Shown: positions 1-64,000 of the stretch, piece after piece
Numbering within the stretch: the first letter of the stretch is position 1
How the letters are laid out: every line of letters begins with the position of its first letter
DNA from: Euprymna scolopes
Taxonomy: Eukaryota
NCBI GenBank assembly: GCA_053919585.1
Contig: CM132784.1
Direction: 5' to 3' (one strand)
DNA length: 64,000 nucleotides
The notes under the pieces: model-generated
Seen by the model: only the letters and a program-made list of their open reading frames with translations
Told to the model about the DNA's origin: nothing
Database searches by the model: none
Translations under genes and position numbers: made by a program

Positions 1-1435
1 AATAAACTATTATGACCCCAGACTAGAACTTTCTGCGTAGATTTTCTGATTTCTAACAAATTAAACACCTCCACACTATTGAATATGACAATTATAATGG
101 TCTCGACAAAATTAGCGATTGGCTAACATAAACTGCTTTATTCTTCCAGACAAACTGTACATTTCTGTAATGAAAACTATAACGTGATCCTTCTCTCAAA
201 CTTAATAACTACTCACAGTTAAAGAACGTCGATTCCTAGGCATAATCTTCAGCAAAAAGTTAACATACAAAGAACATAAATTACCTCAAAACTAAATGTA
301 ACCTGACAAAATATAGTTAATGAGTAATTAGCAATACAAACTGGTGAAAAAATATGGAAAAGTATATGGATAGCTCCTCTGGTCAATGCTGCCCTATGCC
401 AGCTTCATGGATCTGGCAGAAAATCTGATCTAAGAACTGAATAGTTTTAGGAGCTTATAGAACTTCACTAATAGTCTATGCAGAAGCCTTCGAATATCCA
501 CACTCCTTGAAACAAAAGCTCATTTCATTAATCTCTACTCTTATAATCCCGCTTACAACTGTATCTTTCACCCTAAATACCCAAAACTCTTCGCCAAAGA
601 TAAAAAGCATACAACCTATAGATTACAAATAGATCAAATGCTAGAATTTAAAAAAAAATCTTTGGCTACTAAAACAACCAAAAATCTAAACTGGATAAAA
701 TATTCCAAATCTAATACCTTGCAATCTATAGAATATCTCGATATACTAGAACCATATCCAAGCTGGGCATGTATATACACGGATGGATTTAGAGCTGAGC
801 AGTCAGAAGTGCAACCCCTATCTAGCAATATCGCACTACTCTACTGTCTCAGACAACTCAATTTTCAGTGCTGAAACGGCCAAAGAATTAGTTTGGGACA
901 TCACCCTTAAAACTAACTCAAACAAATACATAATCGGTAAAAAGCAAGAACTTGAACAACCACCTAATCATCAATCTCTTACAAAGAATTATCTCCCAAA
1001 ACATTTTCTGCTGGATTCCTCAACTATACAAAGGACTAAAAGGGAACAAAAAAAAAAGTTGACATGTCTGCAAAAAGATCACTAACAATTGAACACTAGC
1101 AATATAAGTATTCTATACTGATTACAAACTTGTAATCAAAAAATACATCTAAATGGCGAGTCCTGCAAAAACAAACTTATCAAATTATGCCCAACCTTTA
1201 AAAAAACAAAAAAAAACAATCTAAGTCAAGGGAAGACTTCAAATAGGAAACTATCACACTCAAAGGGCAAAGAAGCTCCATTTTATATTCCATATCAAGT
1301 GCAAAGATCTCCAACAAACTTGCAATAATCACACTAGTATCTTAAAATAAGGATCGCGCAATAAAATTAAATCTGTATTAGATAACCTAAAAGGGTTTAT
1401 ATTTTGGTAAAAAACTTCAAATCAATGATCAATTG
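1..1435 (+). mobile_element. Decayed non-LTR retrotransposon (I/Nimb-like), 3' part of ORF2 with RT thumb and RNase H remnants
   Basis: Frameshifted remnants FLGIIF..KL, VLGAYRTS, IYTDG (ORF 638-874), SIFSAE and FCWIP-like motifs; A-rich sense strand; boundaries approximate. Confidence 0.7.
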
Positions 1436-1839
1436 ATTTTTAAAAAAAAATTCTCGCAGTTATGAGTTGTATCCTGTCCCGCAAGTACCTGTAAAAAAAA
1501 CCTATACAATGTCATGCACTAGGAGTGATATTGAGGATGACTAAACCTTTTAAATTCCAAATGAATTTTTGAGCTAATCTAAAATTGTTGGTCAAATTTA
1601 TAGTTAAAATTTGACAAAACAATTTAGCTTAGGTTTTAGTACTTGACTCTCTCATCCACCCATTTAGATGTGACCTGTTGACTTGCTTTGAAAATCACCG
1701 CTTCTCTTGTGGTGCCATAATAAATCTAGACCCCCTTGAAGGCATGTGGGCCTGATCTACTAAAAAAAAAATGCTTTGCTGAGGTGGCTCCGGTTCTCTT
1801 CAACAAATGCTAACAGATCTTGCTTTCCTGATTGCTGGA

Positions 1840-3140
1840 AAATTGCTTCTGTTGCAGTTTACAAGAATTCTGGCGACAGAACTGACCCACTTAATTATCA
1901 CCTCATTAGTTTCTGCTCTCTTTGCCAAAATCTTTGAGTCCTTAATCAGTCAAGCACTTCCCACCTCAGACAAACTTGTCCGACTGACTGAATTTAGGCA
2001 AGCCTGTTCTACTGTAGATATCCTAACTAATCTCTTAATATATATATACTAAGCACTGGATAAGGCAGGAGGAGCTAGGTTAATAGCCTTAGTAATCTAA
2101 GGCATTTAACAGGATTTGGCATGATGGTCCCATGAAAATCAAATCCTATTGTATTGCTGGGCATATACGTAACATAATCTTATCCTTAGATAAGTGAAAA
2201 CCCCAGATTGTCCTTGATGGTTGTGCATCAAAACATGAGGTCATACCACAGAGGTCAATCCTTGGACCTTTATTATTCCTGATATTCATAAATGACATCC
2301 CTGATAAAATTTTCTCTACGATGGGGGTATTTGCTAATGACACCATGCTCTATAACATACATGAGGGTAAAACAAATACCAATCTAAGGAATTGTTAAAA
2401 CTATAGAAAACCTCCAGTCTGTAGTAGAATGCGGCCATAACTGGTTGGTAATGTTTAATGGTGCCAAGACTAGGCTTATTTCCTTTAATAAATACAGGAA
2501 TTACACTGATTGCCATTCTTCCATCTCCTGGAGTTAATGTTCAGACAACATGAATTGGAACAAATACATTGAGATAATTGCCAAAGCTGCTGCAAGGAAA
2601 ATGGGTTCTCTCTACCATGCTAAAAGGCTACTCACACCTTAGAGGATCTTGTATCTCTACAAGCCCATGGTTTGCCCCTTGTATGGAGTATTGTTACCAC
2701 ATCTGGGCTGGTGCATCTGTTGTCTCACTGCTAAGCAGAGTTCAAGAGTTGTCAACCTAATAGGTCCTGCACTATCAACTCCAACTTCTGTTCCATTGCT
2801 GAAACGTGGCATCCTTGTGCTTACAAGAATTTCAATGGAAAGTGCTCTGATAAACTAAAAGCACTAGTACCACCTCGACAAACCAACAAGCAGCAAAATC
2901 CCACCCCTACACTAACGATCCCTAGATGCCGTAAAGCATTCTAATAACTTTTTTTCCCTCAAACTGCTTCACTTCGGAATTCCTTCCTATGCCTCTGCTT
3001 CCCTAACTGTACTGATATACAGAAATCAGTGCAATGTAAACTGACGTCTCGCCCAACTCCCTAAATAGTATCCCTGCAAATCTGGTTCCAAATAGTAGCC
3101 TCTCCTAACTGATTCTGTGCCTTGTTTGGGGTGAAATAAT
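1840..3140 (+). mobile_element. Decayed CR1/L2-group LINE, RT fragment
   Basis: PQRSILGPLLFLIFINDI (~2246-2300), FANDT (degenerate YADD) and PCMEYCYHIW motifs with many stops and frameshifts. Confidence 0.7.
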
Positions 3141-3272
3141 TAAGACTTGAAAATCACTCCCTACTTCATATGTAGAGGGAGATAACTCTAAACACTAAAA
3201 CTTTTACTTTAACAAATACTCTTGTAGAGAAAATGATTAAAAGTTTACCATTTTAAAAAATTTAATTTGTAG

Positions 3273-3333
3273 GTTCGGAAAACTAGTCATGCTGCCTTGG
3301 TTGTTCTACTAGAGCAAGAATTGGTTGAAAGAA
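3273..3333 (+). CDS. PPP4R1: PPP4R1 exon (first in window): VRKTSHAALVVLLEQELVER
   Basis: ttgtag acceptor and gtaagt donor; resembles recalled vertebrate PPP4R1 VRKTSQAALLALLEQELIER; ends phase 1. Confidence 0.93.
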
Positions 3334-3558
3334 GTAAGTTTATTTTAAATTGTTGAAAGCCTTCTAATTTCTTTTTTCTTTAAATTGTCCAGGTTGTTTT
3401 TAAATTCTATTAATCTGCTTTTGGTAGTATTTTCAAATTCAGAAATATGTAACTTGCAGGACCCGTGTCCCTGCAAAATTTTAAGTCTTGACTAAAAAAA
3501 ATCTGAAATCCTATTTCATTATAATTTATTAAAATGGGATTTGTTAAATAGGTGTTCT

Positions 3559-3562
<4 letters not shown>

Positions 3563-3633
<71 letters not shown>
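3563..3633. repeat. Poly(T) tract of about 70 nt
   Basis: Direct observation. Confidence 0.95.
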
Positions 3634-3637
<4 letters not shown>

Positions 3638-3948
3638 GAGCAATCATAAGTTCAAACAAAACTATTTAAATTAAATAAAATTGTCAGAAAATACATACAA
3701 TTTATCTTAAATGTTGTCCTTTAAATTTGGTGCTCTTACACAATTTGAACCAAACACGTTTATAAATTAAACTTGGTTTATAGGATTATAGTAAGAAAAA
3801 ACACTATTCAAATTCTATAAAAGTATTTTCTGTCTATTCTATAAAGATATGCTAATCATGATGTAAAAGACTGTCAGATTTTTACTGGAGCTAATCTTCA
3901 TTTGCTGTAATTTTACTAGTCAATGCAATAGATTTATTTAAATTTCAG

Positions 3949-4034
3949 TTGATGTTGAAGCCCAGGTGGTTCAAGTTTTATTGGACCTTGCTGGTCCTGG
4001 TAGTCCTGATGACTTTCGAACAGAAGCTGCTGCA
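3949..4034 (+). CDS. PPP4R1: PPP4R1 exon: (I)DVEAQVVQVLLDLAGPGSPDDFRTEAAA
   Basis: tttcag/gtaagt; phase 1 to 0; similar to DVETKVCPVLIELTAPDSNDDVKTEAVA. Confidence 0.93.
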
Positions 4035-4149
4035 GTAAGTAACCACTTTTATTTTTCTCCTATTTAAAAATTGTCTTACACCATTTTTCTTTTCCAGCTC
4101 TACCTGCCTAATATATATGCGCACCTTTGAAATTGACTGGAATGTGTTC

Positions 4150-4216
4150 GGCTTGAAAGACACGGGTAGTGAGATGCTGTACTGTAGACTTCTTACTACC
4201 CTGTCTTTCGAGTGGT
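4150..4216 (+). ncRNA. mir-71: pre-mir-71; mature 5p TGAAAGACACGGGTAGTGAGATG at 4154-4176
   Basis: Mature sequence matches the miR-71 family; complementary 3p arm TCTTACTACCCTGTCTTTCGAG at 4191-4212 closes a hairpin; first member of the cluster, as is typical. Confidence 0.95.
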
Positions 4217-4419
4217 TCATTTTATTTTCATAACTTTGGTCCAATCCAGATCTTTAAAAAGCAAACTTGCAATATTATATACTTTTTTCCCAGTCTTAAT
4301 TTTTTAATTTTTTTTAATTTTTTTTTTATTATAATTACAATGCTGTCATTAATTTCCAAGGTGTTCATTCATTCCTTTTAGTTTTCCTCTTCAGTAAAAA
4401 CCTGTATGAGGAGCAGGTT

Positions 4420-4490
4420 GCGAAGGCATCAATGCTGGATGTCATAGTAATCTCCTTGGCCTATCACAGCCAGCTTTGATGAGCCTCGTC
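4420..4490 (+). ncRNA. mir-2: pre-mir-2 copy 1; mature 3p TATCACAGCCAGCTTTGATGAGC at 4462-4484
   Basis: Canonical miR-2a sequence; 5p arm GGCATCAATGCTGGATGTCATAG pairs with it. Confidence 0.95.
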
Positions 4491-4609
4491 TCCTGCCAAG
4501 CATCACTGACTTTTTATTTTGTCAACTTTTTATTTTTCCCTTTCTCTTAGTTAAGGTTTTATTTTTGTAGCAACTTGATTACAAAAATACACAATATCAT
4601 CTGCCATGT

Positions 4610-4682
4610 CTTTTACTGACCAAGTGGCTGCGACATGTTAAACATTCTCTTCATATCACAGCCTGCTTGGATCAGTATGAGG
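4610..4682 (+). ncRNA. mir-2: pre-mir-2 copy 2; mature TATCACAGCCTGCTTGGATCAGT at 4654-4676
   Basis: miR-2 seed ATCACAG; 5p arm ACTGACCAAGTGGCTGCGACATG is complementary and has its own matching changes. Confidence 0.92.
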
Positions 4683-5215
4683 CTTTCTGGTATCACATCC
4701 TGAGCCCTTAAGAAAATCTGTCAGGCTTTGAAAAACTTTACTTCCTCTTCCCTAATTGTGGAATCAAACCCCCCCCCTCCACATCTTTGAATTGATTATA
4801 GAACCAGTTTAATCCAATTTCCTGTACCGTTGATTAAATTTTATTTTTTACACACTTAATTGGAGAGTTGATTGGTAGTTTACAGACTTTAATAAAAGTC
4901 CATAAGTGGATTTTCTAATTTTTGTAAAAAATTTAATTCTCATAAATATAACAAGTGCATTAAAAACAATTAAAATCCGTACTTGTCACTTGTAAATTTT
5001 CATTAAGGAATATAAAGAAAATTCTATAAAATGCCCTCCATCAAGTGACTTAAATTAGAATTGTAGTTTTCAAGATTTCTTTTTCTTTGCTCTCCCGACT
5101 TCGTTGTAATGGATTGCTATTCATAAGATCTAATCGGTCTTTTTATTCCTTGAAATGAAATGGCTTTGTCTTGAATTCCAGTTTGCTATTCTTTTACCCA
5201 AGAGAGAAGGCACTG

Positions 5216-5284
5216 TTGCAACTCATCAAATAGCCGTGATATGCTGACAATGACTTATCACAGCTAGCTTTGATGAGCTGGGAC
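5216..5284 (+). ncRNA. mir-2: pre-mir-2 copy 3; mature TATCACAGCTAGCTTTGATGAGC at 5256-5278
   Basis: 5p arm CTCATCAAATAGCCGTGATATG forms a hairpin with the mature arm. Confidence 0.93.
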
Positions 5285-5541
5285 TCTGCTCTTTGCTGCT
5301 TCTGTTTTATTTTGCTGTTGCTATCGCCTCTTTGCTGCTGCCCCTGCTTTCACTTCCTTTCTTGCATCCCTATCAAAGTTTCTCTGTAATTGAAATAATT
5401 ACAACCACCTTTTTTGTAAAGTTGTAAAACCAAACTAAATCTTAAAGAAAGTTTTTTTTATTGAATTTATCCTAGACTTTGATTTAAAATACAAAATCAA
5501 ACTCCTAAACCTTGAACCACTATCCTGAGACCATGACCTTG

Positions 5542-5612
5542 TTGCAACTCATCAAATAGCTGGGATATGCTGACAATATGACGTATCACAGCTAGCTTTG
5601 ATGAGCTGGGAC
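5542..5612 (+). ncRNA. mir-2: pre-mir-2 copy 4; mature TATCACAGCTAGCTTTGATGAGC at 5584-5606
   Basis: 5p arm CTCATCAAATAGCTGGGATATG; near-duplicate of copy 3. Confidence 0.93.
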
Positions 5613-6010
5613 TAGGTTTCCTCCTCGTCGTTGGTTATAAATTTAGTGTTTGTCTCGTGTTTATAAGATCAGTGGAACAGTTGTTTGACCAGTCATACTT
5701 CTTGCACCAAGAATTCTCAAATGGTTACACATTGAAGTACTAACCAACCAGAACAGTGTTTAACTAAATTAACCAGAATTTTAAGTGACTGGCTGGAAAA
5801 TAATTACTAAAGTTTATCTGTTAAAGTCTAGTTCCTCATTTATTCCCAGGCAGTGACAGGTATTCTTGCAAGTTATATTATACATTGCTAAATGTTTCCT
5901 TTCTATATTTGCTTCTGTTGGTAAATTGTATTCCCTTCTCATTTACTAATGCAGATTTCCTACCTTTGTTTGCTACACCATGATTAAATTTAACCTTTGA
6001 CCTAAGCCGA

Positions 6011-6081
6011 TTGCAACTCCTCAAAGGGCTGTGATACGCTGCCAATATGACATATCACAGCTAGCTTTGATGAGCTGGAAT
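6011..6081 (+). ncRNA. mir-2: pre-mir-2 copy 5; mature TATCACAGCTAGCTTTGATGAGC at 6053-6075
   Basis: 5p arm CTCCTCAAAGGGCTGTGATACG forms a hairpin. Confidence 0.93.
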
Positions 6082-6209
6082 ATGGTTCTCTTGCACATAA
6101 GTTGTCCCTACAGCAGATGGACATTCTCCCCCACCGCTTTGCTTTTACAATCTGGCTGCAAAAGTAATACTGTTTACATGGCTGTAATGAAAGGTATCAT
6201 CTGACCACC

Positions 6210-6278
6210 TCGCAACTCATCAACTGGTTGTGATGTGCTATCTTTGACATATCACAGCTAGCTTTGATGAGCTGTGAC
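6210..6278 (+). ncRNA. mir-2: pre-mir-2 copy 6; mature TATCACAGCTAGCTTTGATGAGC at 6250-6272
   Basis: 5p arm CTCATCAACTGGTTGTGATGTG forms a hairpin. Confidence 0.93.
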
Positions 6279-7149
6279 TTGGGCATCATCAACATGCTGG
6301 AATCAATCCTCCTGCTTTGTCTGCATAAACATTTGATCCAATTAACACAAACTATTCCCCCTTAGTGGTGCTAATGGCAAAAATTTTAGTGGTTAAAATC
6401 ATTTACTTCCCAGAACTTTTTTTTTCCTATTGTGAAATGCCATTTTAGCTCCCTTCCAAAGTACTTTTAAAAATGATCTTCCAAGAGAGAAATTTCAGTT
6501 TTATAACTTTGCCTTTATTTCCATTCAGATTTCTGAAATGCAGGTTTAGTTGTGATATGTACCAGTCTGTTTCCTGTTGGGTTGCAACCACTGTTTATCC
6601 TAGTGATTTCTTTTGAATATTCAGAAACTTTTGTAAACAAAACCTTAAAAAAAAAAAAAAAAAAAATATGCATTTTGTTGGTGCTTTTGTCTCTTTCTGG
6701 TAAACAACTGAGTAAATGCATTGTTTTATAATATATAAGCTCAACTGAAATGATTCTGAAAATGAATGAAATTTGATTGTTTACTTAGCCGGTCACTGTT
6801 TAGAATACACTGCATGCTCTTTTCAGATTGTATACTATTGCAGGTGTAAACCAAATTTCAATTTGAACTGAGGTTATGTGTATGCTTAAGTTCTATTTGT
6901 AGATATTTGTTTTGTCTTAAAATTTTTGAATTCTTTAACTGTACATGATATCAAATGAAGTCTGAAAAGCTTCTTTCCATGATCTGTCAGTGGAGTGTGC
7001 ATGCCTTTTTTGTTCAGACTTTTACAGAAGGAGATTGCTCAGCCAGACAGGCTTCTTCCTCCTCTTCCTCCCCTTCCTTTTCCTTCCCTCCCTTTGGTGG
7101 GTGGGGGGAGCTGGGTGGTGGTGGTTGGGGGGATCAAGCTGACTTCTCT

Positions 7150-7227
7150 GTTTTGGGTCACCAAAGTGGTGGTGATGTGTTTCTAATTCCATTCCCATAT
7201 CACAGCCAGCTTTGATGAGCTCAAACA
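7150..7227 (+). ncRNA. mir-2: pre-mir-2 copy 7; mature TATCACAGCCAGCTTTGATGAGC at 7198-7220
   Basis: 5p arm GTCACCAAAGTGGTGGTGATGTG; extended lower stem TGTTTTGGG/CTCAAACA. Confidence 0.93.
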
Positions 7228-7253
7228 TGAGACTCGGCCTACAATGGCTAGCA

Positions 7254-7329
7254 TCTCCTTTCATCAAAGTGGCTGTCATACGTTACCCTTAATCTCATTC
7301 GTATCACAGCCTGCTTTGATGAGAGGAAG
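7254..7329 (+). ncRNA. mir-2: pre-mir-2 copy 8; mature TATCACAGCCTGCTTTGATGAGA at 7302-7324
   Basis: 5p arm TTCATCAAAGTGGCTGTCATACG forms a hairpin. Confidence 0.92.
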
Positions 7330-10300
7330 CCCTTCACTACAAACCTCCACGATGCCTCCTCTTCTAACAGAAACCAAACCATCATTCTACCCTGTGTATT
7401 TTGCTGCCGTCCCTCGACTTGATTGCCCCCCCTCCTACTGTATTAAATTTTATCGCTTTGATTTTATTTTAACATATGTATATTTGACAGTTTTTTTAAT
7501 CTTTTTTTATTCTTTAAATCTGAATAGTCTCGCTGATTCAACCAGATCTGTGTCCATCCCAAATGGAACTTATGAGATTTAATGATATATGATTGACAAA
7601 AAAAAATCTAATACTGTTCATCATACTGATAAGTGCCCCACCCATTCTCTTAACACAAAACTGCTTTGTTAGATGGTTTGGAATGCATTCCCAAAACTTT
7701 ACCTTGAGTTTTGCCTATTAAGAAAACATCTAAAAAATTTAAAGCTTTATTAGGCAGCATTCCTGTTTAAAAGGGGGGAAGGCATTGTGCCATCCTCTTA
7801 TTTCTCTGAGGTGCTTTGTCTAGAGCAAATCTGACTCTAATGTTCATAGTTAAAAATTAGTCGAGCCATTTCCATAGTTTGGCAAAGATCTTGCCTGGAA
7901 GTCTAAGTAGATAACCTAGCAAAATATCACAACTGTTTATGTGGTGGTAATAGAATGCTGAAAAATTTGTTTTGAAACCATCGACAAAAGGCCTTGATTT
8001 CTAATTTCTATCAAATTGGTCAGTGTTTTCAGTTGGTTTTCTCAATTTTGTAGTCCACCTTTTAAAGTTTGGTTAACTTGCGATTATCCAAAAAAAAAAG
8101 ACTTTATTCTATAAACTGAACCACTTGAAGTTTTCAGCAAATGCTCATTTTGACCCCCCCCCCTTTTTTTTTTAAATTTAAAAAAAAAAACTTTTATAAA
8201 CTTTATTACAAAAATTGCACCATTGGAAAATGGATTGAAATTTAAAGTATTTCTTGTTGGTTGTATACATAGCAGACAAATGTCAAAAATATCTTTTACA
8301 TACTTGGTCTAGAAATTTCAATATTGGTAGGATAAAAGTACCTCTTATCCCTCTTATAAAGGAAATTCATAGTTGTCTCTAATTTTTAAAGTCAAAAGTA
8401 TCATTAACCTTCAAATTTAAATAAGATTGAAAAAATTTACATTGTACAAAATATTTTGGGACTTAATGCTTTTCAGTTTAACTTATTTCTTGATGGTGCA
8501 TAAACTAAATTTTATCCAATTATCTAAACCATAAATCTCAACTAGTAAATCATATTCCTTAAGAGTGCATTTTTGGGAGAAGGGCACAACTGATTGTGCC
8601 CATGTTGCTCTTTAGAGGAATACCAAATCTATAATAATGAAACCCGTCTCTGTAAATATTTAACTAAGTTCTTAAACTACTAATCACATAATACTGAAAT
8701 TAACAGGCAATATTAATTGTACACCAAAGATGGTTTTAACAATTAAAAATGTGTTGATGAATTAGCAATGCACTGATTTCAAGGGTTTCTGCTAAAATTG
8801 TCATTTAAAAAGCCAAAGCAGTGTAGTTCCTTAAAAAAAAGATACAAAGAAAAACCGTTTTTGTTTAGAAATGAATTAATAACTAAGGTACATTATATAT
8901 TTTAAGAATTTGAAGCAAATAAATTGATAAAAATGTTAACCTTAAACTTAAACAGCATTTTCAGTAAGATTTTGTAATGAATGCCTGTACCACGCTTGTA
9001 TTAAGAATTTTGTCATGAAATTTGGAAAATAACTAAAGATGTGACTTCTAATAGTTTGATGTCCGAAATTCTTGTGACCACTCACTTTTGTTAAAGACTT
9101 CAACATGACAAGTATTAAATATTTTTCCAAATTTTCTTTGGACACTCGCTGTTAACAAAAACAAAGATTTAAGTGTAATTGTAACATATTTCCTTAACGT
9201 TTTCCTTTCCATAACAGAACTGAGCAATTTAAAATCATGAAAAATTTTCCTATTTTAAAAAGTATCTAAAAACTATCTGCAGCAGCAATACTATCAGCGC
9301 TAGCATTGCTGTAAACAAATGATTTAATTTTTTTTTCCAGAACAAATTAAAATTGACGACAAAATGTTCTTACTATTGGAGCTATTTTGTTACCAGAACA
9401 TAATTAGCTTACAGCTATTCAGTTATAGCAATCTCAACCAGTCTGGCGTTATTTCTGGTCAAATTTAAATTAACGGAAGGTATTAATCTACAATCCTTTT
9501 ATACACAAAATGCATTACACTTCAATTTTGTTTAACTTTTAATGGATACATGCAATTTTTAAGGAATTGCAGTATATTTGTGTGCATTTACTGCAAATTA
9601 TTTGGAAACCATTTTCTTGAGATTCAGTAGGATATTCTAATTCCTAGCACAAAAATATACCTATATGGTAAATTTCATTGTTTAATCTTGTGTTTTAACA
9701 AAGATGACATTTACTGAAAAAAGTAGTGTGAAAAAGTGACAAGATGCATGTAGTCTTAAAGATGGAAAAATATCCAAACGTGAAAGGCACAAAAATAGTC
9801 ATAACTTTAATTTTATTCAGATTTTAAAAATTCTATTCTAAGCTAATTAATCTTATATATATATATATATATATATATTGAAATATTTTGACCGATTTCA
9901 ATTTTTTCATGTGTATTGCTAAATGGATGATTAACATGTACTAATATATCGACAGGTTGATATGCAACTGTTCATTTAAACTTGTCAACATTTTTACTTT
10001 CTGCACATGCCCAAATTCAATTAATGTCTTCAAGTTAATATTAAATCTGTCTTGCCTATCTATCATTAGCTAATCAGGAGGCACAGCTGGAGTATTAAAT
10101 GTCTTGGTTTAAAATCTATTCCAGCTGATGGCACCCAAGCCCCCCCCCCTCACTATAATAAGCATAAATTATATAGTCCCCCTATAGGAGTCTAATGGAG
10201 TATTGAATTAGGTAATACTAGGATATTTTGTGAGTAGAACTAGTATTTAAGTGTTCCTGATTTTTCACTCTATAAGACTAGCAGGAATATCTGTCCAGAG

Positions 10301-10434
10301 AGGAGTTCATGAAGAATTATCTAGATTGCATGGCCAGTTTTAAGAAAACATTGATACAGTTTATTTTATGATTAAATTTTATGTTTAATCAGACAATTCT
10401 ACGTCCTGATTATCAAACGTGATTGGATAACATT

Positions 10435-10469
10435 GGCCTTCATGACAAGATCAGTGTAGTATCTGTTCT
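10435..10469 (+). pseudogene. Short U2 snRNA-like fragment (5' region including the branch-site recognition sequence)
   Basis: GGCCTTcatgacAAGATCAGTGTAGTATCTGTTCT versus U2 GGCCTTTTGGCTAAGATCAAGTGTAGTATCTGTTCT; 17-nt exact core; no rest of U2 visible. Confidence 0.6.
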
Positions 10470-13126
10470 GATGCTACATTTCACCTTTTCTGTCCTGTCA
10501 GAGTAATCCTTCATGATTGAGACAATTTTTACTTTTGTTCCTATCCAGAGTCCCCCTTTTATGGAGCTAGATTTCCTTATACTAAAAACTGACCTTATGT
10601 CTTACTTTGCCCTTATGGGGATGCAAGAAAATAGAAACATTTAAACTTGAACAAATTTAACTTGCACAAGTTCTATGGAGTGGGGCCACTGAAAAAAAAT
10701 TGTCTAGCATAAGAGTGAAACTAATTTTCTGTGGATTAACTGTTACCTTGTAAACATTCAATTACCAAATAATGCCATAACTTCATGTCCTATTAACAAA
10801 TATATTGGATAAATACAGCTAATTAATGAAAGTAAAATTATGTAGTTGCATTTACAAATCCTTAATTGCTATGAATCTCCTGCTACTGAGTAAGATGTAA
10901 CTAATTTTGTTTTGTCATTTCTATTGAAATGCATGAAACTTTCAGGAAGTTTGTTCAATTGGTTTTGAAGTTTTCTTTGGGTATGCTCTACACTTTACTG
11001 GATTCTAAGTGAGTTCCATGTTCATGGGATTCTCTTGAATCATCTTAGTTGGTCAAAAAACTAATTAACCCAAAAGTTAATCCTTGAAATTATGAAATAA
11101 CTGTCATTAACCCCAAACAGACTTTTCAATCTACATATTGAAAGAATGACAGATGTAGAACCATCTTCAACTAATGTTTCCGTTCGTTGAATGGACCTGG
11201 CTTGAAACATTAGTTTGGAAGTAACTTGTGTTCAAGGAGTAATAGGCTTCTAAAAAAATGTCAACTTATCGGTTGAGATTATTTTTCGGCATTTCACTTT
11301 ATTACTACCCCATAACCTAGCGATATCGCAACTGTTCATCTACTGGGTCTCTTTCCAGGCAAGATCTTCGGGTTGTAGTCAACAGGCATACTATGGAAAT
11401 GACTCGACTAATGTTTAAACAATATGAATATACTAGTCAGATTTGCCCTAGACAAAACCTCATTGTTGAACACCTACCTTTCTATGTTGCTCTCAGAATG
11501 CAACAAATGGTCAAGTGGGAGTCCTTTGACTACATGTGTTTATATAAAAATGTCATGTGCATTTGAAAAATCCATGGTGATCCAACTATAATTCTTTATT
11601 TCTAAAAATAAAAACTACTCGTGTCTTGTAACAATTGGTGCCAGTTAGAATTTTGATCTTCAATGGGCAATAGTTGATCATGTATAATCAAGTTGACTAA
11701 GTACCATCTGTTCCAGGATGGGTTAATATGCACTCTGCATGGAGTTATTAACAGATGAATAACCATTTTATTGTATTTCTTAAAGACTTCTGAATCAATT
11801 CTTTTCATTAGGTTTGTCTATATAACAAAGTACTGTATTTCAATAAACTTGTCTTGATCTATAAAAAGTTTAAAGAATTCAAGTTGATGTCTCTGCTCTC
11901 ATGTGATTTAACTGTTTAAAAAATGTACAACCAACCTTTATTTTATATTGGATATTAGGACAAGAATTATAAATTCCCCAAATGGAACAGTTTTGTCTTC
12001 TAAGATCAAAATTCAGATACGATGATACTTAGATTTCCTTTAGACTCCTTATTTTAAGTTTGATTTTAAATTAAGGATGATAAAAATCAATGAAAATTTG
12101 AAATATTTAAATTTTCAAATTTGTGATTTGTACCCTAAAAACCTTCAAATTCTCCCAACAAAACTGAAACTGAATATTTAGTGATGGCTAATACTTTTTT
12201 TATTTTTTACAGATCTTCTGTTCCCTTTGCATAAAGCTAAATTAAACTTAGCATATGTTTAAGCCCTCCCAAATTTGTCAACTGTGTTCCATAGTAATTA
12301 GACTGCTTAACTAGTATGAGTGCATAAATATATAAATTCCTTTATAAAGGAATTTCAATGTAAAAAAATTAAATTTCTAACATTATCTGAAATATATTTA
12401 ATTTCATTTGATCTGATTCCTTTTTAAAAGTTGAGTTAGTGTTTTATAAAAAATGCGAAAGAACAAATACTAATTGAAGCAGTTTTCTTAATGTTTAAGC
12501 CAAATTAATCATGAATGGCCTTAAAAAAACAAAAAACGCCAGGATTTTTTTTTTCCATAATATAAATCTGTCACTGTCAACTAGTAAATGAAATCATTAC
12601 AAGGGAGATAACTCTTTAAAGAACTTATTAGATTCTGTGTATTCTTCCTTCAGAGTAAATTAACATGCCATGTTTCATTCAATTGAACTGGCTTATTCTG
12701 AGGGAATCCAGGTAATTATCTCATTAAAGGTATTCTGTCCACACTACATGTAAATACAAACTATAGAGAAAAAACTCAAATTATTTAAATAAAAAAAAAT
12801 GGGAAGTCTCCAATAATTTTGACACCTGTCACATCGTTTTGACATGAGGCTATAGAGGTGAACATGATGTGCTCTTTACTCTGGATGCAGAACTGAGCTT
12901 TACTTTTACTTCTAGAATGTAAAGATGTATTCTCCTGATGTTGATATCTGGAATTACTTGCAAAAACTAAGGAAATCAAAATTGATACAAACATGAAAGT
13001 CGTTTATCCCTCTGAGAATCTTGCAAAAAATATACCATTTCAATAGTTTTAAAATTATTTAAATCTTATTTTTTCAATGGTTTTAATTTTACTTTTGTTC
13101 TATTTTATTTTAATTTGTACTCACAG

Positions 13127-13231
13127 CTAATGTGCAAGATGGCACCCTTGCTTGGCCGAGAGATGACGGAACGCTTATTTCTTGCTTACTTCGCTCAAAT
13201 GTGTATTGATCCTTTATTTCATGTGCGACGG
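13127..13231 (+). CDS. PPP4R1: PPP4R1 exon: LMCKMAPLLGREMTERLFLAYFAQMCIDPLFHVRR
   Basis: cacag/gtgagt; phase 0 to 0; matches IMCKMAPMVGKDITERL...FHVRK. Confidence 0.95.
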
Positions 13232-13586
13232 GTGAGTTTTGACTAAATTAGTTACCGAATTTGACTAAAATGTTAAACTGAAATAATGAAAAACCTTCAT
13301 TGTTTATTCACAGAACTTTATCAAAGTATCTGTTGCTCATTTTTATATACAACTAGCCTAAGTACTCGTACCAAGTTTGTCAATTTGAATTTTATGGTTA
13401 ATATTAGAAGTTAAAACATCCATTAAATAGAATTATTTTAAATGAATGAAAAATATTTTACATAAGCTGGGAAATAAAACTGCTTTAACTAAAAACCATC
13501 TTTAGATTGCATCTTTTTGAAAAAGAGCCAATAAAATATTGCAACTAAAGATGAATGCCTTATTCGCACAGCCACTCATTAAACTT

Positions 13587-13642
<56 letters not shown>

Positions 13643-14960
13643 TTCAGCATAGGGATGCAAAATTAGAAATTGCATAAATCTAGTCTTGTCTATAAACTTA
13701 GTTTTACAAATTTTTTATTATCGGTTTAATAAAACTGGTAAATGCTGGAGTTAAGATATACAAAATGAACAGTATTTGTTTAAACTTTCAAGAAATCTGC
13801 ATTCGAATTCCCAATTTTAAATGGGAGTCAACATTTTAAAAAATTTGCTTACTAAAAAAAATTAATTTGAAAGTAATTTTGAAGCCTTAAAATTTCAAGT
13901 TACAAATCAAGTATTTTTTTTATTTATTTTTTTTTTTTTTTGTGATCAGAACCATTATGCATTCGGTTTTATCCAGTGAGTTTATCTTGCAGAAAATGTT
14001 CAGCACTCCAACCAGTTAAACATTAAAGTTTAGAATTCATCATTTTAGCTTTGATCAACTTGTCAAAGGAAAGTATTTCTGGATGAAGTCTCTAGTCTTT
14101 TTCTCTTGCTACTTTATAAGACAAACTTTGCGACAGTTTGATACATTTCCAAGTTATATAACAAACGAGACCTTGTACTTGTTATATATAGTGTGTATGT
14201 GTACAACTCTCCTATAGCTAATGTTACTAGATCTATCATGACTAAACCTGGCATGATAATGATCCCCGACTTAGGGATGATGCACAATATTTTTCATTTA
14301 AGGTCATGATTTTGCTAGTATTAAACTACTTTTGACATGGGATAAGGCAGCAGAAACCAACAGATATGACTAATTATCACGCAAATCTGTCTTCTACTAG
14401 GAGTGTGCTTCAACATTGTCTGGTTTGTATGAAGTCCTTTTCATTGACTGATTTTTAGGTCTTATAAAAGTGGATTTTTATTACCTCTATCACTAGAACA
14501 GCAATTTACAACATTTGTATATGAAGTTGAAGCTTTGGTTCGGGGACATACAAGAAAATGATAGTTGCATTTTTAATAGAATGGATCCTAGATTTCAAAG
14601 ATTTGCTGTGGTTTCCTGCTTGCCACTTACTACCAAAGTCTGACAGATTCTAATGACTGCTGGATTTTCATCTGAGTTGGTCAAAGTAGCTCTAATATTG
14701 TAACATCTTACCACAATGGGGAAAGATTAAACTTGCATCTTTCAAATAATTGTACATATTTACAATTTTCAGCAACTTTCATTTGCTCTGGTTTTCATGA
14801 TAGTGTGGTCAGCTAAAAGCAAAATCCAGGCTCTTATTAAATAACTTTACTGCAGCTTCATGTATCTTCCTATGATCATAATTTAATGTGCTTTATATAT
14901 GGCAGTAAAATGTTAAGATATTAGTGATTGTTTATTTGAAATATCTTTTTGTATTTGCAG

Positions 14961-15026
14961 ATATGTGCTTGTAACTTTGGTGAGATGTGTGTAGTGGTTG
15001 GTGGTGAAAGTACTGAACATAATCTT
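14961..15026 (+). CDS. PPP4R1: PPP4R1 exon: ICACNFGEMCVVVGGESTEHNL
   Basis: ttgcag/gtaagt; 66 nt; matches VCAANFGDICSVVG. Confidence 0.93.
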
Positions 15027-15461
15027 GTAAGTTTTTTCTAATTTTTTTTATTGTTTTTTAAATTCCTTTCTTGCAAAGGACCCCCCCCCCTCCCTATCTC
15101 TTGTCTTTTTGCCTTTCGAACCTGGTATTATTAGAAAGAGCGCTCTTAGATATATCGAAAAATTGTCAATTATTTCATGTACCAATTATATTTAACTGTA
15201 TAGTTTGCCCTTGTTTGCTTTAATCATGCATGCAAACTTTTCTTGTTGAAAAGGGATATGGGAGTTCATAATGAACTGATAATCATATATGCAAAATGAA
15301 TTTTTAGCAAAAAAGAGGCTTTAATAACTTTTCACTTTGGTAAAAAAATATTCCATTGCTTTGTATCTGGCTGGTCAATACCAGATAATTCTGCAAGTTA
15401 ATACTTTTTCATTTAAGTGAAAATGACATCATTTGAACTTTTAATTTTCTTTGTTTTTCAG

Positions 15462-15620
15462 CTTGGTAGGTTCAGCTCTTTGTGTGAGGATGGTGTATGG
15501 GGGGTAAGAAAGGGTTGTGCAGAGTCCTTTATGGCTGTTGCATCAGTGTGCTCTGTGGAAGTGAGGCGAAATACACTAGCATCATTATTTGTCAGCTTAC
15601 TCTGTGATAGATCTCGATGG
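15462..15620 (+). CDS. PPP4R1: PPP4R1 exon: LGRFSSLCEDGVWGVRKGCAESFMAV...LLCDRSRW
   Basis: tttcag/gtaagt; 159 nt; HEAT repeat motif VWGVRK.CAE.FMAV. Confidence 0.95.
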
Positions 15621-15625
15621 GTAAG

Positions 15626-15657
<32 letters not shown>

Positions 15658-16132
15658 AGCCTTTTGAGTATTACCTGAAAATGTGTAACTTGATCTGGAA
15701 TTGAAGATTTCAAATTGAGTACTCATTTAAAATCTTGCTCTTAATTTTTGCTAAAATGTGGATATGACTGTTTGTTGGTTTTTAATTAAAATTGGAAATA
15801 ATTCCTAATTGGTAAACTAACAAAAATTTAAAGTTTTGTGTCTGAGAACTTGCTAACAAAGGAGTGAAATGTTTCTTCTAACACATTTTGAAGCAATTCT
15901 GGTTAAGATAAATATAATCCTTTTCTGGACTAATTTTAATAAACTAAAATGAAGTCTGGATTCTCAATAATAGAATTGCATCTGACATGTTTTAATTTGG
16001 CATTTGGCAATATAATTTATCCTCTTTGGAATATTTGCAATATTTCCAATAATGATACTAGTACACTACTTTGATAGAAACTATTACAGAAACAAACTAT
16101 TAACTTTTAAATGATTGATTTTTTTTTATCAG

Positions 16133-16257
16133 GTGAGAATGTCCGCCTTCCAGCAGCTAGGCCCCTTTATTTCTACTTTTTCTTCGCCAAACAATGAGTC
16201 AGGATTGTATATAAGTGAAGATGGTGTTCTGCACGTCTCCAAAGATCTTGCTGAAAG
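16133..16257 (+). CDS. PPP4R1: PPP4R1 exon: VRMSAFQQLGPFISTFSSPNNESGLYISEDGVLHVSKDLAE(R)
   Basis: atcag/gtaaga; LGPFISTF motif; ends phase 2. Confidence 0.94.
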
Positions 16258-17344
16258 GTAAGATTAAGATTTCAAAATTTTATTCAGCAGGTCAATAGAT
16301 ATTTTAAAATTGCATAAAATTTTATCCATATGCACAGGGTTTGGTTTTGAACCTGCATAGGTCGTGATTGTTTTCATTCTAATTCAGTGATTAACATTGC
16401 AACCAGTGTCTGAATGTATCATTACTGTTACAAACAAAATCACAACTCTAGTTTAAAACTAATATTTTATTTTCAGAAGATACAATGATACTTGTTTTCT
16501 CATTGATGATGGTTTTGTAAATCAACACTTGAATACAAACACAAGCCCCAACTGATTACTCTATTGCCTTGTTGAAATAGGATATTAACTTCATTTATGG
16601 TAGACCAAAAGTAAGCTTACGTAAAAATTGTTGGCAGTAAGAGACTCCTTAGTTTAAAAATTATGGTTTACTCTAGCTAAAATCTAGCTCGCCTATATAG
16701 CATGAATTTTTGTAGTCAAGATTGTTGAGCCAGACAATTTTTTTCTCTTTATTCTCTTTAATAAAATATTTCTCCCACTGTAGGCCTGCCATGAGTAGCA
16801 TTGTGCATGACGTAATCTCATATTTAAGGACTTGTTTATACATAGTCATCTCTTATCTCTTCTATACTTGGGTATAAAAGGCACTTTGTGAGTTTGGTAT
16901 GGACTGTGCATAAAATCAACTTATGGTTCTTTGACATGATAGGGACATGGTAGAAATGAATCTTTTAGAATTGAATCATGATACTTGATTTTAAACTTTA
17001 ATTCAAGCAATTATATAAATTTCTATCAAAACAGTAGCTGCTATATACATGTCAATGTGTTTGTATGTCTCGCAAAAACTTTCCACACAGGCCACGGATT
17101 TCGCTTGATAGCTATCATTTTGAAGCTCGAACCTTCAGCCAACAAATATAATTTAAAAAAAAAAAAAAAATGGCTAAAAACATTGATTCCTTCACCCTCA
17201 ACTAGACTATTTTTTTTTTTTTTTTTTTTTACAGGGAGAGTAGCAAAAAATTGTTCCTTCATGACAACTATATATGCATGCGTCAATGGTGGTGTCCATT
17301 GAATTAGTTTAAATATAAAAACCGACTCAATTTCAGCAACCCTT

Positions 17345-17400
17345 TCTTAGCTCAGTTGGTTAAAAAGCAGCATCATTATCTAGATTGAGTTTGAATCGGG
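17345..17400 (+). mobile_element. Degenerate tRNA-derived (SINE-like) head
   Basis: A-box-like TAGCTCAGTTGG and B-box-like GAGTTTGAATC; no intact cloverleaf. Confidence 0.35.
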
Positions 17401-17565
17401 ATATAAGATATCTTTTCATTATGGAAACGGTTCATTCTTTTTCCATCATGTATGCTGTTTCCCCCCCCCCTCAGATTTTCTAAAGTTTTTTTATTGAAAC
17501 AACCCATTTTGTTATTTAAACCCCACCACCACCATGCGTACCTTCAAACCCCCGAGCACCAATGC

Positions 17566-18514
17566 TAGTATATATATAAGTAAAGTGTGTGTGCGTGTGT
17601 ACACTTTCCTACCAAATAACTGTCAATTTTCAGTCTACAGACTAGAGATTTGAGAAAATCTTTAGTTTTCAAAGTTCAACGATTTGACTTTAAGAACTCC
17701 GTCAATTTTAGATAAGTTACTTAGATAAGGATCTAACTTAACATTTGTTTTGGGCTCAAATAAAGTTATTAAGGGGTCATAATTGGGGTCAGTTAAAAAA
17801 AAAAGACCTCTACTAAATTACTCGGCCAATTTTTGGTCTAAACATCTGAAACTTTACATAGTGTAGTGTATAGACATAGGGCAAGATTTTATCCCCCCCC
17901 CCCCGGAAAATTTGGCGTCATATGGGTCAAGTTTCAAAAGACTTTACCTTTGCAGTCTCTAGCAAACTATTAAGCCAATTTTAGATCTAAACACTTGAAA
18001 TTGTGCATAAGGGGTATTCAGTTTGGCTGCCAAGAGGTCAGTTGGTGTTAACCTTTGCAGACTCTACTAAACTCCTTTGCCAATTTTGGGTTTAAACACT
18101 TCAAATTTTAAATGTAGGTTACTTGGACATGGGTCAAACTTTTTGATTTGAACCCCAGAAACTAAATGTTGAGGGGTCAAAGTTTTTAAAAAAAAATTAC
18201 CTCTGTGGTCTCTATGAAATTACTTGGCCAATTTTTGGTCAAAGTATTTGAAATCTTACATAAAGTGTATCCACACGTAGGGCAAGTCATGAACAGTACA
18301 TAGTTCAGCCCGTGTGTGTGTGTCAATATAACAATATATTGACTGTCACTACAGAGGGGCATGTGAAGCTTTCTTCCTGTGCAGTGGGTCCCTGACTAGA
18401 ACAGTCGAGTTAATTGAAAAATGAGCAGTTTCGCCTGGTGACAAAAGTATTGGGAGTGTGAAATTAGTTCATCCTCATTCAATACTGAGCAATGTTGGGT
18501 CCTCGTGTATTAGT
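17566..18514 (+). mobile_element. Probable decayed non-autonomous Helitron-like repeat with ~130-bp internal degenerate repeats
   Basis: Starts with TATATATAAG and (GT)n; four internal ccaattttNgg..taaacac repeats; degenerate hairpin plus TTAGT end. Confidence 0.4.
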
Positions 18515-21108
18515 TAAGTTTTATGGAAATGTTTTTGAGAGGAATAAATATTTAGTTTCCTTCATTTGGACATTTCTGATTTTTTTCACTCAACTTCATG
18601 TATTACCACAATGGTATGCTCCACTTGCCAAATAGTATTTTCTAATAATCGTATTAAATCGATGGTCTATGATATAAAACTGATTTTTACACTGATTTTT
18701 CTTTTTTCATAGCTTTATCTTTACTAAAAGTTTGCATGTTTAGCACTAGTCTTCAAAGTTACCTTCCTTCTTGAATGTACCGCCTTATCCTGACCAAACT
18801 TTTTTTAGCTTGTGCCATTTTAGGGTTAAAGGAGTTTTTCAAGTGAGACTTGCCACTCAGATTTAATGTTAAGGTATGACCCATTCAAAGGAAGCATTTT
18901 TAGGTGAGCTTGTTACGCTGATCTTGGTGTATATGTAAATAATAATGCTAACTTTTCAAATTGAAAAAAATATCAAGAATCTGGAGTACTAACTGCTGAA
19001 AGGCAAGAATGGCTAGGAAATAGGGATCATTATGCATTAAATTTATTTTTATTTATCCCCCCTCAGTAAGCTTTTAGGTTATTCACATTGTCTAAAAAGT
19101 AGAATCTTTATTTTATTTTTACATTAGCAGCTATAAGTATATTTACAAACCATATCCTTTGTAGAAAATTTAAAAGAATCTCAAACTGCGCTTTTTTTTT
19201 ATTATTATTATTAAACTTCCTATACTTAAACTTTTTACAAAGCTCGTCCTTTTAAAATTGAACAGTCGATGGCTGATGTTGCTGATAAGCTTATAATTAT
19301 AAGCACTATTCAAATTGTTTCCTTTTGCTAAAAACAGGTAAAAATTTTGGAGGAAGCCCAACTGGTACCAAGACAAAATAAATGAACTTTGTACTCTAAT
19401 GAGTTTAATCATTTTTCAAAATTCCTCGGGTCATTAAGTAATTAAGCATACTGAAAGTAAAAAAAAAAAAAAATTTAAAAAAAATGGATGCAAAATGGCT
19501 TTAAGCTTTATCACTACTTTTCTAAAAACTCAAATATATCCTGGAGATTATTTAATGAAGTATGTGAATGTATATTCATTTCGAACAAAATGGTTTTTCA
19601 AGGATTTAAAGAATTTTGTTTTAAAATATGACCTTGAAATATCAAAAGGGTTTTTATGGTGGCCACTTGTTGATGTAAACCTTCAGTTTGTGTATAAGCA
19701 TAAAAGGGATATGAAACCTTATACTTGGTTGGCCTATCACCATGGATCAGTTGAGCAGGCTCCATATGGCGACTGCAACTTTGAGATCAACCATACCCAA
19801 CGATTTGATGCTGCCATGAAAGTCATTTGAACTTCCAGTGACGTAGACCAGAGGTGAAGGTCCAGAATCTGCTTGGTATCTTGTATTGGTCTTGATCCAG
19901 GTCTTTGGCTGCAATCCATAATGTTTCTTCCGGCCCTGTGGTAGGGCCAGGTCAACAGCTTTGTGAATGAAATCTGGTTGTCAGTGAAGGGCATGGCCAA
20001 ACCACCAGAGGCGTTTCCTGATGTTTTACAGCATGTACAGATGAGCATTAGAGGAATTGCTACCAGCGAACCTTGTAAGGTGATATGATGTAAGAAAACA
20101 AATGAGAAAGGACACCTCCAGAGATAAAGAATTGTGAGAAAGTTAATACAACTTTTGGAGTCTGTGACTGAATTTAAGAGGCATGGCATTTTAGGGTTTT
20201 TGGTAGTATAATTCTAGGAGTTAGGTGAAATTTCTGTATGCTGAAAGATACCTCAAAAAGAACCAAATTCTAAATGTGGGTAGAACAAGATGTTTGTATA
20301 AGCTTTCTCTTAGATTTGCTGTGAATGAATCTGAAGGAAATAACGGAGTTCTAGGTCAGAACCTTCCTCGTCTCTTTAAACAGCCATTTCTATGGCCTCA
20401 AAAAAAGTTTGATTAGTCTTGACTGCATTTAATCACATTTCAAGGGTATTTAACCCTTGAAAGGATGAAGTAATGCATAAATGATTTCCTTGATCACAGA
20501 TACTACACATTCAGCCTTGACAAAACGCGGATAAAAATGTAATCTGAGACGATATCTTGTTTTATAACAAAAATCTTGTATTTATATTGTAAGAATGATG
20601 TAGAATCACGGCAGTAAGTGCCAACTATAGAGAAACGCTGGCATTTGACCCTGAAACCATCAGATACAAAAATAAGATAAATGCTATTATCTCATGCATG
20701 TTAGTTGAAAAGAGAATTGTAAAGATGAAGAAATAGAATGCTGATTAAGAATTGTTTCGTTGAACACTACTTGTATGTAAAACAAATTTGTGATAAAATA
20801 GGAATTCTCGAAGAAAAACTAATCTTTCAATTTTTTAATTTTTGACAATGTTTAAACCAGCCAAGAGTTGTTCAGCAGTTCAGGCTTATGCAGAGAACTC
20901 ATAAAAATTGTTCCTCGTGATTCGCATCAGTATTAAGTCCTTAATTGGCTGACTGTGTTTATTTGTACGTACAAGCTGTAGGGTTTCTATTTAATGTTTT
21001 ATTCCTGACAAACTTTGATGAGCTAGTTTAGCCTTGTATTTTAGTAATTGCTAGTAAGATAAAATAGCTCTCCCCTCTTTTTTCTAATGTTGTTTCTTGA
21101 CTTTGCAG

Positions 21109-22097
21109 GAATCTAACAGATGCTGAAAAAGAAGCCAAATTGTCTAATGATAGAGCTGCCAACAACACTAAACAGACACCGACGGAGCCTCCGACGGTAC
21201 CATCACCATCGTCTGCAAATTGTTTGCAAGAAAACAGCAAGACCTGTGAATCGACAACCAGCTGCCAGACTGAGGCTGACATTCTTTCATCCACCTCTTC
21301 TTCGTCCTGTGATATGACAACCGTAGAACCAAACTGTGATATAACTCTTCAGTCCATCAGTATAGAAGATGACCCCTCTACAACAAACTCTGGGGCTGTC
21401 ACAGAAGTAATGACTTATAACCAAGAAATTTCACTTGAAGAAAACCGGTTATCTGTCCACTTGGAGCCTTTACCGGCAAATACTGTCAATAGTGACCATA
21501 GTAATGTTTCTAATGATAATGCTGATAATAAAACGCCTGACGTTATCTCGGCGTGTTCAGCAGAAAGCTCTCTCCTCCAACAAAGCAATGATCCTATCCA
21601 GGAACAGGTAATAGCACAGCCCGACATCGCTGCTACTGATGCCAAGGTCCAATCCACAGACGAAACAACATCCAAGTCTCCAGATTCCTTCAATACATTT
21701 CAATTTTGGAGAACCCCACTTCCCGATCTCAATATCGAGCAGGATCTTTTGTCAAAACAATCGTCGGATGCAAGTACGTCGTTAGGTAGCACTTCTGAAG
21801 GTTCCGGCCTCATCTACTCCCTGTTTTCGTCAATTGACCATCCTGAACTTGGCAGTGGCACTCATTGTGTCTCTGAACAAATTCTGAACCATTTAGCTGA
21901 TATGGAGCTTGGGAATATGTCTTCAGACTCGTCATCATGCGTTCAAAGTGAACTTAGTGCTGCAAGAATGTTGCACACAGCCAGCATAAGCACTGTGTAT
22001 AATCCGAGCGAAACTGTATCTGACATTGGTAGCACCCATGTCTTTGGCCATCATATGAATGATTCAAACAAGATCATTGTTGGTGGCTTAAGTGATT
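21109..22097 (+). CDS. PPP4R1: PPP4R1 large exon encoding the S/T/D/E-rich linker with conserved FNTFQFWRTPLPDL
   Basis: ttgcag/gtaagt; 989 nt open frame (ORF 21140-22231); phase 2 to 1; FWRTPLP motif recalled from PPP4R1. Confidence 0.93.
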
Positions 22098-22749
22098 GTA
22101 AGTACCAAAAATCTATTTCTCTGAAATTTTACATTTTATTTAAGCAATTGAAATTGGTATGCATTTCGTTAGTAAACAAGCAGACTATCTTTTGTTACTC
22201 ACAGAAAAAAATGTACCTCTTTGTAATTTGAAGGTGTTTACTGTTTCTGGCGTTCAAATTTTCTTTAATGTTGAAAACGATTTACATACAATAATTTTAT
22301 AGATAACCAATTATAGGTTTTATAAGTTTATTTAATTTAATAACCATATGTAATTAAAGGGAGAGAAAAGGGTTAACTGAAAGTAAAGACTCCTTGGAGG
22401 AAAGAGTTGAACTAATGTTGAATTTAATCATAGTAAACCATGTCCTATTACTGCTTGTCATAAATGATGCCTATTCATGGCACACACGCCAAAAGTACTG
22501 CTTTCTATTTCTTTTTCTGTCCAAATGGATCAGAGGAGATGACTGCGCTTATGCACTCCTGATGTAAAAGTATAATCTCTTGCAGATATTGACTGACTCT
22601 AAAAAAAAAAAAAAAAAGCAACTGTCATGGATTTATGTAAGCAGGAATGTGTCATAGAATTTCTAGCAAAAATGCACTCAGAATGGTAGTGATGATAGAA
22701 AAATAATGAAATGCAAAAGGTCGCTCATTTTAATGATGCTACTGCTGTA

Positions 22750-23530
22750 CAGGATGGAAAGATATAATTGTCACTGTAACAAAGAATACAGCTTTATTTT
22801 AACTTATTGAAGAAAAAATCAATTAACTTATGTAGTAGAGCTAACCTCTAATCAATGTAGCTGCTGCAATCACTGCCTCTACATGAGTTCGGAACTGGGA
22901 GCATGCCTTTCCACAAGCACCAGCTGGAGCTTGGCAGATGGCAGTGATCAGACTGGCTTTAGTATTGTTGGAGGTAATGTTAATGTTCTGGACATATGAC
23001 CAAACAAAGTAGTTCAGCAGGTTCAGATCAGAAGTGGGGACTAGTGAGAAAAGGATCAAAACTTGTAACACTCCTTCTGAAGCCAAGTCTGGATCTCTTT
23101 GGATGTGAGTCAGCTGAGTCCTGCTGCCACATCCAGAGTCTGCCAGCAGCTATGTGCTTGCACCAGGGGATCACCACACTCTCCAGCACATCCAGGTACA
23201 TCCAGGGTGTTGATTTTTCAAGCTGACTTCAGATGTGAGATGGCATGATATGGCCTTTACTTGACACCACACCAAAGGCCATAATCGTGGGTGGAAACGT
23301 TTTCATCACTCTGAGTATGTCCCTGTTATCCAGATTTCATTTTGAGGGTACAGGCAATGGTCCTGCTGTCATAACTTGGATCGGTAAAGTGCAGGAGTTG
23401 TACAGCAGCACATTTTCGATCTTGCTCATTAAACCTTGTTACTTTCAGATGAGAGAAGGCTCCTATTGCTCTTGGGATTTGTACACTACTGGCCAATTAG
23501 ATTATGGTCTGCAACAAAAAGAAAATCAGT
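22750..23530 (-). mobile_element. Decayed Tc1/mariner (maT/DD37D-like) transposon remnant
   Basis: Minus strand encodes MAFGVVSSKGHIMP, YLDVLESVVIPW, WQQDSA, SDLNLLNYFVW and KACSQFRTHVEAVIAA; TA-CAGGATG terminus near 22748. Confidence 0.8.
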
Positions 23531-24152
23531 TTTCATCAAATGGAAATGAAATCATGTCACCTTTTCTAGAGCAACAATTTTATCGTTCCACCTTGTAGTT
23601 AAGAAAAAGAGGCTTTACTTTTAGAATGACCTGTGTTTCTGTGAAAAAATAAAATGAAACTTCAAAAATTTCACAGGTCAATTATGTTTTTTTAACTTAT
23701 TTGTACACAAGAGCTGGATTTCTTAGTTTTTAGGTTTTGGCTAAGCTAAAGTCTTAAAGTTCTTTATTTGCAATTTGTTTTTGCCCCAATTCAGTGTGCT
23801 CCTTTTTGTCAGCTAGATGCATTTTTTGCTCTAAAAAGCATTCTTGTTATAAGCGACTAACATACTTCCTAATTTTTGGCGTAATGCTACTGGAAATGGT
23901 GACAAAGCAGTTTGCTTTCTTCCTCACGGTCTATAAATTATTTTGATTTCAATTTTATTTTTATACTTTCATAAACATTATATAAATTCAAATAAACTTT
24001 TTAAAATGCATAAACTTTTATAATTCCATAAACAATTATTAAAAAAGTTAAAAAAAAAACAAAAACTAAAGTTTTAATTTTAAACAGTGCTAATACAAAC
24101 TAATTATATCTAGTATTTTTGTATACTATTCAATAATGTCCTTTATATTTTA

Positions 24153-24827
24153 CTAGCAAAAGTACCCGTCGTTGACTGGGTTCAAAAACAGCCTACAGAA
24201 AATGGACTGATTTATGAAAGTATGATAGGTTATGAAAAGGAAGGGTTGTAAATTTAGATTGAATTTGGGGGTATCAAAACCAAAGCAAAATATAATGAAA
24301 ATATAATAGATAAACCCCATAATTTATTATACTATACCTGTTCACACTGAAACACTTATCACAATATTCTGTGGATCTATATTAAAAAAACCTTGTTAAA
24401 CTTTGTGACATATTTCCATTCTATGGAGGTCAGGTGTGAACGAACACCCAATAATTTTATACCATATTTCTTCAAACTGAAACATAATTATCTACTTAGG
24501 CAGATAGATATGAAGTCTTTATTAAAGTTTGTGCCTATTTCCATTCTATGGAGGCCAGGCGCGAACGCAGACCCCACAATTTTATTATACCATCCCTATT
24601 TAAGTAAAAACATGCTTATCAAAGTATTATGTACATCTTTATCAAAAATACTTGTAAAAATTAAAAAATTTTTTCTTTCCATACTTTGTAGACCAGGCAT
24701 GAACGCAGACCCCACAATTTTAATGAACCACCGTTCTGCCAGATCAAACATACCCATTCCTGTGTCCTGATAATCTATCATATGTAATCAGTTTAAAATA
24801 GTCAGCCATATAGAAGCCTATTCGTGA

Positions 24828-24889
<62 letters not shown>

Positions 24890-24907
24890 TTAGCTTTATA
24901 TTATAGA
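24153..24907 (-). mobile_element. Non-autonomous Helitron
   Basis: Minus strand starts A|TCTATAATATAAAG followed by (TG)n and ends with hairpin CCCAGTCAACGACGGG then CTAG|T; inserted between A and T with no TSD; three internal ~130-bp repeats. Confidence 0.75.
24829..24888. repeat. (CA)n microsatellite inside the Helitron
   Basis: About 30 CA units. Confidence 0.95.
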
Positions 24908-26328
24908 TTTCAATAAACCACTTCGCAATAGAAATACAGAACAATAAAAGTCAAGGAAGTGATTTGCCTAGTCACCACTCCCATAGTGCTACTATGGTAA
25001 TTAGTAATTAAGTTAGCTAACTCTCTTTAGCTTGTAAGGAAACTTGCAAAATTGACAGATTTTTCGCCACATTATATAATTATATAATATATATAATTAT
25101 ATATATTATATATATAATATATATATATATATATTATATAACCATTATATAATGGTTAACTGAAATACCTTTCACTAGTTTCTTATAAGACTCTTGAAAT
25201 TACAATAGATTTTGGATAAGTTGTATTATATGCACATCTCTTCTGTCAGGTTGTATTGCCAATCTAGTTTAGTGATTAAAATATTTAGCTTTTTTTTTCC
25301 CCTCTCTGTCACCTTAATCCTGCTCATCACTTATCAAGGCCACAGTAATTTGAGAAGGTTTAGATAAAACGGTTATATGGGAAAATTGATTAATTCAATC
25401 AAATCAGTTTTACTTAGGAGACATAAGTACTTGTTGATATTGGGTTTAAATATAACTGCTGTTTCCAGGGAAGCAGTCGCATGGTAATGTGCTCCAGACT
25501 GAAAAGCTCTTTATGGGAATTTTGCTTGATATTGACCACATGAAGTAAAGGAAATCTTGTTAATAAGGTACATTCTTGTAAACCTTTATAAGGAACCAAG
25601 GAATGGAGCTGTTTACTTTCCATGAAACTAAGACTAGCTGTGTTTGAGAAAATGGGAGAGGATAAAATAAAATGATTGTTTTTGCTAATATCTTATTGTT
25701 CTATACAAATGTCTTTATATTTACAATTTCTTGACTGGTTCTTGGTGGCTATTATTGTTTTCAACATTGAATTTCCTTGATGTAACCAGTTTGAAAATGT
25801 CTTCAATAGTGCCATATGAATGACTCAAAATTTACTACAAATCTGACACACACACACACACACGTTCAACATCAGATAAATAGCTAGTCATAAAAACAGT
25901 GTTGAATAAAAATGAATTGCTAAATCTCTAAACGTCCAATTCTAATTTTGTACTATTTTGAACCTTAAATAAATGGATATTAAAAATGGCTGTTCTTTAT
26001 TTTCAGAAAATGCCAAAAAAGAATTAGTTTTGTAGGTTTTATGTAATTATTTTTAGCTCGACAAACTGTTAGATTATCATTTTAAAGCATTCATTACCAG
26101 ATTTCTTTTTACATTTTGGATATTATGTGAAGTTCCTAAAAAAAAAAACTACATAACATCCAGTTTTGTATTTCTCAATCGAATATTGGGATTCGAAATT
26201 GAATGTTAATATTAACATGTGGTTTTGCTGATTTTCTGTGGGCAATTTTTAAAAACTACTTCCATCAGATTTATACTCTTTTGCCCAAGTTTAAAGTTTT
26301 TTTTTGTTTTTGTTTTTTTTTTCTTCAG

Positions 26329-26420
26329 ATATGAGTGACAGTTTACATCAAAGCTATGACAACAGTAGTTATAATACTGATGATCCTTTCAATAGAATAA
26401 CTGAACTCTGTGCCCAACAG
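26329..26420 (+). CDS. PPP4R1: PPP4R1 exon: (Y)MSDSLHQSYDNSSYNTDDPFNRITELCAQQ
   Basis: Long polypyrimidine tract plus cag and gtttgt donor; phase 1 to 0 exactly bridges the neighbouring exons. Confidence 0.82.
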
Positions 26421-27090
26421 GTTTGTTGTCTTTAAGGATTTTAATGTCTCTTGATGGATTTGCTTTTTATGGGATTGCTAATTTGATTTTCAAAGATGAA
26501 AGGAGCTTGATTTAACAAAACTAAAAGGTGTAATGTGCAAACTGATCTTATTTTAAATGTCTCTGTACTCCTTTATTTTTATCAATTTTATTGGCAAATA
26601 CAGCATTCCATATAAACCTGGAATGTATTGCATCTATAGATTATAGTGGATTTTAAACCCAGCTTTTTTTTTTTTTTGTCTTCATTGCAAGCTCCTGGCA
26701 AGCTGTTCCAGTTAGCAAAAAAAATTGCTGAAGGGTACTATAAAAGTAATAACACAAGTGAATAGGAAATTTTTGATACTATACATACAAAGTAAATATC
26801 AAGTTTGCCAAATTAAAAAAAAAAAAAAAAAAAAAAATATCTATATCCTTCGAAAGTTGTTTTAAAAATGTGTGAATACCATGATGAAAAGGTTTATTTG
26901 AATTTAGGGTGAGGAATTGCACATGTAAACTTAAAGCCATTCTAACTTTTTTAGGGCAATCAACTAATTATAGCTGGTACTCTTATAAACTGCCCTTCAG
27001 CATTGATCAATTGAAGAGGGATGACTGGTCTAGCTTCTGAAGATAAAAAGGTACTTGGGGGAAAGCTTTTGTTTGCATTTAGTAGTTTTG

Positions 27091-27376
27091 AACTAGGATA
27101 AAATAAACAGAATATCTCCTTGTTGGTCCTCCGATTTTATCACAGAGACCTGTTTTCAGTGGCTTCCGTACGTCCATTAGTCTGGACTATTGCCATATAT
27201 CCGTCCATTAGTTTTCCTGAAATTTTGCCACAAATTCTATTTTATAAAATAGATGTGTATAGTACAAAAAATTCTGTTGACCCCCCCCCCCCTCCTCCTC
27301 TAAATTCCCCAAATGACTAAAAATGACACCTTTTGTCCCATAACTTTTGATCGGTCCATTAGAAGTTTTCTTTGAA

Positions 27377-27414
<38 letters not shown>

Positions 27415-27741
27415 AACTTTAACTAGTGGTTTTTCAGTTTTCAACTCCAATATACATGTGTTAATGCCTGAAACTGCACCGTTATTTACACTGAGATTCA
27501 GCATCCCCAGGGGCTCAAAAGAGGTCAAAAATTACACTTTTTGCCCCATAGCATTTGATCCATCCATTAGATTTTCCTGAAACTTGGCCAAAATGTAGAC
27601 CATTGTTCTTAATAGAAATTCAGTATTAGTGACCCTGACAAAATTCTAAGCCTTTTAAAAGGCTAAAAAACTTATGTATGTCTATATAGTAGTTTTAAAT
27701 GGTGCTGAATTCAAATTCTTAAGTCGTGAAACTGCATTGCG

Positions 27742-27773
<32 letters not shown>

Positions 27774-27993
27774 CCTTCACTGGGATTCAGTGGTCTCGGG
27801 TGCTCAAAAGGGTTCACAAATGCCCCCAAATTGCAAAAGATGACACTTTACCCCCCATAACTTTTGCCCCATCCATTAGATTTTTCTGAATCTTGGTGAA
27901 AATGTGAAGGCAAGGTTGGCCCTTCACACTTCTCACATTCATCATTTCTTCACATGCAGCACAAAAGGGGAACCAAGCACACGCGGCTTGTTT
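27091..27993. mobile_element. Non-autonomous interspersed repeat (Helentron/DINE-1-like ends)
   Basis: Internal repeats ccatccattagattttcctgaa; 3' end tcacatgcagcac...cacgcggcttgttt recurs at 29640-29686. Confidence 0.45.
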
Positions 27994-28846
27994 ATACATT
28001 CAAAATTAATATGAAAAGTTTGTTCTACCATTTCACTAATCTCTTGAAAGGTATGAATCCATATACGCTCTCTCTCAGCTATGGATTGAATAGTTGGGTA
28101 AACGTAACGCTTTAGCCTTAATTGTGCAATAAGTTTTAAAACTCCATAACAAAATTTTTGTATTGTTAGTTTCACTTTTATATAGACCCAAAAGTGCATG
28201 TGGCTTAGCTAGCTTATACAGTTTTAGTTCAGTTGCCGTTTATAATACACAAGTATGGGGGAAACATTAGTATTTAGTCTAGGAGAATGGAAGTCAAATA
28301 GTGAATAGATCAGTTACTTAGGAATGGGTCTAAATTAAGAACCCTATGAGGAAAAATGAGGTGTAAGTGGGGAACAGTGGGAGTACTTAGTGAATAGCGG
28401 GTGAAATGGGAATCATTTCCTTGGTAGGTTATGTCGCTTGTAGGATTAAATCTAATGTTTTAAGATTATGAATTTGTCTAAAATGTCATTCTATAGTTAA
28501 ATAAGGTAATGGCTAATAGTGTAAACATAAATTTTTATGTGCCATCTGTTGTAAACCTATAGTATTTTGGTCCAGAGGGGAAAAAAACTGTGCCTCTTTT
28601 ATATCAGTTATTTGTTTAGTTTTGTATTATAGCTTATGACAATTGGTGAGTTCAGTTTCCAGTGCTCCACATGAAGAGGTGTCATTTACAAGTAAAGATT
28701 TTTTTCTAGTCATATATTTTTATGATTAAATACAATTGTTTACAAACTGAACATTTTCTTCAAGGGAAGTAACTCTTTTCTACACTTGTATACTTTCATG
28801 AAAATCTAAAAAAAAAAATTAACAAATTTTTTATTTTTTTCCTCAG

Positions 28847-29032
28847 GAAATAGTGCCTCCTAGATTGCTTGAAAATTTTCTTACCATGGTCGATCCTGCA
28901 TTATCCCAGTCTGTGGATTCAGATATAACTCGTCATTGTGCCTACAATTTCCCTGCGGTAGCCTATACCCTCGGGCGGCATAATTGGCATTGCCTCAAAT
29001 CGCTGTTTGAAACTCTGGCTGCTGATATGCAA
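28847..29032 (+). CDS. PPP4R1: PPP4R1 exon: EIVPPRLLENFLTMVDP...HCAYNFPAVAYTLGRHNWHCLKSLFETLAADMQ
   Basis: ctcag/gtgagt; 186 nt; HCAY..PAVA.TLGR.NW motif. Confidence 0.96.
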
Positions 29033-30036
29033 GTGAGTGTAAGCATCACACCTGTAATACCAGCTTCATTAATCAGTTATTGGGGAGGGGATATTGCATA
29101 AGTTTCAATTTCTCAATTCTTTTTTTTTTTTTTCTTAGCATGTCCTGCAATTATGGTACCTTGGTGTGGAGTGAGATGAAACTGATCGTGAAACTAAGAT
29201 TAAGATAATAGTCTGCACTAAATAAAATTAATACTTATCTCAATGAATTCGAATTAAATAAAAGGTTTTTTTGTTTTAAATAAATTTGGATTGTTTATTT
29301 TAAAATAAAAATCCACTGGACCACGACGTTAATTACAAAATCATGGAAATTTTTTTATTTAAACTAATTTAAAAAAATGCTTGAAAGTTGTTAGTTTTAA
29401 TATTCACCGAAAATAAAAACGAAGTTCGCATCCAGGGAAATAAACCGGTTTATAAAAAAATAAAATCAATGTTCATGAAAATAAATGTATCAATATAAAT
29501 AAAATTTAAATAAACTTAAATAGAACGCTTCAAACAATTCTCTCACTATTTAAATAAAATTGATTTTTCCATAATGTAATATGCAAATGATGTCACCTCT
29601 GCTTTGTATATTTTGCAAAGAATTCTTGTGTGTGTGTGTGTTCTCACATGCAGCACCAGAGAAACCATGCACGTGCAGCTTGTTTATCTTGAAAGCAGCT
29701 ATAATTTAGTTCCTTAAATCCTATTTTATGGATCTAATTGATAGTAAATTCGTAAGAAAATTTCAATGCCATTTTACGATTTGGTAAAAAATTTAATCTT
29801 AACTTCTATACAATGTGAGTATTTACTTGTATATGATTTTTGGAAAAGACTTGCGTTTTAATACTTAATGCTATTATTACATTGCTCGAAAAGTTGTCAT
29901 AATTTTGATACATGCTTGTATAAAATAAAAACTGCATAGGTGCAAAAAAATCTTTGGCGCTTAAACTATGCTGAAAAAGTCGCTATGTTGTAAAACAAAA
30001 ACCAACCAAGCCATTTTTTTTTTTTTTTTTTTTTAG

Positions 30037-30198
30037 TGGAAAGTTCGTCGAACCCTGGCATTCTCCATCCATGAACTTGCTGTTATTCTTGGCGAGGACA
30101 TCACTCACAAAGACCTTGTTCCAGTTTTTGACGGATTCCTCAAAGACCTTGACGAAGTTCGAATAGGTGTTTTAAAACATTTTATGGAATTCCTAAAG
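30037..30198 (+). CDS. PPP4R1: PPP4R1 exon: WKVRRTLAFSIHELAVILGEDITHKDLVPVFDGFLKDLDEVRIGVLKHFMEFLK
   Basis: ttttag/gtaagt; 162 nt; very close to the recalled PPP4R1 sequence. Confidence 0.97.
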
Positions 30199-31627
30199 GT
30201 AAGTCGTGAAACTTATAAGGACAGTTGCTGAATTCAGGTCTGGAGCATTACGTAAATGCTCCAGCTCTGACCTAAAATTTTTCTATGACTAAATATTTAC
30301 ATGGAGTTGGCTATATAAAAATCTGAAAGGATCCTGTAAAATCTTATGCAACCTAAGGATGGCAGTAAATTTTTTTTTATATATAAAGGATTCATTGCAA
30401 TAAAACTAGTCAAATGTGGGTTGTTTTAAACCCCTGTCCCTCCCTCCCTCCCCTTATTCTGCCTCTACCTTGTAACTGAACAATTTAGTTCAAAAACCTT
30501 GCGAACATTATTTTGCAACAAAGATTCGCATTGAAACTTCATTCTCACCAAAACATCAAAAGCAGTTGTTGGCCAACTGTTCTTTTCGAATGTTTTTAAA
30601 ATTGATCTATTCTAATTATTTGTTTATACTATTTTGTGTTGTGGTTGGGACAATTAATGTGAATCTGAAAAATGCAAGCCTAATTTCAGATTCCAAAAAT
30701 GATTTTTGACAAATCAAACTAAAAATTTTTTTAGTTATTCCACTTAGACTTAAGGGCCACAAAAACGTAAGTTATAAATCTCACTTTATTGACACTCTAA
30801 TTTTTTTTTTTATTGGTCAATTATGGTAAACCAAGTAAATATTCTAGAGTTTACTTGCCTTTACAAACTCAGATGCCATATAAATTTAATATGGTCCCAC
30901 TACTAGTTAATGTCTGTAGGTTTTGCAAATAGTATGTCACTTTCCTTTGTTATCACAAATTATAATTCCTAGGAGTTACTCTCATAAACAGGTCTTCACA
31001 AATGATGGCCACGATAATTATTTACCTCGCTCCTTCTCGACGAGACCCATGTTAATACATTTGCTACATCTCTTCCTGTTCTGTTTGCTTCTGCAAATAC
31101 ATATCAACGACCAGTCTGAGGTAAACAGTGATGACATTCCTTTATACACTTCATTCTATACATAGCCTTTGTTTAGTTGTCTATAAAAAGGGTGGGGCAT
31201 GAACAGAAAACCATTGTTTTGACACTTTCTATGGAGGCCCAGATGAACATGAATATACTTTTTCTATTTCTGCTTGCTTACGTTCATAAAACGCAAGTGA
31301 CTTTGTACAGATTTCAGATCTTAGAAATCTGCTCAAGTGACTTTGACAATTAGCTTCAAACACATTGACAACACAAACTCTTTAGAATTTTCCTAGTTCA
31401 ATCCACTCTTCAGTTTCAGTATCTTTTGCTCATACGCTTTTATATAATTAATAATCTATAAATTAAAACTGGCAGACATTTAGATTCAAGCCAAATCTTA
31501 AACTGTAACGAGTTTTTCATTCAGATCTGCTATTAGCCCCCTCCTTTTTTTTTTTTTTTTGTCTGTCTCTCAAATGAAACTTAAATTTTTTTTCATACAT
31601 TTTCCACTAATTATTTAAATGAAAGGA

Positions 31628-32110
31628 CTAGCAGGTGGCCCGGCCCAAGGTTGCCCAGTTGAAAAATATTCAAATATATTTTAATCCATGCAGATTTCAT
31701 ATTTGTTATTATAGACCAAATTCTCAATTATATTGTATCCAATATATAGTGATTTCAAAGTTAAAAAAAACTTGTGCTATCAGCTATCGACACAAAACCT
31801 AGCTCTCCAACCTTATTCGTTAAATCACTACGTATACAAAAACTTTAAACTAATTAAGTTTGACCTATAACTTTTAATAAATGCATGCACAGAAAATGTA
31901 ACTGACTCGCACAGGTGAACGTCAATGTTTTTACTTCCCCCCCCCCCCCCCCAGCAACTATTTTAGCGGCTAAAACCTAAAATGAAAGTGTGCTATAGGT
32001 CCAAATACTCTGTCAAATTTCAACTCTGTAGACCAAATATTCAGGTAGGAGTTTGGGAGAAGACTTTTACATATATACAAGGTTATATATATATATATAT
32101 ATATATATAT
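31628..32110 (-). mobile_element. Probable non-autonomous Helitron remnant
   Basis: CTAG with adjacent GC-rich hairpin-like segment at the left end and (TA)n at the right end; same layout as the 24153-24907 element. Confidence 0.45.
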
Positions 32111-32186
32111 CTCCAGGCTTGAGATATTCAAAAGCAGAAACTAATGGACTCAACAAGGTTGTTAGATAGTGTTCGATAACACGAGA

Positions 32187-32392
32187 AAAAGATTTTGTAT
32201 GCAAAGGTAGTTACATTTGGTTGCTACAAGCAGCCATCTGTTTCAGTCGGTGAGACTTCGTCAGGCGACCTTGGACCATTCGATGTTATAGAAAGTCTTT
32301 TTTTGTGTTGAATAGTTCAGTTGCCTTTCAGTCTCATTGACTGAAACAGATGACCAAATGTAACTATATCTGTGTGCTAGAACCTTTTCATC
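32187..32392. repeat. Inverted repeat with ~60-bp arms, possibly Penelope-like terminal sequence
   Basis: tagttacatttgg..catctgtttcagtcggtgagac pairs with gtctcattgactgaaacagatgaccaaatgtaacta. Confidence 0.65.
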
Positions 32393-32968
32393 TTACTTTC
32401 GATAAGTGTAGAATTTATGCATAAATAGAATTCAGCATAATGAAACCAGTCTAAGAAATCATAAAATATGTAATTAACACTTTAAGAATATGCAAATTAA
32501 CCTTGATATAATTGCTTACAGATTCATGACTGAATATATTAAGTTTGCTTTCCTCGTTTTTAAATAGAAAAATAGGCTTTTAATATCAATGTCGGTGAGA
32601 CAAAAAAAAAAACTCCACTTTATAGGTATATACTTGATTTTACAACTACTGTCCTGACCACTTTAAATTGATTATTTCTCCTTATCTAATAGCATAAAAA
32701 CCGAGCAGCACCTTGATGTTAAAAATTTTCTTGAAACAAATTTTCATATTAGATCCATTCAATTAAAAAGGTTAAACCTCCCTGGTTTAGCAAATTAAAT
32801 TTACAAGGCAACCCTTTGTGCTAGACAAGATCTTATACACCCAGAGCTACTGTTCTATGAGCCGCTCCTATTGATATTAGTTAACATTGATTCCTATTGC
32901 TTGTCATTTTTCTTTTTTCTGTTAACTTGATTTACCAGGTTTTAACAATTTGCTCATGTACAGAAGAC

Positions 32969-33028
32969 GATAGATATAGATATATAGATAGAGATATAGG
33001 TAGATATAGAGGTAGATAGGTAGATAGA
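32969..33028. repeat. Degenerate (AGAT)n/(AGGT)n microsatellite
   Basis: Direct observation. Confidence 0.8.
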
Positions 33029-33655
33029 TTAAAAAACACTGTTCCTTTAAGCAATGAATGTTTGTAAAGATAGGAGTCTGTTTTGTTAACAAATTTTAAG
33101 AACCATGATTGAAATATTATCAGAACCTGTTGCCTTTCTGCTGGCATCCAAGTTTTTGGCAATGTTCCTGACTGATCTATGAATCAATATTTTAAATCCT
33201 GGAAAATTCAAAATGTGTTGATCAAGATAGTTCTGAGACTTCTAGATAATCTTACAGAAAAGCTAGCAATGCCTGCAAGAGAGCAATTTCTGAAACTAAG
33301 TCTAGCTATTCTCCAAAGATTTGTGACTCAAAAGATTTTTTTTTTAATTAATAGTGGCAAATCTACTATTCCTTTGTTTATTTCAATGTCCTTTCATCTT
33401 TAAGGTTGTCTTTTTGCTGACAATTCTAACAATGATTCTGGTGCTGTTCTGGATTTTCCTTCCAAAACTTTTTTTCTTTAGAAAGCTCCATAGCAGTAAT
33501 TAACCAATCGGGTGACGTAGGACAGTTTCTTAGAATAAAATGCAGCAGAATTTTGCAGTCCTTAAATTATCTATATTCTGCAATGGAAAGGCACATTGGG
33601 AACTTTAGTTTAATATTCATTTTACCACTTTATAACCTTATCCATTCCACTTTAA

Positions 33656-33689
<34 letters not shown>

Positions 33690-33692
33690 CAG

Positions 33693-33793
33693 CTGTTAAA
33701 GCCTTCTGTGAGGAATGAATACTTGCCAAAAGTTCAGAACTTTCTTACAACAGACAACCATAGAAACTGGCGTTTCCGCTTGGAGTTGGCAGA
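33693..33793 (+). CDS. PPP4R1: PPP4R1 exon: LLKPSVRNEYLPKVQNFLTTDNHRNWRFRLELA(E)
   Basis: Poly(T)-cag/gtaagt; TDN.RNWRFR.ELAE motif; ends phase 2. Confidence 0.96.
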
Positions 33794-34298
33794 GTAAGTT
33801 AACTACTCTTCTAATGTTAGAAAAAATGCAATGTCATCTTGGTGAAGTTATTTTGCTAATTTTTTAAAGTTTGGATAAATGTTAAACTATAGCTTTGAAA
33901 TAGCTAAAGAAAAACATGTCTAAAGCTTGCTGATTATAAACAATTCAAGAACAAAATGTTATCTTAGAAATTTAATTTTTTAAAAATAAAAATATTTACT
34001 TAATTGGAAAGAATAACTTTATAGGAACTGCCCAAAAGAATCACCAGGCTTTTGTAAGTTACAAATAAATCGAATTTGTCAAATTCTGGAATAGAAATCT
34101 CATTTAAAGATTTTTCAAAATGTAAATGAAAAATTAAGTGCAATATTGTTTGCTATTAAAACAAAAATAGCAAATACAAATTGTTATATTGCTCATGATC
34201 TGTGTGGGAGGAGGCGTGGTGACATCACTGTTTTTAACTGCTGCATGCATGCTTTTGATTTCCTAATTAAATTTTATATATTCATTCTCCCTACAAGA

Positions 34299-34946
34299 CT
34301 AGTTAAAATAAAGTGTCCCTGAGGTGGATTTGAGCCACTAAGTGCTGAGAGGGGGAAAATAAACAAAGAAATCGGAAATATCCTACAATCAACAATAATA
34401 GAAACCTACTGATAAAACGCAAGGGCAGCTTCCGGTAGCCAGGGTGGGGTGGGTGACCTGATATACCGAGATAGTTGACCTCTATATGCCCGTCGCGGCG
34501 GATGGAAGTTGGGCAGTGACAGTTGAGATCTAGATGTGCTCGAGGGCGGATGGAGGTTGGACAGCGACGGTTGACAACTAGATGCGCTAGATGTCGTATG
34601 GGAGTTGATAACGACTAGTTTGACATTTAGAGTTGATCGTGAAACAGACAAATGTAACATCGATAGAACAGGGAAGACACACACACACAAGTCTGTTCAA
34701 TTTATGTGAACATTGGCATTTGTGTGTGTGTGTTTTTTTTTTCTTTTTTTTTTTTTTTTTTGTGAACCACGTGTACTCTCATCAACAATCGCCAACAGGG
34801 AAAAGGACGATCCAGCTATAAGACGAATAGAGAATAGTCAGACGAAAAATCCACGATACATGTTGAGTCTGCATTTTGTCAGGGAGACACACGTCGGGTT
34901 ACACTGGTTAGAAAAGGAAAACCCCACTTGCTTTTTTATAATTAGT
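34299..34946. mobile_element. MITE-like insertion with imperfect inverted termini and an internal ~49-bp tandem repeat
   Basis: actagttaaaataaagtg ... cacttgcttttttataattagt; GC/CpG-richer than the flanks; ggcggatggaRgttggRcagYgacRgttga occurs twice. Confidence 0.45.
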
Positions 34947-35212
34947 AAAGTGAACACTGGTTTTGATTTCACAAATTTTTTTTTTTTTTTTTAAATTGGG
35001 TTATTTCAATTCTTCGGCTGTAAAAGCAGAATCTCATTTTAACCCTGAAAAAAAAAAAATGGATCAAAGCTTTTTTTATATATATAAACTAAGTAGCCAT
35101 ACAGGTAAACTGGCTGGAAATGCTATTCAAGGGAAGTCACTCTACACTTGGTACCGTTTCAATTTTTATCTAAATTATTATACAATTTGACTTTTTATTT
35201 ATTTTTTTTCAG

Positions 35213-35333
35213 GCGATGTGAACCACTGTGTAGTTTATTCCATGCCAAAGATAATAGTGTGTTTTTATTGCCAATTGCTTTGGCCCTGTTAAATGATAAA
35301 GTGGCTGAAGTTCGTCTTGCTGCTTGTTCACTG
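35213..35333 (+). CDS. PPP4R1: PPP4R1 exon: RCEPLCSLFHAKDNSVFLLPIALALLNDKVAEVRLAACSL
   Basis: ttcag/gtaagt; phase 2 to 0; PIAL.L..DKV..VR HEAT motif. Confidence 0.95.
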
Positions 35334-36748
35334 GTAAGTGAGCATTTTCTGTCTATAAAATTGTGACTTGTAACTTTAAAAATCAAACTTTACTTGCAAT
35401 GAATACATTTTAAATCCTATTTAAGACATGCATCTCTTGGTATTGGTTTAATTTTAACAAATGCAAAACTAATTTAGATTTTAACATTTTACAAAAGTGA
35501 TTAATTCCAATCTCAATTCTGATAAATGTCAGTGGATGAAAGACGTTTCATTTAAAAACCCTAACACTAAAAGATATGCCAGTAAGAAAGTTAAATCTCA
35601 GTTGAAATCTTTATAGATTTTTGTCTGTCGAACTGTTATATTTAATGCTCAATTCAATTTATACTATTTCAGGTTAATGTCAAATTTTCAATACCCAATT
35701 TCAAGTGGGGGTAGTATATCTTCATTCCTCATAAATCCTCCCAAAATATACAACTAGAAGAGCATATATTCACTAGTAATAAAAATTCTGTAGAGCCTAA
35801 TACCATGTAATATTATTTCTCTTAAGGAAATTCATTAAACAGGACTAAGTTCACAAGGACAATATTGAGTGCATCTTTTTGCTCAAATATATTTGAATGA
35901 TGTATCGATCAAAACTAACAGGAAATGTAGTTAAAAATAATCATAATCCAGTCTTCACAGACTTTGAAAACAAACCGATTTATTGACCTCATTAAAAACT
36001 GTCCCGCACAAAATGCTGGCTGCTGAATACCTATCGCTGTCACGTCAATCAAAAACGAGCACCTGTGTTTTTTGGGTTTTTTTTTTTTTTTTCCCCCCTC
36101 CTTTGCGTTACGGATCCAAGCCTGCTTGCCTACTACCATTTTTTTTATATTATATACACACACCTCTCAACCCTGTTATTTCCCCCCCCCCCCCCATTCC
36201 CGGCTGCTTTTATTCCCATCCTTACATCACCGCAACACACCCAGGCAATGCCAGGTACCCCTGCTAGTGTCCTAATAAATTGCAAAGATCTTCAACAAAT
36301 TCGCAAAAATATTATCAAGAAAAGTTTAAAGGACCCCTTCCACAAAGTAGACTCTAACAACCTCATAGTTTTTAAAAGCAACAAAGATATACCATATAAA
36401 CACAAGTTGTAAGACAAAGTATACAACTAACATGTATTACATTCTGATAATCCCACTACGATCTTTATTAAAAAACATAAATTCAATCTCGTCAGCATTA
36501 AATAACTCAAAAGGGTTTATATGCTGATAAAATAAATCGTCAAATCGATCAATAATTTAAACTGGAGTTATTTAAAGCAAAATTTTTTGCACGATCTTCA
36601 TATATCGTGTTTGAATGCTAAACACGTTTTGCACACTTAAAATTGTGGCTTAAATACTCTGAATGCTTTGTATCTAATTTTCCTCAGATTTTTATAAAAA
36701 CCAATATTGGATAGGTTTGTTTGTGATTCCTTGTCTCTTTGCTTTTAG

Positions 36749-36861
36749 GTTAGCACACTTTTAAAACAACTGTATGACTACCATGAACAGTCCTATCTAA
36801 ACATGGTTATGGAATTGGTCAACTGTTTTGCCACATCACCCAAATGGACAACACGGCAAGT
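36749..36861 (+). CDS. PPP4R1: PPP4R1 exon: VSTLLKQLYDYHEQSYLNMVMELVNCFATSPKWTTRQ(V)
   Basis: ttttag/gtaagt; PKW..RQ motif; ends phase 2. Confidence 0.93.
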
Positions 36862-37149
36862 GTAAGTCTTTAAAACCATTTGTCTTTCATCCTTATTTGT
36901 TCTGCAGCTGAATTAGTTTTGTCACAAGTTGTAGCTTATTTCAAAATCTGTGATTGCATTTTTTTTTTTTTTTTTTTTTTACTTGAACTGTAGTTGTACA
37001 GTGATGACTAATGCAAGGTAACTACTTGAATAATGAACTTTTTCCTTGATCAGATATAACGATCAACAAGTGTCTAAAGTGATATTTCTAAACATAATGT
37101 AACGGGTGACAATGAGGAATAGATGAGGTGTATATTAAACAAGTCCCAT

Positions 37150-39920
37150 AATCTAAAGGTTGTAAGTTCAATTCCTGTACAGAGTAATGTTTCTCTTCAA
37201 TCTTTCACAAAACAAATTTAAATGAACAATAGAAATGGATGATTTCTTGGCAGGAGGGTTATACTATCATTGCGATGATGAATTACAACTTGTGTCCTAG
37301 CTGACGAATACAAAAGGCATGCTACCCCCTATGAATTAAAGGGTTGTTTGAAATTCTATGCAAATTCCATACATATGAGTGTAGCTAGTTGGGTGATTTT
37401 TATGAAAGTTTGGCAATGAGGGATGATTGTTTGGAGTTCAGTCAAGTACTTGCCAATAAAATGATAAAGCAGAGTTAGGCTTCCAACATCTCTTCTATGG
37501 GGGGAAAGAGGCATCACCTGTTTCAAAGCCGGTTTTGAACTCTATTAAAGCTGGATAGGGTGCAACAGTACTCCATTTTAGGGCGTACCTGGCTCTTCTA
37601 CAGATAAAGGATTGCATTGGCAGTGAGATGCCTTCTGGAACAGTAGTAATCCAACCAGTTTTCCAGTGATCTTGGCAACAGATTTGATGTTTATTTCAGA
37701 TAAGAAGCGAGTCTGTCCCAGAACTAAGACATGGAGCTTCCCCAAGAAGAGCCATTCATTTCAATTGGTGTAAAGGGGGTCAGTGATTATGAAACTTGGT
37801 TTTCAATGCATTAAAATTTAGCTGTCACTTTTTCCTCCCCTTGCACCATGGATGGAATTTTGAAGGACGCCAGTGTTAATACTGAGTTTGATTTCTGCTT
37901 AACTACTCTTATAATCTATATCGAAGAGAAAGGATTTAATTGAGGACATTTCCAGCTATTCCATAGCTGCCGATCTTGTGAAGTAGGCCTTTATGCCATA
38001 CTCTATCTTTGATGTCGAGCTATTGCTCTAGAAACTAAACCCCTGTTAACATTCACTTATCTTGTGTGTGATAACAATACATCAGCTATAGATCTGGCAG
38101 AACAGAAACCACGTTACTGAGTAGGTTATTTTTTGCCGAGATATTTGATCACTTCGGTTTCAGATTCCAGCAACTTGCTCATGATGCACGAGATTGGTTG
38201 AGCTGAGAGAGATGACTGATCTCCGGAATTTTTTTAATGCAGTGTAGACTGAAGTTTTCCATGGTGTTGGGAGCTGTTCTCCTTAAAGCAAGACTTAAAC
38301 AGCTTCGTAAGTATAGGAGCTAATTCTGGTTGAAGCTTTTTGAGCACTGACTGATTGCCATCGAAGCCAGTTGATTTACTGGAATCAAAGCTTTTAAGCT
38401 TGGCAACATCACCTACAGATATTTGTATGTTGCGTAAATGTTTTCAGATAGCGGAAATTAGAGGAGGTATGCGGCTCTTATTGCAAAGGGTAGAATTTGC
38501 TGCAAAGTTCTTGGCAAAGTCTTGCTGACAAAATTATTTCAGGTTCATTGATAATAGGGATAGGGGACACACTTCTATTCAGGATTCTGTTATTCGCCAA
38601 AACTGGTGGGAACCAAGCTGCTGATTAGCTACTTTAAACTTGATGTACTGAGACTACAAATCTGCACATTGGTTGCTGATAGTTCTAAGGGTTGCTTTGG
38701 TTTCACATGTATTCCGTTGGAAGCAACGGAAATAGATTTCTGGAGTGAGCCCTGGTTGGCTGTTTCCTGGAATTTATTGGAGTATCTGAAGCGGTCTATA
38801 CGACAATCATTCAATCGGGTTAGATACTATAGAACACTTTTTTTTTTTTTTCTTTTTTTTTTTTTTTCCCTTTAAATAAAGAATGCAGATTTATATCTGA
38901 TATAAATGTTCAGAAGTTATCCCAATCAGCCATAGTATCGATATACAGTATGATGGGAGGTACATCTGGAGACTTATTATATTTTGATTTTATCTTAACC
39001 GAGTGATCGGAAGATCCCAGTGTAGGAGGATGAACATAGTTCTGGCCAAATTGTAAAAAAAAAAGTCAAGGATTTGCATATTTTCTGAGTCTGGTATATG
39101 GGTAAGTTTATGAACAATGTGTTAGGTCCGTCATGTTTTCTTGATTTCCTATCTCCTCGGTCTTGTTTGAGTGGACTAGCCATTTAGCATTGAAGTCTTA
39201 GCTGAGAAATGGGTCGACAAATTGTGGCCAATTTTCTAATACTCTCCATGCTATGGAAGCGATAAAGGGCAAATATGAACACCATGCTGTGAGCAGCTTC
39301 TACTCTGAAGCACATATGGCAAACTAGGATCTTCTCTCCAGATGTCCCCCTACCACATGGAAAGCCATCTCCAATGTGGGCACATATTCCATGCCATGAC
39401 TATTTTGAGGGTTAGATTTTGATGTCAAGATTGAGTATCCTTTAATCGTGAACTCCTCTAGAGAAACAGTCTGTCGATTGCCAGTTTCACACAGGAGCAA
39501 TAGGTCAGGTTTAGTTTCCTGTAATTTGATTTCAACCTCTGGAAGGTTGGAATGTAGACCCTCTGATATTGAACTGGTAGGGGGGGGGTCTACATTGGGA
39601 TTCGGACTTCTGGGTTTAATATTTCTCATTGAGGATTGTGGTGTGGAAGAGGTCGGCGAGTTGTTATAGAGTAGAAATTAAAAAAAAAAAAATGAATGAT
39701 TTTTGCAATCATGTAGAGAAAAAGCGGTAATTACCCACTAATATGGCATCGAGAGGCCTCACTAGAAGATACTGTATGGTTCAGAATCCATTCACCAAAT
39801 GGCAATACAGCAGCTCCAGTATTTCCTATCTGTTGATGGGACAGCCTTCTTGGTGATTAATCCAAGGTACGGGTCTCTATCAGGTGGATAATATTTACCT
39901 CCAGCACCTTATTAGTGACA
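37150..39920 (-). mobile_element. Decayed CR1/L2-group LINE (APE endonuclease plus RT), antisense to the host gene
   Basis: Minus strand GLHSNL...KPDLLLLCET (APE N-terminus), KSTGFDGN...ELAPILTKLF and ALDIK..F.KIW-like RT remnants; boundaries approximate. Confidence 0.75.
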
Positions 39921-40239
39921 TGGTCAAAAAGATAGATTGTAAGAGAAAATAACATCTGCTCAGAAAAACATTTCGTGTTTGCAAATAAGGTCAACTTTTA
40001 TTGTTCCCAACCTATTATCATAAATTCTTAATTCAGATTGATTTCCATTCTTGTCACTTATTTATTTTCTCCAAATATTTAACTGGTCTTGATTGTTACA
40101 GAAATTTCATTTGTATCTTTGGTTTATGCAAACTGCATAGCTAAACTAGCTAATGTACTCTATTGTAGGTCCCCAATCAGTTACACTTGCAAAGACTAGT
40201 AATTTGAAGGTATTAGAGCATGCAAGTAACTTATGTAGT

Positions 40240-40700
40240 GAAGAGATCTTAATCGGGTTAGGGTTGTATGCAAAGATGGGGGGTTGATACGCTTATCGGT
40301 GCACCTTTTTAAAATAAAAGGCATGCAACATGGCAGCATTGAGACGGACTGGAGTTTGTTGGTGTAGGACTCTTGTCCAAGAAAAGGCTAATGGTTGATG
40401 TACCAACTCTGATGCGACAACAATGCTCCATGCATGGGTGAATGACTTTGTAGAAACAGGATACTTGCAGGTGTGAGAATTTTCTTACTCTGGATAAAAC
40501 CCCTTCCTTACAGTCTTGGTATTGTAAATGTATTTGCTTCAATTTTTTTTATCTGATGTGTGGCTAAATAGTTTAAATGAGCTCTTGGGTAGGTTGCTAT
40601 GGCAATGGATCGTTAAGTTTTAAATAAAAACTTAAAATATCGGAAGAAAAAAAACATTGTAGGGGAATCGACACTGGTTGAGTGCTAATACAAACTGGAG
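40240..40700 (-). mobile_element. CR1/L2-group LINE 3' fragment
   Basis: YKVIHPCMEHCCRI motif, similar to the element at 1840-3140. Confidence 0.55.
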
Positions 40701-41190
40701 GTCACTTTCTAAAGATGTTTATTTTTCCCACACGTCTGAAATAGGTATATTTGCTTATAATGCCACACTCTCAGTCTGACAGTTAAGTGGTTAACAGACT
40801 GAAAGCCTACATGTTTGAATCCAATTCATTCCATCAAAATGCTTTAAAACCTACACCTGGTCACATCTCACCTGGAGAAGAGATAAATAAAATAAGGTTG
40901 ACAAATTAGGAACAAGGATGTTGCTTTCTGTTAAAATGTCTACAAAATGAAAGAATTGCTTTTTCTCTGCAAATAAAACATGTACTGTAGATTAATTCCA
41001 TTTTAGTTATAGAAATATTAACAAAGATTATCTAAAAATTAACCCTAACCTCACTCCTAAAATGAAAATTCGTGTGCATGAGTTTGCATATATGATTATT
41101 GAAATGAGCCAGAAACATGTGCATTCCCTTTCAATATAAACTGACTTTTCTAACCTTGTGATTTGTTGATTTTTCTTTTCCTTTTGTCAG

Positions 41191-41351
41191 GTTTGCCCAT
41201 TTGTGTTGGTCAATATTAGAAGATAAGAGCATTCCAGATGAGAGATTTGCCTGGGGCTTTCTACCCAGTTTGCTCAATTTAGCCAATGATAGTATCCCAA
41301 ATGTCAGGATCACTTCAAGTAAAACATTATCCCAGTGCGTCCTGTCTGTTG
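41191..41351 (+). CDS. PPP4R1: PPP4R1 exon: FAHLCWSILEDKSIPDERFAWGFLPSLLNLANDSIPNVRITSSKTLSQCVLSV
   Basis: gtcag/gtaagg; LL.LAND..PNVR motif; phase 2 to 1. Confidence 0.95.
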
Positions 41352-41730
41352 GTAAGGCCATGTTCCATTTCCTTCACCACGCACTTTATCTTGACTAAAC
41401 CCCATGACCAGGTTAAAAAATCTATAAGGCATTTTATTTATATTTTATAATATATTTATAATACATGCATGATTGTATGCACTTTGCTATATTATGCTTG
41501 TTCCTAATCTATATTGCTAAACAATTTTTTTAATTTGCCAGATTTAATGAAGTTTTTTTTTTTAGATAGAAAATATTGCAAACATGGATAAAAAATAAAC
41601 TTCATGAAATTTTTCTTTTACAAAAGATTTTGTAGAAGCATTTCAGTTTATCCTTACAGAACTTAAAGAAACTTGTGTAGTTGATCTTGTTTAAGTTAGC
41701 TATAGATATTAACCAAGCTATGTTAATGTT

Positions 41731-41775
<45 letters not shown>

Positions 41776-41776
<1 letters not shown>

Positions 41777-41933
41777 TTATTTTGTGTCTCACCAAAACCC
41801 ATATTATGAAAAACTTGTCGAAACTATGCTTAAACTGCAAGTTGATAAAGATAAAGACGTCCGTTACTTCTCTGCGATGGCACCAAACAAATTCCAAACA
41901 GACTGTCAAGATGAAAATGACTGCCAGGATACG
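41776..41933 (+). CDS. PPP4R1: PPP4R1 penultimate exon: (D)YFVSHQNPYYEKLVETMLKLQVDKDKDVRYFSAM...CQDT
   Basis: Poly(T)-aaag/gtaagt; LQ.D.D.DV.YF terminal HEAT motif; phase 1 to 0. Confidence 0.93.
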
Positions 41934-42300
41934 GTAAGTTTATTTCAGTACTGCGTCTTTTATGTGTTGATGTCAGATGGAATTTCGATGAAGTTTCTAA
42001 CGCCTCCCCCTTACCATAGCATCGATTTCCTACAGACAACAATGTTGTCACTTGTCATAAATTATCCTCATAATTAAATGTTCCTTTCATTCATAAAATT
42101 CAAGGTAGATCTTAACTGCACACGCGTAAAAGGGTTCATATTCTTTCAGCTAGAGCTTTATAACAATTAAAATGTACCCCCCCCCTCCTTTTTAAATTGT
42201 TAGATTGTCTTTTGACTTAACATGCTATGAAAAATGTTAAAACTGTAGTAACAATCGGATTTTAGAAAGTTTCCTAAAATTAAGATATTAAGTTATACTT

Positions 42301-42346
42301 AAAGCATCTTTTTATTGTAAAAGCATCTTTTTATTGTAAAAGCATC
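42301..42346. repeat. 19-bp tandem repeat, about 2.4 copies (aaagcatctttttattgta)
   Basis: Direct observation. Confidence 0.85.
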
Positions 42347-42699
42347 ACATTTAGATAAGAATTTAGTCTTCATTCTTTTAAGTTGCATAGTTTTCTATCA
42401 AATGCACCTACATTAACACCTTTGTTCCTTTTAATTATTTGCACGACTAAGGCATGTTCTGCAAAAACAGCCCCTTCCCCTTCCTTCACCCCCATTTCCT
42501 TACTAGTTCCCTAACTTAAAACATTCCGACCAATAATACAACCATTTTCCTTTGTAAAACTCAATTATGTTCTGCAAGGCCGAGAACACCAAACCAAGCA
42601 TTATGATTAGGAAAGGAAATAAAAACAAAACTCAAATCCAAGAATGTTTATTTGAAGAAACAACTTGAAGCATAGTGTTTCCAGTTGACCAGATTTCAC

Positions 42700-43787
42700 T
42701 AGACTTCATTGGTAGGGCATGCCGACTGCCCCCCTGCAGAGAGAAGTCCCTCAATGGGACTACCTGTTGGGCATAGGTAGTAACCCCTAATGTCTTAGGA
42801 CAGAATGCTGGTGGTTGAGCCGTCCATGACTTGGGGGGGAATTATGGCCCTGCAACATACCACTTCGACCTTTACCTTGACTAGAGGGAGGTTGGAGAGG
42901 CCCGATCTGATCAATCGACTAGTCATGCCAAGCCCTAACCCTTACACTGGCAAATGTTGATTACAACATCCAAAAAAAAAAAAAAAATCTAATATCTTAC
43001 TCTCACTACAAATACAGGCAAACCAAGTAAATGTTAGAAGGGCGGTGACAAAGGTCAGGCAATTGCTGAGATAAAACCACGACTGCTCCCTACCCAATGT
43101 TTCTATTAAACTTGGAAAATGAAACTAAAGGAAGAATCGGGAAACGATGGCACAAACTCAACCGGTTATCTTTTTTGTATCCTTAGGATGAAAGGGCGAA
43201 TAGGCCCCCAACATCTTCCACATTTGGGCTCCAAGGAGAGTGGGGAGCAAGAGATGAAAAACTAATCACTTATACATGGATCTAATAATTAAAAACCCCA
43301 GAAAAACCAAAAGAATTTGCTGACATTTCAGATGTCACCAGCTCAAACAGCAAGAATTCAATCTTGAACATATTGAAACCTTGGAACGAAAAAAGATCAG
43401 TGATCTGTCTCCATTCCTAATTGAAAAGGTATTAACTCAAAACATCAATCCTAAAACAGTTAAAAAAATGAAAAATGACAACCTACTTGTTACAATTAGA
43501 AAGATGCAAAAAACCTTAGGAATAGAAAAATTCTATATTTATAAATGCAGAACTTTTTCCCACGACAGGTTAAACATTTCAAAAGGCGTCGTAAGCCATG
43601 AACTTTCTTTGACTATGACAGAAATCAAAAATGCTCTAAGAAAACAAGGAGTAATTGATCATGTCCGAATCAACATAAAAAGGAATGTCAATCCATACCT
43701 ACAATGTATATACTAGCATTTAATACTCCTAAAATTCCAGAAGTCCTGGTGCAACCAGATCAGGCTGTCGGAAAATGACTCCTGACA
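42700..43787 (+). mobile_element. I/Nimb-like LINE 5' fragment: 5'UTR plus N-terminal ORF1 (gag-like)
   Basis: ORF 43381-43716 LSPFLIEK...TVKKMKNDNLLV...NISKGVV followed by YILAFNTPKIP, typical of ORF1 in this group. Confidence 0.75.
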
Positions 43788-44049
43788 CAAATGCACCTAC
43801 ATTAACACATTTGTTTTTTTCCTTGCTTTTTGTACAACTAAAGCATGTTCTGCAAAGCCCAAAACAAAAACAGCCCCCCCACCCCTCCCATTTTTTTTTT
43901 TTTTTTTTGTCATTCCACTCCTACTTCCCTACTTGTTTCATAACTTAAAAAATACCAACCAAAATAATAAAAACAACCAAGCTAAAATCCATGAATAAAT
44001 ATTTATAGAAAAAAACAACTGGAGATATAGTTTTTCCAATCAGATTCTA

Positions 44050-45880
44050 CTAGACCCCGTCGGCAGGGCATCAGAATGTGCTGACTGTCCTCCTCCCATG
44101 CAGAGTGTAGGGGGTCCCTCAATGGGGCTACCTGTTGGCTGTAGCTAGCGAACCGTAATACCATTAGGTCGGGATCCTGGTGGTTAAGAGACTTGGAGGT
44201 CGGGTTTTAGTACCCCCACTTCCCTTACTAGGCTAGACGGGCCGGGCCGTCGGAAGGATCCAACCGATCAATTGGCTGGTCACGTCAAGCCCCACCATAT
44301 ATTACCCATCCCATAAACCTACCATTAACACATCATACCTATCCCTTCCCCACAAATAACATCTACTTCCTAATATATGGTGGAAAGTAGTAGCTGAGGG
44401 TCAATCAACTAAGTGAAAATATGACATAGCTGCAAACCTTTTAAATTACTACATATCCCATAGTAACATCAAAGGAAGATAGGTGCTCGTGAAAGATATC
44501 ACTAAAATAGAGTATATCATCTTTGTTGAGCCTGGCCGCCTAAACAAAATAGGAACACTGGAGGAGATGGAGGTAGAAGACAAAACGCCCCTTGTCAAAT
44601 AAAATGACAGAACACAAAAACTCAAAAGTTAATCATTCAATGGAATTGCAGAGGTATTAAACCTAATTTTAACAAACTCCTTATACTTATTTCCCTATAC
44701 AACCCAGCAGTCATCTGTCTACAAGAAACATTTTTACAACACAATAAGCACCTAAAACAAAACTATGAACAGTATCATTATATCCATAATACAGGCTTAC
44801 GAACCAATGAAGGCACATCAATTCTAGTAAGAAACCACTGTCCAAACCAATCTTCAGGCAGTCCCAACTCGCGTCACGCTCAAAACTCTCACAATCTGTT
44901 CTCTATACTTTCCCCCGAATGAACTAATAATACTGAATTAGAAAACCTGATCAATTACCCTCACCTTTCATCCTTCTAGGATACTTTAACAGCCATAGCA
45001 TACGATGGGAATGCAAAACAATTAATTCCAAAGGAAACAAAATCGAACAATTTATAAACATGCCTTCTCAACCAAAAAGAACCCACCTACATAAACCCAA
45101 CAAATGGTACAACCAGTGCCAGTGATCCAAATACATGGAAACTTACGATGATCCCTGTGGAAGCAATCATTTTCCCATCATAATAGACTACAATAGTACT
45201 GTCCAAAACAACATACCAAGATGGAACAGAGCAGACTGGATTAAATTCAAACTATGCTAGCAACAATTAATAAACATAAAATCTAATCAATGGAAGACTT
45301 CACCCTAATCCTAATAGCTAAAGAATGCATCCCTAAAAATTGCCCTCCAAATAAGAACAAACCCTGGTTCAATCAAGAATGCAAAAAAAGCCATTAGAAA
45401 AAGGCAGCGCTAAGAGAATTCAAAAAGCAACCCATAACCAATAATCTCGTAGAATATAAACGACTCGGAGCAAAAGCACGTAAAACAATGAAGGAATCAA
45501 AACAAAATTGTTGGCAACAATTCATCAACTTCCACCAAACCCACAACTATCTGGAAAATGATTAGAAAAATCTCAGGGAAAGATAACTCCGCCCCAAACA
45601 AACACCTCCTCACTAAAAACAAAATAACTGAAAACAAAATAACTGAAAACAAAGATATAGCTGATACACTGGCAAAAACTTTCGCTGACAATTCATCATT
45701 GAAACGATACAAAAAACAATTTCAAATGAAAGAAAAATCAGGAAAAATATTTTCGAAAAATCTACGACTCCAAGAACCCTACGAGATCTTCTCACTAGAC
45801 GAACTTTAAAGATGCCATAGAAAAATCCCACAACTCGGCAGTGGGACCAGATGAGATCCACTAGTTTCCTAAAAAAAAAA
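44050..45880 (+). mobile_element. I/Nimb-like LINE fragment A1: 5'UTR, ORF1 tail, APE endonuclease and linker
   Basis: IIQWNCRGI, ICLQET, GSNHFPII, PWFNQEC, WKMIRKISGK and SAVGPDEIH, all frameshifted. Confidence 0.8.
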
Positions 45881-46851
45881 AATATACCTCCTGAAATGGA
45901 GAAACTATCTATCAAAAATAAATACAAATGTAAAAAGGTCTGGGACATGATCCAAAAATTTCAGGGAAAAGTAACAGCAACCTGACCTATAATAAACAAA
46001 AAAAATACTAGCAAGAAAGAAATGGTAAATTGTCTTGCTGAAACTTTTGCAAAAAACCTCCTCCAAAAATTCCAAATTAAGGAAAAAGTAGAAAAGGAAA
46101 AACTCTAGTTTCAGACAAATAATACAGAAAAATACAACCAGCCATTCTCTAAAAATGAATTGAAAGTATCCCTAAGCAAAGCTCATGACTCTGCTGTGGT
46201 CCTGATCAAATCCACTATCAATTTATAAAATTTCCTGATACATCTACAGATTACCTACTACAAATATTTAATATTTGGGAAAGTGGCAATGTTCTTGAAA
46301 TATGGAGGCAGGCCATAGTAATCCCTATACCTAAATCATCAAAGAACTCTCCAAATCCCATGAATTACTGACCTATAGCACTCGCTAGCTGTATTTCTAA
46401 AATTATGGAAAGAATGATTAACAGCAGATTAGTATGGTACCTTGAGACAAATAATCTGATTACAGATTATCAGTCAGGATTTAGGAACAAAAGAAGCCCT
46501 GTGGACCATCTTATTGGGCTAGAAACCTTCATCAGTGAAGCCTTTATCAATAAAGAACATTTAACAGCAGTCTTTTTCGATATTGAAAAAGCATACGACT
46601 CCGCATGGAGGCATGGCATAAAAGATTTACAAGAGCTAGGATTAAAAGGCAGAATGCCCATTTTCATCACACAATTTTATGATGTACAATTAAGTGATAC
46701 CCTATCCATCAGTAAAAAAAAAAACGGTGGTGGGGTACCACAAGGAAGCATCCTGTCTGTTAAATTTTTTAGCATTAAAATAAATAGCATCGTTAAAAAT
46801 ATAAATGCAGGAACAGAATGTGCCCTCTGGATGATTTGCTGATCTGCTATA

Positions 46852-47577
46852 GGGTTATTCCAGCCCAATTCATCCAGCCCCGACACACCCCCTCTTGGAT
46901 TTTTTTCATATTTACACCATACAAACTTTGGGTTAAAACTAAGAGAAATCTGCAATTTCAGCCCAGTTGGATTTCAGGAACATATTTTTTTTCAGTTGGT
47001 TTCGGCCTGGAAATCAAAAATTGCTATCTCATGACGTAGAATTTTCGACCCCCGGCGTTTTACAAAATTTGCATTTTTGTTGCAAAAAATAAAGCTCTGG
47101 AGCTAAATATTCACACATATAAGGTTTTGAGGGCAAGGAATCCAAAAATCATGGTTAGAAAGATGGCAAATGAGAGGAAGTACCTTATTTTTACCATTTT
47201 AGGTGGTGCCGCAGCACTTTTTTAGAGCTTGTTTGGGGCGATATTTTATTGAGAAAAAAACATAACTGTGGTGCTTTGCCAGACTTCTCCTTTGGATTTT
47301 TAAAGTGACAATGGGTTGGAAATTACAAAAATCAAATAAAACCTTTCGGCATATTTGACATTTCCAGACACTAAAGCCTCAAAATTGGCATTTTTATAAA
47401 AATTTAAGGATTTTTTGGTGAATTTGGCAACAATCTAATCTTAAGTTATGATCAATATCTAGAGCTGAAAAAAGACTTGGATCGACCCATTATAGCCCAT
47501 TTTCATAATATAATGTCAAATTACATCATATAAAAGGATATGGACCCCTACTTCACAGTCAAAATGGACAAAAAATA
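46852..47577 (+). repeat. Left TIR (~726 bp)
   Basis: Reverse complement of 53754-54482 with only a few differences seen by eye. Confidence 0.95.
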
Positions 47578-50500
47578 CCCATACCCTCAGATTTGGCTGT
47601 AATTTGCTGTGCAGATAGACAATATAGAAACTAAGAAATCCTGAAAATTTGAGCATCTAATTCCAAGCGGTTTCCGATTTAGAGCATTTTTTGTTTTCGT
47701 TTTTGCTGCATAATGTGGCGCCCGGGATAAATTTTGTGATGTCATTTCTTTGAATATTTTCTGATTGAAAGATCCTATGGCTCTGAAAATTTGCACAGGT
47801 AAGTATTTTGACCCAAGGAATCCAAAAATGGCATCAGATTTGCTAAAAAGTGAATCCTTATAGAGATATTAAGGGTTTTTGGATTTTTTACCCACATGCC
47901 CCAAAATCCAATAAAAAAGGGTGTGGCTGATATGGTAATGCATTTTTTTTTTCATATATTTTTTCTAGACACAAATTACCGCTGGACCAAAAATGTTAAA
48001 AAGTTCTTGTTCCGTTCACTCACAGTTTCTGTTGAAAGTCAGGTCTATTTTCGATGATAGTGAAAAATATTCCCTTCCCTATTAGATGTAATAATTAATT
48101 TAGACATTTGCTAAACTGACATCATACCTTAATTTTGGAATAAATTTGCAAGTAAGCCAGATACTAAAAAGTTCTGATAACAATTTCAACAATTTCACAG
48201 GCCTACAGTCTTCAAAATTAATTGATAAGGGTTGAAAACACCAAGTTATGATAAAAGTATGCTATTTTTTTAATAAGAAACTAGTAATAGGATGGTAAAA
48301 ATCTTAAACTTTTAGTACTATCTCAATCCAACAATTTTTATTAGAAAACTTCTTCAGAAACATTTTAACCCTCAAAATACCACAGTATTTTGATCCAACT
48401 TTTAAAACTTTCGTCTATATCTTTCTGAAAATGCGATTTTTTGCTCAGATCTTCCAGCTTCCTGAATATTTTTAACCTATCATATAGTGTCAAAAAATCA
48501 TAAATTTACAAAATAATTTTTTTCAGGGATGTCCTTGAGAGTAACCCCTATAAAATTCTTAAGAAATTCCAAAATAATAAAAGTGACCTGATCTAAATGA
48601 AATGATCTAAATTATTAGCCTAATTTCCAATTTCAAAAACGATTCTGAAAAAAAAATGTTAAACTTTTCCATAGCTGGTACTAAAAGATAAAATGAGGAA
48701 TATTTATTTTTAAGCTACCAGTACAAATAAAACCTAATAACAGATATATGATGTGGATTTATTTTAGCTGTGTAGGAAAAAACAACAACCATAAAACATG
48801 ACCTTTTGATTTCTATCCAGTCCTTCAGCATTGACAAATCTAACAAGAAGGTGCTAAAAGGTCTTAACTTTGGTTTTTAAGCTGCTGGCTATTTATTGGT
48901 TGAGGCTGCTCCCTGTTTACTGGTTTGTAAAACCAAATTCTCAATATATAACAGGGGGATGGGTGAAGATAAAAAGCAATAAAAATTAATTTTACTGAAA
49001 CCGTTTTGCCAGTTGAGTTTGTCTTGGAACTGACAAGACCCACAAATACAGACTAGAAGATTGAAATTTCGTCAGTCACCATAAAAATGTAAGTTATATT
49101 TTAATCTAAATGTAGAATTTAAGTAGATATTTTTTACTATATAAAACTACTATTTATATTATTATTATTATTATTATTAATAATTTATTTTAAAATAAGT
49201 TTTCAGTAAAATTCTCTCTCATAAACAAGAGTGGTATTCTAACATTTTATTTTAAAAGATTACACATGAACACACTGAAAAAACTTGACAAAGAAATATA
49301 TCAATTCTTTTAGAATTTATTCACATGTAAATTTAATTTAAAATAAGCCCTGTATTTCTTAGTTATTTAAGTATTTTCGGATAGTTAATAAAATAAATTT
49401 GGTATGTATGCAGAATATAAGCCGTGCTGAAATAATGTTATTTAGAAATTCATTTTTTTTTTTTAAATGAGGAGGAGATGACATTTTATAACTTTTCTTC
49501 TTCCACCTAACAATTAAATAAACAAAAATGTTGTAAATTAAACTTGATCTTATCAAAAAATATCATGTTCCGCATTCTGCATGAGCACCAATAAATTTGT
49601 TATCGGAAATAAATTCTGGGCATTTTTGAGAATTATTCATTTATTTTGCAAGATGTGGCTTAAAGATTCCACTGGAATAAAAATCAAGCTACATTGCATC
49701 CATTCATCTGCTACTATAGAAATATAAGTGACCGTGAGCATATTAATTTGTAATAATATCTGGAAAAAAAATTGTTAATTGCTTTAAAAGTAAGAATGGT
49801 CATGGTATGGGAAATCAATTTTATGTTAAATTTAAATGCAAAACTCATCTCTCAATCTGCATGCTAAAATAATTATTGTTTTGGTTATGAAGGTCAGGTT
49901 ATTATAATTTTTTATAAGTTTCCCATTAGTTTTTGATTTTGATGGTGATTAAAGCCTAAAGTTATTCTCCAAAACACATGTATTTTTACAAAAAAAAAAG
50001 TTATAATGAAAATGTTTACGAAAATTCTAAAACTTTGAAATTTAGCTATATTTTTGATTTTTCATATCTTTCTTCATAACTTTTTTTTCATGTGTGAAAA
50101 TACATTTTTTTTTCTTTTGAAGATTATTTTAGACTTTAATCTTTCGAACACAATCAAAAACTACTCGGAGGCTTATAAAAGAAATTATGATAAGCCGGCT
50201 GTCATAACTGCACCCCATCAGTTTTTAGCGGCTAGGACGCATTTTGTCAACTTTGCCGTTTGTTTTGTCTTTCCGCGAAAGATAAGCGAACACAATAAAA
50301 ATGCCAGAATTATATTCACTAAATTAACTATTAAAAACCCTGTTACATCCACATCGCATATACTTTTTATCTTTTGTTAATTTTATTAAATTTCATTATT
50401 CGTATTACCATCAGGACTTAAGGTTAGGAGGAAAGGGACGTGGTTTTACTGATTTTATGAAGTTTTATCAGTAACATTAACATGGCCAAGATTAAACAAA

Positions 50501-51005
50501 CTTGGTAAGATGTTCTTTTTCACATCTTTTGCCTTGTCATAGAGGACAAAAGCATAAAATAAATAAATTATAAAAAAGGCACGTTTTATATTCTACGTTT
50601 GATTTAATTGACAATAAAGTTGATATTATTTTTCTTGAAAACCATTTTTTTTATAAACTTGTAAATAAACTGCATTTTCTAAAGGTTAAGAACGAATTTT
50701 CATGAAGTTTCAATTTCTGTTTTGTTTATTTTATGCAAGTAAATTAAATTTACACCTTATTTTGATGTTATTATGATCTAAAGTTTATTTTTACTAATAG
50801 TTTAAAAACAATAAATATTTATCAGTACCAGCAGTGGAAAATTAAGTTTAAAATGATATTAAAAGAATTGTTTTTGGAATCAGAAATTAGGTTAAAATTT
50901 TTCTGATTCCAATATCTCAAAAAGTTCTGATTCAGTTGAGTATTGCATATTCTGCTCATTGTGAATTATTATTTCACATCTTTCTTCCAGAGCAATAAAT
51001 TAAGA

Positions 51006-53665
51006 ATGTCTTCTGAACCAAGGAAACGAGAGGGAGGAGATACATCATTGATGACAAGTGCTCCTCAATGTTCTTTTGGATTACTAATGAAGAGTGCATG
51101 TCACCGCAATCTGAAGCCATCTTCAACACCAATAACTGCATTAGAGCATGATGTAAGAACTGTGCTCAAATTAAGAGCTGGTGTCACACTCACTGATGAA
51201 ACCGTTGCTAACATTTGCAGGTATCACGAATTTCATTTGGGGCATTACTTTGAGAAAAAATATACAAAGTGCTGCAACATCTTTTTGAAGCACAAAAGAA
51301 AGGTAAAGGGTGATCGTGCTATCAAGTTAGACATGGCTGAGATGCTAAAGCAGAAGGGCTACCATGTTGTTCCTGGCTGGAAGCTTTGCCGTCACTGTGA
51401 AGTAGCTGCCAAGAAGTTAGAAGATACAAGTGAAACAGAAGGAAGTGACAACCAAGACCTTGAAAATGAGTCGCAAATTGAACAAAAGAGAGAGAAACTG
51501 AATGACAGTCTAATGATGTTTGATATATCCCCTATAAAAACCGGTAGAATGCAGAAGCACACAAAAATCAATATTGTCAGAGAGAAATTAGAAAGAAACT
51601 ATGAAATGCAAGTAGAGGCAGCTGCCAAAGTCCTTAACATCTCTAGCCCTGAATTAGGAAGCCCTATTAGCAGCCAAACGAGTCAAACGGATTTAGTGGC
51701 AAAGGCAAAAGATTATGATTGTTTGTTGGATGCAATGAAGGACAAACTTGAGAATAAAGAAATGAAAACCAGTGAGAGGATCCAGTTGATGACTTTAGCT
51801 CCGGAAAGTTGGTCTCGAAAAGAGGTGTCTGAATATTTCAATGTCTCTGAATATATAGTACGTGAAGCACGGCAACTGAAAAAGGATCGAGGTATTCTTT
51901 CATTGCCACAGAAAAAGAAGGGGAGAGGTCTCTCAAAAGAGGTTATCAATTCTGTCTTGGCTTTCTATGAGGACAATGAATTTTCACGGTTAATGCCTGG
52001 AGGGAAAGATTTTGTGAGCATTGGTAATAAAGTTCATGTCCAGAAACGGCTCCTATTATGCAATCTTAAGGAGCTTTATGTAGCTTACAAAGAAAGCTAT
52101 CCTGAACACAAAATAGGTCTTTCAAAGTTCTGTGAGCTCCGTCCAAAATGGTGCGTCACCGTCTTGACATCAGGTTCTCATTCAGTTTGTGTTTGCACCC
52201 ACCATCAAAATACCAAATTGCTTGTTGACTGCTTTGTTTCAACTGTCAAGACTCAGCTCAGAAGGAAAGCTGAAGAATCCAGAGATGAGAGTGCTGCTAA
52301 TGTACCAACTGAAAATCCCAATTTTAATATCACTTACAAAGATTTGATGGCCTTGGTAGTTTGCGACACCAATAGTCTTGAATGTATGGTCCACCGTTGT
52401 CCTAAATGCCCAGGTTTCCCTGCTCTAGAGAAGTATATCAGAGATAAATTTACTGAATTGGAAATTGACAGTGAGATGTCATATAGTCAGTGGGAGAGTG
52501 TGGATAGGACAATGCTACGGACACAGATGGCTGATGTAGATTACTTCATAGAGATATTGGTATACAATGTTGATAATCTAACGACCCATTCCTTCACAGC
52601 AAAGAGCCAAGCGCAGTATCTAGAGAAGAGAAGAAATAACTGAGACCGAATGTATACTTCTCTTGGACTTTGCGGAAAATTATCACTACGTGGTGCAAGA
52701 TGAGATCCAGGGATATCACTGGAACAAAGACCAGTGTACCATACATCCAGTGGTAATTTATTACAAAGATAACAATGGTAAACTTCAACAGATCTCATTA
52801 TGCATCATTTCAGATGACCTTGAGCATGACACCTGTTTTGTGCATGAACTGCAAAGAATGGTGATGTACATCAAAGAGAAATTTCCCTGGATCAAGAGTG
52901 TAGAGTACTTCAGCGATGGCTGTGCTGCCCAATATAAAAACTTCAAAGCATTTATTAACCTTTGCCATCACTCATCAGATTTTGGAATTGATGCAACTTG
53001 GGCATTTTTTGCAACTAGCCATGGCAAATCACCCTGTGATGGAATTGGTGGGGCTGTCAAACGCAAAGTTCTCCGTGCCAGCTTGCAAAGGCCAATAAAA
53101 GACCAAATACTCACTTTTCATGCTGTTGCAGACTTTTGCAGATCATCGATCACTGGTATCATGTTTCTAAAGATCGACAAAGACATGGTTTCAGTTCGAG
53201 AGAAACTTCAAATGAGATATAAACTGGGAGATACTGTGCCTGGTACAAGGAGCTGTCACTATTTCAAACCAACTTCTCAGTTTACTATTCAGGGCAAGCA
53301 ACTGAGTGCTGACACAACGATCTTTATCGACCATTCTTTCCTGGACATGCCTACGCCGCTAGATGAAACTCTGGAGTTGCTCAAATGCAATGACTACATT
53401 ACTTGCATTTTTGATGGGTATTGGTGGTTAGCATTGATTGAGTGTCAACAGGGAAGAGAAAGATCTTACTTGCAAATTCCTGCATCCACATGGACCATCA
53501 CATCAATTCCACTGGCCAACTAATAGGGATAGAGGCTATATTCCACTAAGCAAGGTCGTTATGAGAGTGCAGACCCCAAGTATTTCAGTGAATGGTAGAA
53601 CATATTTCATCACCAAGGAGGAGAAAAATAAGACTCAGAACTATTTTGACAGATTAAGTCAATAG
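51006..53665 (+). pseudogene. Sola2-like transposase (~880 aa if repaired) with two frameshifts at ~52632 and ~53443
   Basis: ORFs 50943-52643, 52663-53523 and 53438-53665 join as ...YLEKR/EITETECILLLDFAENY... and ...WWLALIE/SVNREEKDLTCKFLHPHGPS; Cys/His-rich N-terminus; acceptor ttccag at 50990 upstream of ATG 51006. Confidence 0.85.
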
Positions 53666-53753
53666 TTGGAGTTATAACAAATGTCTGTTTTATATTTGTT
53701 TGACAGTTTTTCTTATGATAAACTAGATTATGCATCAGTCTTTTATTTTCGAC

Positions 53754-54482
53754 TATTTTTTTGTCCATTTTGACTGTGAAGTAGGGGTCCATATCCTTTT
53801 ATATGATGTAATTTGACATTATATTATGAAAATGGGCTATAATGAGCCGATCCAAGTCTTTTTTCAGCTCTAGATATTGATCATAACTTAAGATTAGATT
53901 GTTGCCAAATTCACCAAAAAATCCTTAAATTTTTATAAAAATGCCAATTTTGAGGCTTTAGTGTCTGGAAATGTCAAATATGCCGAAAGGTTTTATTTGA
54001 TTTTTGTAATTTCCAACCCATTGTCACTTTAAAAATCCAAAGGAGAAGTCTGGCAAAGCACCACAGTTATGTTTTTTTCTCAATAAAATATCGCCCCAAA
54101 CAAGCTCTAAAAAAGTGCTGCGGCACCACCTAAAATGGTAAAAATAAGGTACTTCCTCTCATTTGCCATCTTTCTAACCATGATTTTTGGATTCCTTGCC
54201 CTCAAAACCTTATATGTGTGAATATTTAGCTCCAGAGCTTTATTTTTTGCAACAAAAATGCAAATTTTGTAAAACGCCGGGAGTCGAAAATTCTACGTCA
54301 TGAGATAGCAATTTTTGATTTCCAGGCCGAAACCAACTGTGAAAAAAAATATGTTCCTGAAATCCAACTGGGCTGAAATTGCAGATTTCTCTTAGTTTTA
54401 ACCCAAAGTTTGTATGGTGTAAATATGAAAAAAATCCAAGAGGGGGTGTGTCGGGGCTGGATGAATTGGGCTGGAATAACCC
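53754..54482 (-). repeat. Right TIR (~729 bp)
   Basis: Reverse complement of the left TIR. Confidence 0.95.
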
Positions 54483-55507
54483 TATAGATCAAAATATATT
54501 ACAAGAATAGAATGCCATTTGCAACTGTCTCAACAAAAATGGAAAAGAAAAAATGGGTTTTAATTTTCAAAAGAAAAAAAACAAGCCATCCATTTCTGCC
54601 AAATCCAGAAAATGCACCATGACCCAATATTGAAACTGGACAATGAAATTGTACCTTTAATTGATCAATATAAATATTTGGGCGTCATATATATATAAAG
54701 CCATCCAACTCTTAAAGGTAGGAGCTCACAGACTAGGGTGGGGACAAAGACTACAATTAAATTATACAGATCCCTACCTCCCCAGTGGTAAGTCTATATT
54801 TAGAAACAGATGAACCCTCATTGTCACTTAGAAGAGAAAAACTAGGACTACAATATTATACAAAATTGGCTTCATGTCCAACTAATCCTGCCTGTAAATG
54901 TCTTCCACCCTCAATACAAAAACCTCTTTGAAAGAAAAGAAAAATGCTATAAAACCATTCAGCCTACGTATGGAAGAATCCATAAAGGCCGAATACATTG
55001 CAACAACATGAATCTGTAAAACCTAAATATCCCCACTGGCTGACAAAACAACCAAAAATAATATCAGACTTAATTATCCTAAAACCAATCCAATCATACA
55101 AGAAAAATTCCAAATAAAGATAAGTATTCCAAACACTCAACAATTTATACAGACAGTTCAAAAAGACAGATGTGCAGCCATACACAATAGAACAAACCAA
55201 ATCAAGATTACCAGACAAAGCCTCCATTTACAGTTCCGAAGTATCAGCCATTGGTATGGCAATTGATCTTATAGACTCCTCTAAAGATAAAGAATTTACT
55301 GCTCGGATCCAAATCAGTACTTGAAACACTGGAAAACAGGAAGCCAACAAACCAATAATCACCAAAACCCTAAATAGAATTGATATTCCTAACGATAAAA
55401 GCATCTTTGTTGTTGATCTAGTCATATTAAGAGAGTAATGAGAGCTGACAAAGCAGTAAAAGGAAGCATTAAAATTGACCCCAACCAAAGAAGATCCCTC
55501 ATACTGA

Positions 55508-58500
55508 CACAAATGCTTGAAGTCTACATTATATGCAAGTATATCATTCCTGTAACCCTGTTGTAGCCAGAGCGAATGTACCAACTATAAAGAAAATCAG
55601 ACTGAAATTTGGAAAAAAAAAAAAAAAAAAAAAAATTACCAAAACTAAATATACGCTAAACGTCACCTACCCAGCAGCAAGGAAAAAAGTTGAAACAATC
55701 AAATATTCAGAAATAATAAAAAAGAATACTCCTAATACTAATAAGCACAACAATTATCACGCAACAAACTTAGACATTAAAATCCAAGACCTCACCGACC
55801 AAATCAAAATATTAATAAACACAATTGAAGAAATGAAAAAAAAATAAATATAAACAAAACCTCACTGGAACCAAAAACCCAAACATCACACCCAATAGAA
55901 ACAACCCCTTTAGCTGAAAAAGAAAACAAAAAAAAAAAAGCAAACACCAAAAAACATACCAGAGGCAAAAAGAAAATAGCAGAAAAAAAAAATTCAACGG
56001 ACAAGTCACGTTCACTCTGCCCCGGAAAGAAGGGGCCGGCGGAACAGCGAAACAACCTCTGCGGTGCATGAACCTAAACTCCCAACACACTGCAACCACG
56101 ACCATGCTCACAATCCAAAAGTAGAGAAACAAAAAAAACACTATGCCTTTAGGACTCGAAAACCAAGAAGTTATGGAGACTGAGGAATCAAGATATCCCT
56201 CTTATCCCATGAACCAATAAATGACGATAAGGAAAAAAATAAAAATAAATAAAAACAATACCCATGCAAAATCTTACAAATCGTAACGAAACAACATTCC
56301 TACAATGGAACTGCAGAGGACTAAAACCATGAAGAAATACTAGAAATCACCAACAAACATAATCCAGCAGCAATAATATGTCTACAAGAAATACTACTCA
56401 AAGAAAATCACAAGTAAAAATTCAAAGAATATAACATGTACGACAAAACCCATATATCTACAACAAAGCAATCGGAGGAATGTCCATACTAATTAAAAAC
56501 ACTATACATCACACAATCCTCCAATTAAACACTGAACTACAAGCAATAGCACTAATGGCTAACTTACACCGCAAAATCACAATCTGCTCCATATACATTC
56601 CACCAAATCGGCCAATAAAAAAAAAAAAAAAGAAATAGACATGCTAATTAACCAACTTCCACCCCCATTTATAATAATGGGAGATTTTAATGCGCACAGC
56701 AACCATTGGGGAAGTAATCAAAACAACAACAAAGGCAATATAATAAATGAAATCCTAAATACAACAAACCTATGTATACTAAACAATGGTAAAAATACCT
56801 ACATGCACCCAGCCAATGGATCCATGTCTGCAATAGACTTAACAATATGCACTCCATTCATTTATATGGACTTCCATTGGGATGTACTAGAAGATCAACA
56901 TGGAAGTGATCACTATCCCATCATAATTAAAAGTAATCAAAAAATACCGGAAGAAAAAGTCCCAAAATGGAAATTACATAAAGCCAACTGGGAAACATTT
57001 ACCAATCTATGCAGAACAGAATTAGACACGAACATTCTAAATAAAGAACCACTAAAACATTTCACACAATTCTTAAACAATATTGCCACCAAAACAATAC
57101 AAAACTTCAAACCCCACAAAAAAATCCAACCCTTGGTTTAATGAAACCTGCAAAAAAGCTGTCAAAGAAAAAACAAAAACAAAAAAAAAAACCCTTCAAA
57201 AATTCAAACAAAACGCTACAACAATTAACTTAGAAAAATAGATGCGTGCCAAAGCACGATACACCATAAAACAAAGCAAAAAAAACATCCTGGAAAAACT
57301 ATTTCACAGCTAAACAACCAAACACCAACTAAAAAAACATGGAATATAATAAAGAAAATAGCTGGAAAAGAAACACAAAATACCGCAAACTATTTAATTA
57401 AAACTGATGGAACAAAATGCATAAACAAAAAAGAAATAACTAATTTACTAGCTGAAGAATTCTACAAAAATTCATCAAACAAACAATATTGAACATCATT
57501 CCAAAATAGCAGAAAGAAAAACTTAATTTTACAACTAATAACAAAGAAACGTACAACATATCATTCAACATAAAAGAACTAAAAAGAGCAATAAATAAAA
57601 GCAGAAATACAACTCCAGGTCCAGACGATATACATTATCAATTCCTAAAACAACTACCAGGACCATCTTTGAAACTGTTGCTGTACATATATAACAAAAT
57701 ATGGAACACAGGAGAAATACCAAAATCTTGGTTTGAATCAACCATCATACCAAAGGCCAAAATGCAAGTAACCCAACCAGTTACAGACCCATAGCTCTAA
57801 CCAGCTGCCTCTCCAAAACTATGAAAAGGATGATAAACAACCGCTTAATATGGTACCTGGAAAAAAACCTTATCAAAATATCAGTGGATATAGAAAAAAA
57901 CAAAGCACAAACGACCAAATAGTATGACTAGAATCATTTATTAGACTGTTTCGTACGCGGGCACCACGTGATGGCAGTCTTTTTTGACCTGCAAAAGGCC
58001 TACAGTGCAACCTGGCGATATGGAATTCTAAGAGACGTACACAATATGAGAATAAGAGGAAATATGGCAATATTTATACAAAACTTCCCGTCTCAAAGAT
58101 ACTACAAAGTATGACAAGGAAACTATCAGATCAATACGATCAAGAAGCAGTAGTGCCACAAGGTAGTATATTATCCACCACCTTATTCTTAATTAAAATG
58201 AAATCACACAAATTGTCGACAATTTGAAAGATCATTATTTGTAGATAACTTTTCAATTGCATATTCTGCATTAAATATAACAATTGAAAGAAAGATGCAG
58301 CAATGCTTAAACAAAATAGAAAACTTGATCGATAAAAATGGATTTGAGTTGGCACAAAACAAAACTGTCTGTATTCATTTCTGCAGAAAACAAATATCTG
58401 GACCCACAGCTACAAATATAAGGAATCCCAATAGCACAACACACGAAATTTCTAGGTATTACACTGGACAATAAACTTAATATCCATATCAGTAACTTAA

Positions 58501-59923
58501 AGCAAAAATGCCAAAAAAGCAATGAAAATTTTAAAAGTAATATCAAAAACAGGCTGGGTAGCAGACCAAGACACAATGTTAAAAATATACCAGGCACACA
58601 TAAGATCAAAATTAGATTATGGCTGCATCACATATAGCTCCACCCGTAGATAAATCCTATCTCCAAAAATCATTAACCCTACAAAATCAAGGATTAAGAC
58701 TTAGTCTGGGAGCATCTCAAACATCACCCATGGAAAGCCTATACATAGAAGCCGATGAATCCCCCTCTACATTTAAGATGGCAGTAATTAATAACACAAT
58801 ACGCAATAAAACTACAAAGTGATCCAAACAACCCAATACATAAAAAAGCCCTTCAACCTACAATATACAGACTTTCATATCAGCAAATCAAAAAACATAC
58901 CTTCTTTTGGATATCGCATCAAAGAAATATTAGCTCAAATTAACGAAAACCGTAAGTAACACACAGGAAACAACCATGGACTTTAAAAGACCCAAGCACT
59001 GATCTGACTCTTACTAAATACCAAAAAAACAATACCAGCAACTTAATAAAAAGCTGCTTGGGTGAACTCAGAAAAGTACAACACAAATATACACTGATTC
59101 TTAAGCCCTTGGATATAAATTTAAACTATAATAGAATCAAGTGTTAGCCCCAGGAAGGAGCCCCTTGATCTCTTCAAACTAACAAAAGTAAAATTTAAAA
59201 AAAAAAAAAAAAAATGGAGCCAAAACAGGAACAGGTGCGGCATGTACAGATGGAAAGAACCCTCTCCAAATAAGACTTCCCATCAACGCATCAATATACA
59301 CAGCAGAACTACAAGCAATCAAAATGGCACTTGAATTAAGAACAACAATAAGAAAAAATTCATTATATACCGATTCTTTGTCATGCATCGTAGCTCTATA
59401 GAAGAAATAGAGCATCCTTATATATTAGATATAATGAACAAATACAATGAAATTATTGAAAAAGGTAAAGAAATAATCTTTGCTTGGATACCAAGTCATG
59501 TTGGTATTCCAGGTAATGGAGAAGTTGACAAATTAGCCAAAGAAGCCATTAGCAAAAATATAACAAACATCAAAATACCATACACAGATTTCAGCAGAAA
59601 AATAAGGGAATATAACAAAAATAAATGGCAAACAGAATGGGACACATATACTCAAAACAAATTACGCGAACACCAACCCATAATAAAAGACAAAACAACA
59701 ATAAAAGGACGAAGAGAAAATATCGTTCTAATCAGAATCGGACATACCAAATTAACGCTCACCTAATCGAAGCAACAGAAAAACCAAAATGCAATTTCTG
59801 CGACAGATGACAATAAAACATTAACAGAATGTCAAAAATACAAAACTACCAAAAATAAATATTATACAGTAAACGAAATTAAAGAATTGTTTCACAAGGT
59901 GACACCACACCAAATCATCAAAT

Positions 59924-59962
<39 letters not shown>

Positions 59963-60121
59963 CTCTTCAAATCACTTTAAACTGTAAAAACTCAAAAATT
60001 TTAAAAATACATAACTTAAAAAAAAAAAAAAAAAAAAAAAAAAACCTCTACTAAATACATAGCTTGGCATTAAATGACCCACAGTGGTTGATATGCCGTG
60101 AAGCCCCAATAAACCAACCAA
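55508..60121 (+). mobile_element. LINE B (I/Nimb-like), 5'-truncated within ORF1, with decayed APE-RT-RNase H ORF2
   Basis: 12-bp TSD CCCTCATACTGA at 55496-55507 and 60122-60133; LQWNCRGL, MGDFNAH, GSDHYPI, VPQGSILS, WIPSHVGIPGN; 3' AATAAA plus (CCAA)n tail. Confidence 0.9.
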
Positions 60122-60846
60122 CCCTCATACTGATTTAAAACAAACCATTGACAAATATATTAGAAACGTATGGCAAGAGTCGTGGAGTTCCTGTACTAAA
60201 AATAAACTACCAAATCAAGGAAACCATAGGAAAACATAAACCAAACAAATGAATGACCAGAAAGGAGGAAGTTATAATAAGACTCCGAATAGGAACCATA
60301 GACAGTCAATCATATACTAACAAGATGCGAAGACTTGAAAACAAAACGACTGAATCTATATCATGAAAAAAAACTGACAGACATATTCACTCATGTAGAC
60401 CCAACTACCCTTTTCAAGTATCTGAAGATAACGGGATTACTCAACAAAATTTAAAAAAAAAAAAAAATTACCTTATCTAACTATATAAACAGACACTGAA
60501 CGCCAGATAAATCCATATAACTATTAATGTATATGAAAAACAAACTCTGACATTAAATGACCACAGGTTGATATGCCGTAAAATCAATCGATCAATTCAT
60601 CAATATTTTTATATAACTACTAGCAGGCCACCCAGTCGTAAGGTATGCTTTAAATTTTTTTAATTACAAATTGTGTATTAAAGCCAATTCTATCAATTTT
60701 ACCTAATATATAGATATCAAACGTGAAAAAACAATGATTTGGGATTCCATTAGCTAGAATCAAACTAACACGGGTAATCAAGTGTTGTTTGGGGTAGTAA
60801 CATTACCTTATTTTCCATATTTTTAAACCAGCTTTTCTATTTTTAG

Positions 60847-60858
60847 GTACCCGTATGA
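60847..60858 (+). CDS. PPP4R1: Probable PPP4R1 terminal coding exon: VPV-stop
   Basis: Polypyrimidine tract plus ttttag acceptor, phase 0, GTA CCC GTA TGA; first strong acceptor after the TE stack, followed by UTR-like unique sequence. Confidence 0.65.
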   Translation, partial: VPV

Positions 60859-60938
60859 GAAAGTATCTGATACTTCATCCAGCAGGGACCAGCTCCACGT
60901 GTGGACAAATTCACCTTTCCGAGTGGATAGACTTCCAT

Positions 60939-60946
60939 CTGTGATA
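60939..60946 (+). promoter_or_regulatory. K-box / miR-2 8mer site (CTGTGATA) in the putative PPP4R1 3'UTR
   Basis: Perfect complement to miR-2 nt 1-8, about 80 nt after the predicted stop. Confidence 0.55.
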
Positions 60947-61000
60947 TGCCCAGTCGTCAGCCCTATGCAATGTTAACTTTACTAAACAACCAGTAGGGGC

Positions 61001-61033
<33 letters not shown>

Positions 61034-61157
61034 AGACCCACCATGAGTTCTAGAGACTAACGTTGCCGGTTTTTAATTTATTCATGAATTAACAAAAACA
61101 ATTATAATAATGATCAATTGTATTTTAAACTTATTTTCCTACATCCTTTATTTACAC

Positions 61158-61216
<59 letters not shown>

Positions 61217-61834
61217 TTGCTTCTGGACTTGGCAGAAAGACGAGAGAAAAAAAACTTTAACTATTTTCTGTTAAAGTTTTGTCTGCTGTCAACTCATTTT
61301 GAGTTTTTGGTTGACCACTTATACCGTTAATACATACTCAAAAAGGCCCATCTTATCTGCTGTTTCATGGCAAATTTGATTATCAGCAATGTATTAAATC
61401 TAAAGTATTCATTTATAAAGCAAATGTTTAATGAATTTTTTATTCATGCATTTTTGATCAGATTTACTGTAAAATGACAGTGTTAGGATACGCCCTTTTT
61501 AAATGGTTAAAGTTCTATCTAAATGGATATTGAGCTTTTTATATGCGCAAGGTCTGTTTTGATACGATTCTTTTTCAATTTTGAAATTGAGATATCTAGA
61601 TTTGACTTGTTTGTTTTTAAACATAATTTATCTTTTTTTTTTTGTCTTAAAACCATGAGCAAATTCCTAATCAATCCCAAAACCTTATAAAAATTTCCTT
61701 TTTTTTTTTTTTACATAAAATTTTTTTTATATAAACCTTGCCTTTTTTTTTTTTTTATAAGAAAATTTCATTTGATTAATTTGGAGATCATTAAGTTTTC
61801 ATAATCACATACAGGTGAGTGATTGCGGTAAACA

Positions 61835-61840
61835 AATAAA
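61835..61840 (+). terminator. Candidate polyadenylation signal AATAAA (another at 61959-61964)
   Basis: Hexamer followed by a GT-rich segment; not diagnostic in AT-rich DNA. Confidence 0.3.
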
Positions 61841-61986
61841 ATTTATGGGTGCAAACTGGCTGGCAAGTGGGTTGGTTGGGTGAGAATTGGAGTTTTACTC
61901 GTCCAGATTTTTTTCTTTCCAGCTTGGTGCATAAAAATTTTAAATTTCTCCAATGAAAAATAAATTCTTTTCATCCTGTGATCTCA

Positions 61987-62030
<44 letters not shown>

Positions 62031-62771
62031 GACTAACCTCCCAACACTGAAACTGGATAAATTAAACATCCCTTCATTGGTGTCTATTTTCTCCCATTTG
62101 GAGCATTCATTCTTATTCGTCTTCATAAATAGAGCTGATCGTTAATGTCTTGCATATACACACATATATAATACTATCGGGATGATTGTTTCCTACACTT
62201 TGAATATGGTGTGTAGCATCATGTTAAAGGGTTTAACAGCCTTAGCCCAATATCTTAACCACTTAACTATTCATATACGTTCATACATATGCTTATACAT
62301 TGATTTCAATTGGTTCTCTTTAGAAATCAGCTATAAACTTGGACTATATCTTTTGTTTATAGGAACACTTTTACATGTAAAACCGTTATGTTGAGGAATA
62401 TACATGCAGACATTCTAATTTCATTATATGTACAAGTATAAATATATACTGACACGATACAGGTATTAGGAATTAAATCTACTAAAATCTAATATTTCCA
62501 CTTTTTTTTTTTTTTTTTATTATTATTATTTCGGGTAAGATCCAAACTGTAAATTTGAGGTTAGTCAGTCTCTCGCAACATAGCATCTGAGATGTTAAAT
62601 CTTTTTAAATAATTTGAATCCTATTTCTCATGTAAAATATTTGAAAAATGCCTGTAGTTTCCATAAGCCTCCAGAGAGTACCAATCCTGTTTCTAGGAAA
62701 ATGCTATATGTGTAAACTTTTTACATCGAATGCTCTAGTCTTTCTATGAACAGATTCTTGCATTATGGATA

Positions 62772-63014
62772 TAGGTCATCTTTTGATATGCTCTTAACAG
62801 ATGTAGGTCATCTTTTGATATGCTCTTAACAGATGTAGGTCATCTTTTGATATGCTCTTAACAGATGTAGGTCATCTTTTGATATGCTCTTAACAGATGT
62901 AGGTCATCTTTTGATATGCTCTTAACAGATGTAGGTCATCTTTTGATATGCTCTTAACAGATGTAGGTCATCTTTTGATATGCTCTTAACAGATGTAGGT
63001 CATCTTTTGATATG
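62772..63014. repeat. Perfect 32-bp minisatellite, 7.6 copies (taggtcatcttttgatatgctcttaacagatg)
   Basis: Units start at 62772, 62804, 62836, 62868, 62900, 62932, 62964 and 62996 (partial); identical, no spacers. Confidence 0.97.
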
Positions 63015-64000
63015 TTCTCTTTTTTTTCTTTGCCATATTTGCTCCCGTCTTTTTGAAAAGCTTTTAAGTAGTTGTGATATTAACTTTGACAAAAGTATTC
63101 AATTTTGGCAAGAGGAGTGGATGTTAAACAAAATTTTTTTTTTTTTACATTAAATCGTGCGTTTCACCTCCACACACATACTACCACCACCACTGCATAC
63201 AGTTATGTACTATCGCTGTATTTTCCCCTGCACCCCCAACATGCTATACTGAAATCGTTTGCTGAAGCTATCAACAAATTTAAACGCTTATCAGACTGGT
63301 TGTATTTTAAGAAAAAATATTAGACATCACTTTTTAGTTCAGCTAAAACAGTAAAATTTTTGAAAATTTATAAAATGCCGTGAAAGAAATATTAGACGTG
63401 ATAAAAGCAGATACAATTAGCACAAATGTTATTTCTGCAGTTTAGTTCTTTGTACAAAACAAATTGCAGAAGAATAGTCTGTCGCTTTGAGGTATAAAAT
63501 AATCTGCCTTTTATATTGAGATTGTGTGATTAGAGTAAGACTTTAGAAATGTTTTGGGGTGGGGAGTAAAAAATTTATGCTGTTGTTGACAATGCTCTCA
63601 AAATACAAATAAAATGTTGAAAAATATTAATTGCATAATACAATCGTATCCGACAAGATTGAATTTTAAAACCTTTTTGAATGTGTGATGGGTCAAAATG
63701 ATAAAGCAAAAGCATAGGTGTCCTTTTGAATTTGCTTTCTACTTGTATACTTATAGACAAGCTTGTTATAACAAAAACTTCTGTCGTGATTTACCTATAC
63801 ACTATCCCCCCCCCCCCCCGGGCAGCCACACGCCTTTTCTTTCTCTCTCCTAATTGCCCAGTTAAATGGTGAAATACTGAGGTTTGCATTAATTTTTAAC
63901 ACCTTATGTCAACTTTCTGATTAACTTATAAAATAGCTTTTTGATATTTCACATAAGCTCCAAGTGGAAAGTTTGCAAAAAAAAAATGTTTAAAATTTCT

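What the first reader, a model, noticed from the sequence alone, without database searches (positions are those of the whole stretch)
4150..7329. Expanded intronic mir-71/mir-2 cluster (1 + 8 hairpins) in PPP4R1
Seen: nine sense-strand hairpins within 3.2 kb, starting ~120 nt after an exon donor, with mir-71 first and eight seed-identical mir-2 copies of four mature types. Known: a mir-71/mir-2 cluster inside a phosphatase-4 subunit gene intron is an ancestral protostome arrangement. Inference: the absence of miR-13-type arms (TATCACAGCCATTT) and the presence of the ...CCTGCTTGGATCAG type point to a lophotrochozoan; eight copies is a large dose from one host transcript. None of this is visible in the ORF track.
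Basis: partly seen in the sequence, partly recalled or inferred. Interest (0 to 1): 0.7.

Follow-up and report, generated by a model that had tools for sequence, protein, structure and literature searches.

The report
Conserved mir-71/mir-2 cluster in PPP4R1 intron
The nine hairpins are a genuine copy of the ancient mir-71/mir-2 microRNA cluster, in the same intron of the phosphatase-4 regulatory subunit gene as in other animals; it is well supported but ordinary, because an octopod has the same eight-copy layout and the mature sequences are already published from molluscs.

Summary
Rfam finds mir-71 at 4148-4217 and six mir-2 hairpins above the curated cut-off. Two more mir-2 hairpins (4422-4488, 4613-4680) score just below it. 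All nine lie on the + strand and fold well (z -3.5 to -9). The miR-2 core motif occurs 8 times in the 5.9-Gb genome, all here, and mir-71 occurs once.

The host is a PPP4R1 orthologue, and the cluster lies in intron 4035-13126, 113 nt after the donor. I fetched PPP4R1 loci from seven other animals. The same intron holds:
- mir-71 plus 8 mir-2 (and one seed-mutated copy) in Argonauta, with the mature types in the same order;
- mir-71 plus 5 mir-2 in a clam, a nemertean and a sea spider;
- mir-71 alone in a sea urchin and in amphioxus;
- nothing in Nematostella, where the intron is about 130 nt.

Between the window and Argonauta, mature arms are 115/115 identical, star arms 96/102, loops 57% and flanks 66%.

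The mature types match published mollusc miR-2a, miR-2b-1 and miR-2d. [quoted passage not shown]

The cluster is real and known. The expansion from 5 to 8 copies is shared with an octopod, so it is not special to this genome.

The parts
3949..4034 (+). PPP4R1 exon immediately upstream of the cluster (encodes ...DDFRTEAAA); donor GTAAGT at 4035
   Evidence: Translation. tblastn finds the homologous exon directly upstream of mir-71 in 7 other species. Sequence.
4035..13126 (+). Host intron (9,092 nt) that carries the whole cluster. Against Argonauta, only the hairpins and the exon edges are conserved.
   Evidence: Donor, acceptor AG at 13125-13126. blastn against the Argonauta intron.
4148..4217 (+). 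mir-71 hairpin; predicted mature 5p arm at 4154-4176
   Evidence: RF00832 at 64 bits. Fold -40.2 kcal/mol, z -6.3. Only copy in the genome. Mature 23/23 and star 20/20 identical to Argonauta.
4422..4488 (+). mir-2 hairpin 1 (miR-2a type); predicted 3p arm at 4462-4484
   Evidence: RF00047 at 37.3 bits, below the cut-off. z -3.5. 1:1 orthologue in Argonauta with mature 23/23 and star 20/20 identical.
4613..4680 (+). mir-2 hairpin 2 (miR-2d type, ...CCUGCUUGGAUCAGU); 3p arm at 4654-4676
   Evidence: RF00047 at 43.8 bits. z -6.1. Mature arm identical to lgi/cgi-miR-2d (PMC4941716). Orthologue in Argonauta.
5219..5282 (+). mir-2 hairpin 3 (TAGC or miR-2b type); 3p arm at 5256-5278
   Evidence: RF00047 at 47.5 bits. 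z -3.9. Mature arm identical to cgi-miR-2b-1.
5545..5610 (+). mir-2 hairpin 4 (TAGC type); 3p arm at 5584-5606
   Evidence: RF00047 at 52.8 bits. z -5.8.
6014..6079 (+). mir-2 hairpin 5 (TAGC type); 3p arm at 6053-6075
   Evidence: RF00047 at 47.2 bits. z -3.7.
6213..6276 (+). mir-2 hairpin 6 (TAGC type); 3p arm at 6250-6272
   Evidence: RF00047 at 47.4 bits. z -7.2.
7154..7224 (+). mir-2 hairpin 7 (miR-2a type); 3p arm at 7198-7220
   Evidence: RF00047 at 58.6 bits. z -3.6. Orthologue in Argonauta with mature 23/23 and star 20/20 identical.
7257..7328 (+). mir-2 hairpin 8 (...CCUGCUUUGAUGAGA type); 3p arm at 7302-7324. The 5p arm is fully conserved and may be a second product.
   Evidence: RF00047 at 56.9 bits. 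z -9.0. Mature 23/23 and star 21/21 identical to Argonauta. An Octopus Mir-2 5p arm with the matching seed site is reported as expressed.
13127..13231 (+). PPP4R1 exon immediately downstream of the cluster (LMCKMAPLLGRE...)
   Evidence: Sequence. tblastn finds the homologous exon in all 7 comparison loci.
15462..15626 (+). PPP4R1 HEAT-repeat exon used to identify the host gene
   Evidence: phmmer against 1.84 billion representatives gave 118 hits at E<=1e-10. All of the looked-up hits that carry a descriptive name are called PPP4R1.

Best explanation
This is the cephalopod orthologue of the ancient polycistronic mir-71/mir-2 microRNA cluster. [quoted passage not shown]

Shown here:
- the family identity of the hairpins;
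- the identity of the host gene;
- that the same intron carries the cluster in other animals;
- selection on both arms of the hairpins;
- that these are the genome's only canonical mir-71 and mir-2 genes.

Inferred from general knowledge of microRNA biogenesis:
- The intron is transcribed as part of the PPP4R1 pre-mRNA.
- The Microprocessor (Drosha/Pasha) crops each hairpin, and Dicer releases duplexes of about 22 nt.
- Argonaute is loaded mainly with miR-71-5p (seed GAAAGAC) and with miR-2-3p species that all share the seed AUCACAG. The eight copies therefore add up to one seed dose with four different 3' ends.
- Transcription from the host promoter is the likelier source, because mir-71 begins only 113 nt after the 5' splice site and leaves no intronic room for its own promoter.

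The step from 5 to 8 copies comes from four copies of the miR-2b (TAGC) type, and Argonauta has the same four.
For: Family identity and folding:
- Rfam scores and hairpin folds with z -3.5 to -9.
- Seed motif 8 times against 0.38 expected.
- Genome-wide, the 19-nt miR-2 motif has 8 hits, all in this cluster, with a control count of 0. The mir-71 motif has 1 hit.

Host gene:
- Best hits are named PPP4R1.

Same intron in other animals, delimited by the two homologous exons, with contents from Rfam and seed scans:
- Argonauta: mir-71 plus 8 mir-2 plus 1 seed-mutated copy.
- Mercenaria, Tubulanus and Nymphon: mir-71 plus 5 mir-2 each.
- Lytechinus and Branchiostoma: mir-71 only.
- Nematostella: empty.

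Selection on the hairpins:
- The order of mature types is identical in the window and Argonauta.
- In five 1:1 orthologous hairpins, mature arms are 115/115 identical, star arms 96/102, loops 57% and flanks 66%.
- Outside the hairpins and exons, nothing in the intron is conserved.
- Double-sided compensatory pairs occur at mature positions 10 (C-G to U-A), 16 (U-A to G-C), 20 (G-C to C-G) and 23 across 32 hairpins.

Literature:
- Mature arms equal published mollusc miRNAs (PMC4941716).
- Ovu-Mir-71 and Ovu-Mir-2 genes are expressed in Octopus small-RNA data (PMC9699675).
- The mir-71/mir-2 linkage is ancestral (PMC3384581).
- C. elegans mir-71 and mir-2 lie in ppfr-1 introns.
Against: - There is no expression or processing evidence from this organism.
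- Two hairpins score below the Rfam cut-off.
- In C. elegans, intronic mir-71 and mir-2 have their own promoters, and their expression only partly overlaps that of ppfr-1 (PMC2835999). Host-driven transcription cannot be assumed.
- Orthology of the four TAGC copies between the window and Argonauta is not resolved. All the window copies are closest to a single Argonauta copy, so the duplications may be partly independent or homogenised.
Confidence: 0.9

Rival explanations
1. The cluster is real but is an independent transcription unit. A promoter upstream of or overlapping the preceding exon, or internal promoters between hairpin groups (for example in the 538-nt and 877-nt spacers), would drive it separately from PPP4R1, as reported for C. 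elegans mir-71 and mir-2.
For: In C. elegans, the sequences upstream of intronic mir-71 drive GFP on their own, and expression only partly overlaps that of ppfr-1 (PMC2835999; PMC3410857). The hairpins fall into groups separated by spacers of 0.5-0.9 kb.
Against: Only 113 nt separate the 5' splice site from pre-mir-71 here, about 135 nt in Argonauta and about 75 nt in Tubulanus. All hairpins are on the sense strand. No spacer sequence is conserved with Argonauta apart from the short stretch around the last two hairpins.
Confidence: 0.25
2. Only some of the eight mir-2 hairpins are processed. The redundant TAGC copies or the two sub-threshold hairpins could be decaying duplicates that contribute little mature RNA.
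For: Two hairpins fall below the Rfam cut-off. Hairpins 4422, 5219, 6014 and 7154 have the weakest z-scores, about -3.5 to -3.9. Argonauta carries one copy whose seed has mutated, which shows that copies can drift.
Against: All eight keep a perfect 23-nt mature arm. The two sub-threshold hairpins have 1:1 orthologues in Argonauta with identical mature arms and 20/20 and 15/21 identical star arms. Neutral spacer sequence has diverged beyond alignment over the same period.
Confidence: 0.15
3. The hairpins are copies of a repeat or transposon-derived inverted repeat that happens to contain the miR-2 seed, and are not microRNA genes.
For: The genome is 5.9 Gb and repeat-rich, and the window holds LINE and DNA-transposon sequence.
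Against: The 19-nt motif occurs only 8 times in the whole genome, all here. Similarity between copies stops at the edges of the hairpins. The hairpins are conserved in position and order in distant phyla.
Confidence: 0.01

Closest known systems
Protostome mir-71/mir-2 cluster (Marco, Hooks and Griffiths-Jones 2012, PMC3384581)
   Same: mir-71 comes first and is followed by tandem mir-2 copies on one strand within a few kb. The dominant product comes from the 3p arm with seed AUCACAG. Copy number varies through tandem duplication.
   Different: There are 8 copies here, against 5 in the clam, nemertean and sea spider loci I examined. There is no miR-13 subtype, which is the arthropod form. Four of the copies are of the miR-2b (TAGC) type.
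C. elegans mir-71 and mir-2 in introns of ppfr-1, the PP4R1 gene (Isik et al. 2010, PMC2835999; Hsieh et al. 2012, PMC3410857)
   Same: The host gene family and the sense orientation are the same.
   Different: In the worm the two genes lie in different introns and have their own promoters. Here all nine hairpins share one intron, and mir-71 lies close to the 5' splice site.
Mollusc miR-2 family: cgi-miR-2a, cgi-miR-2b-1 and cgi-miR-2d, and lgi-miR-2d (PMC4941716)
   Same: The mature 3p sequences of three of the four types in the window are identical to these published RNAs.
   Different: The published work is on oyster and limpet. The fourth type (...CCUGCUUUGAUGAGA) was not looked up.
Argonauta PPP4R1 locus (L017) and the MirGeneDB Octopus vulgaris genes Ovu-Mir-71 and Ovu-Mir-2-o21/-o24 (PMC9699675)
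   Same: Argonauta has the same intron, the same order of mature types, and 100% identical mature arms. Octopus small-RNA data show that Mir-71 5p, a Mir-2 3p and a Mir-2 5p arm are expressed.
   Different: Argonauta has one extra copy with a mutated seed (TCTCACAG) that is absent from the window. Its intron is 2.9 kb against 9.1 kb here.

Membership tests
mir-71 (Rfam RF00832) | Covariance-model score at or above the curated gathering score | tested here: met
   64 bits against a cut-off of 50, with the full-length model 1-73 matched.
mir-71 (Rfam RF00832) | Mature product on the 5p arm with seed GAAAGAC | tested here: met
   The 5p arm at 4154-4176 starts UGAAAGAC. It is 23/23 identical to Argonauta and 1 nt different from Mercenaria, Nymphon and Tubulanus. 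Arm usage itself was not observed.
mir-2 (Rfam RF00047) | Covariance-model score at or above the curated gathering score (45.5 bits) | tested here: met
   Met for six hairpins, at 5219, 5545, 6014, 6213, 7154 and 7257, with 47.2-58.6 bits.
mir-2 (Rfam RF00047) | The same score criterion for the two remaining hairpins (4422-4488 and 4613-4680) | tested here: not met
   They score 37.3 and 43.8 bits. I still place them in the family for three reasons: the 3p arm and seed are perfect, each has a 1:1 orthologue in Argonauta with an identical mature arm, and 4613 is identical to the published miR-2d. The Argonauta orthologues are also below the threshold, at 41.7 and 40.6 bits.
mir-2 (Rfam RF00047) | 3p-arm mature sequence beginning UAUCACAGC (seed AUCACAG) inside a hairpin of about 65-72 nt | tested here: met
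   All eight copies meet this.
mir-71/mir-2 cluster | mir-2 copies linked to mir-71 on the same strand within 10 kb, with mir-71 at the 5' end | tested here: met
   The cluster spans 4148-7328 on the + strand with mir-71 first.
mir-71/mir-2 cluster | Discrete mature and star reads with Drosha/Dicer 2-nt overhangs (the MirGeneDB criteria) | not testable with these tools
PPP4R1 as host gene | The flanking exons belong to a PPP4R1 orthologue, and the cluster lies in the homologous intron | tested here: met
   The best hits of exon 15462-15626 are named PPP4R1. The exon pair around the cluster aligns with the exon pair around mir-71 in six other bilaterian PPP4R1 genes and around the empty intron in Nematostella.
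Mirtron (considered and rejected) | The hairpin ends coincide with the splice sites of a short intron | tested here: not met
   The first hairpin starts 113 nt after the donor, and the last ends 5.8 kb before the acceptor of a 9.1-kb intron.

The most novel reading that the evidence does not exclude
The pairing of mir-71 with one particular PPP4R1 intron may be one of the oldest fixed microRNA/host-gene associations. The intron is present, short and empty in Nematostella. It holds mir-71 in amphioxus, a sea urchin, a sea spider, a nemertean, a clam and cephalopods, and mir-2 copies were added only in protostomes. In the three lophotrochozoan lineages sampled, mir-71 lies only about 80-260 nt from the 5' splice site. 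This suggests that cropping of the hairpins is mechanically coupled to splicing, or to the output, of PPP4R1 mRNA. I found no explicit statement of this pan-bilaterian same-intron conservation in the held literature, but specialists or MirGeneDB may already record it.
Probability: 0.25. Interest if true: 0.45.

Novelty: already known. Interest (0 to 1): 0.22.

Why it matters
The result gives a clean annotation of the only mir-71 and canonical mir-2 genes in this 5.9-Gb cephalopod-type genome, which ORF-based annotation cannot see.

The comparative by-product is modestly useful. Eight animals from seven phyla were compared, counting the window's own. They show that the intron came first, that mir-71 arose in it before protostomes and deuterostomes split, and that the mir-2 copies were added in protostomes. 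The cephalopod lineage then went from five to eight copies by amplifying the miR-2b type.

None of this overturns current views of microRNA evolution.

Tried and rejected
- **Bacterial promoter and terminator scan.** This is meaningless for an animal intron and I ignored it.
- **RNAalifold on a MAFFT alignment of 27 hairpins.** It returned no structure because the 5' arms of the subtypes were misregistered. I replaced it with per-hairpin folds and a count of pair types at each mature-arm position.
- **PPP4R1 look-ups.** Those for the Mercenaria X1 and Tachypleus X4 isoforms were not on record. The Tachypleus and Anabrus genes are too long for their DNA to be returned.
- **Feedback on the host.** The roughly 1.2-2.4 kb after the last coding exon holds no miR-2 seed site and only one weak miR-71 7mer-A1 site. 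There is no support for autoregulation.
- **miR-13-type arms genome-wide.** There are five pattern matches against about 3 expected. The four whose DNA was fetched do not fold, so I reject them as chance.
- **A relic of Argonauta's extra seed-mutated copy.** I looked between hairpins 4613 and 5219 and found none.
- **Literature on mir-71 with PPP4R1.** The searches gave only the C. elegans ppfr-1 papers.
Full report
**Observation.** Rfam at its curated thresholds places a mir-71 precursor at 4148-4217 (64 bits) on the + strand. It also places six mir-2 precursors there, at 5219-5282, 5545-5610, 6014-6079, 6213-6276, 7154-7224 and 7257-7328 (47-59 bits). With an E-value threshold, two more + strand mir-2 matches appear just under the 45.5-bit cut-off: 4613-4680 (43.8 bits) and 4422-4488 (37.3 bits). 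Every hairpin scores higher on + than on -.

All nine fold as single hairpins of -27.5 to -40.2 kcal/mol, with z-scores of -3.5 to -9.0 against dinucleotide shuffles. TATCACAGC occurs 8 times on +, where 0.38 is expected. The count, coordinates, strand and order are therefore confirmed.

**Host gene and intron.** The + strand carries a series of HEAT-repeat exons. I searched one of them (15462-15626) by reference against 1.84 billion representative proteins, and 118 hits reached E<=1e-10. [quoted passage not shown] The best hit is from Argonauta, followed by Tachypleus, Mercenaria, Nymphon, Anabrus, Lytechinus, Tubulanus, Branchiostoma and Styela.

The exon before the cluster is 3949-4034, with donor GTAAGT at 4035. 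The next exon is 13127-13231. The intron is 9,092 nt, and pre-mir-71 begins 113 nt into it. Exons were handled one at a time.

**Comparative test.** I fetched PPP4R1 genomic loci for seven species. In each I located the two exons homologous to 3949-4034 and 13127-13231. Contents of the intron come from Rfam and from seed scans with folding. In every bilaterian the intron between these two exons holds mir-71 on the sense strand:

| Species | Group | Intron contents |
|---|---|---|
| Argonauta | cephalopod | mir-71 + 8 canonical mir-2 + 1 copy with seed mutated to TCTCACAG |
| Mercenaria | bivalve | mir-71 + 5 mir-2 |
| Tubulanus | nemertean | mir-71 + 5 mir-2 |
| Nymphon | sea spider | mir-71 + 5 mir-2 |
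| Lytechinus | sea urchin | mir-71 only |
| Branchiostoma | amphioxus | mir-71 + the amphioxus-specific mir-4890 |
| Nematostella | cnidarian | same intron position, about 130 nt, no miRNA |

The mir-71 part of it goes back at least to the common ancestor of protostomes and deuterostomes. The literature adds that in C. elegans both mir-71 and mir-2 lie in introns of ppfr-1, the PP4R1 gene, although in different introns (PMC2835999; PMC3410857). It also states that the mir-71/mir-2 linkage is ancestral (PMC3384581).

**Evidence of selection.**
- The window and Argonauta show the same order of mature types: a, d, b x4, a, c-like.
- Five hairpins are clear 1:1 orthologues.
- Summed over those five, the mature arm is 115/115 identical, the star arm 96/102, the loop 57% and the 40-nt flanks 66%.
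- blastn of the two introns finds only the exon edges and the hairpins. Nothing between 7378 and the next exon is conserved.
- Across 32 mir-2 hairpins from five species, the few variable mature-arm positions change together with their partners: position 10 C-G to U-A, position 16 U-A to G-C, position 20 G-C to C-G, and position 23 C-G, U-A or A-U.

This is the classic signature of processed microRNA precursors. It also supports the two hairpins that fall short of the Rfam cut-off.

**Uniqueness in the genome.** The genome has 5.9 Gb in 925 contigs, and the window is C2:130,448,001-130,512,000.
- The 19-nt pattern shared by the eight 3p arms occurs 8 times, all here, and the reversed control occurs 0 times.
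- The mir-71 pattern occurs once.
- A miR-13-type pattern gives five hits, near the chance expectation of about 3. The four I could fetch do not fold.

The cluster is therefore not a repeat family. It is the genome's whole canonical complement of these two families, with one caveat: the Rfam-based whole-genome search scored only the best 60 candidates.

**Which animal.** The PPP4R1 exons are 78-84% identical at the protein level to Argonauta, 54-73% to Mercenaria, and lower to the other species. The cluster is collinear with that of Argonauta. The miR-2d type (...CCUGCUUGGAUCAGU) is published from Lottia, Crassostrea, Tegillarca and Biomphalaria. The TAGC type equals cgi-miR-2b-1. Earlier notes of this scan also call the genome cephalopod, of squid or cuttlefish type. 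I treat those notes as a lead that agrees with my own test. The lophotrochozoan inference is supported, and more precisely the animal is a cephalopod, probably not an octopod.

**How it most likely works.** By analogy with canonical intronic clusters, the hairpins are cropped by the Microprocessor from the PPP4R1 primary transcript and diced. They are then loaded as miR-71-5p and as miR-2-3p species that share one seed. Eight precursors therefore raise the dose of a single seed family while varying the 3' end.

The 113-nt distance from the splice donor, which is similarly short in Argonauta, Tubulanus and Mercenaria, leaves no intronic space for a separate promoter in front of mir-71. This favours host-driven transcription. 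The C. elegans precedent of independent intronic promoters keeps the alternative alive at about 25%.

Several 5p arms are perfectly conserved. Octopus data list a Mir-2 5p arm as expressed, with its own conserved target sites. Some precursors may therefore yield two functional products. I found no seed sites for either family downstream of the last PPP4R1 coding exon, so there is no sign of feedback on the host.

**What could not be done.** I did not try again.

**Verdict.** This is a real, well-conserved and functionally constrained cluster whose kind, host gene and mature sequences are already known. Eight copies is a moderate expansion, against five in three other protostome lineages, and it is shared with an octopod. 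The same-intron conservation across Bilateria is a tidy result, but it is likely familiar to specialists. Interest is low.

Noticed in passing
L017:10893-10958 (Argonauta PPP4R1 intron): An extra mir-2-like hairpin (48 bits) whose 3p arm starts TCTCACAG instead of TATCACAG, so its seed is changed. The window has no counterpart between hairpins 4613 and 5219.
   Followed up: partly
L017:17618-17687 (-): A tRNA gene (61.7 bits) lies antisense in a later intron of the Argonauta PPP4R1 gene.
   Followed up: no
L022:29388-29478 (+): In Branchiostoma the same PPP4R1 intron holds mir-4890 (112 bits) about 1.1 kb downstream of mir-71. A different, lineage-specific microRNA has joined mir-71 there in place of mir-2.
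   Followed up: no
L023:3295-3427 (Nematostella): The homologous intron exists in a cnidarian but is only about 130 nt long and holds no microRNA. The intron therefore predates mir-71.
   Followed up: partly
window 7257-7281 and the 5p arms at 5222-5243 and 5548-5569: Three 5p arms begin UCAUCAAA. The matching 8-mer site (TTTGATGA) is the one listed for Ovu-Mir-2-o24 in the Octopus target tables, which suggests that 5p products of some copies are functional.
   Followed up: partly
window 5219-6276: All four TAGC-type hairpins are closest to the same Argonauta copy (L017:11462-11534). The four Argonauta copies share a 5p motif (CTGGGATATG) that only one window copy has. This points to homogenisation or partly independent duplication.
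   Followed up: partly
window 2198-2395, 43300-46840 and 55500-60500: Reverse-transcriptase and endonuclease-like open frames (LINE fragments) lie in and after the PPP4R1 gene. Long ORFs at 50940-52640 and 52624-53520 lie inside the Sola2-like transposon that another note on this window describes.
   Followed up: no
window 7040-7140: A CT-rich then G-rich low-complexity stretch lies directly upstream of hairpin 7154. It is not conserved in Argonauta.
   Followed up: no

What the first reader, a model, noticed from the sequence alone, without database searches (positions are those of the whole stretch)
15602..60946. Host mRNA carries four perfect miR-2 8mer sites: candidate self-limiting PPP4R1/miR-2 feedback loop
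Seen: CTGTGATA, the perfect match to the miR-2 seed (K-box), occurs in predicted exonic sequence at 15602-15609, 21307-21314, 21334-21341 and 60939-60946 (3'UTR). The two sites in the large exon start only 27 nt apart, within the spacing reported for cooperative repression. Weaker sites lie at 61976-61982 and 63073-63079 if the UTR extends that far. My rough base-composition estimate is about 0.1 expected 8mers in ~4 kb of mRNA. Caveat: the CDS sites all encode x-Cys-Asp-x, so codon content inflates that expectation. Inference: the eight intronic miR-2 copies may repress their own host transcript. I do not know of this being described.
Basis: partly seen in the sequence, partly recalled or inferred. 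Interest (0 to 1): 0.75.

Follow-up and report, generated by a model that had tools for sequence, protein, structure and literature searches.

The report
Conserved miR-2 sites in host PPP4R1
A squid-like cephalopod gene (PPP4R1) that carries eight miR-2 microRNA genes in one intron also carries four perfect miR-2 target sites in its own mRNA, and three of these have been kept unchanged since squids and octopuses split, so the gene very probably limits its own output through its intronic microRNAs.

Summary
CTGTGATA lies on the + strand at 15602, 21307, 21334 and 60939. An own-species mRNA contig and polyA RNA contigs place all four in mature PPP4R1 mRNA. This includes the 41933|60847 splice, which puts 60939 81 nt into the 3'UTR.

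Codon bias does not explain the sites: permuting synonymous codons expects 0.33 CDS 8mers, with P(>=3) = 8e-4.

The decisive evidence is conservation.
- All four sites are identical in cuttlefish mRNAs (83% CDS identity).
- The tandem CDS pair and the 3'UTR site are identical in Argonauta, where 4-fold sites are only 39% identical.
- Of 173 8-mer windows conserved in all three lineages, CTGTGATA is the only 8-mer seen more than once (3 times).

Haliotis, three unknown invertebrate genomic contigs and copepod-like mRNAs also carry sense seed matches. Protostome PPP4R1 proteins show a ten-fold excess of Cys-Asp-(A-start codon), which is absent in deuterostomes.

Best reading: selected miR-2 sites that form an intronic-miRNA-to-host negative loop. 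It is old in coleoids and possibly pan-protostome. Repression itself and co-transcription are not shown.

The scan's earlier notes cover only the cluster, not this loop. I found no paper describing it. The two weak sites have no support.

The parts
4148..7328 (+). mir-71 hairpin (4148-4217) plus eight mir-2 hairpins. The miR-2 3p arms start at 4462, 4654, 5256, 5584, 6053, 6250, 7198 and 7302, and all begin TATCACAG.
   Evidence: Rfam: mir-71 at 64 bits and six mir-2 above the gathering score; eight mature-like 23-mers such as TATCACAGCCAGCTTTGATGAGC.
4039..13126 (+). Host intron that holds the microRNA cluster, between exons 3949-4038 and 13127-13231.
   Evidence: Own-species mRNA contig L005 aligned to the window. 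Argonauta, Haliotis and the unknown contigs L041, L045 and L048 hold the cluster in the same intron.
15462..15620 (+). HEAT-repeat exon with site 1. The 8mer CTGTGATA is at 15602-15609, read as CTC TGT GAT AGA (Leu-Cys-Asp-Arg).
   Evidence: Identical in cuttlefish. Argonauta has CTT TGT GAT CAT (6mer only) and Haliotis has CTC TGT GAC CAG. Cys-Asp here is a protein-level feature of lophotrochozoans.
21109..22097 (+). Large exon encoding a poorly conserved, probably disordered, Ser-rich region. It holds the tandem sites 2 and 3.
   Evidence: Only 35% amino-acid identity to Argonauta across this exon.
21307..21314 (+). Site 2, 8mer, read as TCC TGT GAT ATG.
   Evidence: TCCTGTGATA is identical in the window species, cuttlefish and Argonauta. 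The residue after Asp changes (Met to Asn) but keeps first base A.
21334..21341 (+). Site 3, 8mer, read as AAC TGT GAT ATA. It starts 27 nt after site 2 (27 nt in cuttlefish, 24 nt in Argonauta).
   Evidence: AACTGTGATA is identical in the three lineages. The next residue is Ile, Lys or Asn, all from A-start codons.
21146..21152 (+). Decayed third CDS site. It reads AATGATA here, TGTGATA in cuttlefish and Argonauta, and CTGTGATA in Haliotis.
41776..41933 (+). Penultimate coding exon with a GTAAGT donor at 41934. It splices across an 18.9-kb TE-rich intron to 60847.
60847..62491 (+). Terminal exon: Val-Pro-Val, stop at 60856-60858, then the 3'UTR. RNA contigs reach 61981 in three runs (AATAAA at 61959) and run more thinly to 62491 (ATTAAA at 62472).
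   Evidence: The 3' end is inferred from contig ends and poly(A) signals, not mapped.
60934..60946 (+). Conserved 3'UTR island TCCATCTGTGATA, which contains site 4 (8mer at 60939-60946, 81 nt after the stop).
   Evidence: Identical at +87 in five cuttlefish mRNA contigs and at +84 in Argonauta. It is one of only three conserved islands in the first 730 nt of the 3'UTR.
61976..61982 (+). Weak 7mer-m8 site (CTGTGAT) at or across a possible proximal poly(A) site.
   Evidence: Not present in the 732-nt cuttlefish 3'UTR.
63073..63079 (+). Weak 7mer-A1 site (TGTGATA), probably outside the transcript.
   Evidence: coverage gap at 62547-62680, and a different contig beyond it.

Best explanation
[quoted passage not shown] One intron carries a same-strand cluster of mir-71 plus eight mir-2 hairpins.

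The spliced mRNA carries four canonical 8mer sites for the miR-2 seed: one in a HEAT exon, a tandem pair 27 nt apart in the poorly conserved, probably disordered, central exon, and one 81 nt into the 3'UTR. These are selected microRNA response elements.

Each transcription of the locus can give up to eight miR-2 molecules and one mRNA. Argonaute loaded with miR-2 would bind that mRNA and lower its stability or translation. PPP4R1 output would then rise less than linearly with transcription. This is an intronic-miRNA-to-host negative loop, also described as an incoherent feed-forward circuit.

Shown here: the sites exist, they are exonic and on the sense strand, and they are conserved. The tandem pair and the 3'UTR site are under nucleotide-level constraint across coleoid cephalopods.

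Inferred: repression itself, cooperation between the tandem sites, and production of the miRNAs from the host transcript.
For: - Sites and seeds.
- Exonic status and the 3'UTR: own mRNA contig and the splice 41933|60847 in polyA RNA contigs of three runs.
- Codon-controlled enrichment: 0.33 expected, P(>=3) = 16/20000.
- Cuttlefish conservation: all four 8mers are at orthologous places in cuttlefish mRNAs, with CDS nucleotide identity 0.83 and 4-fold-site identity 0.61.
- Argonauta: eight mir-2 in the same intron, 8mers at the orthologous pair and at 3'UTR +84, although 4-fold identity to the window is only 0.39.
- In the big exon, only 1.6% of 8-nt windows are identical in the three lineages. 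They form three blocks, and two of those are the sites. An alignment-free check agrees.
- In the 3'UTR, the site is one of three conserved islands.
- Unbiased test: among 173 conserved 8-mer windows, CTGTGATA is the only 8-mer that recurs, three times.
- The residue after Asp varies (Met/Asn; Ile/Lys/Asn) while the first base A is kept. This points to RNA-level rather than protein-level constraint.
- Wider support: Haliotis has six mir-2 in the same intron, one CDS 8mer and two CTGTGAT within 160 nt of the stop. The unknown genomic contigs L048, L041 and L045 each have intronic miR-2 and a sense 8mer. Copepod-like mRNAs have a conserved tandem pair of 7mers.
- Protein footprint: in 37 protostomes, Cys-Asp-[IMTNKSR] occurs 62 times against 6.0 expected. 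In 13 deuterostomes it occurs once against 1.3 expected.
Against: - There is no direct evidence of Argonaute binding or repression.
- CDS sites are generally weaker than 3'UTR sites (general knowledge).
- The synonymous-position test alone is modest for sites 2 and 3 (P = 0.004-0.03), because TGT and GAT are the common codons in this AT-rich genome.
- Site 1 sits on a Cys-Asp that is conserved as protein across lophotrochozoans. It is an 8mer only in decapodiforms, so its conservation says little.
- Co-transcription is not shown. In C. elegans the intronic mir-2 and mir-71 have their own promoters and partly different expression from ppfr-1 (PMC2835999).
- Other miR-2-family loci elsewhere in the genome could supply the miRNA.
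- The species in the protein survey are phylogenetically related. Their codons were checked only in cephalopods, Haliotis and the metagenome contigs.
Confidence: 0.65

Rival explanations
1. The sites are real, selected miR-2 (K-box) target sites, but this is not a self-loop. The cluster has its own promoter(s), or other miR-2-family loci supply the miRNA. PPP4R1 would then be an ordinary target that is silenced in cells with high miR-2, giving mutual exclusion or tissue sharpening.
For: The conservation evidence is the same as for the main reading. In C. elegans, mir-2 and mir-71 in ppfr-1 introns drive reporters from their own upstream sequences. There mir-2 is mainly neuronal, while ppfr-1 is expressed in intestine, muscle and some neurons (PMC2835999).
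Against: The same-strand intronic position has been kept from cephalopods to Haliotis and the unknown contigs. In oyster the six intronic mir-2 genes track the host gene, r = 0.93 (PMC4138081). Even with an extra promoter, every host transcript still contains the hairpins.
Confidence: 0.22
2. The conserved blocks serve something other than miR-2 and match the seed by coincidence. Candidates are a short Cys-Asp peptide motif in the probably disordered region, a splicing enhancer, an RNA-editing structure, or a binding site for an RNA-binding protein.
For: Cys-Asp at site 1 is a protein-level feature in lophotrochozoans. The synonymous-only test is modest. The 3'UTR has two other conserved islands of unknown function.
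Against: The identical 8-mer recurs in the CDS and the 3'UTR and is the only recurring conserved 8-mer. The residue after Asp changes while its first base A stays. In copepod-like and other contigs the seed match sits in another reading frame, as x-Val-Ile. The Cys-Asp-(A-start) excess is present in protostomes, which have miR-2, and absent in deuterostomes, which lack it (the taxon distribution of miR-2 is from general knowledge).
Confidence: 0.08
3. Chance plus codon usage: four 8mers arose without selection.
For: Cys-Asp dipeptides with common codons raise the CDS expectation to 0.33. Seven distinct 8-mers, CTGTGATA among them, occur 4 times or more in this mRNA.
Against: P = 8e-4 after codon control. 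The sites are conserved across lineages whose 4-fold sites are near saturation. Sites recur independently in other phyla.
Confidence: 0.02
4. The mRNA acts on the miRNA rather than the reverse, as a sponge or a trigger of target-directed miRNA degradation.
For: There are several sites on one abundant transcript.
Against: There is no extended 3' complementarity. The best duplexes are seed-dominated, at -12 to -18 kcal/mol.
Confidence: 0.03

Closest known systems
Self-regulation of a host gene by its intronic microRNA (modelled in PMC3534558 and PMC7554026; surveyed in PMC6049507)
   Same: A same-strand intronic miRNA with seed sites in the host mRNA. The circuit has the topology of a negative loop or incoherent feed-forward motif.
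   Different: Here there are eight copies of the miRNA and four 8mer sites. Three of the sites are in the coding sequence, including a tandem pair. Conservation spans the octopod-decapodiform split and probably goes further. No functional test has been done yet.
The ancient linkage of mir-71 and mir-2 with PPP4R1 (oyster PPP4R1, C. elegans ppfr-1; PMC4138081, PMC2835999)
   Same: Same miRNA families and same host gene. Here the same intron also holds the cluster in two cephalopods, Haliotis and three unknown contigs.
   Different: Those papers report location and co-expression only. Neither reports miR-2 sites in the host mRNA.
The K box (cUGUGAUa) and miR-2-family targeting in Drosophila 3'UTRs (general knowledge: Lai and colleagues; Stark and colleagues)
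   Same: The motif is identical and the miRNA seed family is the same.
   Different: The classic K boxes lie in the 3'UTRs of Notch-target and pro-apoptotic genes, not in the coding sequence of the miRNA's own host.
Conserved miRNA sites inside coding sequences (general knowledge: Forman 2008; Schnall-Levin 2010/2011)
   Same: Seed matches in ORFs under nucleotide-level constraint, with repeated sites adding up.
   Different: Here the constraint appears to leave a recognisable peptide footprint, Cys-Asp followed by an A-start codon, across phyla.

Membership tests
Canonical animal miRNA 8mer target site | Watson-Crick match to miRNA nucleotides 2-8, plus A opposite nucleotide 1 | tested here: met
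   CTGTGATA is the reverse complement of the first eight bases, TATCACAG, of all eight miR-2 3p arms.
Canonical animal miRNA 8mer target site | Lies in the mature mRNA, on the sense strand | tested here: met
   Own-species mRNA contig L005 and polyA RNA contigs, including the splice junction.
Canonical animal miRNA 8mer target site | Conserved more than the surrounding sequence | tested here: met
   Met for sites 2, 3 and 4. Not clearly met for site 1, which is conserved only in decapodiforms on a conserved Cys-Asp.
Canonical animal miRNA 8mer target site | Argonaute binding and repression of the mRNA | not testable with these tools
   Needs CLIP or CLASH, reporters, or miRNA inhibition.
Intronic-miRNA-to-host negative feedback circuit | miRNA gene within an intron of the target gene, on the same strand | tested here: met
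   The cluster at 4148-7328 (+) lies inside the intron 4039-13126 of the + strand gene.
Intronic-miRNA-to-host negative feedback circuit | miRNA is made from the host primary transcript | not testable with these tools
The literature is mixed: oyster co-expression r = 0.93 (PMC4138081), but own promoters in C. elegans (PMC2835999).
Intronic-miRNA-to-host negative feedback circuit | Host mRNA is functionally repressed by that miRNA | not testable with these tools
   Only conservation speaks for it.
mir-2 precursor family (Rfam RF00047) | Hairpin scoring above the family gathering score, with the mature 3p arm UAUCACAG... | tested here: met
   Six hairpins score 47-59 bits against the 45.5-bit threshold. 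Two more, with 3p arms at 4462 and 4654, have canonical mature sequences but fall below the threshold. TATCACAG at 27138 forms no hairpin.
PPP4R1 orthologue | Full-length similarity to named PPP4R1 proteins, with a HEAT-repeat architecture | tested here: met
   The exons align along Argonauta, Octopus and Acanthosepion PPP4R1. Pfam HEAT families are on record for the relatives.
Trigger of target-directed miRNA degradation | Seed match plus extensive pairing to the miRNA 3' end | tested here: not met
   Duplex predictions show seed-dominated pairing only.

The most novel reading that the evidence does not exclude
The miR-2-to-PPP4R1 loop is not a cephalopod peculiarity. It would be an ancient, pan-protostome autoregulatory circuit whose coding-sequence sites have shaped the protein itself, leaving Cys-Asp-(Thr/Asn/Ser/Lys/Ile) tripeptides scattered through the probably disordered region. 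The need to keep miRNA and target in one transcription unit could then explain why mir-71 and mir-2 have stayed inside PPP4R1 from nematodes to molluscs.

Support: Haliotis; three unknown invertebrate genomic contigs with intronic miR-2 plus a sense 8mer; conserved tandem 7mers in copepod-like mRNAs; and a ten-fold excess of Cys-Asp-(A-start) in 37 protostomes but not in 13 deuterostomes.

Not yet checked: codons in most species, C. elegans ppfr-1, and lineages such as Drosophila where mir-2 has left this host.
Probability: 0.5. Interest if true: 0.85.

Novelty: new member of a known kind. Interest (0 to 1): 0.74.

Why it matters
Self-targeting by intronic microRNAs is mostly a prediction from mammalian target lists, and deep evolutionary support for any single case is rare.

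Here one host-miRNA pair shows site conservation across roughly a quarter of a billion years or more of cephalopod evolution (the divergence time is from general knowledge). There are also signs of the same relationship in gastropods, crustaceans and other protostomes.

If it holds, it gives three things:
- a concrete functional reason for one of the oldest miRNA-host gene linkages known;
- a clean example of microRNA target sites constraining a protein sequence;
- a simple, testable handle on the dosage control of protein phosphatase 4.

Tried and rejected
1. Chance or codon-bias explanation. Rejected by the synonymous-codon permutation and by conservation.

2. Protein-motif explanation for the tandem pair. 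Disfavoured, because the residue after Asp changes while the first base A stays. The same 8-mer is conserved in the 3'UTR, and other taxa carry the seed match in the Val-Ile reading frame.

3. A ninth mir-2 at 27138. There is no hairpin.

4. Target-directed degradation or sponge reading. There is no 3' pairing.

5. miR-71 sites in the host 3'UTR. There are none inside the transcript; the only GTCTTTC is at 62738.

6. The weak sites at 61976 and 63073. They are not conserved in the cuttlefish 3'UTR, and 63073 is probably outside the transcript.

7. DNA for Octopus vulgaris, Magallana, Pecten and Lingula orthologues. These species were therefore compared as proteins only.

8. Literature. Five searches that named miR-2 or mir-71 together with PPP4R1, ppfr-1, a phosphatase or host gene, and the papers read from them, gave only the location reports and no paper on targeting. 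Subscription journals are not covered.

9. Synonymous-position-only test. It is only modestly significant, so I do not lean on it.


Full report
**1. The observation**

CTGTGATA occurs on the + strand at 15602, 21307, 21334 and 60939, exactly as reported. A fifth + copy at 6029 lies inside a mir-2 hairpin. Eight of the nine minus-strand copies are the seeds of eight miR-2 3p arms. These read TATCACAGCCAGCTTTGATGAGC and close variants. They sit next to a mir-71 hairpin, all on the + strand between 4148 and 7328. The ninth minus-strand copy, at 27138, forms no hairpin. The whole window holds 14 copies against 1.94 expected from dinucleotide shuffles.

**2. The gene and the transcript**

The exons belong to PPP4R1. 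A 62-residue exon found full-length PPP4R1 proteins. The closest, from Argonauta hians, aligns along the window exon by exon. A word search with that protein returned named cephalopod and other PPP4R1 proteins, plus P0160, a 990-residue product identical to the window's exons.

The mRNA contig behind P0160 (L005) aligns to the window as follows:
- exons about 3272-3333 and 3949-4038;
- the cluster intron;
- exons 13127-13231, 14961-15026, 15462-15620, 16133-16257, 21109-22097, 26329-26420, 28847-29032, 30037-30198, 33693-33793, 35213-35333, 36749-36861, 41191-41351, 41776-41933;
- the terminal exon starting at 60847.

About the first 140 codons lie upstream of the window.

The long last intron is real. 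PolyA RNA contigs from three of four runs have, just before 60846, the loose end CTGTCAAGATGAAAATGACTGCCAGGATAC, which is window 41905-41932. The reading frame then gives Val-Pro-Val-stop at 60856-60858, so the fourth site is 81 nt into the 3'UTR. RNA contigs continue to 61981 in three runs, where AATAAA sits at 61959. They run more thinly to 62491, where ATTAAA sits at 62472. A gap follows at 62547-62680. The 3' end is therefore inferred, not mapped.

**3. Is it more than chance?**

The four non-hairpin + copies all fall in about 4.3 kb of exon out of 64 kb (0.068^4 = 2e-5). With the protein fixed and synonymous codons permuted within the gene, the CDS expectation is 0.33 rather than about 0.05. 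Three or more sites still occurred in only 16 of 20000 permutations. The protein has exactly three Cys-Asp dipeptides, and all three are coded xxC TGT GAT Axx.

**4. Conservation in cephalopods**

Two further decapodiform lineages were recovered as mRNA contigs. One is Acanthosepion pharaonis or a very close relative, and the other is 98% identical to it. They share 83% CDS identity and 61% identity at 4-fold sites with the window species. All four 8mers are present at the orthologous places, including the 3'UTR site at +87.

The genomic locus of the octopod Argonauta hians has eight mir-2 copies in the same intron. It has 8mers at the orthologous tandem pair, 24 nt apart, and at 3'UTR +84. 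4-fold sites between Argonauta and the window are only 39% identical, and the big exon is only 35% identical as protein.

In that exon, 1.6% of 8-nt windows are identical in the three lineages. They form just three blocks: GATGCTGAAAAAGAAGC, TCCTGTGATA and AACTGTGATA. An alignment-free comparison gives the same colinear blocks. The residue after Asp differs between lineages (Met/Asn; Ile/Lys/Asn), yet its codon always starts with A.

In the first 730 nt of the 3'UTR there are only three conserved islands: CCAGCAGGGACCA, TCCATCTGTGATA and TTTTAATTTATTCAT.

The least biased statement is this. Of 173 8-mer windows identical at orthologous positions in all three lineages, 170 8-mers occur once and CTGTGATA occurs three times.

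Two cautions apply. A test on synonymous positions alone is modest (P = 0.004-0.03). Site 1 is an 8mer only in decapodiforms and sits on a Cys-Asp that is conserved as protein in lophotrochozoans.

**5. Beyond cephalopods**

- Haliotis asinina has six mir-2 copies in the same intron, one 8mer in the big exon, and two CTGTGAT within 160 nt after the stop. The exon 8mer is at a place where cuttlefish and Argonauta have TGTGATA and the window has lost it.
- A metagenome scan returned many PPP4R1 mRNAs whose closest named relative is the copepod Tigriopus. One group of three lineages (69-83% nucleotide identity) has CTGTGAT in the Cys-Asp frame, followed 24-45 nt later by TGTGATA in a His/Asp-Val-Ile frame. 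These are two of the seven conserved blocks of 7 nt or more in the probably disordered region.
- Three unknown compact genomic contigs carry canonical miR-2 arms in the same intron and one sense 8mer each. L048 has it in the 3'UTR 29 nt after an Ile-Pro-Val stop. L041 has it in the acidic coding region. L045 has it in the first exon after the cluster.
- At protein level, I examined the region between the FISTF and FWRxPLP motifs of 37 protostome PPP4R1 proteins. There, 65 of 152 cysteines are followed by Asp (shuffle mean 14.8, maximum 28 in 5000). Cys-Asp followed by a residue whose codon can start with A occurs 62 times against 6.0 expected (maximum 16). Thirteen deuterostomes show 3 against 3.5 and 1 against 1.3.

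This is what selection for UGU-GAU-A in frame would produce. However, the codons were verified only where I had DNA, and the species are not independent.

**6. Mechanism**

The sites are seed-type with little 3' pairing. They therefore look like ordinary repressive sites and not degradation triggers.

The most likely working is as follows. Transcription of PPP4R1 yields the pre-mRNA. The intron yields up to eight miR-2 molecules and one miR-71. miR-2-loaded Argonaute then binds the four sites, and the tandem pair lies within the spacing reported for cooperative action (general knowledge). The effect would be to dampen PPP4R1 output and buffer its noise, as modelled for such circuits (PMC3534558, PMC7554026). 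The same wiring would also let a cell make much miR-2 without over-producing PPP4R1.

Shown: anatomy, exonic status and conservation. Inferred: binding, repression, cooperativity and co-transcription.

The main rival keeps the sites functional but denies the self-loop, because C. elegans mir-2 and mir-71 have their own promoters inside ppfr-1 (PMC2835999). In oyster, on the other hand, the cluster tracks its host (PMC4138081).

**7. What is known**

The location of mir-2 (and of mir-71 in C. elegans) in PPP4R1/ppfr-1 introns is published (PMC4138081, PMC2835999, PMC3410857). The general idea of intronic miRNAs targeting their hosts is also well known. Five searches that named miR-2 or mir-71 together with PPP4R1, ppfr-1, a phosphatase or host gene, and the papers read from them, gave no report that miR-2 targets PPP4R1. 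The library lacks most subscription journals.

I therefore file this as a new member of a known kind. It has unusual features: coding-sequence sites, a conserved tandem pair, and a possible peptide footprint across phyla.

**8. Verdict**

Confidence is about 0.85 that at least sites 2, 3 and 4 are selected miR-2 sites. It is about 0.65 for the full self-limiting loop, and about 0.5 that the relationship is pan-protostome.

Noticed in passing
window 60879-60891 and 61071-61085: Two further 3'UTR islands are identical in the window species, cuttlefish and Argonauta: CCAGCAGGGACCA, and TTTTAATTTATTCAT. The second resembles a cytoplasmic polyadenylation element or an AU-rich element. Their function is unknown.
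   Followed up: partly
window 41934-60846 and 60847-60858: The last coding exon holds only Val-Pro-Val-stop. It lies behind an 18.9-kb intron filled with LINE and DNA-transposon sequence. A C-terminus of Val, Ile or Leu followed by Pro-Val is kept in cephalopods, Haliotis, an unknown lophotrochozoan contig (L048) and copepod-like mRNAs.
   Followed up: partly
window 60481-60875: An unspliced RNA contig crosses the last acceptor site in all four polyA runs. This could be intron retention, pre-mRNA, or transcription of the adjacent LINE.
   Followed up: no
window 62985-64000 and 62095-62224: A separate RNA contig covers 62985-64000 and runs off the window. Past the window's end it continues into a near-copy of 62095-62224, with 3 mismatches and 10 gapped letters. 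This may be a repeat and possibly another transcript.
   Followed up: no
window 21146-21152; L012:15716; L004:34665: A third, older CDS site is an 8mer in Haliotis and TGTGATA in cuttlefish and Argonauta, but has decayed to AATGATA in the window species. This shows site turnover.
   Followed up: yes
L014:565, L022:836, L026:472, L036:88: A second group of copepod-like PPP4R1 mRNAs codes the conserved Cys-Pro-Val-Ile motif of an N-terminal HEAT repeat as TGT CCT GTG ATA, which gives a sense 8mer. Relatives have CCT GTG ATC or ATT. I could not tell whether this reflects selection or codon usage.
   Followed up: partly
window 27138-27145: There is an isolated TATCACAG on the + strand in an intron. 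No hairpin forms around it, so it is taken as a chance match.
   Followed up: yes
L004:40119: Argonauta has an extra CTGTGAT in a HEAT exon that is absent from the window species.
   Followed up: no
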